From Narcine bancroftii (taxonomy: Eukaryota): a stretch of 64,000 bases of DNA. The translations under genes were made by a program, and so were the position numbers. Location of the stretch: assembly GCF_036971445.1 (NCBI RefSeq), contig NC_091477.1:4712001-4776000 (forward strand), read 5' to 3'. Positions 1 through 64,000 of this stretch are shown in pieces. The notes below the pieces were generated by a model. That model was not told the DNA's origin, made no database searches, and saw nothing but the letters and a program-made list of their open reading frames with translations. How positions within the stretch are numbered: the stretch's first letter is position 1; every line of letters begins with the position of its first letter.

Positions 1-603
1 AATGAAGATGTTGCATTCTTGAGCTCCCCCCCCCCCCCACCGGTTTAATATTTACTTGATGTTTTGCAGCATTAGCGAATTAATTAATATACTGACACCA
101 AACATGACGAATGTTCTGTAAATTTTCGGTGAAATTACTGAATATGTATGGAGAAGACTTGGAAATAATTTCGGAGAATAAGGAGACAACTTACTTCAAC
201 CAACTTTTGCAAGTTCTTGTCGGGAGATATACATGAATTGAAACTGATGTTCTCGACAGAACTCTCAATGAAAACCCAACTGTAAAGTTTCACTTAAAAA
301 CATAACTTTAAATATATAATGAAATGTAAACCATTTATGCCCTGGGTTGATTGTCCCGACATTTTGATAATTGAACGATGAGTAGAATAAGAAGTTAAGT
401 AATCTAGTGATTCCCCCACCCCCATTCCAAATACAAGGTGCAGGATGAAAATATTCCTTTCATGTCATCAGTTTAAAGGGTGAGGTTTAGAGGAGGATTA
501 GGAAGAGATGTTTGCCTGGAGGGTCATTGGAAACGGGAATATGATATTTAAGACGTATCTTAAATTACTCCACCCAATGCTGGTCACTGCGATTTGTATA
601 GAC

Positions 604-984
604 CAGTAGTTTTAAAACTTTCCCCCAAAACTCACATCCCACTTTAAGTCATCCCTATGCCATCGGTGCTCTGTGATTAGTAAGGGTTGCTCAAGGTGGT
701 ATGTAAGAGGAAAGAAAAATAGGTTTGAAAATCACTGTTTTAATCGTACCTAATAAACTAGTTATTTGCCGGTTTCATAACTCCTAAGAAAATGGGCCAA
801 TGACAATTTTTCTCAAGCAAAATATTTCAGTAACAATTGAATCTAGAATAGTGATTCTCAACCTTCCCTTCCCACTCACATCCCACCTTAAGCAATCCCT
901 TACTCATCACAAATGGCATAGTGATTGTTTCAGGTGGAATGTGATGTTGGGGGAGGGAGGGGGGCGGGAGTTTGAAAACCACCG
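604..984. mobile_element. Composite non-autonomous hAT (Charlie-like) element: MITE unit + ~110-bp spacer + MITE unit
   Basis: Ends resemble CAGTGGTT(T/C)TCAA / TTGAAAACCACTG TIRs; the inner units are palindromic (ccaccttaag...cttaaggtgg); 8-bp flanks gtatagac / atatagag match 6/8; same structure at 4411 and 25185. Confidence 0.75.
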
Positions 985-1211
985 ATATAGAGGGACATTT
1001 GTCAAGTGAGCATTAACATAGTGGGACTAAGGACTTGTTGCAGTGTTGTCTGACTCTATGACATTTTGAGTGACCATTTTCCTCTAAGAAGTTGTGATTT
1101 TTGTCGCACACGAAAACTAGCTTAAATTCCAGATCGTTTCAAAATGTTATATTCACAGGATAGAGCTCTTTTGGAATTTGTGGATGAGAATTTCGCATAA
1201 GACAGGCATAC

Positions 1212-1441
1212 CTACACAGAACGCAGTAGCATTGCCTTCTGGCCCATGACCCCGTTCCGCCCAAATACTCTAATTATCCTGCAAACCCCGTACGTTTTGA
1301 ATGGCAGGAATAAACCGGAGCACGCGGAGGAAACCGATGCAGATAGAGAAAGAATGTGTAAACTCCTTACAGAGAGCGCGGAATTCAAACTCAGCTTGCT
1401 GGCGCTGTAACTGGGTTGAGCTAACCGCGACGCTAACCGTC
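1212..1441 (-). mobile_element. tRNA-derived SINE (V-SINE/HE1-like)
   Basis: The minus strand has A/B-box-like ggttagc...gtttgaattcc followed by the V-domain-like gtttcctccgcgtgctccggttt; homologous to 23866-24087. Confidence 0.65.
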
Positions 1442-2809
1442 TCACCATGGTATAAGATTCACAGCATCTGAATTCACAGCTAAGGGTATACTTCAAGATC
1501 TTGTTATGAGGAATAACAGGGTTTAAAATGGGCTCACAGGACAACAACGTGAGATTATTCTGAAAAATATACATGGTGCCCATGGGAGAAGTGAAGGCAT
1601 CGTCAACATGGAAATAATGTCAGGACAAAGTGTCCGAAAAGAAGTAGAAAGTGGAGACAAACACTAATTTGAGCGAGAGAAACTTGGGCCAGTGACGATA
1701 CAATTATCAAAAGAAGTATACAGTATCAGCCGCACCGTGTAAGGAAGCTGAAGTGGGGTGGGGGAGAAATTGAAGTTGGAATTCAATGGAAAAGAGTCGA
1801 ACTGGCAATTTGAAATAACCTAGAAGCAGAAGATTCGTCCTTCTAGATAATGATAGCAAAGACCATTAATGCGAACTGAAGAGGCGATAAAATAAGTTCA
1901 ATACGTATCAACAGCATCTGCAAAAGCTTGAGAGGTATTACCTTGAACCAAAGGAGATATCTAAGGGTGCATGTAGGTACGAGAAAGCTGTAAAATCGAC
2001 TAATTAACGATTTAATTAATAAACCGAATAAAATATTGATGCTAATTGAATTTAACTGAATAAATCCATATTATTTACATTTATTAACGTTTTCCATCGA
2101 GGAAGAATTTATTTATTTGAATTGAGGACATCAGTGACAGGTCTGCATTTATTTCCCATCCTTGAGAAGATGGTGGTGAGATGCATACTTAAACTTCTAT
2201 GGTCCTCTGGTGAAGGTACTCCCTCTGAACCTTTGCAGGATAGTTTCTAGAATAAAGTGAAGATGAGACAGGTCAACATATTTCCAAGTCAAGATGTTAA
2301 ACAACATGAAGACAAATATGCATGGTGTGGTTTACTGTCTTTTGGTTGCCGTCAGCATTTTTGGATGAAAAGTTCACAAGTTTGGGAATTGCTGTTAGAA
2401 TTCTCTTCTGGAGAAAGATTGAGCATGTTTGTCAGGAATTCATAGGAAATGAGACGAAACAAATATGATCTTATTGAGATACACGGGATTATGTTGGACC
2501 TTCTATTTATCTGGTTCTTCTGAAGGAATCAAGAATCAGGTGGTATAATTTCAGAATCAGGTGGCGGATATTTAAGACAGAAATAAAGATGAATTTCTTC
2601 TCTCAGACATGAATAACGTTGTGGAATTCTGCACTCCAGAGCGAGATGGAGTTTAAGTCATTCGATTTATTCAACGCTAACATTAACGGAACTTAGGAAT
2701 GGAACAGAAAATAAAAATTATGGAGAATAGGTAGAAATAGAATTCAGATCAAAATCAAATCAGCCCCGTTGGGACACAGGGTCACATGGTCTTGATTGCA
2801 TCCTGTTTT

Positions 2810-3245
2810 ATTTTGGAGAATTTTGCCAGGACTTGGGTGCTTGAAGTATAGGGAGAGATTCAATAAGTCGGGTCTTTCTTCCTTGGAGGGCACAGGATGA
2901 AAGGTGATCTCACAAAGTTATCTAAAAATTATTAGAGGAATAGATTGAGTCTTTTGTCCAAGTAGGGGATTCACTAACCAGTTGTCATAGGTTTAGGAGG
3001 AAGAGATTTAACAGGAACCTGAAGGGTATCTTTGTTTCACAGAGAGTGATGCGCATAAAATGAGCTACTGAAGGAGGTGGCTGACGCAAATTCTATTGCA
3101 AAGTTGAAGAAGACACAGGAACAAATGAGGTAGGGTGGGTTTGGAGGAATGTGGGCTAAACGCAAATAGGTCGGACAGTGAGGTTGGGGCATTTTAGTCG
3201 CACGAGCAAGTTGGCAAGAAGGGTCTGTTTCCATGTTGGATGACA
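2810..3245 (+). mobile_element. Degraded CR1-type LINE 3' end
   Basis: Contains ttgccaggact, ttttccttggag, ggtgatctc and ttcacagagagtg motifs shared with the other CR1 fragments in the window. Confidence 0.55.
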
Positions 3246-4410
3246 AAGAATCTATATCTCAGACTTCCTAAAAAAAATCGATCAATTTCTAGATGGAATA
3301 GCATCATGAAACCTATCTCCTCTATTACTCCCCAGCAATGCATCTCATGCACTAACAGTAAACAACGTAAAAGAAAACTCCACATAGTTTCAAGGGATAT
3401 GGCGCAACTTCAGGCATATTGGCCAAGATCAGTTAAGCAAAAACCAGAACGAATCACTTGGACCCAAGAGCCTGTTTCTGACTATGACCCTCCACGTACA
3501 TATTATGTCATCTGCAAATTCGTCAGTTATGCCGCCCCCGCGACATCAGTTAAAAAAACGTAAGAAAAATGCTTTCTGACTGCAAAGCCCCCAACAAACT
3601 CGATGGTAATCTTCGCTCTCGTGCGAAACCCAACGCTTCTTGTTCTTTACCGAATTTTCAAACGACACCCCTGTAACTGTTTAATTCCGCAGTCTTCACT
3701 TTGTTGACAAGCCTAATATGTGGCCCATCATCAATATCCACTGGAAGTCCATACCGACAGCACCTGCCTCATTTCAGCCATTGACCATTCTGATACTCAT
3801 CGAGTTATATAGGAATAATTACAGATAAATGCAGACGTTTCCTGATTTGTCCCGTTTGTCCACAAACCTGCTCATTCTATTACCTAACATTGCTTCTGGA
3901 ACTTTAGCCAGAGCCGAGATGCGGTTATTAGGATTAACTTTGGCCACTTCTATTAGACGAAACTTTGCAATTTTCCATTGCTCAGCCCCACTCAAGAACC
4001 TCCTGATATTGCAATGATTCTGGTCAGGAAATATGAACTATCTTTCTGTGCTTCTCCTGGCGATGTTTTGGGCGAGTACTGACCAAAACAATGGATGCTC
4101 GCCTCTGGTCAATGAGATTCACGTTTTCACCATCCTCCCCCAATTTCTTCCTTTTAGAAATACTGTACCTCTCTGATAAGAAATTCTAATCTTCCTGGCC
4201 ATTTTGGCGATGCTTTTCTTAATTTTACAAATCCGAATTCAATTTCCCACATTTTCTTTCATTTTAATAAGAGTAAAGCTGCAAGGAGTCTACCGTCCTA
4301 TATCCAAAGTTCGGCCTTCCATCGGAATTCTTTAGCATAATTAAATCCACATAGCTCACATCCACTTTCCCCCCAACCCATAAACGGCACAATGAATTAG
4401 CCAAAACATT

Positions 4411-4836
4411 CCGTGTTTTTCAAACTGCCTACCCCAACTCCATATTCCACCTTAAGCAATCTCTTTTGCCATTCTTCTTTCTTCTTCTTTGGCTTGGCTT
4501 CGCGGCAGGGGAAAATTTGTTGGTTGGGGTTGGGTGTTGGGTTTTTCCTCCTTTGTCTTTAGGGCTTACTTAAGGTGGTGTGTGAGTGGAAAGAAAAAGG
4601 TTTGGAAACCACTCTCTCAATCGTACCAAATTGACGCCTTATGTTCACGGTTTCATAACTCCAAAGGAAATGGACCAATGACAATTTTTCTCAAGTAAAA
4701 TATTTTAGTAACTATTGGGTCCAGAGTCTCAACCTTCCCTTCCTACTCACATACCACCTTAAGCAATCACAGAGCACTTGTGGCCTAGGGGTTACTGAAA
4801 GTGGGATGTGAGTTGGAGATAGTTTGAAAACCACTG
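4411..4836. mobile_element. Composite hAT MITE copy interrupted by an RTE 3' fragment
   Basis: Same units and spacer (ggtttcataactcc...ccaatgacaatttttctcaag) as 604-984; ends ttgaaaaccactg followed by atctagaa, an NTCTAGAN-like hAT target. Confidence 0.7.
4472..4560 (-). mobile_element. Short internally deleted RTE-LINE 3' end with (GAA)n tail
   Basis: Nearly identical to parts of 58940-58958 and 59058-59118, with about 100 bp missing between them. Confidence 0.8.
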
Positions 4837-5265
4837 ATCTAGAACTATACATCCCTTGTTCGGCAATTCAAGCTTTGGCTCTCTTCACAGAGGATTATTG
4901 ACAAAAAGTAATTGACAAATTATATTCTTGGAGAATATGCAAATGCTTGCCATTTTTTCATCACTTCTAAAATGTGCATCTTGTTTAGGCTACTTCAAAG
5001 ATCTCGTCGTATTTTGTCCTAACAGCTTTTAAAAGGGTTGAAATTTCAAATCGTTAATTCATTTGCTAAAATGTTACCGTTAAAAATTAGTTTAGAAATA
5101 ACAGGTTTATGGTAAATCAGGGGAATACTTTGCATCTGATGTTTGGAAAATTAAAGATCAATGATATTGTAAGGAATTAAGACAATGAAAAAATGAGTCT
5201 AATGCAGCTGGCCATATCAATGTTTATATATTTTAGTTGAACACCACAATTACAGGAACAGTCCT

Positions 5266-5362
5266 GCTTTAAGAACTGCAATCCGCAGTTATTGACAGAG
5301 GCTCGTTGTGTCGCCTTCAAGCAATAGGAGCCGACTTTCTGCGGGAGATCCATTGCCCCTCC
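5266..5362 (+). promoter_or_regulatory. Pcdh promoter module 1 (GCTTTAAGA / CSE-like CGCC / GCAAT / GATCCATTG / C-rich box)
   Basis: Aligns with conserved spacing to the modules upstream of four other paralogues; lies about 180-270 bp upstream of the ATG. Confidence 0.75.
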
Positions 5363-5540
5363 TCTTTCGATAACCTACCGAAAAAAGAATCAATTTCCAT
5401 TGCAGAACCAAGCTCTGAAGATAACCACAGACGACTCTGAGGAAATATTCGCTCGTAAGCATATGCTTCAAGGGATGTTGTTGCCGAGATCGTTATTGCA
5501 AGGATTTGGCAGATATAAAAAATAAACTGGCGCAGAGACA

Positions 5541-7901
5541 ATGGCGAATTCGCAGAACAACGCCTTGACGTTAAGGAGAGTGATTTTTATTTTCCTTGCT
5601 CACGCCTTGAACCTGGGATTTGGACAGATTCGCTACTCTATCCCAGAAGAAATGGAATATGGCTCTTCTGTTGGGAATATCGCTGAACATTTGGGGCTAA
5701 CTGCACGACAATTGTCAGCTCGAAAATGTCGCCTTGTCTTCGCAGAGGGAAGGCAGTATTTGGAGGTAAATTTAGGCACAGGCGTCTTATTTATCAACGA
5801 ACGAATAGATAGGGAGCAGATTTGTGCTCAAAGCTCTTCCTGTAAGCTCGCTTTCCAGATAATATTGGACAATCCCCTAGAAATGCACCGCGGTGAGGCC
5901 GAGATACTCGACATAAATGATAACTCACCCTCTTTCCCAGATAACGCCATTGTGTTGCAAATGGCCGAATCCATTGCACTAGGCTCCCGTTACCCACTAG
6001 AGAGCGCGCTCGATCCAGACGTGGGAACAAACGCGGTCACCGGGTATATGATCAGTGCAAATGGATATTTTGCATTGAAAGAGAACGTCAGAGAAGATAG
6101 TTCTAAAATAGCAGAGTTGTTGTTGGAGAAATCGTTAGACCGTGAAGATCAGACATCTTTCCAACTTGTATTAACAGCCATCGATGGCGGCAGGCCCCCG
6201 AGATCCGGGACAACTCAAATCACTATCAGGGTTCTGGACATCAACGATAACGCCCCCGTATTCGAGAATGAAGTATATCGGGCGAATCTGGAAGAAAACG
6301 CATCAGTGGGGACCTTAGTGACTAAAATCAAAGCTGTCGATTTGGATCAAGGAACGAATGCTGAATTAAAATATTCGTTCTTTAAAGTTGTCCCAGAGAC
6401 AGTCCGTGAATTGTTCAATTTGGATCCTGAAAGTGGAGAGATTAAGGTACAAGGTCAGCTGGATTATGAAGGAGTAAAGAGTTATGAACTTGATGTCCAA
6501 GCGGTGGATAACGGTTCACCAGCCATCACAGGACATTCCAAAGTACTAATCAAATTGATCGATGTAAATGATAATGCCCCGGAGATCACACTGACCTCCT
6601 TGTCTGGTAAAGTCCCCGAGGATGCTGAGCCCGGGACAGTGGTAGCTCTGATGGATGTTACGGATCGCGATTCTGGAGAAAACGGGCAAGTTCACTGTCA
6701 CATTCCACTGGGACTTCCTTTTAAAATTCAATCTTCGACAGATCACCATTATAAAATAACTACCAGCCGTTTATTGGATCGGGAAACCATCCCAGGATTT
6801 CACATACCTATCATAGCTTGGGATTCGGGATCTCCTCCCCAGTCTACAAATAAAACCATCCAGATATCGGTATCTGATGTAAACGACAACACACCACGAT
6901 TTTCGCAATCCTCCTACACTCTATATGTGATGGAGAACAACGTTCCGGGCGCGTCTATATTCGCACTTACTGCATTCGATCCTGACCTAGACCAAAACTC
7001 CTACATTTTCTATTCCATCAAAGAAAATCGGAATTCTTTGGTGCCCACTTATCTCAGCATTAACTCGATGAACGGCACTATTTACGCCCAACATTCCTTC
7101 GACTACGAGGCGCTGAAAACCTTCCAGATCCAAGTCCAAGCCCGTGACGCTGGGATGCCCCCGCTGAGCAGCAGCGCGGCGGTAAACGTGATCATCCTGG
7201 ATCAAAATGACAACGCACCGGTTATTGCCTTGCCTTCAGGCCAGAGTGGATCAACAATTGTGGAGATGGTGTCCCAGTCAGCCGGTCAAGGATACTTGGT
7301 GACCAGGGTATTGGCAACTGATGCAGATTCCGGTCAGAATGCCCGGCTCTCCTACCAAATGGTTCAAGCAACCGATCCAACTCTATTCAGCGTGGGGCGG
7401 AATTCGGGCGAAATCAGGACATCGAGAAGCATTTTGGACCTGGATGATACCTCGCAAAGTCTGGTCGTTTTAGTGAAGGACAACGGACACCCGAGCCTGT
7501 CCAGTACAGCTACAATCCACGTGTCGATTTTGGGCAACGTCAGTGAGAAAATCTCTGAAACCAGCAATTTGCACAGTACCCCTGGATACTTCTCCGACAT
7601 AAATCTGTATTTAATTGTCACATTCGGATCCACTTCGGTTATATTCCTTCTTACTATAATCTTCTTGGTTGCATTAAAATGTAAGCAGGATGTGGGCGTT
7701 GTTTACGTTGATGGATGTCGAGTTTCCTGTTGCAAGGACACGAATGGTCCGGGCTCTGCGCCAAGGGATCACTTAAACTATACTGCCACTGGTCAGACAG
7801 CACCGTTCCATGACAGTTATCATTATTCGGTTTGCTTGTCACCGGAATCATCCAAAAGTGAATTTCTTTACCTGAAACCCTGCAATGCATCCTTAACCTA
7901 A
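5541..7901 (+). CDS. Clustered-type protocadherin gene 1 (signal peptide, EC1-EC6, TM, short cytoplasmic tail), 786 aa, single exon
   Basis: QIRYSIPEE start of EC1, EC1 Cys pair (CAQSSSC), DRE/DxNDN/AxDxG cadherin motifs, TM LYLIVTFG...FLVAL, tail YSVCLSPESSKSEFLYLKP; ATG in good context (acaATGg). Confidence 0.93.
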   Translation: MANSQNNALTLRRVIFIFLAHALNLGFGQIRYSIPEEMEYGSSVGNIAEHLGLTARQLSARKCRLVFAEGRQYLEVNLGTGVLFINERIDREQICAQSSSCKLAFQIILDNPLEMHRGEAEILDINDNSPSFPDNAIVLQMAESIALGSRYPLESALDPDVGTNAVTGYMISANGYFALKENVREDSSKIAELLLEKSLDREDQTSFQLVLTAIDGGRPPRSGTTQITIRVLDINDNAPVFENEVYRANLEENASVGTLVTKIKAVDLDQGTNAELKYSFFKVVPETVRELFNLDPESGEIKVQGQLDYEGVKSYELDVQAVDNGSPAITGHSKVLIKLIDVNDNAPEITLTSLSGKVPEDAEPGTVVALMDVTDRDSGENGQVHCHIPLGLPFKIQSSTDHHYKITTSRLLDRETIPGFHIPIIAWDSGSPPQSTNKTIQISVSDVNDNTPRFSQSSYTLYVMENNVPGASIFALTAFDPDLDQNSYIFYSIKENRNSLVPTYLSINSMNGTIYAQHSFDYEALKTFQIQVQARDAGMPPLSSSAAVNVIILDQNDNAPVIALPSGQSGSTIVEMVSQSAGQGYLVTRVLATDADSGQNARLSYQMVQATDPTLFSVGRNSGEIRTSRSILDLDDTSQSLVVLVKDNGHPSLSSTATIHVSILGNVSEKISETSNLHSTPGYFSDINLYLIVTFGSTSVIFLLTIIFLVALKCKQDVGVVYVDGCRVSCCKDTNGPGSAPRDHLNYTATGQTAPFHDSYHYSVCLSPESSKSEFLYLKPCNASLT
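5994..6008 (+). promoter_or_regulatory. Putative exonic CTCF site (eCBS-like) in EC2 of gene 1
   Basis: CCACTAGAGAGCGCG compared with CTCF core CCASYAGRKGGCRS; same codon position (F/Y-P-L-E-x-A) as the mammalian Pcdh-alpha exonic CBS. Confidence 0.5.
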
Positions 7902-9074
7902 ACCTATTGCTAAATCTCACCAAGCATTTTTATAAAATGCTCCGAAATTTGGCCAAGATACTACGCTCTTTCAAACATCGCTCCTTGTTTAATCTTTGGC
8001 GAAAAATGAGCAGGAATAAACGCGGCAGTGAGGCGATGGAAACAAAATAGCCACGAACAATTGTTCTAATATTATAACGGTCAGTAAATTTAGTAAGGTA
8101 TCTCGCTGAGTGACGGCTGACTATTCACCCTCGAATATGTTCGGTGGTAACAAGGTTGCTTCAGTCGTGATCCGAACATATTATCAACCAATGCCCAGTT
8201 TCCAATCATTAAGCGGCAAGGTTACAAAATGTAAATATTTTCATCCCCTGTTAAAAAGTCAATCGAACGTTTTGGTAAGGTCACATTGACTATATTGGAT
8301 TTTTTTTGCGATCTTCGTTTCCTTTAAGAGATTTTTGACGTAAAAATGAAGCTTTACATCTTGTTCGTCACCATAACATCGTTTCAGGAAGCAGAAGAAC
8401 ATTGTAAACTTTGTTGCTTTAATCAGATACATTATATTCTCTTGTACATTTTCCCTTGTCAACGCTAATGTTTGTGCCACATACAGTCCGTCCCTCCCCC
8501 ATATTCATCTGGCCCGATTAGCATATTTTAACATTTTTTTCTCTCTCTCGTGATAATCAATAATATTTGATTCAACTAATAGTGGCACAATCGTTAGGTG
8601 GAACTATTTCCTGAAATCTCTGTTGATTTATTGGTGACTGGTTGCAGTTAGACTCATGATTTTATTATAACGTTTTCTAATGGAAATATTCTTCCCATTA
8701 AGTTATCAAGTGAACTTCAACGGAACAATTTACCACCTTCCCAATTCGGCAACAGCCTCAGCATTTTGTATCAGTGTAGCCCTTTCTAAGACATGTTGTC
8801 TAGTCTGTGCCACCACTGTAAATATGATCTATCCAAGTTAATGTGGAATTTGAATGACATCTTCTCTGATTTCCAATTCTATTCCGCTGAAACTAGATCG
8901 CAGTGCATCGTGCATTGACTAATGTACAGTTATGCATCATTAGTTTTAACGATTTCCTTCATAAATTTGGCACAGAATGTCCATTCAAATGCTTAATTTT
9001 CAAGCAAAATAGGATTCCTATTTTTACAATCACAATGCACTGCTTACATGAATACACGCTAAATGATAGATAAT

Positions 9075-9770
9075 TGAGGAGTTCAATAGAACAAAGGGAT
9101 TTAGGAATTCTGGTGCATAATTCCCTGAAAGTGGAGTCACATATAGATAGGGTGATGAACAAAGCTTTTGGTATGTTGGGTTCATAAATCAGCGTATTGA
9201 GTACATGAGTTGGGATGTCATCTTGAAGTTGTTAAAGGCAACAGTGAAGCCAAATTTGGAATTTTGCGTGCAGTTTTGGTCGGCAATTTATAGGATGGAT
9301 ATCAACAATATATAGAGAGTGCAGAGAAGATTTACAAGAATGTTGCCTGGCTTTCAGGCGTTGAGTTACACGGGAACGTGAAATAGACTTTTTTCCCTCG
9401 ACCATAGAAGATTGAAGAGTGATTTGATAGAGGTATTTAAAATTATAAGCGGCGAAGATAGACTAAACATGGATAGGCGTTTGTGGGGGAGCATCAGACA
9501 AGAGGACATGGATTGAGATTGAAGGGGGAAAAGTATAGGGGAAACATGAGGGGGAATTTCTTCACTCAGAGGATGGTGGGAGGGTGGAATGAGTTTCCGG
9601 CCAAAGTGGTAGATGCAGGCTTGATTTTAATATTTAAGGAAAGGTTGGAATGTATATGGATGAGAGAGGTATGGAAGGTTATGGGCTACGTGCTGATCAG
9701 TGCGACTTGGTGGGAGAAGGTGTTCGGCCGAACTATCCCTTTTCTGTGCTGTAATTGTTACATGGTTATT
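9075..9770 (+). mobile_element. CR1-type LINE 3' part
   Basis: ORF 9483-9881 reads TRGHGLRLKG...NFFTQRMV..WN, the typical CR1 ORF2 C-terminus; RT C-terminal motifs lie upstream. Confidence 0.8.
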
Positions 9771-9814
9771 TGGAAATCACGCATCAATCCGACATATAAT
9801 TATAAAATCATGTT

Positions 9815-10835
9815 AACATGCAAGAGTTTGTGCCCTTCGAGCCCGCCCCACCATTCAATACGAGTACGCCTGATCATGTGAATTCAGTACCTTATTCTTG
9901 CTTCCTTTCCACACCCTTCATCCCTTTAGCCTCAAACGAATTATCCAACTCTATGTTAAATATATCAAAAATTAACTGCCCGCAACAACTTTCTCTGGTA
10001 GTGAATACCACAAATTCTCAACTTCACGAGTGAAGATGTTTCTCCTTATTTTGGTCTTAAGTGGCTTATCTCTTATCCTTAAACTCTGACACATTGTTTA
10101 GGATTTCCACCACGTCAAACACATTCTTCCTCCCTCTAATTTGCCCAGTCCTGCCAGAATGTTACGTGTCAATGAAATCCCCTCTCATTCCTCTGACTTT
10201 CAATGAGTTTAAAACCAAACTACCCAGACTTTCTTCATACGTCAATCATCGATCCGTTGAACATTGAATGGGCTTTCTCAATACCTAGAATGTCCTCCCT
10301 CTTCTCAGCAGTCCGAAACTGTGCACAGTACTCATCTGTGGCCTCATCAAGCCCTATAGAACTACAGATGGCCCTGCTTCCAGTTTCAAAACCTCCCGCA
10401 ATAACGGACCACATGCCATCTGCATTTTTCAGCACCTGATGTATGTGATATGCCATAAGCAAGGATCAGACTTGTATCAAACTATATCTTTTTATTAACA
10501 GAAGAAGCCACCTCTACTGACCAGTGGGCTAAGTTGCACCATCTATTATACCAGTAGGGTGGAGCCAATAACCAATAGCAAGCAGTCACCATAATACATC
10601 ACATCACTACAGTATGCGCCTCCCAACGTTCAATGATGGATTCACTATGACACCAGGGACTTGTCTCTTTTCTTCTCTTTTCCACATTTGTCAGTATTCA
10701 GATAATAATCTGTAAGTCTGTAATTCTGCATTATACCTTACCTGCTATGCATTTTCCCACTCTCCGAAATTGTTCATGTCGCCCATCTCCTCTTAGAATC
10801 TTCCTCACAGCTCTCACTGCCATGCAGCTTCGTCA
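9815..10835 (-). mobile_element. Degraded CR1-type LINE, interrupted by a short LTR-like insert
   Basis: The minus strand gives EYCAQF (CR1 LEYCVQFW-like) and CR1 3'-end motifs. Confidence 0.6.
10444..10611 (-). mobile_element. Probable short solo LTR
   Basis: TGT...CACTACA ends, GTAT repeated at both flanks, minus-strand AATAAA and TATAA-like motifs; interrupts the CR1 fragment. Confidence 0.4.
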
Positions 10836-11369
10836 CTGGCCTCGGTGAGTTCTTTCCCGGATATTATTAGGTAATTAGGACCCAATAGCTTTCAAATGCA
10901 TCGGATTCAACAGTCAAAGCACAAGGATCAACAAACAATTTAGAATCCATACTTTGATCTCTGACGTAATCACACACAAGATAACTTATTTAAAAAGTTA
11001 CTTTCAACCACATTAACATTGCCTACATTTCTTATTGCTTCTCAATTAACTTAGAGGATTGAATGCCCTTTTGAAATGCACAATAATTCTATTTTCCTTC
11101 CAGTTTTCCACTCCAGATGCTTTATAATAATATTAGCTAGAGAAGATGACATTTTACTGTATTGAGATTGGGATATCGAGGGCACATTTCACTAATCACG
11201 TTTAATGGCTCTTAATATATATAAAAAAACGGAAAGCATCTCCTGATCACCTAGTAACAACGAACTCGTTGACTCCGACAACTTATAAACATTGCACGTG
11301 ATATTCACGAGTGGCTTTGTGGATTAATTCAACTTGGATCAACGGTTTGTCTATCGAAGAGTCATTTAA

Positions 11370-11770
11370 AATCCTCTATTGTACCAGCTCCCACCACCAA
11401 GCTTGACAATGAATTCCAGGCACTCACTATTCTCTGCGTAAAAATCTTAACCCTGAAGTCTCCCCAAACGTTCTTTCCCTCAACTCAGAAAGATGCCCTC
11501 TGGTATTTGCGACTGTCACCCTGGAGAAGGGTTTTGGCTGTCCAGGTGATCTGCGCATCTCACAATCTTGTAGATCTCTATTTAGTCACCTCTCATCCTT
11601 CTTTGGTCCAAAGAGAGAAGTCCGAGCTCCATTAACCTTGCCTCATAAAACACATTGTCCAATCCAGGCCACACCCTGGTAAATCTATGCTCTCTCTCCA
11701 AAGCTTCCACATCCTTCCTGTAATGAGGTGATCAGAACTGGACTCAATTCCCAGTGTGATCTAATTAGAT
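11370..11770 (-). mobile_element. CR1-type LINE 3' fragment
   Basis: Reverse complement of CR1 motifs (tttttacgcagag, agaggtgac, ggattggacaatg); homologous to 36880-37295. Confidence 0.65.
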
Positions 11771-12125
11771 TTTGCAGTACTTTCTGGTATTTATATTGGA
11801 ATTCCAGAATATGCATTTTTTCATTGTTGTGGATGGAAAGTTATCTCCCTCCATTTCAATTGTAGTCATTCCCATTGTTTGGCCACAGTGAATCAGACCG
11901 ATGATATTCTATTTATAATAAAAATACGGCCCTTAACTCTATGATACGGCCCTTAACATTTAATTATACCCAGTAGCTCCATACTTGCGACAAATATTAG
12001 ATTAACTTCAGTTTACCTTATTAAAAAGATGTAATGAACAGACCTCAAATTATAATGTTAAGTTAGGTTGTTTCATTGCTTTCTCAGTCATTGCTTGAAC
12101 CCTGGTCTTTTCGAGGGGTCATGCG

Positions 12126-12287
12126 NNNNNNNNNNNNNNNNNNNNNNNNNNNNNNNNNNNNNNNNNNNNNNNNNNNNNNNNNNNNNNNNNNNNNNNNNNN
12201 NNNNNNNNNNNNNNNNNNNNNNNNNNNNNNNNNNNNNNNNNNNNNNNNNNNNNNNNNNNNNNNNNNNNNNNNNNNNNNNNNNNNNNN
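12126..12287. other. Assembly gap (N run)
   Basis: Run of n. Confidence 0.98.
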
Positions 12288-13010
12288 TAGGTTTTGGGGA
12301 GTCAATAGTGGGAGAGCAATTTACCCCATCTATAAAAGAAAGTTAAGGCAGTACGAATGGGATTTTGAAGCTGTAATAGTAATGATTTGATGGAACAGTT
12401 TTCTGTCTTTTTTTTTATTATTGCCAGTATCATTATATAGCAACTCTTCTTGTTTATTTATATACATTCAAATGGATTCTGTCTATGTTCCTTTTGGACC
12501 ATTCTAACTCTCTCAAAATGTTCTGTAGTTTCTTTTACCTGTGCTATCACACTCCCAATTTTTGCTTTAATCTTTTTATGCATAACTTGCATCCAAAAGT
12601 ATAATGTCTCACAATGGTATTTGTAATAAGAGAGGCTCTGTCCGATATATGTATGTCTACTGAAAAATGAGATATATATTGCATGTATGCATAAACATCC
12701 GAGGTCACGTTGTCTCCAATGGCTCAGCTGAGTTTCCATAACGTTGAGTTCTTGGAAAAAAATGGATAAATTGGAAATACGAAAATACATAAGTGATTAG
12801 CAAACACAGGATAAAGTCTTTGTATGAAAATATTTCTTACATATTTCTAGCAAATAGCCATGGTTTTGTTAATCAGAAAAACAAAGTAACTGTTGCAACT
12901 TATGTTTGGAAAAAAAAAACATTTTACTTAAAAGAACAATAGAGAAGAATACAATCATTTTTAAGTGTTTGCCAACATTTAATTGCACAATACAATTTGG
13001 AGAACAGTCT

Positions 13011-13110
13011 AGCTTTAAGAAATGCACTCTGCAGTGACTGACAAGGGCTCATTGTAACACCATCAACCAATAGGAACCCACTTTCAGCAGGAGATCTATT
13101 GTCCCTCCCC
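13011..13110 (+). promoter_or_regulatory. Pcdh promoter module 2 (CGCT box changed to CACC; CCAAT intact)
   Basis: agctttaaga 13011, tgcag 13030, cacc 13058, ccaat 13067, gatctattg 13093. Confidence 0.75.
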
Positions 13111-13298
13111 ATTGCAGACCGAGTTTCGATTCAGATTGCAGAATCAGGCTACGACGCTTCGAGTCTTTGTAAATTTTGAATGAAGAATTATCGTTCAAAG
13201 GATTTTATTGTCGAGACATGCTTGGAATATTTTGGCTGGTTTAAAAAAAAAACAATCTCGCCCAGGGAACAGTGAATTCGCATTGCAAGGCTGCACTG

Positions 13299-15647
13299 AT
13301 GAGCAAAATGCTATTTTTTATTTTAGTTATTTGCACATTGAACCAGGGGCTGGGTCTGATTCGCTATTCTATTCCGGAGGAAATGGAATATGGTTCTTCC
13401 ATTGGGAATATTGCTGAACATTTGGGACTAAGCATTCAAGAACTTTCAGCTCGAAAATGTCGCCTGGTATCCACTGACAAAGTACAGAATTTGGAAATAA
13501 ATTTAGAGACCGGTGTTTTATTTGTTAGCGGTCGCATAGACAGAGAACGGCTTTGCGGGCAGAGACGATCCTGTCGTCTTGCCTTTCAGATAATACTCGA
13601 CAACCCCATGGAAATGTACCGCGGTGAGGTGGATATTGTGGATATAAATGATAATTCACCCTCTTTCCCAGACAACAACATTCTTTTTCAAATTGCCGAA
13701 TCTATTGCACCAGGCTCGCGTTTCCCACTAGAGAGCGCTCTCGATCCAGACGTGGGGACGAACACAGTCACACAGTATACGATCAGCCCCAATGAGCATT
13801 TCGGTCTGAAGGTGAATGTCAGAAAGGATAATGTCAAAACTGCAGATTTGTTGTTAGAGAAACCTTTGGACCGTGAACGTCAGGCATCTTTCCATCTTTT
13901 GCTTACTGCCGTTGATGGAGGCAGACCTCCAAGATCTGGAACAACTCAAATTACCATCAACGTTCTGGATATCAATGATAATGTACCTGTGTTCGAGAAT
14001 GATGTATACACGGCGAGTCTGGAAGAAAACGCACCATTGGGTACTTTGGTGATGAAAATTAAAGCAGTCGATCTGGATCAAGGAACAAATGGTGAATTAA
14101 AATATTCTTTCGTTAATCTCGTACGTGAGTTGTTCAGTTTGGACCCTGTAACGGGAGAGATCAGAGTTCAAAAACAGCTGGACTTTGAAGTAGCCAACAA
14201 TTATGAATTTGATGTCCAAGCCGCGGACAACGGTTCACCAGCGACCACAGGACATTCCAAAGTGCTGATCGAATTAATTGATGTTAATGATAATGCCCCC
14301 GATATAACAGTGACCTCCCTGACTGGCAAAGTCCCCGAGGATGCTGCGCCCGGGACTGTGGTAGCTCTGATGGATATTACGGATCTCGATTCTGGGGAAA
14401 ATGGACGGGTTCACTGTCATATACCACTGGAATTACCCTTTAAAATTCAATCGTCCCTGAATAACCATTATAAATTAGTCATAAGCCGTCTGTTGGATCG
14501 AGAGAAGGCCCCAAGTTATAATATACCTCTCATGGCTTGGGACTCCGGATCTCCTCCAATGTCAACAAACAAAACAATCCAGATATCTGTGTCTGATATA
14601 AACGACAACGCACCAAGATTTTCGCAATCCTCCTACACTCTATATGTGATGGAGAACAACGTTCCGGGCGCGTCTATATTCGCACTTACTGCATTGGATC
14701 CTGACCTGGACCAAAACTCCTACATTTTCTATTCCATTACAGAAAATCGGAATTCTTTGCTGCCCACTTATCTCAGCATTAACTCGATGAACGGCACTAT
14801 TTACGCCCAACATTCCTTCGACTACGAGGCGCTGAAAACCTTCCAGATCCAAGTCCAAGCCCGTGACGCTGGGATGCCCCCGCTGAGCAGCAGCGCGGCG
14901 GTAAACGTGATCATCCTGGATCAAAATGATAACGCACCGGTTATTGTTTCACCTTCAGACCAGAGTGGATCAACAATTGTGGAGAAGGTGTCCCAGTCAG
15001 CCGGCCAAGGATACTTGGTGACCAAGGTATTGGCAACTGATGCAGATTCCGGTCAGAACGCCCGGCTCTCCTACCAAATGGTTCAAGCAACCGATCCAAC
15101 TCTATTCAGCGTGGGGCGGAATTCGGGCGAAATCAGGACATCGAGAAGCATTTTGGACCTGGATGATACCTCGCAAAGTCTGGTCGTTTTAGTGAAGGAC
15201 AACGGACACCCGAGCCTGTCCAGTACAGCTACAATCCACGTGTCGATTTTGGGCAACGTCAGCGAGAAAATCTCTGAAACCAGCAATTTGCACAGTACCC
15301 CTGGATACTTCTCCGACATAAATCTGTATTTAATTGTCACATTCGGATCCACTTCGGTTATATTCCTTCTTACTATAATCTTCTTGGTTGCATTAAAATG
15401 TAAGCAGGATGTGGGCGTTGTTTACGTTGATGGATGTCGAGTTCCCTGTTGCAAGCGAAGGAAACCAAAGGACACCAATGGTCGGGGCTCTGCGCCAAGG
15501 GATCACTTAAACTATACTGCCACTGGTCAGACAGCACCGTTCCATGACAGTTATCATTATTCGGTTTGCTTGTCATCGGAATCATCCAAAAGTGAATTTC
15601 TTTACCTGAAACCACACAATCCATCGTTGGATCAAGCACACCGATAA
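13299..15647 (+). CDS. Clustered-type protocadherin gene 2, single exon; probable start ATG 13299 (alternative 13308)
   Basis: Full signal peptide-EC1-6-TM-tail. The ORF-track start at 13272 is GTG; the first in-frame ATG is 13299. Has a 4-aa deletion in EC3 relative to gene 3. Confidence 0.92.
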   Translation: MSKMLFFILVICTLNQGLGLIRYSIPEEMEYGSSIGNIAEHLGLSIQELSARKCRLVSTDKVQNLEINLETGVLFVSGRIDRERLCGQRRSCRLAFQIILDNPMEMYRGEVDIVDINDNSPSFPDNNILFQIAESIAPGSRFPLESALDPDVGTNTVTQYTISPNEHFGLKVNVRKDNVKTADLLLEKPLDRERQASFHLLLTAVDGGRPPRSGTTQITINVLDINDNVPVFENDVYTASLEENAPLGTLVMKIKAVDLDQGTNGELKYSFVNLVRELFSLDPVTGEIRVQKQLDFEVANNYEFDVQAADNGSPATTGHSKVLIELIDVNDNAPDITVTSLTGKVPEDAAPGTVVALMDITDLDSGENGRVHCHIPLELPFKIQSSLNNHYKLVISRLLDREKAPSYNIPLMAWDSGSPPMSTNKTIQISVSDINDNAPRFSQSSYTLYVMENNVPGASIFALTALDPDLDQNSYIFYSITENRNSLLPTYLSINSMNGTIYAQHSFDYEALKTFQIQVQARDAGMPPLSSSAAVNVIILDQNDNAPVIVSPSDQSGSTIVEKVSQSAGQGYLVTKVLATDADSGQNARLSYQMVQATDPTLFSVGRNSGEIRTSRSILDLDDTSQSLVVLVKDNGHPSLSSTATIHVSILGNVSEKISETSNLHSTPGYFSDINLYLIVTFGSTSVIFLLTIIFLVALKCKQDVGVVYVDGCRVPCCKRRKPKDTNGRGSAPRDHLNYTATGQTAPFHDSYHYSVCLSSESSKSEFLYLKPHNPSLDQAHR
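13725..13739 (+). promoter_or_regulatory. Putative exonic CTCF site in gene 2
   Basis: CCACTAGAGAGCGCT. Confidence 0.55.
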
Positions 15648-16729
15648 ATCTCAACGTTGTGGGAAACCCAAAGGTTTTAAAAAAATACCCATATATATTT
15701 AAATTGGTTTGAGAGCCCATTGCCTGTGAAATATCTCCCATTATTTGATCCGCAGCAAAAGAAAATTGTGTTAAACCGGCTTTGTTATTAAGTAAAGGAA
15801 ATAGGTAGAAATAATTTGCTGTACTCTTTAATCATCTCGACTACCGATGGACAAAAAGCCGAAATTGTATCAGGTTTTAGCCCTGTTTCTAAAACCACCC
15901 TTTGGATATATTATAATGCAACTGTCATTCAACACATTCACACTGTTTATATATAGGCATCATGTTGTGGCATGCTCTCTATGCCATTTTAATCTTTCAA
16001 ATATATGCTGTTTTACGCACCATTGAAATATGTTCTAAACTAGTTACCCGCTGTAGCGAGATATCAATGCTAAACGCGTGCATTCTTTTTAATGACCTAT
16101 TTTGCAGCATTAATTTTAGTGATTTCCTTGATCAATTTTACACCAATCCCCCTTTCAGATTCCCAGCTTTCAAGCGTTACCACAAAACACAACTTCGTGA
16201 ATTATATACCTTCTAGTTCACTTTGCAATCGTATGTAAATTCCACGTTTATTAACGTATTCTACCTTCGTCACGTAATTTCCTGAACATAATACGTTAAT
16301 CTGGAGACATGAGCTTTCTTTGCCAATACTAATTTTTAAAAATTTATAAAATATATGACGAATTCCTTGGTTTAAATTTCTATCATAGCAAATAATGAAT
16401 TGTTGTTGGCGCAACATTAATGCCCTTCCAAATACAATTTTCCATCATTGACAAGTTTGCATTCTCACTGCAATCATTTCTCTCCGTTTCCTGATGGAAA
16501 TTATTCATTTCTTATCTATTCCACTGAAAATCAATTTAAACGCCATGCTTTAATATCCGACATAATTCCATCTAGAGTATCATATTGAAATATTGTTGAC
16601 GATACTAAGAAAGTCGCTTCATCCACTTTATCCATGCAAAAACGTCCTGTTACCTTTCAGTTGGCTAAGGATTGAATATTTTCTTTTAAAATCCACAAGA
16701 ACTATGCTTTTCTTTGCTTTATCTATTTT

Positions 16730-16853
16730 GTATACTCACATGCCGCCTGAAGTAATCCCTTAGTAACCTCAGAGCAGCTATACCACAGGTCTCTGGGGCT
16801 AGTAAAAATAACATCAGGTGGTATTTGAGTGGAAAAAAGCTTGAGAACCACTG
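16730..16853. mobile_element. hAT MITE single unit (left end degraded)
   Basis: ctcacatgccgcctgaagtaatccc...ggtggtatttgagtgg...ttgagaaccactg. Confidence 0.65.
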
Positions 16854-17291
16854 ATTACATCATTCGGCAAAAATGACCTTTATACCATTGACCTTTTTAA
16901 TACCTAACTATAAATAAAAATGAAAATATCTGCCTGTTAATCCGGAGTCCGAAGCCATAATAGGTATATTATAACAAACAATATTAGCTTATCACGTGTG
17001 AACATTATTTTTGACATTACCTCTCTGCATTATTCCAACTACGTGGTGCATTTTACTCGGATCCAAGATTTTACCGTCTTGGATTTTGATTATTTTATTA
17101 GTGATTAACTTTCCAAATTCCTTAGATTATTTCTTATTCTAAGAGATTGTATAGTTTCCACACCACCCTGAATATAAATGACGTGAAACAACTGTCAATC
17201 ATTTTTAGGACTGGTATCAATGCAGGTGAACTTGTTACGCTTTCATTTTACAAAGAAAACATGAGCATTCACGTTTATATTCTCCCTATGA

Positions 17292-17450
17292 CATTTGTTC
17301 TCAACCTTCCCCCCCTCCCCTCACATACCACCTCACGTAATCCCCTACTAACCACGGAGAACATATGGCATAGGATGCGTCGATGCTCTGTGGTTAAGAA
17401 GGGATTCCTTCAGGTGGTATTTGAGTGCAAATAAAGGTTGAGAACCACTG
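17292..17450. mobile_element. hAT MITE single unit
   Basis: gttctcaacc...ggttgagaaccactg inverted termini with a palindromic core. Confidence 0.7.
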
Positions 17451-18857
17451 CTGTATAGTTCCTTTATTACTTTCATTTATTTTGCAGAAGTTTCTCAATT
17501 TAATCTTCCCACGCCCCCCCCCCCCCACACGTCTGTGGATTTCATTTAAAAACAAAACAACGCTGGAAATAAAACTCAGGTGCTGAGCCAGAATCCAAAG
17601 ATAGGAAAACGATTTAATGTTTATCATTCCGGATCTGAATCTGTATCACTTTATCTTTTTGAGGATAGTGTTGTGATTTTCAATAATTCGTTGCTGTTTT
17701 ATTTAAGATTTCTGGCATCTTCCATTTTTGTTATAGTCACAGAATCAACAGTGTGTTTCCTCACTACATTTCAATTGACACCCCCCTCCACGGCATGGCG
17801 ATTCCTCGCCGTGAAAACCTATTTTCCACGGTAAATCCTTCCTTTTAACTCTTATCATTCACACGTTAAAGTGGTCTCGAGATTGCTTGAACACAAATAC
17901 CGATACAGCTACAAAAAAATCACTTTAGCAAAGCATGAGAACTCCGTTACAGCAAGAAGCACAGCCATAACCAGATAGTTTCACCCAAACAGCGTCTGCC
18001 TCGTGGTTTTCGAATCATATATTTATTAGGCAGAACCCCTACGTTTCTAGAACATTCGAACAGACTGGTCCATATTTCTTAGAATTCCACTGGGATGCGT
18101 TAATCAGGGTAATTTCCCTTACCCAATACTTTATTATTCCTTTACCAGATAAGGGTGTCGTTATCAGCTCCAGCTGATAACAGGAAAGAAAGGAACGCAA
18201 CTAGCTTCTTTCTTCCAGCCAACATTTTAAAACTTACATTCTCACACACATTTAACTATTTCAAGCAGCTGCAGTGAAAAACAACTTATCTTCCCTGTTT
18301 TAATTCTTAAAATGCTGTAACGAATTATTGTTTTATTCTTTCTTAGTCATCGCTCGCATCCTGGTCTTAGGACCATGCGCGCGCACACACACATGGGTCT
18401 ATCTTGAGGGAAGTGGGCGTTGGGGCACGGACAACGGAAACGGGAATGCACTCCATCTCCCAATTACTACGAAGCCCATACTAGTGGGTACTGGAAGCAC
18501 TGAACTTAGAGCGAGAGCAACAAGTTTACGCAATCTTTGAAGTCATTTCATCTATCATAATAACACGCTTTTCTGTTTTAATTCCAAATGAATGACTGTT
18601 TTCCTGTTATGCAGAAAGTTCTATTATTATTGCTGGCACCGACCTCCCCTCCCCCATTTGTTTTGAACATTTCACCGCTTTTATTGTTTTAAACGTTATT
18701 TGGAATCAGAAATACTCTGTCCTATCCTGTAAAGGAGATTGGTATAATTGGAGTAGGATCTCAGATTTTTATATCGTATTTGTGTGGAAATTCATGCGGT
18801 GCTGGCGGATGAATGTACATGTTGGACACAAATGAACGTAGTCTCCCATGGCTAAAA

Positions 18858-19006
18858 GAGTGGTACTCAATCTTTCTTTCCTACTCACATACCACCTTAA
18901 GTAATCCCTTACAAACCACAAAGCACTTATCTACCATAAGTGCTCTGTAGCTAGTAAGGGATTACTTAAGGCGGCATGTAAGTGGAAAAAAGGTTGAAAA
19001 CCATTG
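18858..19006. mobile_element. hAT MITE single unit
   Basis: gagtggtactcaa...ttgaaaaccattg termini; ccaccttaagtaatccctt / aagggattacttaaggcgg stem. Confidence 0.75.
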
Positions 19007-19343
19007 GGTGAAACGGAATGTCAACGACGTTTTCTTAAAAAGAACGGATGTATTGGAAATACGAGTTATACCTTTGACTAATAAATACATACCTATATGA
19101 TACCTTTGTAGACCGAGATATCTCAGCTTCTACAGAAAATATTGTTAATATGATAAACAAATGACGTGGAATATATTGCAACCTATTGTCTGGAAAATTA
19201 CAGATCAATTTGATTCAAAGATCGATCAAGTGGAATGCAATAAGTTTGAATAATTTGCCAAATCAATGTTGAAAATAAAAATATACACGTTTAAATAAAT
19301 GTTTCCATATTTTAACTAAACAATGCGATTCCAAGAACAGTCT

Positions 19344-19420
19344 AGCTTTAAGAACTGCATCGTCTAACCCCGACAACCAATAGGAACCCACTTTCGGCGA
19401 GAGATCCATTGTCCCTCCCC
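19344..19420 (+). promoter_or_regulatory. Pcdh promoter module 3 with ~23-bp deletion over the CSE
   Basis: GCTTTAAGA to CCAAT is 32 bp here and 54-55 bp in the other four modules; CCAAT and GATCCATTG are intact. Confidence 0.75.
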
Positions 19421-19617
19421 ATTGCAGACCGAAAATGTGTTTCCATTTACATTGCAGAACCAAGCTCCGACGCACACAATCTTTAGAAATTTTGCATGCA
19501 GGTATCTCGGTCAAGGGATTTTATTTCCGAGGCACCTCTTGAAATATTTTGGGAGGAAAAACAAATCTGGCGCAGAGAATAGCGAATTCGAAGAGTCACA
19601 ACGTTTTGAAAATTACG

Positions 19618-21969
19618 ATGCTGTTTTATATTTTCCTTGTTTGCGCACTGAACCAGGGGCTGGGTCTAATTCGCTATTCTATTCCAGAGGAATTGGAATA
19701 TGGCTCTTCTGTTGGGAATATTGCTGAACATTTGGGACTGAGCGTTCGCGAATTATCAGCTCGAAAATGTCGCCTGGTCTCCGCTGATGAAAGACAGCAT
19801 TTGGAGGTAAATTTAGAAACTGGAGTATTGTTTGTAAGCAATCGAATAGACAGAGAAGAGCTTTGCATTCAGAACCCTTCCTGCACACTTGCTTTCCGGA
19901 TAATATTAGAAATGCCGCTCGAAATGTACCGCGGTGAGGTGGATATTGTGGATATAAATGATAATTCACCCTCTTTCCCAGACAACAACATTCTTTTTCA
20001 AATTGCCGAATCTATTGCACCAGGCTCGCGTTTCCCACTAGAGAGCGCTCTCGATCCAGACGTGGGGACGAACACAGTCACACAATATACGATCAGCCCC
20101 AATGAGCATTTCGGTCTGAAGGTGAATGTCAGAAAGGATAATGTCAAAACTGCAGATTTGTTGTTAGAGAAACCTTTGGACCGTGAACGTCAGGCATCTT
20201 TCCATCTTTTGCTTACTGCCGTTGATGGAGGCAGACCTCCAAGATCTGGAACAACTCAAATTACCATCAACGTTCTGGATATCAATGATAATGTACCTGT
20301 GTTCGAGAATGATGTATACACGGCGAGTCTGGAAGAAAACGCACCATTGGGTACTTTGGTGATGAAAATTAAAGCAGTCGATCTGGATCAAGGAACAAAT
20401 GGTGAATTAAAATATTCTTTCGCTAATCTCGTCCCAGGGAGCGTACGTCAGTTGTTCAGTTTGGACCCTGTAACGGGAGAGATCAGAGTTCAAAAACAGC
20501 TGGACTTTGAAGTAGCCAACAATTATGAATTTGATGTCCAAGCCGCGGACAACGGTTCACCAGCGATCACAGGACATTCCAAAGTGCTGATCGAATTGAC
20601 TGATGTTAATGATAATGCCCCCGATATAACAGTGACCTCCCTGACTGGCAAGGTCCCCGAGGATGCTGCACCCGGGACATTGGTTGCTCTTATCGATGTT
20701 AAGGATCGCGATTCTGGAGAAAATGGAAAAATCCAATGCCATATTCCATTTGGAATTCCCTTCAACATTCTATCTTCCTTGACTAACCATTATAAGGTAA
20801 CGACCAGCAGTTTATTGGATCGGGAAACGATTCCACAATACAATATAACAATTGTAGCCTGGGACTCTGGGGCTCCTTCACTATCAACAAATAAAACCAT
20901 CCAGATATCGGTATCTGATGTAAACGACAACACACCACGATTTTCGCAATCCTCCTACACTCTATATGTGATGGAGAACAACGTTCCGGGCGCGTCTATA
21001 TTCGCACTTACTGCATTCGATCCTGACCTAGACCAAAACTCCTACATTTTCTATTCTATCAAAGAAAATCGGAATTCTTTGTTGCCCACTTATCTCAGCA
21101 TTAACTCGATGAACGGCACCATTTACGCCCAACACTCCTTCGACTACGAGGCGCTGAAAACCTTCCAGATCCAAGTCCAAGCCCGTGACGCTGGGATGCC
21201 CCCGCTGAGCAGCAGCGCGGCGGTAAACGTGATCATCCTGGATCAAAATGACAACGCACCGGTTATTGCCTCGCCTTCAGGCCAGAGTGGATCAACAATT
21301 GTGGAGATGGTGTCCCAGTCAGCCGGTCAAGGATACTTGGTGACCAGGGTATTGGCAACTGATGCAGATTCCGGTCAGAATGCCCGGCTCTCCTACCAAA
21401 TGGTTCAAGCAACCGATCCAACTCTATTCAGCGTGGGGCGGAATTCGGGCGAAATCAGGACATCGAGAAGCATTTTGGATCTGGATGATACCTCGCAAAG
21501 TCTGGTCGTTTTAGTGAAGGACAACGGACACCCGAGCCTGTCCAGTACAGCTACAATCCACGTGTCGATTTTGGGCAACGTCAGTGAGAAAATCTCTGAA
21601 ACCAGCAATTTGCACAGTACCCCTGGATACTTCTCCGACATAAATCTGTATTTAATTGTCACATTCGGATCCACTTCGGTTATATTCCTTCTTACTATAA
21701 TCTTCTTGGTTGCATTAAAATGTAAGCAGGATGTGGGCATTGTATACGTTGATGGATGTCGACTTCCCTGTTGCAAGCGAAGGAAACCAAAGGACACCAA
21801 TGGTCGGGGCTCTGCGCCAAGGGATCAGTTGGACTACAGCACAGATTGTCAGACAGCACAGTTCCATGAGAGGTATCATTACTCGGTTTGCTTGTCACCG
21901 GAATCATCCAAGAGCGAATTTCTTTTCTTGAAACCCTGCAATCCATCCTTGTCTGAAGGGCATTGTTAA
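19618..21969 (+). CDS. Clustered-type protocadherin gene 3, single exon; probable start ATG 19618
   Basis: Full domain set. The ORF-track start at 19549 is TTG; the first in-frame ATG directly precedes the hydrophobic signal peptide MLFYIFLVCAL. Confidence 0.92.
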   Translation: MLFYIFLVCALNQGLGLIRYSIPEELEYGSSVGNIAEHLGLSVRELSARKCRLVSADERQHLEVNLETGVLFVSNRIDREELCIQNPSCTLAFRIILEMPLEMYRGEVDIVDINDNSPSFPDNNILFQIAESIAPGSRFPLESALDPDVGTNTVTQYTISPNEHFGLKVNVRKDNVKTADLLLEKPLDRERQASFHLLLTAVDGGRPPRSGTTQITINVLDINDNVPVFENDVYTASLEENAPLGTLVMKIKAVDLDQGTNGELKYSFANLVPGSVRQLFSLDPVTGEIRVQKQLDFEVANNYEFDVQAADNGSPAITGHSKVLIELTDVNDNAPDITVTSLTGKVPEDAAPGTLVALIDVKDRDSGENGKIQCHIPFGIPFNILSSLTNHYKVTTSSLLDRETIPQYNITIVAWDSGAPSLSTNKTIQISVSDVNDNTPRFSQSSYTLYVMENNVPGASIFALTAFDPDLDQNSYIFYSIKENRNSLLPTYLSINSMNGTIYAQHSFDYEALKTFQIQVQARDAGMPPLSSSAAVNVIILDQNDNAPVIASPSGQSGSTIVEMVSQSAGQGYLVTRVLATDADSGQNARLSYQMVQATDPTLFSVGRNSGEIRTSRSILDLDDTSQSLVVLVKDNGHPSLSSTATIHVSILGNVSEKISETSNLHSTPGYFSDINLYLIVTFGSTSVIFLLTIIFLVALKCKQDVGIVYVDGCRLPCCKRRKPKDTNGRGSAPRDQLDYSTDCQTAQFHERYHYSVCLSPESSKSEFLFLKPCNPSLSEGHC
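20035..20049 (+). promoter_or_regulatory. Putative exonic CTCF site in gene 3
   Basis: CCACTAGAGAGCGCT. Confidence 0.55.
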
Positions 21970-23443
21970 AGCATAGGTTTATGGTAAATCCTAGGGCAGT
22001 CTTTGTAAAATGCACCTGTTTCTGAAAAGGTATGTTGCCTTTCAAGCATCGCAAATCTTTACAGCATTTTCAATAAAAGGGTATAATATATCACGTTTTG
22101 TTCTAAAGGAAATAGCATATCTAACAAATTAGTCCCGTGTGCTAACTAATAGTAACGTTAATTGCCTAGCTCCAAATCTGACCTACCCCACTCCCTCTAT
22201 ATCAGTTCAGATGGTTGTTATTTTGATTCTATTATTTGGGCTTATGGTTATGCCTTGAACTGTTAAGCGGCAACTTGAGGAAATGACATTTTATTTCTCC
22301 GTTCCTGCCAATAAGTAATTTTGAAATTTTATTCACAACACTGGAGTTGTGTTTATAGTTCTGTTTAGTTAATTAGGAAGGTCTTTTAATAAATAAATTA
22401 TAAATGCTAAAATGCGTCACCCGCGATATTCAGTGAATGAGAAGATACCTTGCCAGCTGCTTGTAACCCTTATGTTAGCTCCAGTTACTGTTCTTCGTTG
22501 TTTCTCCTTTTACGCAGTGCCACTTACTCTCACTGCACATGTCAATTTAGATGCTCCTACTAGTCGTAGCTTTTATCTCCCCATTAGCACATTTCATATC
22601 ACAAACGCAGAAATGCTGGAGAAACTCAGCCGGTCTGTCAGAATCTATAGGCGGTAATGTAATATAACCGTGTTATGTAACAAGCGAAGCAATGCTTGAC
22701 CGACTGAGTATCTCTGGCATTGTGTTTTTACAATTTATTTATACATAAGATTATGAGATGCTTCGCTGACTTCTCAGTAGCCAACCATTTCAGTTTTGTG
22801 TCACACTCCCATACTTACATGTCTGTCTCTGGCCTTATGTAGTGTCCCACCAAGACCACCTGCAAATTGGAGGAACACACTTGATTTTCTGCTGGGCACT
22901 CTCCAGCCAGATGGTATTAACATCGACTTTTCTGGTTTCCTTTCCCTTCCTCTTTCCAGTTTTCCTCCCTCCCTTTCCTCCCTATTCACATAGCCACCCC
23001 TCTTCCACCTGATGGATGCTGGCCCCTCCCTCTCTTTTCCACCTATCATCTCCTGTCTTTGGGACTACGCTTCCCCCATTCTCTTGTTCAGACGCCTACC
23101 GACATTTTTCCATACCTTGTCGAAATTCTCAAATCCAAAATGTCAGTAATGTATTTTTTTTTAGCTTTGCTATATAAAGGACACTGCTGAGTTTCTCCGG
23201 CATTATGTTTCACAATTTATTTAGACATAAACGACTTTTTGCGCTTTAGCCCTTCTTCAATTATGAGGAAAAAAAAAAGACAAGTACCTGAATTAAAAGG
23301 CCGCGGAGGAGGGAAGAAAATGCAGGGGAGCAGCGTAGACCAACCACAAGATGTGTGAATTCGACATTTGGAGGCGGACGGGAGGGGAAAGGTGAGAATT
23401 AATCGGGCGAGTAGATGGCTCTGTGAATGCAGAGTTGGAGGAA

Positions 23444-23613
23444 NNNNNNNNNNNNNNNNNNNNNNNNNNNNNNNNNNNNNNNNNNNNNNNNNNNNNNNNN
23501 NNNNNNNNNNNNNNNNNNNNNNNNNNNNNNNNNNNNNNNNNNNNNNNNNNNNNNNNNNNNNNNNNNNNNNNNNNNNNNNNNNNNNNNNNNNNNNNNNNNN
23601 NNNNNNNNNNNNN
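23444..23613. other. Assembly gap (N run)
   Basis: Run of n. Confidence 0.98.
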
Positions 23614-23865
23614 AACTGGAGAATTCGATGTTAATGGCATCTGGTTCTAGGGTGCCAAGACAAATCTTTGAACCAGATGGCATGCATTCATAAAGCAACC
23701 CTTTCGTTCCTTCTTCCCAGGATTTTAATTCAGGCGCCTGCCCGCTTTTTACTCATACGATGAAGAAGGGCTCAGACCCGAAAGGTCCGATATATATCTT
23801 AACCTCCTATGGACGATGTGAGGCCATCTGACTTACTCTATAATTTTAAACTTTTAAATTTAAAT

Positions 23866-24087
23866 TCAGACATAGAGCACGGTTACAGGCCATTCCGGCC
23901 CACTAGTCCGTATTCCCTCTATACCCAATAAACCTGCAAAGCCCGGTACTTTTCTAACTGTGGGAGGAAACCGGAGCCCCTGGGAAAAACCACACAGACA
24001 TGGGGAGAACGAAAAACACCTTACAGACAGTGCAGGATTCGAACCTAGGTCCTGATCGCGGCGCTGTAGAAGCATTGCGCTAACCGT
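23866..24087 (-). mobile_element. tRNA-derived SINE (V-SINE/HE1-like)
   Basis: Minus strand: ggttagcgcaatg (A box-like), ggttcgaatcc (B box), then ggctccggtttcctcccac. Confidence 0.75.
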
Positions 24088-25184
24088 TTGTTTTTACTAC
24101 AATCACAGCATCTGCAGACTTTCGTGTTTGGCAGCATATTTTATATAATGCTCTCCAATTTGCACTTAATTTAAAAAATATCCGTGATATTAATCTGAAC
24201 GAAAAAGATGGAGGAAATATGAGGGGCCTTGCTTGTCAAGGCTTGAAGCATGAATTTTTTCCACGTAGGCAACAAAAAGAAAGACATAGCTCGGGCCTTG
24301 CTTGTATACTATCCCCTTTGACCTTGAGAAAGTGGGATGAGTCAATGAAGGTGAAGACAAATTTTGTCAATCAGAGGATGGTGTTTTGTGGAGGTGGACT
24401 CCTTTGGTGTATTGTCCAGAAAGAAAAGAAGGGCTTTGAGGCCTTTGATATGGGGATGGAGGTGTATAGTAATTGGATGCCCATGGTAAGCATAAGGTGA
24501 TCGAGTTCAGGGAAGTGGAAGTTATTGAAGTTTTGGAGGGATTTGACTGGGGGTCAAAACAGAGGGCTACATGCATACCAGTTCAGTGGGGTAGGAGCAC
24601 GCAGACACAATGGGTCTACTGGGACAATTAGATCTGTGGATCGTAGGTAAGAGGTCGAAACTGGCAGTGCTGGATTTGAGAAATAATAAGGTTGGAGGCC
24701 ATGATTGGGAGATGACCGGAAGTGACGAGTTCAGAAATGGTGCATAATAAATACAGTGGTTTGATGAGCTTTGGTGAGTTTTTGTATTAATCTGAACAAT
24801 TTGATTTCTACAGATTTCAGGTGAAACAATCCATCTTGTTGTTCTTTTATTGGGTGGTTGTATTTATGATTTCACGTTGTTAGATTATTGCCCTTTCATC
24901 CGTTTTTCTTTTGTGCATAAGTTTTGTGGATGCCTTCCATTTGGACCAGGCGTTTTATCCCCTCCCTAATTTGTCACTTTCATCAATTTTCTAATAATAC
25001 TTTATTTTTGTCTTCTGCTGCACCGTGGAATTTACCTGGAATAATAATTATATTTTTTATTGTAAGTTTGTCTTTACAATAAGCAATCAGAGAACCAGTT
25101 GGTGGCACTATAAGAACTCAGGAACATTTACCATTAATACTCTCTAAATGTTATTATGGAAGTTTGCATTCCTACAGTTTAGGG

Positions 25185-25546
25185 GTGTGGTTTTCAAACT
25201 TTTTATTTCCACTCACATAGTGCCTTAAGTAATCCTTTTTACCATCGGTGCTCTGTGATTAGTAAAGGATTGCTTAAGGTGGTATGAAAGTGAGAAGGGA
25301 AGGTTGGGAATCATTGCTCGAGACCCAATTGTTACTGAAATATTTTGCTTGAGAAAAGGTGTCATTGGCCCATTTCCTTTAGAGTTATGAAACCGTGAAC
25401 ATAACGAGTCAATCAGTTACAATTAAAACAATGGTTTTCAAACGTTTTCTTTCCAATCACATACCACCCTTACCAACGGAACTCATAAGGCATAGGGATT
25501 ACTTAAGGTGATATGTGAGTGGGATGAAAAACTTTGAAAACCACTG
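25185..25546. mobile_element. Composite hAT MITE (reverse orientation relative to 604-984) with perfect 8-bp TSD
   Basis: GTTTAGGG at 25177-25184 and 25547-25554; two palindromic units flank the same spacer. Confidence 0.85.
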
Positions 25547-26589
25547 GTTTAGGGTTTTAACTGTGTTATATTCATTTTTGAAAGAATCTAAGAATATGTA
25601 ATGGATTTCCCCCCCATCTTTAAATTTTGCCTCATTATCAAGCCATGGTCATTCGTTCTCATAAAATTTATTTGTAATAACGGTTATCTCACTGAACTCT
25701 GCCTTCCAAATTATTTACTGTGGCGAGATTTCTAATCAGCCGATGGGCAGCCAAATCGGGGGAAACATCTAAACAATATTAATGATAGGTTGGGAGAAGA
25801 TGGAAATCCAAAGATAAAGATAAACAGTAGATTGCGGACGCTGAAATAGGAAGCCAAAGAAAATCTGCTGGAGGAACTTAGCGAATCAAGTACCATCAGC
25901 GGGAGAAAAAGGATGGTCAACGTTTCGAAACGAAACTCTTCATCTGGACTAAATGATAAAAACATGAATTCGAACATTGATGCTGCTTGACTCCCAGAGT
26001 TTCTGCACCAGATTGTGTTTGGTCTCGAAATCTAAGGTGCTGGCGATACCGGATATTTGAAGGAAATATTGGAATTATTGCAAGAATTTAACAGTTCAGG
26101 CGGAATATGTGAAGAAGGAAGCAAAACGACGTCACGATGACGTTATTAACCTGGAAAGCTTAACGCTATTTTTCTTTCTGCAGATCTTGCCTGATTGCTT
26201 GTGCATTTCAAATGCTGACAATCAATACTCTGCATGAGCCGTTCAGATAAAATTAAGTTTTTGTTTCTGTTGTATATTCTTAGTTTGGTCAGTATGTATC
26301 TGGCTAATGGAAAATTTCCATGATCTTTATTCTGTTTGTCTTGTTCATTTAATAGTTTTGCCCGAGCATTTCCATTTCCTTTTGGTGGTCAACGGCACGC
26401 CTATCCGGTCAATTCCACGAGGCCTTCCCATTGCCTATCCATTCACTTCTTTTTTCCTGATGATACAACACTAAAAATTATATTTTAATCACGTAAAGTG
26501 GAATTTTCACAGTGCACATTTGGACTATTTTTGGAATAAAACTATGTCAATCTGTTTCCATGGTCAACAATTTTCAATGTTGACAACAA

Positions 26590-26920
26590 TCTTTGGATGT
26601 CGATTCCAATAGATGGACTGTGGAAAGAATACGGACAAGACTGAATCTCAGACTGCTTTGGAAATATGAATGCCAGGTAATGCAGAAAGCTGGGGAAAGT
26701 GGTAGGAAAACCATGCCAGCACGGGCACTGAAATCCCATCCATGGAACACATCTAAGTAAAGCGTTGCCTCAGCAAGGAAGCCAACATTATTAAAATTCC
26801 CATTAATATGTTAACACTTTTTATCACGCTTATACCTTCAGGCCGAAGATTCCGAAGTCTAAATTTCGGCACTTTCAGGTTCAAGAACAGTTATATTTAT
26901 TCCAACAGCTACCAGGCGTT
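26590..26920 (+). mobile_element. Degraded Rex1/Babar-like LINE 3' end
   Basis: ccttcaggccgaagattccgaag...aggttcaagaacag...ttccaacagc (PSGRRF...RFKNS...P) resembles the Rex1 C-terminus. Confidence 0.45.
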
Positions 26921-27239
26921 TGAAGCTCGCCGTACTATCTAAAACATAATACTACTCCAAGATCATTAAATATATTTCAACACGACTGGAACAACACAAT
27001 TTTGCACGACTGTAACTCTGAATATTTATCTATTCTTCTTTTATATTTATTGCATTAGTTCTCACGTGGCGCATTGTTTGAACCTCGTTTAGTTTAACTT
27101 AATTTGTTACGTTATAATTCATAAAACTGCGAATTATTTTGCGAGCAGTCTAACAGAATAACTCTATAATACATACAGACATATTCAGTAAAAGGGCAAC
27201 AGTACAGTTAAAAAATCCAATTAGTACAATATTATGGTG

Positions 27240-28530
27240 GCGTGAAGACAGTTGTGAGGTTCATTCAGGAGCCTGACAGCTGCGGGGAAGAAATGTTATT
27301 TAAGCCTATTGGTGCACAATTTCATACACTTCAGCGATCTCTCGGAAGGAGAAGAGAGTCTGTCCAGGTGTGATAGCGTCGTTGGCTGTTATTGCTAGGC
27401 AGCAGGCGATGTAGATGGAGGGGATGAAAGTCTGTATGATTTTCTGAACTACAATCACCACCGTCTGCTTCTTCCGCCAGTTTTGAGTGGAGAAATACCA
27501 CAACTCGCTCTGATGCACCCATATAGTTCCTTGGCCCACTTGTAGAAGCTGCAAAGGAGCGTGGTAGACATGCGGAAAATGTTGGTGGTCAACCTAGTTG
27601 ACCCAGAACAGGTCATTAGAATTGTTTATTGTCAGGAACTTGCTCCAATTCAACGCCATTGATATTGATATTCAACGCCATTGATACTGCCCCTTCCCTA
27701 AGAACTACAATAATTCCAGTTGACTTATTGACGTTGAGACAGGTGTTGTTATATTCAGTTCCTTTCTGTATTCCATCTCTTCGCTATTTGACACCCAGCT
27801 ATGCGTCTGGTGTCCTCAGCGAACGTGAAGATGGAATTGGAATGCCTTTTGGCTGCATAGGCATGGGTGGAGAGGGAGGTCCTAGTCCATAGGGAATAGA
27901 CGGATCTCCATATCCATATCTACTCTTCCCTGGCTTTAACCCTGGTCGACCACGACCGATGGAGGCCACATGATAACAGCTCATGCATAATATATTGCAT
28001 GCGCCTTTGGAAAATATTGGAAAATGTGTTGGTATTGGGGTTTCACGGATAAACAAATGTGTGTACCCTTGGAGCACTTTACTGACCAATTAAACAGAGA
28101 CTGTGAACAGAGTTATTGATGATAATTAATATTATGATAGTTCATTGTTATATACATTCAGTCCAGTGCAGGACTGAATACCCATCCTCAAGGTGTATCA
28201 GAAATGAGTGTGATCATGAGGATGTCGCTACCCATTGTCGTTGATGTTAGACAGGAGGTTAATAATTTGGTTGCAGAGGAGAAATGCTGAGGCCTCTGAT
28301 GCCGAAGCTTGGGGATGGTGTATTGATGAACAGCAGACTGGCAATGATGCCACGGTGTCCAGGACCGAATGAAAGGCCGGAAAGATGGTATCTTCCGTAG
28401 ACCTCGTTCAAAGATAGGCACATTGAAGTGGATCAAGGCAACTTGGAGGTTAGAGTTGATGTGAGCCATTGTCAGCGTCTAAAACAACTCAATGTTGGCA
28501 GGTGTCGGTGCCATCATCGGTTGTCCGTTT
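27240..28530 (-). mobile_element. Degraded Rex1/Babar-like LINE RT fragment, split by a ~290-bp insertion
   Basis: Minus-strand remnants ITLISDTP*GWVFSP (PQG..LSP motif) at ~28165-28215 and NSIFTFAEDT (FADD motif) at ~27808-27840. Confidence 0.55.
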
Positions 28531-28905
28531 ACACGTGGTATTTGTTAATGTGTTGCTGAAGCAAAACTTTAATTGCATCTGTACGTTGTCTTTATAAATA
28601 TAGTCATAAACTATCATAATATTAATTATTATCAATGACTCTGCTATCCCGTTTAGTGTCTCCCTGTTCACAGTTTCTGTTTAATTGCTCAGTAAAGTGC
28701 TCTAAGGGTACACACATATATTTATCCGTGAAACCCCAATACCAACACATTTTCCAATATTTTCCAACGGTGCATGCAATATATTATGGATGAGCTGTTA
28801 TCAGGTGGCCTCCATCGGTCATGGTCGACCAGGGGTAAAGCCAGGACAGAGTAGATATCGATATGGAGATTCGGCTGTTGCCTATGGAGTGGACCTCCCT
28901 CTCCA
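27868..28905. repeat. Inverted repeat: arms ~27868-28150 and ~28600-28905, spacer ~450 bp
   Basis: For example ttggaaaatattggaaaatgtgttggtattggggtttcacggataaa pairs with tttatccgtgaaaccccaataccaacacattttccaatattttccaa. Confidence 0.9.
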
Positions 28906-29304
28906 TGTTAACCTCAGGTTCAAAGGAACGACTAAAATCGAGACAATTTGGTGAGCAGCGTCACATGAGTTTCCGTGTCTGTCCTGGGTACAGTAGTCAG
29001 CTGTCTTCGGCACTCTGACTCCAGATTTTGCCTCAGAGTTTGAATAAGCGGTTAGAAATCAATTAATATAAAATAGAAGCAGCGTTTTCTTTCCTCCACA
29101 ATTTTATTTGGAATTCTAGACATCAGTGCAAATTTTATTGCCTTCCTGCATTAATTAAATGGAGTTCTCGTATACTGATATTAGGCGGACGCTGAAGAAC
29201 ATCGCGCCACATGATGTCAGAAAATAGAGGTAGAGTAGAAAGAACTCTGAACAAGAGGTGTCAATGGTAAGAAGTTTCGAGAAAATATTTATTAACATTG
29301 TAAG

Positions 29305-29459
29305 CAGTGTTCCTCAATTTTTTTCTTCTCACATACCACCTTAAGTAATCCCTCACTAACTACAGCGGACCGATCGCATATGATGTCCTAGGTGCTCTGT
29401 CATTAGTAAGGGATTACTTAAGGTAGTGTGCGAATGACAAAAAAAATTGCGAAACACTG
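29305..29459. mobile_element. hAT MITE single unit
   Basis: cagtgttcctcaa...ttgcgaaacactg termini; same palindromic core. Confidence 0.75.
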
Positions 29460-29509
29460 TTGTCGAGATTGAAGTTATTAAATATAAAGATACCCACGTG
29501 TTTTTAATT

Positions 29510-30112
29510 ATATGCACTTCTCAACAGTCGTGGGTCACCTACCCTCACCTCGTACAACTCCTTGAGTGCTTCCACCAACGCCGCCTCTGCACCATCCTTA
29601 ACCACCGCTTGAGCGACTTCTTTACCAACATTGAAGTCTTGATGCAGACGGAGGCTACCAGCATCGAGACCATGCCAATGAAAAAGCAGCTACGCTGGGC
29701 AGAGCATGTCTATAGGTTGGAGGATTATCGCCTACCTAAGATTGTACTTTATGGCTAAATCTCCACTGGGCACTGTGACAGAGGAACTCCAAAAAGAGGT
29801 ACAAAGACTCACTGAAGAAATCCCTTGCTACCCGTCACGTTGACCATCGCCAGTGGTCTGCTCTAGCCTCCGTAGCCTGGCAACACACCATTCACCAGTC
29901 TGTCTCCGCCTTCGAGAACGCATGCAGGGCTGGCCTTGAGAACAAAAGAAGACGGAGGAAGAACCGTGATACAGCAGTACCAAACCCAGAACAGAATTTC
30001 CCTTGCACTGGCTGCGGTCGGGCAAGTCTGTCCCTCGTCAGTCACCACCGAGCCTGCAGCAGATGTGGACAGCCCACTTCCTAAATCTTCCTTCTCTAAG
30101 TCAAACCATGAT
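29510..30112 (+). mobile_element. Older 5'-truncated RTE-clade LINE
   Basis: SWVTY..LLECFHQRRLCTIL...QLRWAEHVYRLEDYRLPKIVLYG, a diverged homologue of the 58938-59692 element; contains stops and frameshifts. Confidence 0.8.
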
Positions 30113-30256
30113 TATTTTAAATAAATGTTACATTCAAAAGGAATTACTTAGGAACAAAACAAAGTGCAAAATAAATTGAAAAAAATCATGCGTCATTTGG
30201 AGGTCTACTGTTGTAGACTATTAAATGAAATACTGCAACTATTTATGGTACCGTCC

Positions 30257-30360
30257 AGCTTTAAGATTTTCTGGTGCAATGATTGACAAGGGCTTTCTGC
30301 GTCGCTGTCCACCAATCAGGAGTTCAAATGCAGCGAGAGATCCATTGCTCCACCCCCACC
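30257..30360 (+). promoter_or_regulatory. Pcdh promoter module 4 with intact CGCT box (CSE/CTCF-like) and CCAAT
   Basis: tgcaa 30275, gtCGCTgt 30301-30308, ccaat 30312, gatccattg 30339, cacccc box. Confidence 0.8.
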
Positions 30361-30539
30361 ATTGAACGAAAGCAGAATCACACGGACGAGGCTCGGCATA
30401 TTAAATTGTTTTTTGCGACCACTTATTCAAACAGAAAGAACAAGACGATAATGGCTTCAGCGCGAGGTATCGACATTGGTTCCTCGCAAAGAGAGCCGAA
30501 TTAAATTGGACCATCTGAAAATAAACCGGTCGCACAATA

Positions 30540-32912
<2,373 letters not shown>

Positions 32913-34237
32913 TCCACACATTCCTGGTGACAACAAATCTTCGATTTCTTTTTAAAATCCAGGAATTATATTGTTGACAATTAGGTACTGAAACACTCAT
33001 ACCCCAACAAATACCATTAATTGGAGTAAAGAACGTCATGTAATGTACATAATAATATTCACAGGTAATTACTTAAAAAAAGGTTTCAATGATTAAAAAA
33101 AACGGCCTTTGAAACGGGTAGCTGTAAACTGTTAAAGAAAGTCAATAATCAACTTTTGATGTATCATCCACTTTTTTTTGTCGGTATGTCAACTATACAA
33201 GATACTCCGAAGCACTGTGTTCGCACAGACCTCTTTAACTGCCATCGTGTGAAAAAGTTATGGAAGAGCGTATTAGCATCAAAATGCATGTTTTAATAAT
33301 AAATATGCCATTGATAATAGAATATTTTCTAGGTTTCCTTCTTATTGGTAGATATATTCTCACAAGAAAGAAAATTGAAGAATAAACCGGCGTTAGTCCT
33401 TTAAGAAAAAGGATAAAAAAGAAGTAGGAGACGCATGTCAGATGATTAACTTTAGCGATAGACATTGATAAAAATTGAACAAGCAAAGAGGGAGTTCGAT
33501 AGAGAATGGAATTGAAGTAAAATCCAAGTAGCCTCTATGGGGATGTAAATCATATCCGAACAGGAAAGAAGGGATGTCACTGATGGTACGCAAAGAAAAT
33601 GATAAGTGCAGAGAGGTTGAAGGCACAGTTGAAATTCTAAATTGAATGTATTCGGCTAATGCAGCAAACACATAATCAGGAAGTAGAGCTGACTAATACG
33701 AAAAATATGAATAATCCATGAAGAAGTGGTCTCGAAAAGGCATGTTGAACATGATTACGTCACGAAGTCCGCACGGTGATCAATCATTCCGTCATCAAGA
33801 GAACATGCCAGACGCAAGTGCAAGGCCTTGTTCTATATCCAAGGAACTGCAGGACCCTCTAAACTGGCGGTTGAAACTCTAATCAGAAAAGTCATTTCGA
33901 TTTGTGATGGGTGAAGAAGAAGCTGAACATGTTTGACTGAAATATATAGCTTATTTGATTACCGGATTAAATCTTTTACAGAGGTGATAGTGAGGTTTTA
34001 TCAAATAAATGCCTCAGCGATTATCTGTTCATTCACATAGATGCTTAAATTCCTTTGATAAATTTCCATTTAAAAATGTTTATGAAAAGGTCACTCTTTC
34101 TAAAAATGGAATAGGTTCATTTACTCTCTTTCCTTTGTAATCAATGAACGGAATATGGAACAAGAACAGAAAACCAAGAAATATATTTAAAGGTTGAAAG
34201 AAAAACAATGTTTTTCAAATTCGACATCAGCAAACAG

Positions 34238-34398
34238 NNNNNNNNNNNNNNNNNNNNNNNNNNNNNNNNNNNNNNNNNNNNNNNNNNNNNNNNNNNNNNN
34301 NNNNNNNNNNNNNNNNNNNNNNNNNNNNNNNNNNNNNNNNNNNNNNNNNNNNNNNNNNNNNNNNNNNNNNNNNNNNNNNNNNNNNNNNNNNNNNNNNN
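34238..34398. other. Assembly gap (N run)
   Basis: Run of n. Confidence 0.98.
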
Positions 34399-36129
34399 GA
34401 TAAGGTGCGAGGCTTTTTATATCTATAAATTACTTTTCTCTGGGTATTGAGTAAAAGGTTGGGGTAGTACCGGAAGCAATAAAGCAGCTAAAAAGGGGTT
34501 GAAAGACCACTTTCACAGGCAGGCAGAATGCACAGAAAAATGTGAAGTGATATCTTTTGGTAGAAAGAATAATTAAAGAAAAATTAGCAGTGAAAAGAAA
34601 ATTCTGCTTTTGTAAAGTGCTGACTGGAACGAAACAGCATGAATATTCATGTGCATAGTTCCAAGGACCATGCGGAGAGAACGAAATGATCTTTTAGGAT
34701 GAGAATGAAGAAAAAAATATACCAACCGAGAAAGGATTGGATAGGGATGAGTGTGAACTATTTGCAGGTTCATTATAGAATCAGGGCAACGATTTTGTCA
34801 TAATGCGCTCCAGCCATTTCTTCTCTGAAACAATTTTACAATTCTACGCTGCATGTTCGAAATTATTTAGCAAAGAACTTCCACAAGCATAAATGAATAA
34901 TGCTTGTTAGAATACGGAAAAAACTTTTAAAAATGCAAAAAAAAAATCAAACGTCTACTATAGAGAGAAATAGAGTTCAGGTAGGATAAGAAATAAACAC
35001 GTTTTCAGATGTCGAGAATCTCATCAGGTCAAATAGTGTCTGCAGATTGTTTGACCTGCTGAGTTTCTCCAGCATTGTGTTTTTCCTTCTACTAGGGTGT
35101 CTGCAGACTTCTGTGTTTTACTTCAGATATAGAGAATAGAGAATAGATAAAGGGAATCGATATGAATCGTAGTTCTGAAAGTCAGATGGGTTAATTACAG
35201 AAGACTGTTCTGGAGGAGGTACAAATCTAAGGAAGCGAATGAGACCAGAATGGCGAAGGTCAAAGCTAAAACAGCGATGTAGAGAACATTACACTTACAA
35301 AAGAACTGAAATAAGAAAATGCAGGAATTTCTGTGGATAAAAAATATATACATATGAAGAATTATGATGTTTACATTTAGTCAGATTTGCCCAATTCCTC
35401 GGAAAGTAGGTGATCTGGTATTATTTAATCAAATGCTAACATGATGGTTGTAAATTACCTTATGATGTTAACTGATTTCGTCCCCTAAACATCAGTGGTG
35501 CTTGATCAGATTACAATACGACTACAAAGGCGACAGAGGTGAAGTGTGACAGAGAATTAAAGTGATGGGCATTTTAAAGCTCAGGTTTATTTGTACGCAC
35601 CAAACAGAATGTTTTGAATATGCATTTGGTTTGGTTGAAGCATAGGAAAAGAAATATTGAAAAAAGAGCATTGTGGAACAAATGGGAAGAATATGAGTGA
35701 AGCTTGGTTCATCCAAAAAAGAAAATAAAATGCTTGTGTCCCTGAATTATGAAACGGGAAGAGCTAAAGGGGCACTTATAGCACTCTGGTGATTTTCATA
35801 TCGATTTTTCCCGCTTTTATTCAGATCTCGAGCTTGTGAATTATCTTTGTATGTATTCGCATTGTAAAATGCCTTAAATCCTGCGGTTGGCTGAGATGGA
35901 GAATGCACGATTTAGAAACCAAAGTAATTAGAAGCATCATTTTATAATGTTCCCTTACAATGTTTCGTGTCTTTCATATTTACAGAATACAGGGATTAAA
36001 CGAAAGGTTATTCGGTGCATTGGGTCCATTATTCTGTTGACGCTTCAGAGAAATTCTGTTACAAAATTACTCATTTGTATGAACGTGCTCATAATTGTTG
36101 AGGAAATAATTGTCTTGTTATTGGGAAGA

Positions 36130-36820
36130 GAAGTAGCAGCTGGAGTTCAATCCGGGTATGTGTGAGGTGGTTAATTTTGGAAGGACAACCAGAAGGCTGA
36201 GTACAGGTTTAATGGTCAGTTACTTAATTGTAGAGGAAAACAGGGACCTTGGTGGTCCAAATCCATTCATCCCTCAAGGTTTCCGCACAGGTTGATAGTA
36301 TAGCTAAGACGGCCTATGGGATGCTTGTCTTCATAATTGGAAGGATCTGGAAGCTATGGAGAGGTTGCAGAGGAGATTTACCAGGATGTTACCTGGATTG
36401 GAAAATGTCTTATGAGGCAAGGTTAGCAGAGCTGGGACTTTTCTCTTTATGAGCGTAGAAGGGTGAGATGAAACTTAATAGAGGTCTAAATGATTATGAG
36501 ATTATTAGGATGGTCAGCCAACATGTGTTTCCCAAGGCAAGAATAGCAAACACCAGGGGACCTGTGCACAACGTGAAGGGCAGGAAGTTTAGGAGAGACA
36601 TCAGGAGTAAGTTATTTTACGCAGAGCGTTATGGGTGCCTGGAATACCTTGCCAGGGATGGTGGTGGAGGTTTAAACTCTCGGGGTATCTACAGGCACAC
36701 GAATGGACGAAAAGTAGATGGTTACGGGGCAGGGAAGGTTTAGTACTTTTTGAATGGAATATATGTCTTGGCATAACATCGAGGGGCGAAAGGCCTGTAC
36801 TGTGTTGTAGGGTTTATGTT
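36130..36820 (+). mobile_element. CR1-type LINE 3' part
   Basis: SLKVSAQVD..AYGML and SYEARLAELGLFSL, CR1 ORF2 C-terminal motifs. Confidence 0.8.
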
Positions 36821-36879
36821 ATAATGACGCAAAGCTTATTGTAAATTAAAGCGATATTTTGCTTAAAAATGTACTAAAC

Positions 36880-37295
36880 CCACCAGACCCCGTAACCCTC
36901 TATTTTTCTTTCATCCATGTGTCTGTGTAAGAGTCTCTTAAACGCCTCTAATGTTTCAGCCTCCACCACCGTCCCTGGCAAAGCATTCTAGGCTCCCGCA
37001 ACTCTCTGCGTAAAAACATGAACCTCTGAAGTCTCCCCTAAACTCTCCTTCTTTCACGTTGTATAAATGTCCTCTGGTGTCTGCCTTTCATGCCCTGTGA
37101 AACATGTGGCCGCAGTATGCACTATCTAAGCCTTTCATAATCTTGTAAACATCTATCAAGCCTCCTCACGTCTTTCTGCGCTCCAAAAGGAAAGTCCCAG
37201 TTCGACTAACATTACTTCATAAGACTTGTTTTCCCATCCAGGCAAAATCCTGGTAAATCTCCCCTGCACCATCTCTATAGCTTCTCCATCCTTTC
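36880..37295 (-). mobile_element. CR1-type LINE 3' fragment, tail-to-tail with the preceding copy
   Basis: Reverse complement matches 36350-36720 (ggagatttaccaggat, tcttatgaag, tttacgcagag). Confidence 0.75.
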
Positions 37296-39714
37296 TAAAA
37301 TTCCTAAATTATTTAGAACACTCAGGGAAATTTTAAAATATCAATATCTGGAATTCGAAAATCGTCTTCTGGGGAAAGAATAGATTAGGGACGCTGGTAT
37401 TCGTTGCACTTGAGAAGACCGAGAGGGAATTTGCCTGAAACTAGAATACCTTGAGAGATCTTCACATGATTATACTGAAGAAGATGTTTTATCTGAGACC
37501 ATAATAAAAAGGATATCTCTTTGTAACAGGGATTAGGAGAAATTTCTTCAGCCAGAGGGCGCTGAATCTATGGAATTCTTTGCCACAGACGGTGTGGCAT
37601 CGGCTCTATTTGGGCGTAAAGCTTAAAGGGGAGACGCCAGAGAATGAAGTTGAAAGGAAAATTACATCAGGCCCAATTTAAATGGCTGAGCAGCTCTACG
37701 TGATAAATAACTTAATTCTTTTGCAAGATCGTGTGGTCTTAAGTACTTATAATGTGCACCTCTAGGGCCATTTAGAAACAGTGTTTGAAAATACGTAAAT
37801 GGTTGCCCTTCAAAACGAGATAAAGATGTATTGGAACATCACACGCCACTGTAATTCTTTTGAATATGTTAAACAGAGCCAGATAAATACATCCAATAAT
37901 GGGCAAAGGATGAAAGGTTAGCGTGGAATCCGGAAAAGGTTACAATTAAGTCAGTCTTTGTCGCAATAACTGAAATTGCAGTATTTAAGGACCGAGTTGC
38001 TCGCTGCTGCTTTTCAATGGTTCGTAGTCAACCGAATGCTCTCAGTCATATTGAGATTCACGTGGCCAAATATAATTCCCCCCAAAAAGCCCAAGGTCTG
38101 GAAAATCCTGAAGAGTATAGCGAGATGAAAAAATAGAAATTTCACAGTTAAAATAGTACAACACAGATAAGGGCCTCCAGTCCATCACACCAATGCCGAC
38201 TTCACTGTCCACCAATATTAACCATGCGGACGCATTAGGTCCGTATCCTGCTTTGCCTTGTCGATATTGGAATGTATAAATGTCTCTTAAATGTCAATTC
38301 GTATTAATTGTTTCATCCCCCCCAACTCCTTTGGCAGCAAGTTTCAAATATCGACCACTATCCAGGGGGAAATTGTTCCAAGAATTGATTGGGGGGAAAA
38401 AAGTTTGGTCGAAGTCCTTAACAAAGATTAGATCTATTTCATGTTGTGGGAGAATTGATCTTCAAAACATCACCAGCAACAGATACAGTTTTCAAACGTT
38501 CCTGTCCTTTAATTTTTTTTTGCTTGGATGAATAAATTATTTTTCTTTTCAAAATATGTCAAATTATTTTCTAGTGTTTATGTTCATTTGCAATTTTTGC
38601 AGATGCTATCAACTGTTCACGAAATATTCGAATATTTCAGTTTTGTTGAGTTCATGTGGCTCGGTCATTAAGCTGCTTGTACAAATATAAGAATAAAGGA
38701 TCTTCTTTTGAGAACTGACGCGAGAATTATTGACTTGACATTCAGCTGGGATTTGACCGATTGTAAAATCAGGGAATTTCAATAAAATTTCAATCAATGG
38801 AGATCAAACAATGTAATCTCTTTGATTGGTATCTTATCATCCACGATGTAAAATAAATCTTGCTAGTATCACTTCTTTGTGAGGACCATGCAAGATGTTT
38901 AGTATCCGTTGGTACAAATAGACAGGTAACGGCTTCGACACGTTACAAGTAGTCTTGTAATGTAGGCCGACTTAATGCTAGTCGCATTGTCAATTAAATA
39001 TTACAAGAAAGCAGGTGCAAAGCAAAAATAATATAGATTTAGAGAGATTTGTGAAATACTCATCCGAGAAGAATTGGGATGTTAACGAACGCAGTGCAGA
39101 ATTATCTGGAAGTACGTGATTATACAAGAGTATTATTACAGCATTTAAGGTATCTGGGCCAACGACTCACTTAGCATATTGTGCGACTTAAATTCACGGC
39201 AGTGGATATAATCATGCGATATATCGCTTTGTAGTGGATTTATGAAGATATTTATCAATGTTTGTATAGTAAATCTATTGCTATTCTTTCAGTTGGTGTG
39301 TCGGCGAAAACATGGACAATAATAGCTCTGAAATTTTGAATGATGTTCAGCTGAAACAATCTGACAATAAGACTTCTGAAAAAAGGAAGTCTTAAAATAA
39401 ATTCTGTGGATAAATGCGCCTTGGAATCGGATTGAACAAAGGCACTTTTGGAAGGAAAGCACAATGGAGCATCGATGGACCAAGGAAATGGAAATTCAAT
39501 TCTTCATTAAATTCCTCGCGTCTATCCTCTTACTCATTTGATGCCTTCTACAATATATGCCGGAGTCTACTGGATTAAACTAATGCACACAAGTTCTGGC
39601 TCTAAACAACGGTAGAAAACCCGCGATATTTAATGAGATGGAACTGAATTGATTTGTTCACTTTCAGTATATGAACTTCGTACAATTGTCACTGGAGCAG
39701 AATGCCACAGTTAT

Positions 39715-39773
39715 AAGAAAGAGATTATTTAAGGTGGTATGTGAGTGGAAAGAAAAAGGTTGACAATCCACTG
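39715..39773. mobile_element. hAT MITE right half
   Basis: taaggtggtatgtgagtggaaagaaaaaggttgacaatccactg followed by ttctagat. Confidence 0.6.
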
Positions 39774-40661
39774 TTCTAGATAATGGAACATGCCGAGGTT
39801 CTCCACGAAATATTTGTCGAAGAATCAGATTCTAGTCAGACTCCGCGCCTTTTCAAAGAATAAGAAACTAACATAATATGTTAGTTTGGGCATATGAATA
39901 GATCAGAAAAACCCTAAAGTAGTTTGGAGCAAAATTTTATTTTTCTAAAGATCACCATCTTGTTAAAGCACAAATGACTCCATTGTGCCCTTGGGAAAAC
40001 GCCAATATCTGAGCACCACAAACCAATCGTACCAACTCCAGAGCGCGATATTTTAGATAGAGTTACTTGGAAGACATTCAGCTCAGTCCATTTTCCCTCT
40101 GCAAGGGCAATTCGTGTTTCTTGCCTTTCCCACCCATCGCCAACCGAACAAATTCAATGGCATTGGAGGAAAGGAAATGCAAACGATCAATTAAGTATGT
40201 ATTTCCGCAAAATCGATCCGGACTTATTTTAAAATCTATGCAGCATGTTAAAGAACGAAAACATTTGGTACATGACTTTTGGTCTTTCTGCGCTTTGCAG
40301 TTCCAGGAAGGATCTGATACAATGAAAAGACAAGGGCAACACTGCATCCTACATTAGGCACTGTATATCGTTCAATTGATCAAAGCACACTTACGCCAAC
40401 ATTACGTCTTTGAACAAACTTGCTTCCTATAATCATTTATCACCGTTGGATGAAGGGTTCCGGCCGGAAACGTTCACCCTTCTTTCCCTTCCACTGATGC
40501 TGCTCGATTGGACGAGTTCCCCCAGCAGCTGGTTTCAGCCTCCAGATTTCAGACGCTCGTGCTAGTGTTATGACGTTCGCAGTTAAATTCTGGAAGCAAG
40601 ACGGAATCATTCATTTTATCAATACCTGGGGTTTATGGTTGTACACCCTTAAACATTTAAC

Positions 40662-40760
40662 AGCTTTAAGAATTGTTGCTGCAGTTGTTGAAAAGGACTG
40701 ACTGCGTCGCTGTCTACCAATGGGAAGCGCTTGTTCTTGGCTGGATCCATTGCCCCGCCC
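40662..40760 (+). promoter_or_regulatory. Pcdh promoter module 5 with intact CGCT box, CCAAT and GC box
   Basis: tgcag 40680, CGCT 40708, ccaat 40717, gatccattg 40744, ccgccc. Confidence 0.8.
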
Positions 40761-40961
40761 ACATCCCTGCACAAAAGAGAGGAGTCGACCAGAAGGCGAG
40801 CAGTGCTCAAGTTTAGATCGTGAAGTCAGACGGAGGTGGATAAATCTGTTGCTGTTTCGATTCGACATTTAGAGTATTCACATACACGTTTTTTGGTCAG
40901 AACCGTTTTTCGGATTAATCGAGTCGAGGCCTGGTTTTGCAAAATAATTCACTGCGGAACA

Positions 40962-43340
40962 ATGGCGTACCCACTGTGGTTTGCCTTCAATCTGCTTGCA
41001 TGCGCGTTTCTGACATGTATACCAGATATAATTAATGGCCAAATTCGTTATTCAATTCACGAGGAATTGGAAGAAGGGGCATTTGTCGGGAATATCGCTC
41101 AGGATTTGGGACTGAATGTCCGGCAATTGTCCACTCGCAAATTACGCCTGGCCCCTGTCGCCGGAGGACGGTACATGAAGGTTAGTTTGGATAATGGGCT
41201 TTTGTCTATTCGTGAAAGGATCGACCGGGAACATATTTGTGGACAGGCAGTTGTGTGCATTTTACCTTTCGAAACAACTCTGCAAAATCCTTTGGAGGTT
41301 CATCACGGCGAACTGGAGATTCTTGATGTAAATGACAATTCCCCGGTTTTCCGCGACGGCAGCATTTCTTTGAAGATGTCCGAAGCAATTACACCAGGAA
41401 TACGCTTCCGCCTCGAGGGCGCAGAAGATCAGGATATTGGGATAAATACTGTCGCCGGCTACACAATCAGTTCCAGTGAGTACTTCAGTCTAAAAACGCA
41501 GCTCACCGATGACCGTGTTATAAGTGCAGAGTTGGTGTTAGAGAAATCTTTGGACCGAGAGCGGCAATCATCGTTTCAGTTGTTGCTTACGGCCACTGAC
41601 GGTGGGATTCCTCAAAGGTCCGGTACGGCTCAGATTCTCATTACAATATTGGACTTCAATGATAATCCACCTATATTCGAGCATGATGTCTACAAAGGCA
41701 GCCTCAGTGAAAACGCACTGCCAGGTACCTCAGTGTTGAAAGTTAATGCAAACGATTTGGACGAGGGGGTGAATGCTGAGATAACATATTCTTTCAGTGA
41801 TCGAACCATGAGACAAATACGTGATATATTCATCATAGACCCAGATACAGGAGAGATTCGGCTAGAAGGACCGCTGGATTTTGAAGAAGCAAACACCTAT
41901 TCGCTCGACGTTCAAGCTGTGGACCACGGTATCCCTGCGATTACAGGATACTCAAAAGTGCTGATCAAGGTAATTGATGTGAACGACAACGCCCCCGAGA
42001 TAACATTGACATCAACATTTAACAAAATCACGGAAGATGCTCCTCCAGGAACATTCATAACCTTGATCAATGTCATCGATCGCGATTCTGGAGAAAATGG
42101 TCGAGTTCGGTGTGCAATACCGAAGAACATCCCTTTCAGGCTACAAACATCATCTGACCGTTATAAACTAATTTCTAGTGAAGCGTTGGACCGTGAGGCG
42201 ATCTCTGAGTACAAGATTCCTGTTTCAGCCTGGGACCAGGGATCTCCTTCACTGTCAACAAATAAAACCATCCATGTCACAATTTCCGATGTAAATGATA
42301 ACGCCCCACAGTTTACGGAGCCTTCCTACAACATTTATGTGATGGAAAACAACGGCCTTGGTGTTTCTATATTCGCGGTTACAGCGTCCGATCCTGATTT
42401 GGACCAGAATTCGTATGTTTCATACTCTCTTCTGGCCAATCATATGGGAGACTTGCCAGTGTCCAGTTATATCAGCATTAACTCGATGAACGGTACCATT
42501 TACGCGCTGCGCTCATTCGACTACGAGAAACTAAAAACCTTCCAGATCCAGGTTCAAGCCCGTGACGCTGGAGTGCCCCCGCTGAGCAGTCGCGCTGCGG
42601 TTAATGTGATAATCCTGGATCAAAATGACAACGCGCCGGTAATTGTTTCACCTTCAGCACCGGGTGGATCAGCAGCAGTGGATTTCATGCCCCATTTAGC
42701 GAGTCAAGGCTACCTGGTGACCAGGGTAATGGCTACAGATGCAGATTCCGGGCAGAACGCACGGCTGTCATATCAGATGCTCAAATCGACTGATTCTACC
42801 TTGTTCAACGTTGGACGAAACTCCGGTGAAATCAGAACAGCTCGCAATATTTTGCAGTCAGATAGCAGCTCACAGACTTTGGTGATATTGGTGAAGGACA
42901 ACGGGCAGCCAAGCCTCTCGAACACGGTTACAATTCACATTACAGCTTTGGAGAACATCACCGAAAAAATAAGCGAAAGTAGTAAATTAGTGAAGTATCC
43001 GGAATACGTTTCCAATCGAAATCTTTATTTGATCGTCATTTTCGGTTGCACGTCCATTGCCTTTCTGTTGATCATCGTTCTGTTGATTGGCATCAAGTGT
43101 AAGCAGGACCGAACTGTCATCCAGGAGTACAATTACCCCAGTTATTGTTACAAAGGCGGAGATTCGCGCGTCACGTTGAACCGGGGAGCTGCAATGGAGG
43201 AAACTTTGCGCTATTCCGGGACTGGCCAGGTAGTCCGCGTGCCAGAATTGAATCAATATTCTGTCTGCCTGTCCCCGGAATCAGCGAAAAGTGATTTTCT
43301 CTTCTTGAAGCCATGCGACGTTCCCACCTCTCAAGCCTAA
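40962..43340 (+). CDS. Clustered-type protocadherin gene 5 (divergent subgroup), single exon; ATG 40962
   Basis: acaATGg start, signal peptide, QIRYSIHEE, six cadherin repeats, TM, tail YSVCLSPESAKSDFLFLKP. The ORF-track start at 40836 is GTG. Confidence 0.92.
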   Translation: MAYPLWFAFNLLACAFLTCIPDIINGQIRYSIHEELEEGAFVGNIAQDLGLNVRQLSTRKLRLAPVAGGRYMKVSLDNGLLSIRERIDREHICGQAVVCILPFETTLQNPLEVHHGELEILDVNDNSPVFRDGSISLKMSEAITPGIRFRLEGAEDQDIGINTVAGYTISSSEYFSLKTQLTDDRVISAELVLEKSLDRERQSSFQLLLTATDGGIPQRSGTAQILITILDFNDNPPIFEHDVYKGSLSENALPGTSVLKVNANDLDEGVNAEITYSFSDRTMRQIRDIFIIDPDTGEIRLEGPLDFEEANTYSLDVQAVDHGIPAITGYSKVLIKVIDVNDNAPEITLTSTFNKITEDAPPGTFITLINVIDRDSGENGRVRCAIPKNIPFRLQTSSDRYKLISSEALDREAISEYKIPVSAWDQGSPSLSTNKTIHVTISDVNDNAPQFTEPSYNIYVMENNGLGVSIFAVTASDPDLDQNSYVSYSLLANHMGDLPVSSYISINSMNGTIYALRSFDYEKLKTFQIQVQARDAGVPPLSSRAAVNVIILDQNDNAPVIVSPSAPGGSAAVDFMPHLASQGYLVTRVMATDADSGQNARLSYQMLKSTDSTLFNVGRNSGEIRTARNILQSDSSSQTLVILVKDNGQPSLSNTVTIHITALENITEKISESSKLVKYPEYVSNRNLYLIVIFGCTSIAFLLIIVLLIGIKCKQDRTVIQEYNYPSYCYKGGDSRVTLNRGAAMEETLRYSGTGQVVRVPELNQYSVCLSPESAKSDFLFLKPCDVPTSQA

Positions 43341-43569
43341 TGCTAAATTACCATGATGTTCCACATCATTCATTTACCATGATGCCCAGCTTAATTGCAA
43401 TAATTTCTTTGGTTATCAAGGAATGTTAGTTATTGCAATTGAAGTTTTTAAGAAAGTATCCATAGGCGTAAAACAGTTTAGTTTTAATTTAAACTTATGT
43501 TCAGTTGTAATGGTCTAAAATAAAAGTGTGAAAAATTAAGAATCCAATTTTTTAAGATTACCATCTGTT

Positions 43570-45950
43570 AATTTTTTTAAAAAACTTTATGTATTCGTTC
43601 AAAATACAAATAGTAAATAACATAAACAACATTGAACCAGAAACATGAACGTTATATTTTATATGAAAAATAAAAGTAAAGAAAAAATGGAAAAAATCGA
43701 AACCCCCCCTCCCCTTCAGCCAACTCTCCTAAAGAGAGTCATAAAGAAAGGAAAAAATTTTAAGGAAAATTAAACATACATATTAAGATCTGATCAACAT
43801 AAATCAAAATGTAAATATTCTAAATATAACAATCACTTACTAATAAAATTTCACGCGAAAAATATATAATTTATTCCATTATTAAACAATATTTCATCTC
43901 ATTATATCATCTATTAATATCAATCATATTCGTATTTTTCCACGTACTAACAATACATTTTTTCGCTAAAAATAATGCTAAATATACAAAAGTAAGTTGA
44001 AATTTATCTAATTCCAAACCTTTCAATGGTTATAAACTGCCCAATAAAGATGCTATCGGGTCTAAAGGTATTTTATCCTTATACAGGTATTCTAAAAACA
44101 ATTGAATTTTCCTCCAAAAAGATTTTATATATATACACATGACCATACAGCATGAAAAAAAATTTCCAACAGAATTACCACATCTAAAACACGAATTTAA
44201 TTAACGAAAAAAAATACTTTTTTAGTTTTTCAGATGTTAAATATAATTAATATAAAAAAAATTAATCATTGCATAGCGTAAATGTATTAGCCTAATTACA
44301 GTATCATAACAAATATCTAATCAATCATCTTTGGAAAAAATAAAACCAATATCCACTTCCCATTTCCCTTTGGATTTATCCCAACCTTTTTATGCATACT
44401 ATCCTATAATATTTAATACATAAATGAAATAGAACCCTTCTCTGGTACCTTCATAAGAAAAGTCTCAAATTTAGTCATTTCATGTAAAATTGTACCACTA
44501 CCAAACACACGTTTTACCAAAGATCAAATTTAATAATAAAGAAACAAAGAGTTCTTATCAATACCATAGCTGTCCCTCATCTTCACACTTAATCGGATTG
44601 TTTAAACCTCAAACATTAAAAGTAGGAAACCTCAACTTTAACATATCTACTAATATTACTAAAGACAAATAATATCTTTATATGAAAACTGAAATCATCA
44701 TATATAGGCCGTCCAATAGGAGAAAAAAATCACAAATTAAAAGCTAGATAAAATGAAAATAATAAAAAGAAGAATAAAATTAACAACCCCCCACCCAAAA
44801 AAAAATTATCAAAAGGTAGTAATCCCTGAACAAAATTTGGGTGTGGATAACCCACCAGTGGCTGATGACTAATAGAACCTAGAACTAATCTCTTCCTCCC
44901 CAGCCAAACATAAAGTAATCTCAAAATATCATAATAACATAAAAAATAAAATAAGAATAAGAAGATTCTTCTATTCATCCAAGAGTTTCCAAACTCGGAG
45001 ATCCCATTTCAAAAGAAGCTGGACTCTTTCCATTTCTGTTTTCCCCATTTCTGCCATTTCTTCCAATGGTGGACTACGTGTTTGTCCTCTTATATCTGGC
45101 AATGAATCAGCAAAAATCATTGCTTCACGATCATCCTCAAAAAACCGAGATTGATGGTCTCCATGAAACACCTTCAACACTGCCGGATAGCAAAAAGTAG
45201 ACTTATAACCTTTACACCACAAAACTTCTTTAACTGGATTAAATTGACGTCGACGTTGAATTACCTCTTGACTCAAATCAGGATAAAAAAACTCTGCTAT
45301 TCTGAATCAATAACAGAGTTTTTCGTTTTCTCGCATTTTGCACTGCCAGTCGAAGTATTGCTTCTCTATCCAAATAATTCAAACATCGAATTATTACAGG
45401 TCTCAGTGGTTGACCAGATAAAGTTGTTCTTCTTGAAGCTCTATGAGCTCTTTCCAGTACCAAGCTTCCAGAAAAAAATTCTTGCCCTCGTACTTGTGGG
45501 ATCCAGTCTATAAAAAAACGAAGAGGATCTTGTCCTTCCATACCTTCTGGCAAACCAACAATTTTCACATTATTCCTTCTACTTTGATTCTCCAAATAGT
45601 CTATTTTCCTCTCTAACTCCTTCTCACATTCTCGCAATTCTATAAGGGATTTTTCAACCTTCAACCCTTTTTCTGTATTAGAAGTCACTTGCTGTTTACA
45701 TTCCAAAAAGAAGACTGAAAGTTTAAAAAATCTTCACAAGATGCTTCCACACGTGCTTTAACTGTATTCAATTCTGAACTTATTCTTTGAGCCATCTCAT
45801 TCATTATAGGCTGGATGACAGCATTTAACGGCTTACATTGTAATTCAGAAAAGCTCAGCCCTGCTTTCTCTAACGTAGTGGCAGAACCAGGTAAATGCAG
45901 CTCCTGCTGCAACTCAACAAAATGCATTTTGATCATCTGTTAATTTTGAA
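43570..45950 (-). mobile_element. L1-clade LINE, internally deleted (ORF1 plus ORF2 C-terminus)
   Basis: ORF1 motifs LENQSRRNNVKIVGLPE, LERAHR, RPVIIR; minus-strand CFRC...FFHAVWSC Cys-rich tail at ~44130-44190; no room for EN/RT. Confidence 0.8.
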
Positions 45951-46424
45951 GGAAATTCGAACGCTCCGTCAATTAGTGACGCAATCAAGTGGTTGTTATC
46001 GGAATGATTATGAAATGAAATTTGATGTCTGGATCGAGTTATGTGTTTTAATATTAATAATTGAAAATGCGCTCAATACAGAAATATGGTTGCATACCTT
46101 CCACACGAATGTCAAAATTGAAGACAAATATAGGATAAAAGGTAGAATCCTGAAACCCCAACTTAAAACTAGAACCTGCAGGAAACACGCAGGATATCCT
46201 GCTACCCTTTGCAGGGGAATATAACTCGTTCCAACAGCATATCTTCTCCATCATAGATATCACTCACCTCCATTTTTAAAAATTTCATAGAAAAATTTAT
46301 GGATTCCTTTTTCTTCCATCAATCCCTCCCATCCTTCAGCGCATTCCCTTCCACATGCAGGAGTTGCAATGTGAGTCCTTTAAAAAAATCTGTTTTCTTG
46401 CCTCGACTCAGCAAGTTTTGAGAT

Positions 46425-47110
46425 GAAATGAAGATTGGAGACATTGTCGACAGCGAATAAAAATTTCGGAACTTGCAGAGGGATTTGGACCAGCTGGAAA
46501 AATGAGGTGAAATTGGTATTTCATGCAGAGAAGTTTGAGATGTTGCATCTTGGAAAGACAAACCAAGGTAGGACACATTCGTCCTGTGTTCTATAGATGC
46601 AAAGCTTATTGTAAAGTAGAACATAGAACACGACAGCGCAGTAGAAGCCCTTCGGCCCCCATCTCGCACTGACACATACATTCTTTAAATTATACACTCT
46701 ACCCACCCTACCCCATCAACCTCTATTTTACTCATCTCGCACTGACACATATATTCTTTAATTTATGAACTCTACCCACCCTACCCCAACAACATCTATT
46801 TTACTCTCATCCATGTGATTCTCTAAGAGTCTCCAAATGCCCATAATGTTTCTGCATACTAGGCACTCATAAATCTCTGCAGAATACACGTACCCCTGAT
46901 ATTTCCCCAAAACCTCCCTCCCTTCACGTTTTGCACGTCTTCTGCTGTTTGTTATTCCTGCCCTGGGAAACAGGTGGTGGCTATCCACCCTATCTAAGCC
47001 TCTCAGTCATACAAAGGTCTATCATGTGTCCTATCATCCTTATACTCGACAAAGATAAAAGTCCTTGTTCGATTAGCCTTGCTTAATAAGACATGTTTTC
47101 CAATCCAAGC
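46425..47110. mobile_element. CR1 fragments (+ then -), including a 73-bp tandem duplication at 46660-46805
   Basis: aagattggag...gggatttggaccagctgg on +; CR1 3' end on -. Copy 2 (57262-57715) has one 73-bp unit and a deletion. Confidence 0.6.
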
Positions 47111-47225
47111 AACATAAGTTCTAAAATATTAATTCTTCAAATTCAAAAGTGGTCTTATCAGGAAAGAATAGTTTCAGTACGCTGGTATTCACTGCAGGTG
47201 AAAAGGGCGAGAGGGACTTTGCATG

Positions 47226-47867
47226 CGTTACAGTCCGAGAGGATTCTAAAACACAGCAGCAATAGAGGTTCATCAAGCCAAATGTTTACTTAAACATTTT
47301 CTTTAACATAAAAACAGGATCAAACTTTAACTTATTACTATTAAATTAACTTAACCTGACATCAACCCCTTCTGATTCTAAATCACGTGCAAGTAATGTG
47401 CACATTCTCAGAAAAGTTCTTTGGTTCAAAGTCCAATCTTACTTCACACTCCTTCAGGGTCACCTGTATCAGTCAATTCTTATAGTGTGAACAGAATGTA
47501 ACATTTCTGAATTTTCACCGGGTGCGAGTGAAAAGGAAAATGGTTACTTCTCAGGAAATGTTTAGATGGATTCAGAGAGAGATTTGATGCTCGTTGAACT
47601 GATTTCCCATGATCAGTAATTCAGTATCTTGCCGCAGAAACTTTCCCCATCATGATTTTTTCAAATGATAACCTTTTCTTCCAGGTTATCCCTTATTTCA
47701 GGAGAAACATTCTAGCCAGCCATATCCTGTTGAAACGACTACAGGGGGTTTTCAAATGTTTCAATTCAGAAACCACAGCCCATGTCCAAAATGGGATTTC
47801 AAACAAGCTTCCTAAAGCCACTGCAGAAGTTTGTTCTCTATGTCTGTGTCTGTGTCTGTGTGTCTGT

Positions 47868-47899
<32 letters not shown>

Positions 47900-48328
47900 C
47901 TCTCTCTCTCTTTCAAATAAGAATCCTGTTTGGTCTTTTTCTCTCTCTTTGCTTGAAAAACCACATGACCCTTCTGAGAAGAGCAAACTGGAAGCAGATA
48001 GATTGCTGACACCAGAATCATCTGCTTGGCCATCTGTTGCTTTCAAAACATTAATCGATTTACTCCACAGCATCAGTTCAAGTAACACCTACATAAAGTT
48101 TTCATAAATATTCTTTAAAGTTTCTGTAAATTCACTGTGGACATGATGTCTCTCCTTATGCATAGCTTTTGCAGTTTAAATGAGGTGTCTCGTGTGAAGT
48201 GTTACTGTCTTTGCTTGTGGTAACCTGCACTAAACCGCACCCCCTACAATCTATCTTTTTTAAAGATATATAATTCTGTTATTATTATACTGACTTTACA
48301 TTCACAACACCAATAACAATACACACCT

Positions 48329-48365
<37 letters not shown>

Positions 48366-50255
48366 AAACATGTTATAACAATGTATCCCAATGTTGAGAG
48401 TTAAATGTCTTTACATGTTCAATTTAATTTCTTGACAAACAATCTTCTATTACATTATTTGTACCTTTGATATTATTGATTTGCAGAATATATTCTTGCA
48501 ATACTAAAGACCAGTTTAACAATCTTTTGTTTTTATTCTTCGTTTTATTAAAATAAACACCAGAGGACTGTGGCCAGTAAATATCACAACTGGTTCATGA
48601 GCGGTACCCAGATACACGTCAACATTCTGCACAATAATTATTGTAGACAACAGTTCCTTTCCAATACAAGAATAGTTCCTTTGATGAACATTGAAATTCT
48701 TTGAAAAGTAGGCAATGGTAAGGCCAATTTCATGTTTTTGTAATGAAATTATGCCTGCTACTCCCTCACTGGCATCTATTTATAAAGGAAACTGTCTGTC
48801 AAAAGCAGGAGATTTTAAAACTGGGTAATGGCATAGCATCTCCTTTAAATTTTTTAAAGATCTCTTACAAACTTTCGTCCACACGAATTTCTCCAATTTC
48901 TTCAAAACGTTGATTGAATGAATAGTAACTTCAGCAAGCTTTCTATAAAATATCCTAGAATTTCCAAATTCCTCACTGCTTTCTTGCCATGGGGAATAGG
49001 ACATTCAGAAATTGCATACACTTAGCTTGAACAGGTGCAACTTTTCCATGACCAACTACATGAGCCAAGTATGTCAGTAGCACTTTCTAATACACTTTTA
49101 TCTAAACTGACAGTTAAGCTTCCTTTGGATAATCACGAAAACAATTTGTTCAGTTCTCTAAGGCGTTCTACCCATGTGCCACTTTTTGTGAGCCAGTCAT
49201 CAAAATAAGCATCTCTTTGTCAAAAGTTTGATTCCCGAATTTAACATCCTTTGGAATGTTGCACGGACATATTCCATGCCAAAATGTGTCAAATTATATT
49301 CATATAAACCAGATGGTGTCACAAATGCAGAAATAACCTTTCCTCTATCTGTTAGTGCCACACACACCAGTAACCCTTCCACAAATCCACTTTAGTAATA
49401 AATTTAGCTTTCTCAATTTTATTAATATAATCATAAATTTTAGGAATAGGACAAGTATGTGCTTTAGTAACTGAATTAACTTCCCTATAACCTGTACCAG
49501 AACACAAGGAAAACTCCAATCTGAGTTTGAAGGTCTAATAATATAATTTTTCAAGATATATTCCACCTCCTGATCGATGATGTTACTCTTTTGAATATTT
49601 ATGGTATATGGGTATTCGTTTATGGGACTTGCGTCACCCACATCCACATCATATTGAATCACTGACGTCCTTTTAGGCACATCAGGAAACAAATGTGCAT
49701 TTTTCAAAAGTAAATACTTTGATGCTTCTCTTATTGAGATTTAACATTTTCCTTCAGATTTTCTAAAATTGTTGACTTAGACAGGTGCACAGGAACTACG
49801 GTTTTATAAGGTTACTCTCAAAAGATTCTGATCCATAATCTTATAAATCGAACTTCTGCAACTCTGCCAACAGCTAACACCTCTGATATAAACTGTTCTC
49901 TACTACCTTTATCCTCATAATAATGTTTGAACAAATTTATTTGACACACCTCAGAATTAATCCTACCATCTGGAGTGTTAACATCATTCATTTACGATTT
50001 CACTTCACATGGTTTAGTAAATTTCGCACTCAGGGGATTGTCATTTGTTAGGAACAAAATTAACAATTTACTTTCTTTATTAAATATCCTCACCTGAGCT
50101 TCATTGCACCCTGAGCCTTTTCTAAATTCTCTTAAGCCAAAGTCCACACATTTTGTAACTGATCTTTAAATTTAGAAACATAATCCAGCAAGTACAACTG
50201 TACATCCTCATGAACCCACCGTTTTTTAACAACATTAAAGGTCCTCTAATCTGAA
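47226..50255 (-). mobile_element. Degenerate Gypsy LTR retrotransposon with Gmr1-like order (INT C-term, RT, RNase H) and adjacent LTR-like segment (~47226-48320)
   Basis: Minus strand: IRGPL..LLDYVSKFK (INT end); DVGDASPI..PY, IIRPSNSDWSFPCVLV, AFVTPSGLYE (RT); IAYFSK..HQRNYS, NWSLVLQEY, DCLSR (RNase H). Confidence 0.75.
47840..47910. repeat. (TGTC)n/(TC)n microsatellite
   Basis: Read directly; the paralogous position in copy 2 is an N-gap. Confidence 0.9.
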
Positions 50256-50259
50256 GTCA

Positions 50260-52381
50260 AACCCATCTCGCTAACAATCCCAATTAAACAGATTTTTTGA
50301 TCCAAAGAAAATTTTATTTTCAAAATATTTTGTAAATAATCTCTTACTCTATAGCAAAAACACTAACGTTATCACAAGTCCATAATGAGTGTAAAAACGC
50401 ATCTCTCAGATCATTTCACCGAAGGCACAGATCTGAAGCACTCTGCTTATATCTTTTCAAACGTTTTGTGGTCAGGAATATTTGATGTTGAAAATTATCA
50501 ATTATCAGTCCATACCTAACATTTACTAATTTTGCCATACTACATCTACAAATATTCATCCCATGATTATTTCCAAATTTAACCACCAAATCCTTCTCCC
50601 ATTTAAGTCGTGATTTATGCAATCCAATTATATGCATTTTCTGCTGCATTAATGTATACATTTCAGAAATAAAATCCTTCTTCCCTTCATCCCGGAACAA
50701 CACTTCATTTTAATTCTTTAGGTGAAAGCAAATGTCTCCCGAAATAATCAAACAACATTGATTTAATTTGTTTATAACAAAAAAACGTGTGAGTAGGGAT
50801 TTGCTATTTTTCCTTCAACCTTTCAAATGGTACAAAATGACTCAATTCAAAGCAATCATTTACCGTTGTAATTCCTTTCTGATTCCAGATTTTTAAGAAG
50901 GTTATTGTCAATCATAAAAGATTATTTATTCTGAAACAAAGGTGTATATCTAGAAAATTCATCTTGATTAACAATATTTTTTACATACTCTTCCCAAATA
51001 CTTATCAATGAGATTAAATAGGTGCTTTCTAACCGCTAATTAATTTACTATTCCATTTATAGATGAAATAATCTCTTCTATTGTCTCCAATTCTCTTCAA
51101 TTTTGCATCTAGCCAAGTTACAGGACTATCTAAGTCAAGCATTCTATTCATAATTTTAATTGAGCAGCTTTATAATAATTTTAAAAATTCAGAAGTTGCA
51201 AACCACCTAATACGTATTTCCATGTTAATCTATGCATAGAAACCATTGCTAATTTTCCGTTCCATTGAAATTTCCTAACCATTTCATTGAAATCCCTAAA
51301 ATAACTTCTTGGTAAATTACAAGGTATATTTTGAAAAAAATACTGGTCGAGGAAATATATTCATTTTTATACCGTTCACACTACCCACTAATGTTAACGG
51401 TAAATCCTTCCATTTATTTAAATCTTCTTTTATTACAGACATTAATAATAAATAATTTAATTCAAATAATTGATTTTTATCTTTATTCACTTTAATAACT
51501 AAATACTTAGTGTGATTTGGCCATTTAAAGTCTCCCCCTCCTTTACAACCAGAATAATCAGCCTCAGACAATGGCATAAGTTCACTTTTATTCCAATTCA
51601 CTTTATAACCAGATAATTCCCCATATTGTAATAACTTTTGGGTCTGTTAAGTGTACTAATATATTTTATGCAAATACACTAATCTTATAATCCATCACTC
51701 CTGATTTAATCCTCTTTATATAACTTTCCTGTCTTATTAATTGCGTTAAAGTTTCAAACACCAATGCAAACAATGAAGGTGATAAAGAGCACCCCTGACT
51801 CGTAGATCTTTCAAATTAAAAGATTCAGATAAGACTCATAACTCTAGCATTGGTTTATTTATATATTGCTTTAATCCAATTTATAAACATTGATGAAAAC
51901 CGAAATTTCTCCAATACATTAAATTAAAAAAGAAAACATTCCACCTTATCAAATGCTTTTTTTCAGCAGCCATCGATAACACTACTTGAACTTGGATTGC
52001 TCCCGAGAAATATTTATTAAACTAATTTAACTACATTATCAGCAAATATCCACCTTTAATAAAACACGTCTGGACAATATGAATCAACTTTGGTAAATAC
52101 TGTGCCAGTCTATTTGCCAAACTCTTAGTCAAAATTTTATAGTCAACATTCAATAATGAAATTGGACTACAAGCGCGAGGATGCAAAAGGTCTATACATG
52201 ATCTTTTTAAAGGATGACTGTAATAATTGCTGGTGAAAATGATTCCAGAACGGATCATGTATCTGAAACGTGTTGTAAAACTTGACCAAACACTGGAAGC
52301 ACTAAATGTTGGAATTTATTTTAAAATTCCAGAGTAAACACATCTTCTCCTGGAGATTTACCATTTGATGTTGAATTCAAA
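50260..52381 (-). mobile_element. Degenerate L1/Tx1 ORF2 (RT to C-terminus), truncated at the duplication junction
   Basis: GKSPGEDVFTLEF, PISLLNVDYKILTKSLANRL, EKAFD, QGCSLSPSLFAL, WKDLPLTLVG. Confidence 0.85.
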
Positions 52382-52483
52382 GCTGCATGCGCGACGGAAG
52401 GCTTGTTTCTTCTCTGGACAGGACGGCTTTGTAAGGTGAGCCTGGTGGGCAGCTCGCTTCTTTGCCAGCAGCTCCTGGATTTC
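52382..52483 (-). mobile_element. Internal RTE-LINE fragment filling the breakpoint
   Basis: About 59% GC island; the minus strand reads EIQELLAKKRAAHQAHLTKPSCPEKKQAFRRACS without stops, recognised from memory as the EN-RT linker of RTE-clade ORFs. Confidence 0.7.
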
Positions 52484-54337
52484 AGTCTAAAAACGCAGCT
52501 CAACGATGACCGTGTTATAAGTGCAGAGTTGGTGTTAGAGAAATCTTTGGACCGAGAGCGGCAATCATCGTTTCATTTGTTGCTTACGGCCACTGACGGT
52601 GGGATTCCTCAAAGGTCCGGTACGGCTCAGATTCTCATTACAATACTGGACATCAATGATAATCCACCTATATTCGAGCATGATGTCTACAAAGGCAGCC
52701 TCAGTGAAAACGCACTGCCAGGTACCTCAGTGTTGAAAGTTAATGCAAACGATTTGGACGAGGGGGTGAATGCTGAGATAACATATTCTTTCAGTGATCG
52801 AACCATGAGACAAATACGTGATATATTCATCATAGACCCAGATACAGGAGTGATTCGGCTCGAAGGACCGCTGGATTTTGAAGAAGCAAATACCTATTCG
52901 CTCGATGTTCAAGCTGTGGACCACGGTTTCCCTGCGATTACAGGATACTCAAAAGTGCTGATCAAGGTAATTGATGTGAACGACAACGCCCCCGATATAA
53001 CATTGACATCAACATTTAACAAAATCACGGAAGATGCTCCTCCAGGAACATTCATAACCTTGATCAATGTTATCGATCGCGATTCTGGAGAAAATGGTCG
53101 AGTTCGTTGTGAAATACCGAAGAACATCCCTTTCACGCTGCAAACATCATCTGACCATTATAAACTAATTTCTAGTGAAGCGTTGGACCGTGAGGCGATC
53201 TCTGAGTACAAGATTCCTGTTTCAGCCTGGGACCAGGGATCTCCTTCACTGTCAACAAATAAAACCATCCATGTCACAATTTCCGATGTAAATGATAACG
53301 CCCCACAGTTTACGGAGCCTTCCTACAACATTTATGTGATGGAAAACAACAGCCCTGGTGTTTCTATATTCGCGGTTACAGCGTCCGATCCGGATTTGGA
53401 CCAGAATTCGTATGTTTCATACTCTCTTCTGGCCAATCATATGGGAGACTTGCCAGTGTCCAGTTATATCAGCATTAACTCGATGAACGGTACCATTTAC
53501 GCGCTGCGCTCATTCGACTACGAGAAACTAAAAACCTTCCAGATCCAGGTTCAAGTCCGTGATGCTGGAGTGCCTCCGCTGAGTAGTAGCGCTGGGGTAA
53601 ATGTGATCATCCTGGATCAAAATGACAACGCGCCGGTAATTGTTTCACCTTCAGCATCAGGTGGATCAGAAGCAGTGGAGATTGTGCCCCATTTAGCGAG
53701 TCAAGGCTACCTGGTGACCAGGGTAATGGCTACAGATGCAGATTCCGGGCAGAACGCACGGCTGTCATATCAGATGCTCAAATCGTCTGATTCTAGCTTG
53801 TTCAACGTTGGACGAAATTCCGGAGAAATCAGAACTGCTCGCAATATTTTGCAGTCAGATAGTAGCTCACAGACTTTGGTGATATTGGTGAAGGACAACG
53901 GGCAGCCAAGCCTCTGGAACACGGTTACAATTCACATTACAGCTTTGGAGAACATCACCGAAAAAATAAGTGAAAGTAGTAAATTAGTGAAGAATCCGGA
54001 ATACGTTTCCAATCGAAATCTTTATTTGATCGTCATTTTCGGTTGCACGTCCATTGCCTTTCTGTTGATCATCGTTCTGTTGATTGGCATCAAGTGTAAG
54101 CAGGACAGAACTGTCATCCAGGAGTATAATTACCCCAGTTATTGTTACAAAGGTGGAGATTCGCGCGTCACGTTGAACCGGGGACCTGCAATGGAGGAAA
54201 CTTTGCGCTATCCCGGGACTGGCCAGGTAGTCCGCGTGCCAGAATCTAATCAATATTCTGTCTGCCTGTCCCCGGAATCAGCGAAAAGTGATTTTCTCTT
54301 CTTGAAGCCATGCGACGTTACCACCTCTCAAGCCTAA
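52481..54337 (+). pseudogene. 5'-truncated protocadherin (gene 6), duplicate of gene 5; lacks promoter, signal peptide, EC1 and the first part of EC2; remaining frame open
   Basis: Homology to gene 5 starts abruptly at ttcagtctaaaaacgcag (equivalent to 41484); ORF-track start is TTG within the filler; no promoter module upstream. Confidence 0.85.
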
Positions 54338-54499
54338 TGCTAAATTACCATGATGTTCCACATCATTTATTTACCATGATACCCAGCTTAATTGCAGGAA
54401 TTTCTTTTGTTATCAAGGAATGTTATTTATTGCAATTGAAGTTTTTAAGAAAGTATCCACAGGCTCAAAACAGTTTAGTTTTAATTTAAACTTCTGTTA

Positions 54500-56790
54500 A
54501 GTTAAAAAAAATAAAAGTAAAGAAATAAAACGAAACCCCCCCCCCTCCCCTTCACCCAACTCTCCTAAAGAGAGTCATAAAGAAAGGAAAAAAAATTAAG
54601 GAAAAATTAAACATACATATTAAGAACTAATCAACATAAATCAAAATGTAAATATTCTAAATATAACAAGCATTTACTAAAATTTCACACGAAAAATATA
54701 TAATTTATTCCATTATTAAACAATATTTCATCTCATTATATCATCTATTAATATCAATCATATTTGTATTTTTCCACGTTCTAACAATAATTTTTTTCAC
54801 TACAAATAATGCTAAATATCCAAAAGTAAGTTGAAATTTATCTAATCCCAAACCTCTCAGAGGTTACAAACTGCCCAATAAAGATACTATCGGGTCGAAA
54901 AGTATTTTAATCTTATACAGATATTCTGAAAACAATTTAATTTTCCTCCAAAAAGATTTTATAAATATACACATGACCAGACAGAATGAAAAAAAAGTTC
55001 CAACAGAATTACCACATCTAAAACATGAACCTAATTAACGAAAACCATACTTTTTCAGTTTTTCAGATGTTAAATATAATTAATATAAAATAATATAATT
55101 CATCATTGCATAGCATATATGTATCAATCTAATTACAGTATCATAACAAATATCTAATCAATCATCTTTGGAAAAAATAAAACCAATATGCACTCCCATT
55201 TACCTTTGGATTTATCCCAACCCTTTTTATCCATACCATATCCTATAATATTTAATACAGAAATGAAATATAACCCTTCTCTGGTACCTTCATACGAAAA
55301 GTCCCAAATTTAGTCATTTCAGGTAAAATCATATCGCTACCAAACACACGTTTTACCAAAGATCAAATTTAATAATAAAGAAACAAAGAGTTTTTATCTA
55401 TACCATAGCTGTCCCTCATCTTTACACTTAATTGGACTGTTTAAACCTCGAACATTAAAAGAAGCAAACCTCAACTTTAATATATCTACTAATATTACTA
55501 AAGACCAATAATATCTTTATTTGTAAACTCGTACATAGGCCGTCCAATATGAGAAAAAAATCACAAATTAAAAGCTAGATAAAATGAAAATAAAAAAAAG
55601 AAAAATAATTGACAAACACTCCCCCCCAATAAAAGAAACCACCAAAAGGTAGTAATCCCTGAACAAAATTTGGGTGTGGATCACCCACCAGTGGCTGATG
55701 ACTAATAGAACCTAGAACTAATCTCTTCCTCCCCAGCCAAACATAAAGTAATCTCAAAATATCATAATAACATAAAAAATAAAATAAGAATAAGAAGATT
55801 CTTCTATTCATCCAAGAGGTTCCAAACTCGGAGATCCCATTTCAAAAGAAGTTGGACTCTTTCCATTCCCGTTTTTCCCATTCTTGCCATTTCTTCCAAT
55901 GGTGGACGACGTGTTTGTCCTCTTATATCTGGCAATGAATCAGCAAAAATCATTGCTTCACGATCATCCTCAAAAAACCGAGATTGATGGTCTCCATCAA
56001 ACACCTTCAACACTGCCGGATAGCAAAAAGTAGACTTATAACCTTTACACCACAAAACTTCTTAAACTGGATTAAATTGATATCGACGTTGAATGACCTC
56101 TTGACTCAAATCAGGATAAAAAAAACTCTGCTATTCTGAATCAATAACGGAGTTTTTCATTTTCTCGCATTTTGCACTGCCAGTCAAAGGACTGGCAGCC
56201 AAATAATTATCCAAATAATTATCCAAATAATTCAAATATCAAATTATTACAGGTCTTGGTGGTTGACCAGGTAAAGATGTTCTTCTTGAAGCTCTATGAG
56301 CTCTTTCCAGTACCAAGCTTCCAGAAAAAAATTCTTGCCCTCGTATTTGTGGGATCCAGTCTATAAAAAAACGAAGAGGATCTTGTCCTTCCATACCTTC
56401 TGGCAAACCAACAATTTTCACATTATTCCTTCTACTTTGATTCTCCAAATAGTCTATTTTCCTCTCTAACTCCTTCTCACATTCTCGCAATTCTATAAGG
56501 GATTTTTCAACCTTCAACACTTTTTCTGTATTAGAAGTCACTTGCTGTTTACATTCCAAAAAAGAAGACTGAAAGTTTTAAAAATCATCACAAGATGCAT
56601 CCACACGTGTATTCAATTATGAACTTATTCTTTGAGCCATCTCATTCATTATAGGCTGGTTGACAGCATTTAACTGCTTACATTGTAGTTCAGAAAAGCT
56701 CAGCCCTGCTTTCTCTAACATAGTGGCAGAACCAGGTAAATGCAGCTCCTGCTGCAACTCAACAAAAGGCATTTTAATCATTTGTCAATT
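54500..56790 (-). mobile_element. L1-clade LINE, duplicate of 43570-45950
   Basis: Same ORF1 motifs (ORF 56239-56559); the 3' terminus is lost in a ~160-bp copy-specific deletion. Confidence 0.8.
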
Positions 56791-58415
56791 TTGAAGGAAA
56801 TTCGAATGCTCCGTCAATTAACGACGCAATCAACTGTTTGTTATCGGAATGAATATGCAATGAAATTTGATGTCTGGATTGAGTTATGTGTTTAAATATT
56901 AATAATTAAAATTGCGCTCAATATAGAAATATGGTTGCAGACGTTCCACACGAATGTCAAAATTGAAGACAAATATAGGATAAAAGGTAGAATCCTGAAA
57001 CCCCAACTTAAAACTAGAACCTGCAGGAAACACTGCTGCCCTTTGCAGGGGAATATAACTCGTTCCAACAGCATATCTTCTCCATCATAGATATCACTCG
57101 CCTCCCTTTTTAAAAATTTCATAGAAATATCTATGGATTCTTTTTTCTTCCATCAATCCCTCTCATCCTTCAGCGCGTTCCCTTCCACCTGCAGGAGTTG
57201 CAATGTGAGTCCTTTAAAAAATCTGTTTGCTTGCCTCTACTCAGCAAGTTTTCAGATGAAATGAAGATTGGAGACATTGTCGACAGCGAATAAAGTTTTC
57301 AGAACTTGCAGAGAGATTTGGACCAGCTGGAAAAATGAGGTGAAGTTGGCAGATGGCATTTCATGCAGAAAAGTTTGAGATGTTGCATCTTGGAAGGACA
57401 AACCAAGGTAGGACACATTCGTCCTGTGTTCTATAGATGCAAAGCTTATTGTAAAGTAGAACATAGAACACGACAGCGCAGTACAAGCCCTTCACCCCCC
57501 ATGTCGCACTGACACATATATTCTTTAAATTATGCACTCTACCCACCCTACCCCATCAACCTCTATTTTACTCTCATCCATGTGCATCTCTAAGAGTCTA
57601 TAAATGCCCGTAAAGTTTCCGTCTCTCCCACCATCCCTCGCAAGGCATACCAGGCACCCATAAATCTCTGCAGAATACACGTACCCCTGATATTTCCCCT
57701 AAACCTCCCTCCCTGATAAGTGGTCTTATCAGGAAAGAATAGTTTTGGTATGCTGGTATTCACTGCAGATGAAAAGGGCGAGAGGGACTTTGCATGCGTT
57801 ACAGTCCCAGAGGATTCTAAAACACAGCAGCAATAGAGGTTCATCAAGCCAAATATTTACTTAAACATTTTCTTTAACATAAAAACATGATCAAACTTTA
57901 ACTTATTACTATTAAATTAACAACCTGACATCATCCCCTTCCGATTCTAAATCACGTGCAAGTAATGTGCATATTCTCAGAAAAGTTCTTTGATTCAAAG
58001 TCCAATCTTACTTCTCACTCCTTCAGGGTCACCTGTATCAAGCAATTCTTATACTGTGAACAGAATGTAATATTTCTGAATTTTCACTGGGCGCTAGTGG
58101 AAAGGAAAATGGTTACTTCTCAGGAAGTGTTTAGATGGATTCAGAGAGAGATTTGATGCTTGTTGAACTGATTTGCCACGATCAGTAATTCAGTATCGTA
58201 CTGCAGAACCTTTCCCCATCGTGGAATTTTCAAATGATAACCTTTTCTTCCAGGTTATCCCTTATTTCAGGAGAAATATTCTAGCCAGCTATATCCTGTT
58301 GAAACGATTACAGGGGGTTTTCAAATGGTTCAATTTATAAACCACAACCCATATTCAAAATAGGGTTTCAAACAAGCTTCCTAAAACCACTGCAGAAGTT
58401 TGTTCTCTCTGTCTC

Positions 58416-58561
58416 NNNNNNNNNNNNNNNNNNNNNNNNNNNNNNNNNNNNNNNNNNNNNNNNNNNNNNNNNNNNNNNNNNNNNNNNNNNNNNNNNNNNN
58501 NNNNNNNNNNNNNNNNNNNNNNNNNNNNNNNNNNNNNNNNNNNNNNNNNNNNNNNNNNNNN
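58416..58561. other. Assembly gap over a microsatellite
   Basis: Run of n; the flanks match either side of the 47840-47910 microsatellite region. Confidence 0.95.
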
Positions 58562-58937
58562 TTTGGTCTTTTTCTCTCTCTTTGCTTGCAAAACCACATG
58601 ACCCTTCTGAGAAGAGCAAACTGGAAGCAGACAGATTGCTGACACTAGAATCATCTGCTTGGCCATCTGTTGCTTTCAAAACATTAATCGATTTACTCCA
58701 CAGCATTAGTTCAAGTAACATCTACGTGAAGTCTTCATAAATATTCTTCAAAGTTTCTGTAAATTCACTGTGGACATGATGTCTCTCCTTATTCATATCT
58801 CTTGCAGTTTAAATGAGGTGTCTCGTGTGAAGTGTTACTGTCTTTGCTTGTGGTAATCTGCACTAAACCGCACCCCCCCACAATCTATCTTTTTTAAAGA
58901 TATATAATTCTGTTATTATTACACTGACTTTACATTC

Positions 58938-59692
58938 TCCTTTGGCTTGGCTTCGCGGACGAAGATTTATGGAGGGGGTAAAAGTCCACGTCAGCTGCAG
59001 GCTCGTTTGTGGCTGACAAGTCCAATGCGGGACAGGCAGACACGGTTGCAGCGGCTGCAGGGGAAAATTGGTTGGGTGGGGTTGGGGTTGGGTGTTGGGT
59101 TTTTCCTCCTTTGCCTTTTGTCAGTGAGGTGGGCTCTGCGGTCTTCTTTCAAGGAGGTTGCTGCCCGCCAAACTGTGAGGCGCCAAGATGCACGGTTTGA
59201 GGCGATATCAGCCCACTGGCGGTGGTCAATGTGGCAGGCACCAAGAGATTTCTTTAGGCAGTCCTTGTACCTTTTCTTTGGTGCACCTCTGTCACGGTGG
59301 CCAGTGGAGAGCTCGCCATATAACACGATCTTGGGAAGGTGATGGTCCTCCATTCTGGAGATGTGACCCATCCAGCGCAGCTGGATCTTCAGCAGCATGG
59401 ACTCGATGCTGTCGACCTCTGCCATCTCGAGTACTTTGACGTTAAGGATGAAAGCGCTCCAATGGATGTTGAGGATGGAGCGGAGACAACGCTAGTGGAA
59501 GCGTTCTAGGAGCCTTAGGTGATGCCGGTAGAGGACCCATGATTCGGAGCCGAACAGGAGTGTGGGTATGACAACGGCTCTGTATACGCTTATCTTTGTG
59601 AGGTTTTTCAGTTGGTTGTTTTTCCAGACTCTTTTGTGTAGTATTCCAAAGGCGCTATTTGCCTTGGCGAGTCTGTTGTCTATCTCATTGTC
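58938..59692 (-). mobile_element. Young 5'-truncated RTE-clade LINE (BovB/AviRTE-like)
   Basis: Near-intact ORF C-terminus (EIDNRLAKANSAFG...GSESW...QLRWMGHISRM...CSRC...HKRAC), one stop, 3' end gcgaagccaagccaaag; absent from copy 1 at ~48302. Confidence 0.92.
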
Positions 59693-61685
59693 ACAACAGT
59701 AATAACAATACACATCTTCTCTATCTCTCGCTCTCACTTTCTCTCTCTCTCTCTCTCTCTCTAAACATGTGATAACAATGTATCCCGATGTTGAGAGTTA
59801 AATGTCTTTACATGTTCAATTTAATTTCTTGACAAACAATCTTCTATTACATTATTTGTACCTTTGATATTATTAATTTGCAGAATATATTCTTGCAATA
59901 CTAAAGACCAGTTTAACAATCTTTTGTTTTTATTCTTCGTTTTATTAAAATAAACACCAGAGGGCTGTGGCCAGTAAATATCACAACTGGTTCATGAGCG
60001 GTACCCAGATACATGTCAACATTCTGCACAGCTATTATTGTAGATAACAGTTCATTTCCAATACTAGAATAGCTCCTTTGATGAACATTGAAATTCTTTG
60101 AAAAGTAGGCAATGGTAAGGCCAATTTCATGTTTTTGTAATGAAATTATGCTTGCTACTCCCTCACTGGCATCTATTTATAAAGGAAATTGTCTGTCAAA
60201 AGCAGGAGATTTTAAAATTGGGTAATGGCATAGCATCTCCTTTAAATTTTTTAAAGATCTCTAACAAACTTTCGTCCACACGAATTTCTCCAATTTCTTC
60301 AAAACGTTGATTGAATGAATAGTAACTTCAGTAAACGTTCTATAAAATATCCAAGAATTTCCAAATTCCTCACTGCTTTCTTGCCATGGGGAATAGGACA
60401 TTCAGAAATTGCATACACTTAGCTTGAACAGGTGCAACTTTTCCATGACCAACTACATGAACCAAGTATGTCAGTAGCACTTTCTAATACACTTCTATCT
60501 AAACTGACAGTTAAGCTTCCTTTGGATAATCACGAAAACAATTTGTTCAGTTCTCTCAGGCGTTCTACCCATGTGCCACTTTTTGTGAGCCAGTCATCAA
60601 AATAAGCATCTCTTTGTCAAAAGTTTGATTCCCGAATTTAACATCCTTTGGAATGTTGCACGGACATATTCCATGCCAAAGGTGTCAAATTATATTCATA
60701 TAAACCAGATGGTGTCACAAATGCAGAAATAATCCTTCATCTATCTTTTAGTGCCACACACACCAGTAACCTTTCCACAAATCCAGTTTAGTAATAAATG
60801 TAGCTTTCTCAATTTTCACATTTGTCACATATTTGTCCTATTCCTAAAATTTATGATTATATTAATGTGCTTTAATAACTGAATTAACATCCCTATTACC
60901 TGTACCAGAACACAAGGAAAACTCCAATCTGAGTTTGAAAGTCTAATAATATAATTTTTCAAGGTATATTCCTCCTCCTGATCGATCATTGTACTGTTTT
61001 GAATATTTATGGTATATGGGTATTCATTTATGGGACTTGCGTCACCCACATCCACATCATATTGAATCACTGACATCCTGTTAGGCACATCAGGAAACAA
61101 ATTTGCATTTTTCAAAAGTAAATACTTTAATGCTTCTGTTCTTGAGATTTAACATTTTCTTTCAGATTTTCTAAAACAGTTGATTTAGACAGGCGCACAG
61201 GAACTACGATTTTAAAAGGTTACTCTCAAATGATTCTGATCCATAATCTCATTAATCGAACTTCTGCAACTCTGCCAATAGCTAGCACCTCTGATATAAA
61301 CTGTTCTCTACGACCTTTATCCTCATAATAATGTTTGAACATATTTATTTGACACACCTCAGATTTATTCCTACCATCTGGAGTGTTAACATCATTCATT
61401 TACGATTTCATTTCACATGGTTTAGAAAATTTCGCACTCAGGGGATTGTCATTTGTTAGGAACAAAGTTAACAATTTACTTTCTTTATTAAAAATCCTCA
61501 CTTGTGCCTTCCTGTAAAATAAACGCTTCATTTCACCCTGAGCCATTTCTAAATTCTCTTAAGCCAAAGTCCACACATTTTGTAACTGATCTTTAAATTT
61601 AGAAACATTATCCAGCAAGTACAACTGTATATCCTCATGAACCCACCGTTTCTAAACAACATTAAAGGTCCTCTAATCTGAAATC

Positions 61686-64000
61686 AAACCCATCTCGCTA
61701 ACAATCCCAATTAAAAAGATTTTTTGATCCAAAGAAAATTTTATTTTCAAAACATTTTGTAAACTATCTCTTACTCTATAGCAAAAAACACTAACGTTAT
61801 CACAAGGCCATAATGAGTGTAAAAACGCATCTCTCAGATCATTTCACCGAAGGCACAGATCTGAAGCACTCTGCTTATATCTTTTCAAACGTTTTGTGGG
61901 CAGGAATATTTGATGTATAAAATGATCAGTTACCAGTCCATACCGAACATTTACTAATTTTGCCATACTACATCTACAAATATTCATCCCATGATAATTT
62001 TCAAATTTAACCCCCAAATCCTTCTCCCATTTAAGTCGTGATTTATCCAATTCAATCATATGCATTTTCTGCTGCATTAATGTATACATTTCAGAAATAA
62101 AATCCTTCTTCCCTTCATCCCGGACCAACACTTCATTTCAATTCTTTAGGTGAAAGCAAATGTGTCTCGAAATAATCAAACAACATTGATTTAATTTGTT
62201 TATAACAAAAAAAATGTGTGAGTAGGGATTTGCTATTTTTCCTTCAACCTTACAAATTGTACAAAATGACTCAATTCAAAGCAGTCATTTACCGTTGTAA
62301 TTCCTTTCTGATTCCAAATTTTTAAGGTTATTGTCAATCATAAAAGGTTATTTATTCTGAAACAAAGGTGTATATCTAGAAAATTCAACTTAATTAACAA
62401 TATTTTTACATACTCTTCCCAAATACTTATCAATGAGATTAAATATGTGCTTTCTAACCGCTAATAAATTTACTATTCCATTTATAGATAAAATAATCTC
62501 TTCTATCTTCTCCAATTCACTTCAATTCTACATCTAGCCAAGTTACAGGACTATCTAAGTCAAACATTCTATTTATAATTTTTAGTTGAGTGGCTTTATA
62601 ATAATTTAAAAAATTCAGAAGTTGCAAACCACCTAATTCGTATTTCCATGTTAATTTATGCATAGAAACCATTGCTAATTTTCCCTTCCATAACAATTTC
62701 CTAACAATTTCATTGAAATCCCTAAAATTAGTTTTTGGTAAATTAGAAGGTATATTTTGAAAAAAATACTGGTCGAGGAAATATATTCATTTTTATACTG
62801 TTCACACTACCCACTAATGTTAACGGTAAATCCTTTCATTTATTTAAATCTTCTTTTATTACAGACATTAATAATAAATAATTTAATTCAAATAATTGAT
62901 TTTTATCTTTATTCACTTTAATAACTAAATACTTAGTGTGATTTGGCCATTAAAAGTCTCCCCCTCCTTTAGAACCAGAATAATCAGGTTCGGACAATGG
63001 CATAAGTTCACACTTGTTCCAATTCACTTTATAACCAGATAATTCCCCATATTGTAATAACTTGTTCTGTAACACCTTCAATTATTTTTGAGTCTGTTAA
63101 GTGTACTAATATATTATCTGCTAATAAACTAATCTTATAATTGATCAATCCTGATTTAATCCTCTTTATATAACTTTCCAGTCTTATTAATTGAGGTAAA
63201 GATTCAAACACCAATGGCAAACAATGCAGGTGATAAAGAGCACCCCTGACTCGTAGATCTCTCCAAATTAAAAGATTCAGATATGACTCCATTTGTCATA
63301 ACTCTCGTATTAGTTTGTTTATATATTGCCTTAATGCAATTTATAAACATTGATGCAAACCAAAATTTCTCCAATACATTAAATTAAAAAAGAAAACATT
63401 CCACCCTATCAAATGCTTTTTTCAGCATCCATCGATAAGACCACTTGAACTTGGATTGCTCCAGAGAAATATGTATTAAACTAATTAATTTAACTACATT
63501 ATCTGCAAGTATCTACCCTTAATTAAACACGTCTGAACAATATGAATCAACTTTGTTAAATACTGTGCCAGTCTATTTGCCAAACTCTTAGTCAAAATTT
63601 TATACTCAACATTCAATAATGAAATTTGTCTATAAGAGCCAGGATGGAAAATGTTTTTATCGTTTTTAAGGATGACTGTAATAATTGCTAGTGAAAATTA
63701 TTCCAGAACAGATCATGTATCCGAAAACTGTTGTAAAACCTCAACAAACACTGGAAGCACTAAATGTTGGAATTTCTTTTAAAATTCGAGAGAAAACCCA
63801 TCTTCTCCTGGAGATTTACCATTTGGCATTGAATTCAAAACAGATTTAATTTGTCTCGAAGCATTTGGTTTCTCCAATAGTTCCATCATTGAATATTGGT
63901 AACTGCAATCTGCTTAAAAAATCTCTATTTTATTCGCACCTTGTCGTATTTCGGAAGAATATAGTTTTTTTTATATAAAATTCTCTAAACCCTTTATTAC
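61686..64000 (-). mobile_element. Degenerate L1/Tx1 ORF2, duplicate of 50260-52381, extending past the point where copy 1 is cut
   Basis: YKISLLADNILV (YADD region), GKSPGEDGFS; continues to the window end. Confidence 0.85.

Follow-up and report, generated by a model that had tools for sequence, protein, structure and literature searches.

Organization of the locus

The window, by which we mean the whole stretch of 64,000 nucleotides of Narcine bancroftii DNA analyzed here (C21:4712001-4776000; the region C21:4312001-5376000 was read around it), contains the first six units, all on the + strand, of a block of protocadherin genes free of constant exons. Gene 1 (5541..7901) is an intact single-exon ORF of the Pcdh-epsilon type, 786 aa long, and ends 4 codons ahead of the ancestral stop position (7911..7913), which is now located in the 3' UTR. 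Genes 2 (13299..15647) and 3 (19618..21969) are intact single-exon ORFs of 782 and 783 aa, respectively, both counted from the first Met. Gene 5 (40962..43340) is an intact single-exon ORF of 792 aa, with the ancestral stop two codons on (43344-43346); over the cytoplasmic region used as query it shares 98% identity with a protein labeled as Narcine bancroftii. The other two units, genes 4 and 6, are pseudogenes. Gene 4 (30540..32912) keeps the ancestral QAQC-stop end and is interrupted by in-frame stops (about 31164 and about 31401) and by frameshifts near 32640-32690, in the vicinity of the TM segment. Gene 6 (52481..54337; ancestral stop at 54341-54343) is a 5'-truncated, promoterless copy of the gene 5 type that begins at codon 175, codons 1-174 being missing, and is 96% identical to this type. 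Both the lesions of gene 4 and the truncation of gene 6 had been overlooked in an earlier note on this DNA. The four intact genes all encode six cadherin repeats, a TM segment, and a short cytoplasmic tail, annotated as Cadherin_2, five Cadherin, and Cadherin_C_2 domains, and none contains Cadherin_tail (PF15974).

Several features of individual units deserve mention. Genes 2 and 3 appear to lack the starting ATG of gene 1 (13270-13300 and 19575-19620) and would start at a Met further downstream, so that their signal peptides would be shorter. Gene 6 (52382-52481) and a broken copy at C21:4806783-4811372 (C21:4809421) share their breakpoint at codon 174 as well as an identical insert of 100 bp, which points to a single lesion that was then duplicated. 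Six copies of the gene 5 type, with 92-98% protein identity and common flanks, are found within C21:4752824-4811372, which suggests a very recent tandem expansion; three of them are damaged or 5'-incomplete. The window also contains, on the - strand, ORF remnants at 45278-45733 and 58991-59491, which we take to resemble LINE retrotransposon proteins.

Using a promoter PWM built from 19 sites outside the window, a per-gene promoter element was identified on the + strand of four of the six units. CSE-like elements are clear for gene 4 (30289..30322; exact core match at 30301; PWM score 39.3) and gene 5 (40694..40727; exact core match at 40706; 49.8). Degenerate elements precede gene 1 (a CGCT-box/CSE-like element at 5298..5331; score 21.5 versus a background of at most 4.2, with a 3-mismatch match at 5310) and gene 2 (CSE-like, 13044..13077; 14.1), and gene 6 has none. 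In the promoter region of gene 3 (19330-19380) both gene-2-like flanks are kept and the CSE core between them is gone, and the ORF of this gene is intact.

The cluster starts with one exon and its own constant set, followed by a lone exon at C21:4535440 and then by the block of 17 units (C21:4717526-4900654), of which 12 look full length. Beyond the block, 7 long exons go with the second constant set and 16 with the third. The block, which includes at least 4 broken copies in addition to recent near-identical duplicates, is thus located past the epsilon1 orthologue, flanked on one side by the first constant-exon set, which has a single gene and is delta-like, and on the other by the second set. 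Pfam Cadherin_tail (PF15974) has three matches genome-wide, at C21:4397867, 5116631, and 5373718, and in every set the first constant exon is 59 nt long and bounded by AG/GT (C21:4385462, 4997568, and 5314446); the delta exon was missed by the motif search for first constant exons and recovered by tblastn. The search of the scaffold for constant exons, which the earlier note had proposed, therefore yielded three sets and none inside the block region (between 4.40 and 4.99 Mb), a result that a very divergent fourth set could escape. According to passages of PMC2764143 and PMC4978886, the elephant shark has four subclusters in the order delta-epsilon-mu-nu and three constant sets, and the order and the three constant sets of the ray fit this scheme. 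The labels delta, mu, and nu in this ray genome are assigned by position and subcluster order, the named C. milii proteins in the comparison being all epsilon.

A fixed stop and no splice donor

Counting from the F(L)xLKP motif, a stop occupies the 11th codon in all six units (in gene order and on the + strand, 7911-7913, 15645-15647, 21967-21969, 32910-32912, 43344-43346, and 54341-54343). The codon ahead of it encodes Cys in five of them and Arg in gene 2. Earlier TAA codons are present in gene 1 (at 7899, 4 codons before) and in genes 5 and 6 (at 43338 and 54335, 2 codons before). All of this agrees with what the earlier note had read from these units, and its claim that the stop is a true C-terminus was also borne out. 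Among 68 homologous matches, 65 could be parsed, and 40 of these end exactly 16 residues past the start of the FLxL motif, which is the same residue as in the window units, whereas 54 end at 14-16 residues; they come from rays, skates, and sharks and are mostly automatic gene models. A stop that is fixed across such distant species argues for a real C-terminus, and, as judged from these sequences, the fixed stop is an inherited ancestral C-terminus common to rays and sharks. Since it is inherited, its presence in all six units is not due to chance, nor can these units be counted as independent pieces of evidence. The earlier stops in genes 1, 5, and 6 can be accounted for by weak constraint on the last 2-4 residues.

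The same note had found no conserved AG/GTRAG before these stops, and indeed none is present between the TM segment and the stop in any of the six units. The best phase-0 GT score is -0.5 in genes 1-3 and 0.7 (CAG/GTAGTC) in genes 5 and 6, the last 40 codons of gene 4 having been judged by eye. A phase-0 G/GTRAG donor was detected in 0 of 14 long block exons, whereas the three sets that possess constant exons have one in 21 of their 24 exons. On an approximate scoring matrix, the donor scores do not overlap, with a maximum of 3.3 over the 14 block ORFs versus 4.1-7.9 in the 24 donor-bearing exons; the corresponding p value of 4e-7 overstates the evidence, as paralogues of one clade are not independent. 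In the donor-bearing exons, the ORF reads 9-117 nt into the intron and has no fixed stopping place. The last exon before the third set (C21:5307299-5309725) has a weaker donor, GAG/GTATGT, and a short cytoplasmic part, and may be spliced differently or be tail-less.

Contigs from probable RNA runs

Contigs were available from three runs (X1-X3) of a single study, which are probably RNA; one run contained a fraction of 0.23 of the gene 3 region's words, and the other two were picked by species label. In the gene 5 region, an X1 contig (42840-43528) and an X2 contig (42612-43528) span the weak GT sites and both stops unspliced, and an X3 contig stops at 43353, 13 bases beyond the stop. Cover starts at 40936 (X2) and 40959 (X3), which is 3-26 bases before the ATG at 40962, with none further upstream. 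These contigs best fit a paralogue at C21:4797039, outside the window (34 of the 38 differences listed), so what they document is the gene type rather than gene 5 in particular. Downstream of gene 5, the first AATAAA (43519..43524, +) is a candidate local poly(A) signal, and the end of the X1 and X2 contigs 4 bases after it, at 43528, is a weak hint in this direction; AATAAA or ATTAAA hexamers follow each gene and, being common in this AT-rich DNA, carry little weight. Gene 2 is tiled by eight X1 contigs (12970-15674) with small gaps, the last of which has a depth of 2.4 and ends 27 bases beyond the stop, below the 31-base bridging threshold. Gene 3 had no contig cover in X1-X3 and gene 2 had none in X2 and X3, which is not evidence on expression. 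Taken together, the contigs lend tentative, indirect support, for the gene 5 type, to transcripts that pass the stop unspliced and end locally. A minor spliced isoform may exist alongside these, as contigs drop rare isoforms and 37 loose contig ends lay beyond those listed.

Relationship to Pcdh-epsilon

The epsilon subcluster of the elephant shark is said to have been named by Yu et al. in 2008. A homologous match from C. milii clusters with "protocadherin epsilon5" (ABV59323.1), and the named C. milii proteins epsilon1-5, 8, 10-14, 17, and 18 (n = 13; 801-852 aa) were gathered for comparison. PF15974 was absent from all 13 and present in a skate first-set control protein. In an EC1-EC3 tree of 46 rows (LG+G4, careful search; 20 of the 39 long ORFs of the ray genome and 26 database proteins), seven block genes, nine named epsilon proteins, and two shark rows form one clade (100/99). 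The EC2-EC3 phylogeny, a quick tree of 78 of 91 rows, places all 14 block ORFs together with 11 named epsilon proteins in one clade (SH-aLRT 98), and a clade forced from the block and the second set was rejected (p-AU 4e-7). The suggestion in the earlier note of an unrecognized subcluster does not withstand these trees, both of which join the genes to the named C. milii epsilon proteins (epsilon2-18 in the 100/99 clade). Another part of its proposal, a constant-exon-free, beta-like architecture in an elasmobranch, stands, with single coding exons and no PF15974 in four of four intact proteins. Its statement that no beta subcluster was reported in the elephant shark concerns orthology and not architecture; the 13 epsilon proteins are also tail-less.

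The window units are thus single-coding-exon clustered protocadherins, a family of adhesion genes for neuronal identity, without a shared tail and, on sequence grounds, orthologous to the epsilon genes of the elephant shark (ABV59319.1-ABV59336.1). The two groups are alike in that they form one clade (epsilon2-18), encode proteins of about 800 aa with six cadherin repeats, a TM segment, Cadherin_C_2, and no constant domain, and are arranged as a tandem array following a single-gene first set. They are also similar in size, with 17 units in the ray versus at least 18 named in C. milii. However, the window genes are without one-to-one orthologues, fall in an elasmobranch-only subclade (98/95 in the EC1-EC3 tree) nested inside the epsilon clade, and are accompanied by recent duplicates that are almost identical, as well as by 4 or more broken copies. 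After the FLxL motif, proteins of this subclade end at 12-16 residues versus 25-38 in C. milii epsilon2-18; the last three block genes have ends of 23-25 residues, nearer to the C. milii lengths. In the part of the anole paper that lists constant exons (PMC2764143), these are given for alpha, gamma, delta, mu, and nu, and epsilon is not among them; from this list and the deposited proteins we infer that the epsilon subcluster is without constant exons. The automatic RefSeq names on the nearest homologues, "protocadherin gamma-C5-like," "alpha-C2-like," and "protocadherin-10-like," hide this epsilon identity, given that C-type genes are spliced to constant exons and that PCDH10 does not belong to the clustered protocadherins. 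A description of epsilon in elasmobranchs was not found in the literature searched, which missed most subscription papers.

The lone exon at C21:4535440 (locus C21:4535440-4538452) is the epsilon1 orthologue (100/100 in the EC1-EC3 tree). It is isolated, with roughly 137 kb separating it from the first constant set and 179 kb from the block that follows, and unlike the block exons it has kept a strong phase-0 donor. A terminal mini-exon of 11 codons, private to this gene and preceded by AG, is located 419 bases downstream, at C21:4538417; it matches the ends of gene models from several sharks and rays and is the putative splice partner of this donor. Epsilon1 groups near delta and not with epsilon2-18 (82/93), and a joint clade was marginally rejected (p-AU 0.037).

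Alternative readings

A first alternative, which is compatible with our reading of the window as epsilon genes, is that epsilon is the chondrichthyan orthologue of Pcdh-beta and that the tail was lost once, before the split between sharks and bony vertebrates. The Pcdh-beta genes of coelacanth and tetrapods are likewise tandem single-coding-exon genes with own promoters, a short tail, and no constant exons, and this identical architecture speaks for orthology. A grouping of epsilon with gamma-A/gamma-B, which served as stand-in for beta, was not rejected (p-AU 0.069), and gene 3 matched beta8 and gamma-A1 with 371 bits each (ratio 1.00). In contrast, this ratio was 0.90 for gene 5, similar to the second- and third-set controls (0.91 and 0.89), and the free EC1-EC3 tree keeps epsilon apart from gamma-A/B. 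Furthermore, beta was never the best solved-structure match of the ray genes, the scores show no consistent excess for beta, and the sets that flank the ray block appear to be chondrichthyan ones and not alpha and gamma. As relayed in a passage of PMC2764143, Yu et al. reported no bony-vertebrate orthologues, and beta is regarded as a derivative of gamma in the review PMC7811963, hence its use as stand-in. Two tetrapod proteins tested as possible beta proved to be gamma-C-like and gamma-A-like. Orthology to beta is unlikely in our view, and it is likelier that epsilon and beta lost the tail independently, which is also the reading published in the portion of PMC2764143 that deals with this question. 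Equally doubtful is the wider proposal that epsilon2-18 are beta orthologues, the tail-less subcluster dating from the first jawed vertebrates and not from lobe-finned fishes, and that "epsilon" is a composite in which epsilon1 would be a separate delta-like gene that still splices, its target being a private mini-exon which rays and sharks have conserved.

A second alternative, that the units are ordinary variable exons with weak or non-canonical donors that splice to downstream constant exons, appears very improbable. Genes 5 and 6 have the in-phase CAG/GTAGTC 111 nt before the stop, two paralogues have CAG/GTAATC (score 3.3), two constant-exon sets are located downstream on the same strand, and epsilon1 has a strong donor. 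However, the site is not common to genes 1-3 or the other block exons, these scores are under those of every true donor, and the contigs read through the site. In addition, PF15974 occurs in 0 chondrichthyan matches among the 68, and a stop conserved over rays and sharks would be unexpected within an intron. Least probable of all is an unrecognized, lineage-specific fifth subcluster apart from epsilon, for which the elasmobranch-only subclade (98/95), its 16-residue end compared with 25-38 in named epsilon2-18, and the non-rejection of monophyletic elasmobranch rows without C. milii epsilon (p-AU 0.31) could be cited, but this subclade falls within the epsilon clade (100/99), its position and architecture are identical, and turnover by lineage within subclusters is described as the norm in the relevant part of PMC2764143.

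Proposed function and sequence exchange

The best explanation, to which we assign a probability of roughly 0.9, is that the window holds six constant-exon-free units that group with epsilon2-18 and likely work like Pcdh-beta. In each intact gene, a promoter of its own probably drives a transcript with a single coding exon, and by analogy the product would be a short-tailed homophilic receptor. What is stated of mammalian Pcdh-beta in the sections of PMC7811963 that treat it would translate, in the ray, into stochastic promoter choice at the CSE in each neuron, trans recognition through EC1-EC4, and cis pairing with tail-bearing isoforms, which would supply the intracellular signal.

Genes 1-3 (5628-21969) share 97-99% DNA identity in bins that cover roughly EC5-EC6, whereas over EC1-EC4 gene 1 is only 75-81% identical to genes 2 and 3; genes 2 and 3 are 95-100% identical also over about EC2-EC3. 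This patchwork of identity points to gene conversion, and the divergence over EC1-EC4 is as expected if the recognition domains were spared. Gene conversion has reportedly been limited in the elephant shark.

With this finding, the epsilon subcluster, named in a holocephalan, is documented in rays and sharks as well, and automatic gene names that mislead are corrected. If epsilon were orthologous to beta, tail-less receptors would have an older origin; if the loss were clearly independent, this would represent a convergent loss of the signaling tail, and isoforms that provide diversity only would have been favored repeatedly.

Follow-up and report, generated by a model that had tools for sequence, protein, structure and literature searches.

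The window analysed here, a 64,000-nucleotide stretch of the 3.33-Gb Narcine bancroftii genome (contig C21, positions 4712001-4776000), contains six clustered-protocadherin exons: four intact open reading frames (ORFs), one broken and one truncated (Table 1). A Pfam search for EC1 returned 56 matches, 45 of which lie on one strand of C21 at 4.38-5.31 Mb, and three constant-exon-like (Cadherin_tail) matches accompany this same-strand variable-exon array. The one-ORF architecture and the arrangement in a tandem array on one strand, with constant exons downstream, identify the genes as clustered protocadherin (Pcdh) variable exons. Among named homologues, those closest to gene 2 come from sawfish, skates and stingrays (70-75%) and identify the locus as batoid. 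With elephant shark epsilon14, gene 3 has 57% identity and a short C-terminal end in common. The array is located after the constant-exon match at 4.398 Mb. Judged by similarity and position, the locus is likely an epsilon-type subcluster. Thirty-six solved structures are related at E <= 1e-60, and by analogy with the family the encoded proteins would form a strictly homophilic antiparallel EC1-4 dimer. Residue numbers count from the start of the mature gene 3 protein, whose alignment to mouse alpha7 and gammaC4 is free of gaps.

Several other features of the array were observed. The region 40824-63839, together with cluster exons L003-L006, is a young tandem expansion of ~11-kb units, with flanks 92% alike and exons 96-99% identical at third positions. 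Within it, EC1 is missing from the copy at 52325-54337 and the 5' end from L004, and exon L006 is broken. Exons L009 and L010 are whole-exon duplicates, and their 99% identity at third positions suggests that they are probably near-redundant recognition tags. At the matching place in the promoter, gene 2 carries CGCT (13155), which would match the core motif of Pcdh promoters, and gene 3 carries CGCA (19471). Two minus-strand ORFs (45278-45733 and 58991-59491) resemble LINE fragments.

Table 1. Features of the protocadherin locus, in window coordinates; codons follow gene 3 numbering.
Feature	Position	Strand	Description	Basis
Gene 1	5538..7901	+	Intact variable exon; older paralogue, serves as outgroup; lacks the EC2-EC3 tract	ORF, Pfam
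Gene 2	13299..15647	+	Intact variable exon: signal peptide, EC1-EC6, TM, cytoplasmic part	ORF; Pfam Cadherin_2, 5 Cadherin, Cadherin_C_2
Gene 3	19618..21969	+	Intact variable exon, same class as gene 2	ORF, Pfam, tree
Gene 4	30525..32900	+	Broken class-B exon	Split ORFs; best blastx match a skate class-B protein, 67%
Shared tract, gene 2 copy	13611..14356	+	EC1 strand G, EC2, EC3, EC4 strand A; codons 86-338	
Shared tract, gene 3 copy	19921..20678	+		Alignment; one 719-base read contig at about twice the flanking depth
Youngest part of tract, gene 2	13611..14112	+	A single difference over 502 bases; 19921-20422 in gene 3	
12-bp indel	20431..20442	+	Encodes 4 residues of the EC3 Phe-X10-Phe-type loop; missing from gene 2 (after 14120), present in genes 1 and 3	
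Unconverted EC1, codons 1-85	13356..13610 (gene 2); 19666-19920 (gene 3)	+	54/255 bases differ	
Unconverted EC4, codons 339-406	14357..14561 (gene 2); 20679-20883 (gene 3)	+	61/205 bases differ	
Second homogenised block	14562..15505 (gene 2); ~20884-21827 (gene 3); from ~6843 (gene 1)	+	EC4 strand G to cytoplasmic part	

Genes 2 and 3 Share an EC2-EC3 Tract

The first-pass annotation had described, by eye, a near-identical block in genes 2 and 3 that begins at EMYRGEV and ends in PEDAAPGT, with one substitution in its first ~500 bp and divergent EC1 and EC4 on either side. Alignment confirmed each of these points, except that the gene 2 copy had been extended two bases too far, to 14358. The two copies differ by 8 substitutions in 746 aligned bases and by one 12-bp in-frame indel. 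The flanking parts of EC1 and EC4 are only 79% and 70% identical, respectively (Fisher p 2e-42 for their differences versus the tract). The 3' end of the tract lies one codon before EC4 strand B. Between genes 2 and 3, synonymous divergence (pS) was 0.36 in EC1, 0.013 in EC2, 0.014 in EC3 and 0.45 in EC4, while that of gene 1 was 0.42-0.60 in each of EC1-EC4. The dS values in EC4 and EC2 (0.69 versus 0.013) give a ratio of ~50. Bounded near-identity that includes synonymous sites, set inside old paralogues, marks a gene conversion tract, and recent non-allelic gene conversion very probably produced it. A double unequal crossover would leave the same pattern as non-reciprocal transfer.

The description of a clean single block did not hold, and both the indel and a second block had gone unmentioned. 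Differences are unevenly distributed, with one in the 502 bases of the 5' part and seven in the 244 bases of the 3' part (p 0.002), indicating that the 5' part is younger and the 3' part older or re-diverged. The EC2 protein sequence is identical in genes 2 and 3. The EC3 sequences differ at positions 253, 262, 301 and 312, and gene 2 is missing four residues between F252 and F264, in a Phe-X10-Phe loop described as isoform-specific in the cited part of PMC5001838. Three of the five protein changes fall in this 11-codon loop (p 8e-4, a post hoc statistic), although an unconverted patch around the indel may account for the clustering. At 14245, gene 2 of a second sample has T, as in genes 3 and 1, and this gene 2/3 difference may be a polymorphism.

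The second block is common to genes 1, 2 and 3 and comprises the last EC4 strand (from codon 407), EC5, EC6 and the TM segment, with pS of 0.01-0.11 in EC5-6. It starts at the F-G loop point of EC4, which is equivalent to the 5' boundary of the tract in EC1. Additionally, a cytoplasmic patch at 15506-15612 was converted in genes 1 and 2 and not in gene 3 (19 gene-3-only sites, one gene-2-only site). GC3 is not raised in the tract (0.38-0.42 in EC2-3; 0.55-0.62 in EC5-6), so conversion in the gene 2/3 pair looks rare.

The near-identity of EC5-6 would also be compatible with a recent duplication, after which EC1 and EC4 were replaced or changed fast under adaptive selection. However, the flanks of genes 2 and 3 do not align beyond the promoter, as against 92% at the true recent duplicates (40.8 and 52.3 kb), EC1 and EC4 differ at synonymous sites, and none of 39 exons is a closer donor. 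We regard this alternative as highly improbable. As to the direction of transfer, the EC2-3 clade of genes 2 and 3 is placed among batoids with a support of 55, too low to point to the donor.

Both Tract Copies Exist in the DNA

Near-identical repeats are error-prone in assembly, and the sample behind read sets X1, X3 and X4 is possibly the source of this one, so that the tract could in principle be a chimera or a collapse. Read contigs without mismatch (X1, X3) stop at 13640 and at 19950, in both cases 30 bases inside the tract, which is how contigs should break when two unique sequences run into one repeat. A single 719-base contig covers the tract, with a depth of 10.9 versus 6.4 and 5.2 beside it in X1 and of 8.8 versus 4.2 and 3.9 in X4; these values come from one sample, and contig depth is not a copy number. 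Furthermore, the 3' junction of gene 3 (20622-20916) is crossed by a contig without mismatch. The 5' junction of gene 2 is crossed in a second sample (X5, guessed to be RNA), which carries the 12-bp deletion and whose coverage excludes its gene 3 tract. X6, which bears another organism label and has a depth below 3, contains short pieces of both forms and was given no weight. The contig breaks and depth fit two copies, and the read contigs place both in the DNA. The earlier preference for conversion over an assembly chimera is thus upheld by contigs and depth; a collapse or chimera is unlikely, and we assign it next to no weight.

EC2-EC3 Sharing Is Rare in the Ray Cluster

We retrieved 39 further cluster exons and one from another contig. 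The comparison covered 39 of the 45 cluster exons (ORF >= 660 residues), leaving out six broken ones. Long mosaic tracts were found only among genes 1-3, and EC2-EC3 is shared only by genes 2 and 3, in one of 741 exon pairs, most of which are too divergent to reveal old tracts. All other close pairs are duplicates of whole exons. In the scan, short segments of EC1 and EC5 reached nominal p values of 0.0015-0.006, which were lost after 741 tests, and the matches of w6 and L004 were products of truncated ORFs. The modular breakpoints at EC1/2 and EC3/4 that had been proposed cluster-wide are therefore not seen in this genome.

In orthologous class-A pairs of five other batoid species, EC2 identity is 0.66-0.79, EC2-3 is not shared, and EC4-6 is homogenised in three of the five. 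These pairs fit the textbook pattern, in which EC2-EC3 is spared. Homogenisation confined to EC4/5-EC6 and beyond describes neither genes 2 and 3 nor the shark genes described below.

Shark Classes B and C Show a Similar Mosaic

Domain trees of 52 elasmobranch proteins conflict. EC1 groups classes B and C, which were named after this first tree, as clades across species, while EC2-3 groups by lineage, with the two classes merging in each of five shark lineages. The EC4-core tree was poorly supported. A skate gene falls within class B, so the classes are older than the shark-ray split, which dates to ~250 million years ago or more. No intact class-B or class-C gene was found among the ray cluster exons compared, and this ray may therefore have lost the pair kept by sharks.

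AU tests on 13 rows (five B, five C, three outgroup) rejected the class B and class C clades for EC2-3 (p 2e-61 and 2e-6) and three same-species pairs for EC1 (p 2e-8, 3e-5 and 1e-55). UFBoot support was 99-100 for the grouping by class in EC1 and 84-99 for that by lineage in EC2-3. Site patterns agreed in 14 of 14 quartets, which share lineages: class sites versus lineage sites numbered 10-20 versus 0-1 in EC1 1-85, 0-4 versus 9-23 in EC2+EC3, and 1-6 versus 0-1 in EC4 318-345. In four pairs, the mean identity of same-species B/C pairs versus orthologues was 0.57 versus 0.76 in EC1, 0.93 versus 0.82 in EC2, 0.86 versus 0.78 in EC3, and 0.66 versus 0.80 in EC4 318-345. Comparison of six B and six C genes gave 15 fixed differences over 636 positions. 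Eleven lie in EC1 1-85 and four in EC4 (322, 323, 325 and 340), with none in EC2-EC3 or EC5-EC6; of these six pairs, one combines two species belonging to the same order and another combines two assemblies, and fused models supplied two of the B genes. Database gene models P0121, P0126, P0129 and P0131 (~1600 residues) each fuse two adjacent variable exons and are probably annotation errors. The movement of an EC2-EC3 block between paralogues that keep EC1 and part of EC4 distinct, suggested earlier for genes 2 and 3, thus recurs in sharks.

In a set of 99 proteins forming 348 within-species pairs, EC2-3 is shared far more than EC1 in 19 pairs and the opposite occurs in none; these are protein data from database gene models, without synonymous sites, and the database hides pairs above 90% identity. 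This asymmetry would fit a combinatorial generator, as the first-pass annotation had proposed, in which EC2:EC3 and EC1:EC4 are interchangeable and conversion among many paralogues makes new codes. In Carcharodon, the EC2-3 of one class-B gene matches the class-C gene (identity 0.94, 0.90) no less closely than it matches its class-B sister (0.88, 0.92), and cells aggregate when they express chimeras whose EC1 and EC4 derive from other paralogues (PMC5001838). However, all 19 pairs are of the one B/C class pair, and only genes 2 and 3 share in the ray. Copying also overwrites one EC2-EC3 variant, so that EC2-EC3 diversity falls. Homogenisation gives the recipient a new combination without adding an isoform, so we give code generation little credence and treat it as a minor interpretation.

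The 5' boundary, located only to 86-115 in sharks, resembles that of the ray. Across all classes, identity over residues 86-100 is 80-100%, so a common boundary needs no selection. After this control, we dropped the same breakpoint in sharks and ray as independent evidence. EC1, at 52-65% identity, may now be too divergent to convert.

The Unshared Segments Carry Predicted EC1:EC4 Contact Positions

Published EC1:EC4 contacts, in the passages available, include positions 36, 38, 322 and 324, which when swapped interchange the binding of alpha7 and alpha8 (PMC5106212), 78 with 344 (bioRxiv 10.1101/2021.07.22.453400), 87 and 342 (PMC10925414), and the EC1 F-G loop (here 83-85) with the loop after EC4 strand A (PMC5001838). 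Another published contact, gammaB7 E41 with K338 and R340, would map to ~41-42, 344 and 346 through a gammaB2 alignment. This mapping rests on main-text positions, and supplementary interface tables could change it.

The fixed shark differences include 322 (K versus L/F), 83-85 and 40-45, and position 78 separates B from C in 10 of 14 quartets. Fixed positions 12, 15, 35, 70 and 340 are among several without a match to a published contact. Genes 2 and 3 agree at 36, 38, 87, 322, 324, 342, 344 and 375, and differ at 42 (K/E), 78 (Q/R), 346 (T/K) and 82-85, all outside the tract. The view that the transfer left both interfaces untouched needs correction: the tract takes in EC4 strand A as well as EC1 strand G, where M87 corresponds to a residue of the EC1:EC4 core. 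Since gene 1 has the same residues at contact positions 87, 322 and 324, the EC1:EC4 faces were probably little altered by the transfer. From these positions, there is a somewhat better than even chance that genes 2 and 3 bind distinctly. A predicted complex of two gene 3 EC1-4 copies had a score of 0.00 and no contacts, which weighs neither way.

Discussion

The reading that we favour, and hold to be probable, is a ~750-base conversion between old neighbours, with selection sparing matched EC1/EC4 patches. Conversion would have copied EC2-EC3 with an adjoining strand on each side between neighbouring paralogues, starting and stopping in conserved strand-G/calcium-linker blocks. A tract that altered one EC1:EC4 face without its partner would weaken self-binding or blur identity, and would be removed. 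EC2 and EC3 would travel together and remain self-compatible. Genes 2 and 3 would therefore remain different tags mainly through EC1:EC4 (42, 78, 346 and the F-G loop), together with the re-diverging EC3 loop. Conversion would thereby repeatedly homogenise EC2-EC3 while selection guards the matched EC1:EC4 faces. That an EC2-EC3 cassette has passed between paralogues since before the shark-ray split, with two matched EC1/EC4 faces kept by selection, is a more tentative extension, which we rate at somewhat less than even.

Selection on EC1:EC4 is, on the sequence comparison, the rather likely cause of the pattern. The strongest argument for it is the short EC4 island that persists between homogenised blocks. 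Neutral, homology-driven conversion would explain the same data by tract ends in conserved blocks, an EC1 that passed a divergence barrier early, and a gene 2/3 tract that arose by chance and was tolerated through redundancy. The conserved block at 86-100 and the same type of boundary at EC4 codon 407 fit this explanation, as do the single case among the 741 pairs of this genome and the broken exons and recent whole-exon duplicates, which suggest loose constraint in the cluster. The conserved block, the single case and the batoid class-A pairs without sharing also count against selection, as does the passage of the gene 2/3 tract through EC4 strand A, part of the island protected in sharks. 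Yet this crossing demonstrates that a 750-base tract can traverse strand A, and the shark island nevertheless persists: its four fixed differences survive between homogenised blocks in six of six pairs, and it includes position 322, tested for specificity in alpha7/alpha8. We therefore consider neutral conversion unlikely, though it is the most serious competitor to conversion under selection.

Regional gene conversion is established in the clustered protocadherins of teleosts, mammals, Xenopus and anole (PMC1852091, PMC4978886, PMC2764143). As there, neighbouring paralogues are involved here and tracts are sharply bounded, and the EC5-EC6-TM block of genes 1-3 is that pattern. In the cited passages on bony vertebrates, EC2-EC3 is described either as escaping conversion or as the most diversified region (PMC4978886, PMC1852091, PMC4828864, PMC7811963); it seldom or never converts, and EC1-3 is used for trees. 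Here EC2-EC3 converts, in genes 2 and 3 together with EC4 strand A, while EC1 codons 1-85 and, in sharks, EC4 strand A escape, and the ray and sharks thus reverse the rule that EC2-EC3 escapes conversion. The elephant shark epsilon subcluster, to which epsilon14 belongs, is likewise chondrichthyan; the cluster is cited in passages of PMC2764143 and PMC4978886 for low conversion, with a dS ratio of 1.8-2.3 across ectodomains, far from the EC4:EC2 ratio in genes 2 and 3. Reports on conversion in elasmobranch Pcdhs were not found in the literature searched, whose scope excluded most subscription papers.

A similar case, from the portion of the report cited, is the ATP1A1 duplicates of Leptodactylus, trans-specific paralogues homogenised except for a small co-adapted residue set under selection (bioRxiv 10.1101/2020.08.04.234435). 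The held residues there were experimentally tested, whereas those here form a predicted two-domain adhesion interface. In mouse alpha7/alpha8 and beta6/beta8, few interface residues, some of them EC1:EC4, give strict homophilic specificity (PMC5106212; bioRxiv 10.1101/2021.07.22.453400). These close pairs also differ in EC2:EC3, and natural EC2-3 transfer is absent from the passages cited. An excerpt of bioRxiv 10.1101/493106 gives EC2/EC3 as the more discriminating interface in mouse. Accounts of EC1:EC4 disagree in the passages at hand, one assigning it only affinity (PMC5001838) and the other also specificity (PMC5106212).

Paralogues with a common EC2-EC3 and distinct EC1:EC4 faces offer a direct test between these two roles, and the comparison names the residues to swap: 40-45, 78, 83-85 and 322-325. 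The findings undercut the use of EC1-3 or EC2-3 trees as conversion-free for Pcdhs, as well as the view of cartilaginous-fish clusters as little converting. If the selection reading is true, evolution ran a domain-swap experiment that marks co-adapted EC1:EC4 residues, of which genes 2 and 3 would be a fresh snapshot at the DNA level. The recognition identity of these genes would then lie in the interface often thought less important, with the recognition code of this first elasmobranch Pcdh subfamily in EC1:EC4, not EC2:EC3.
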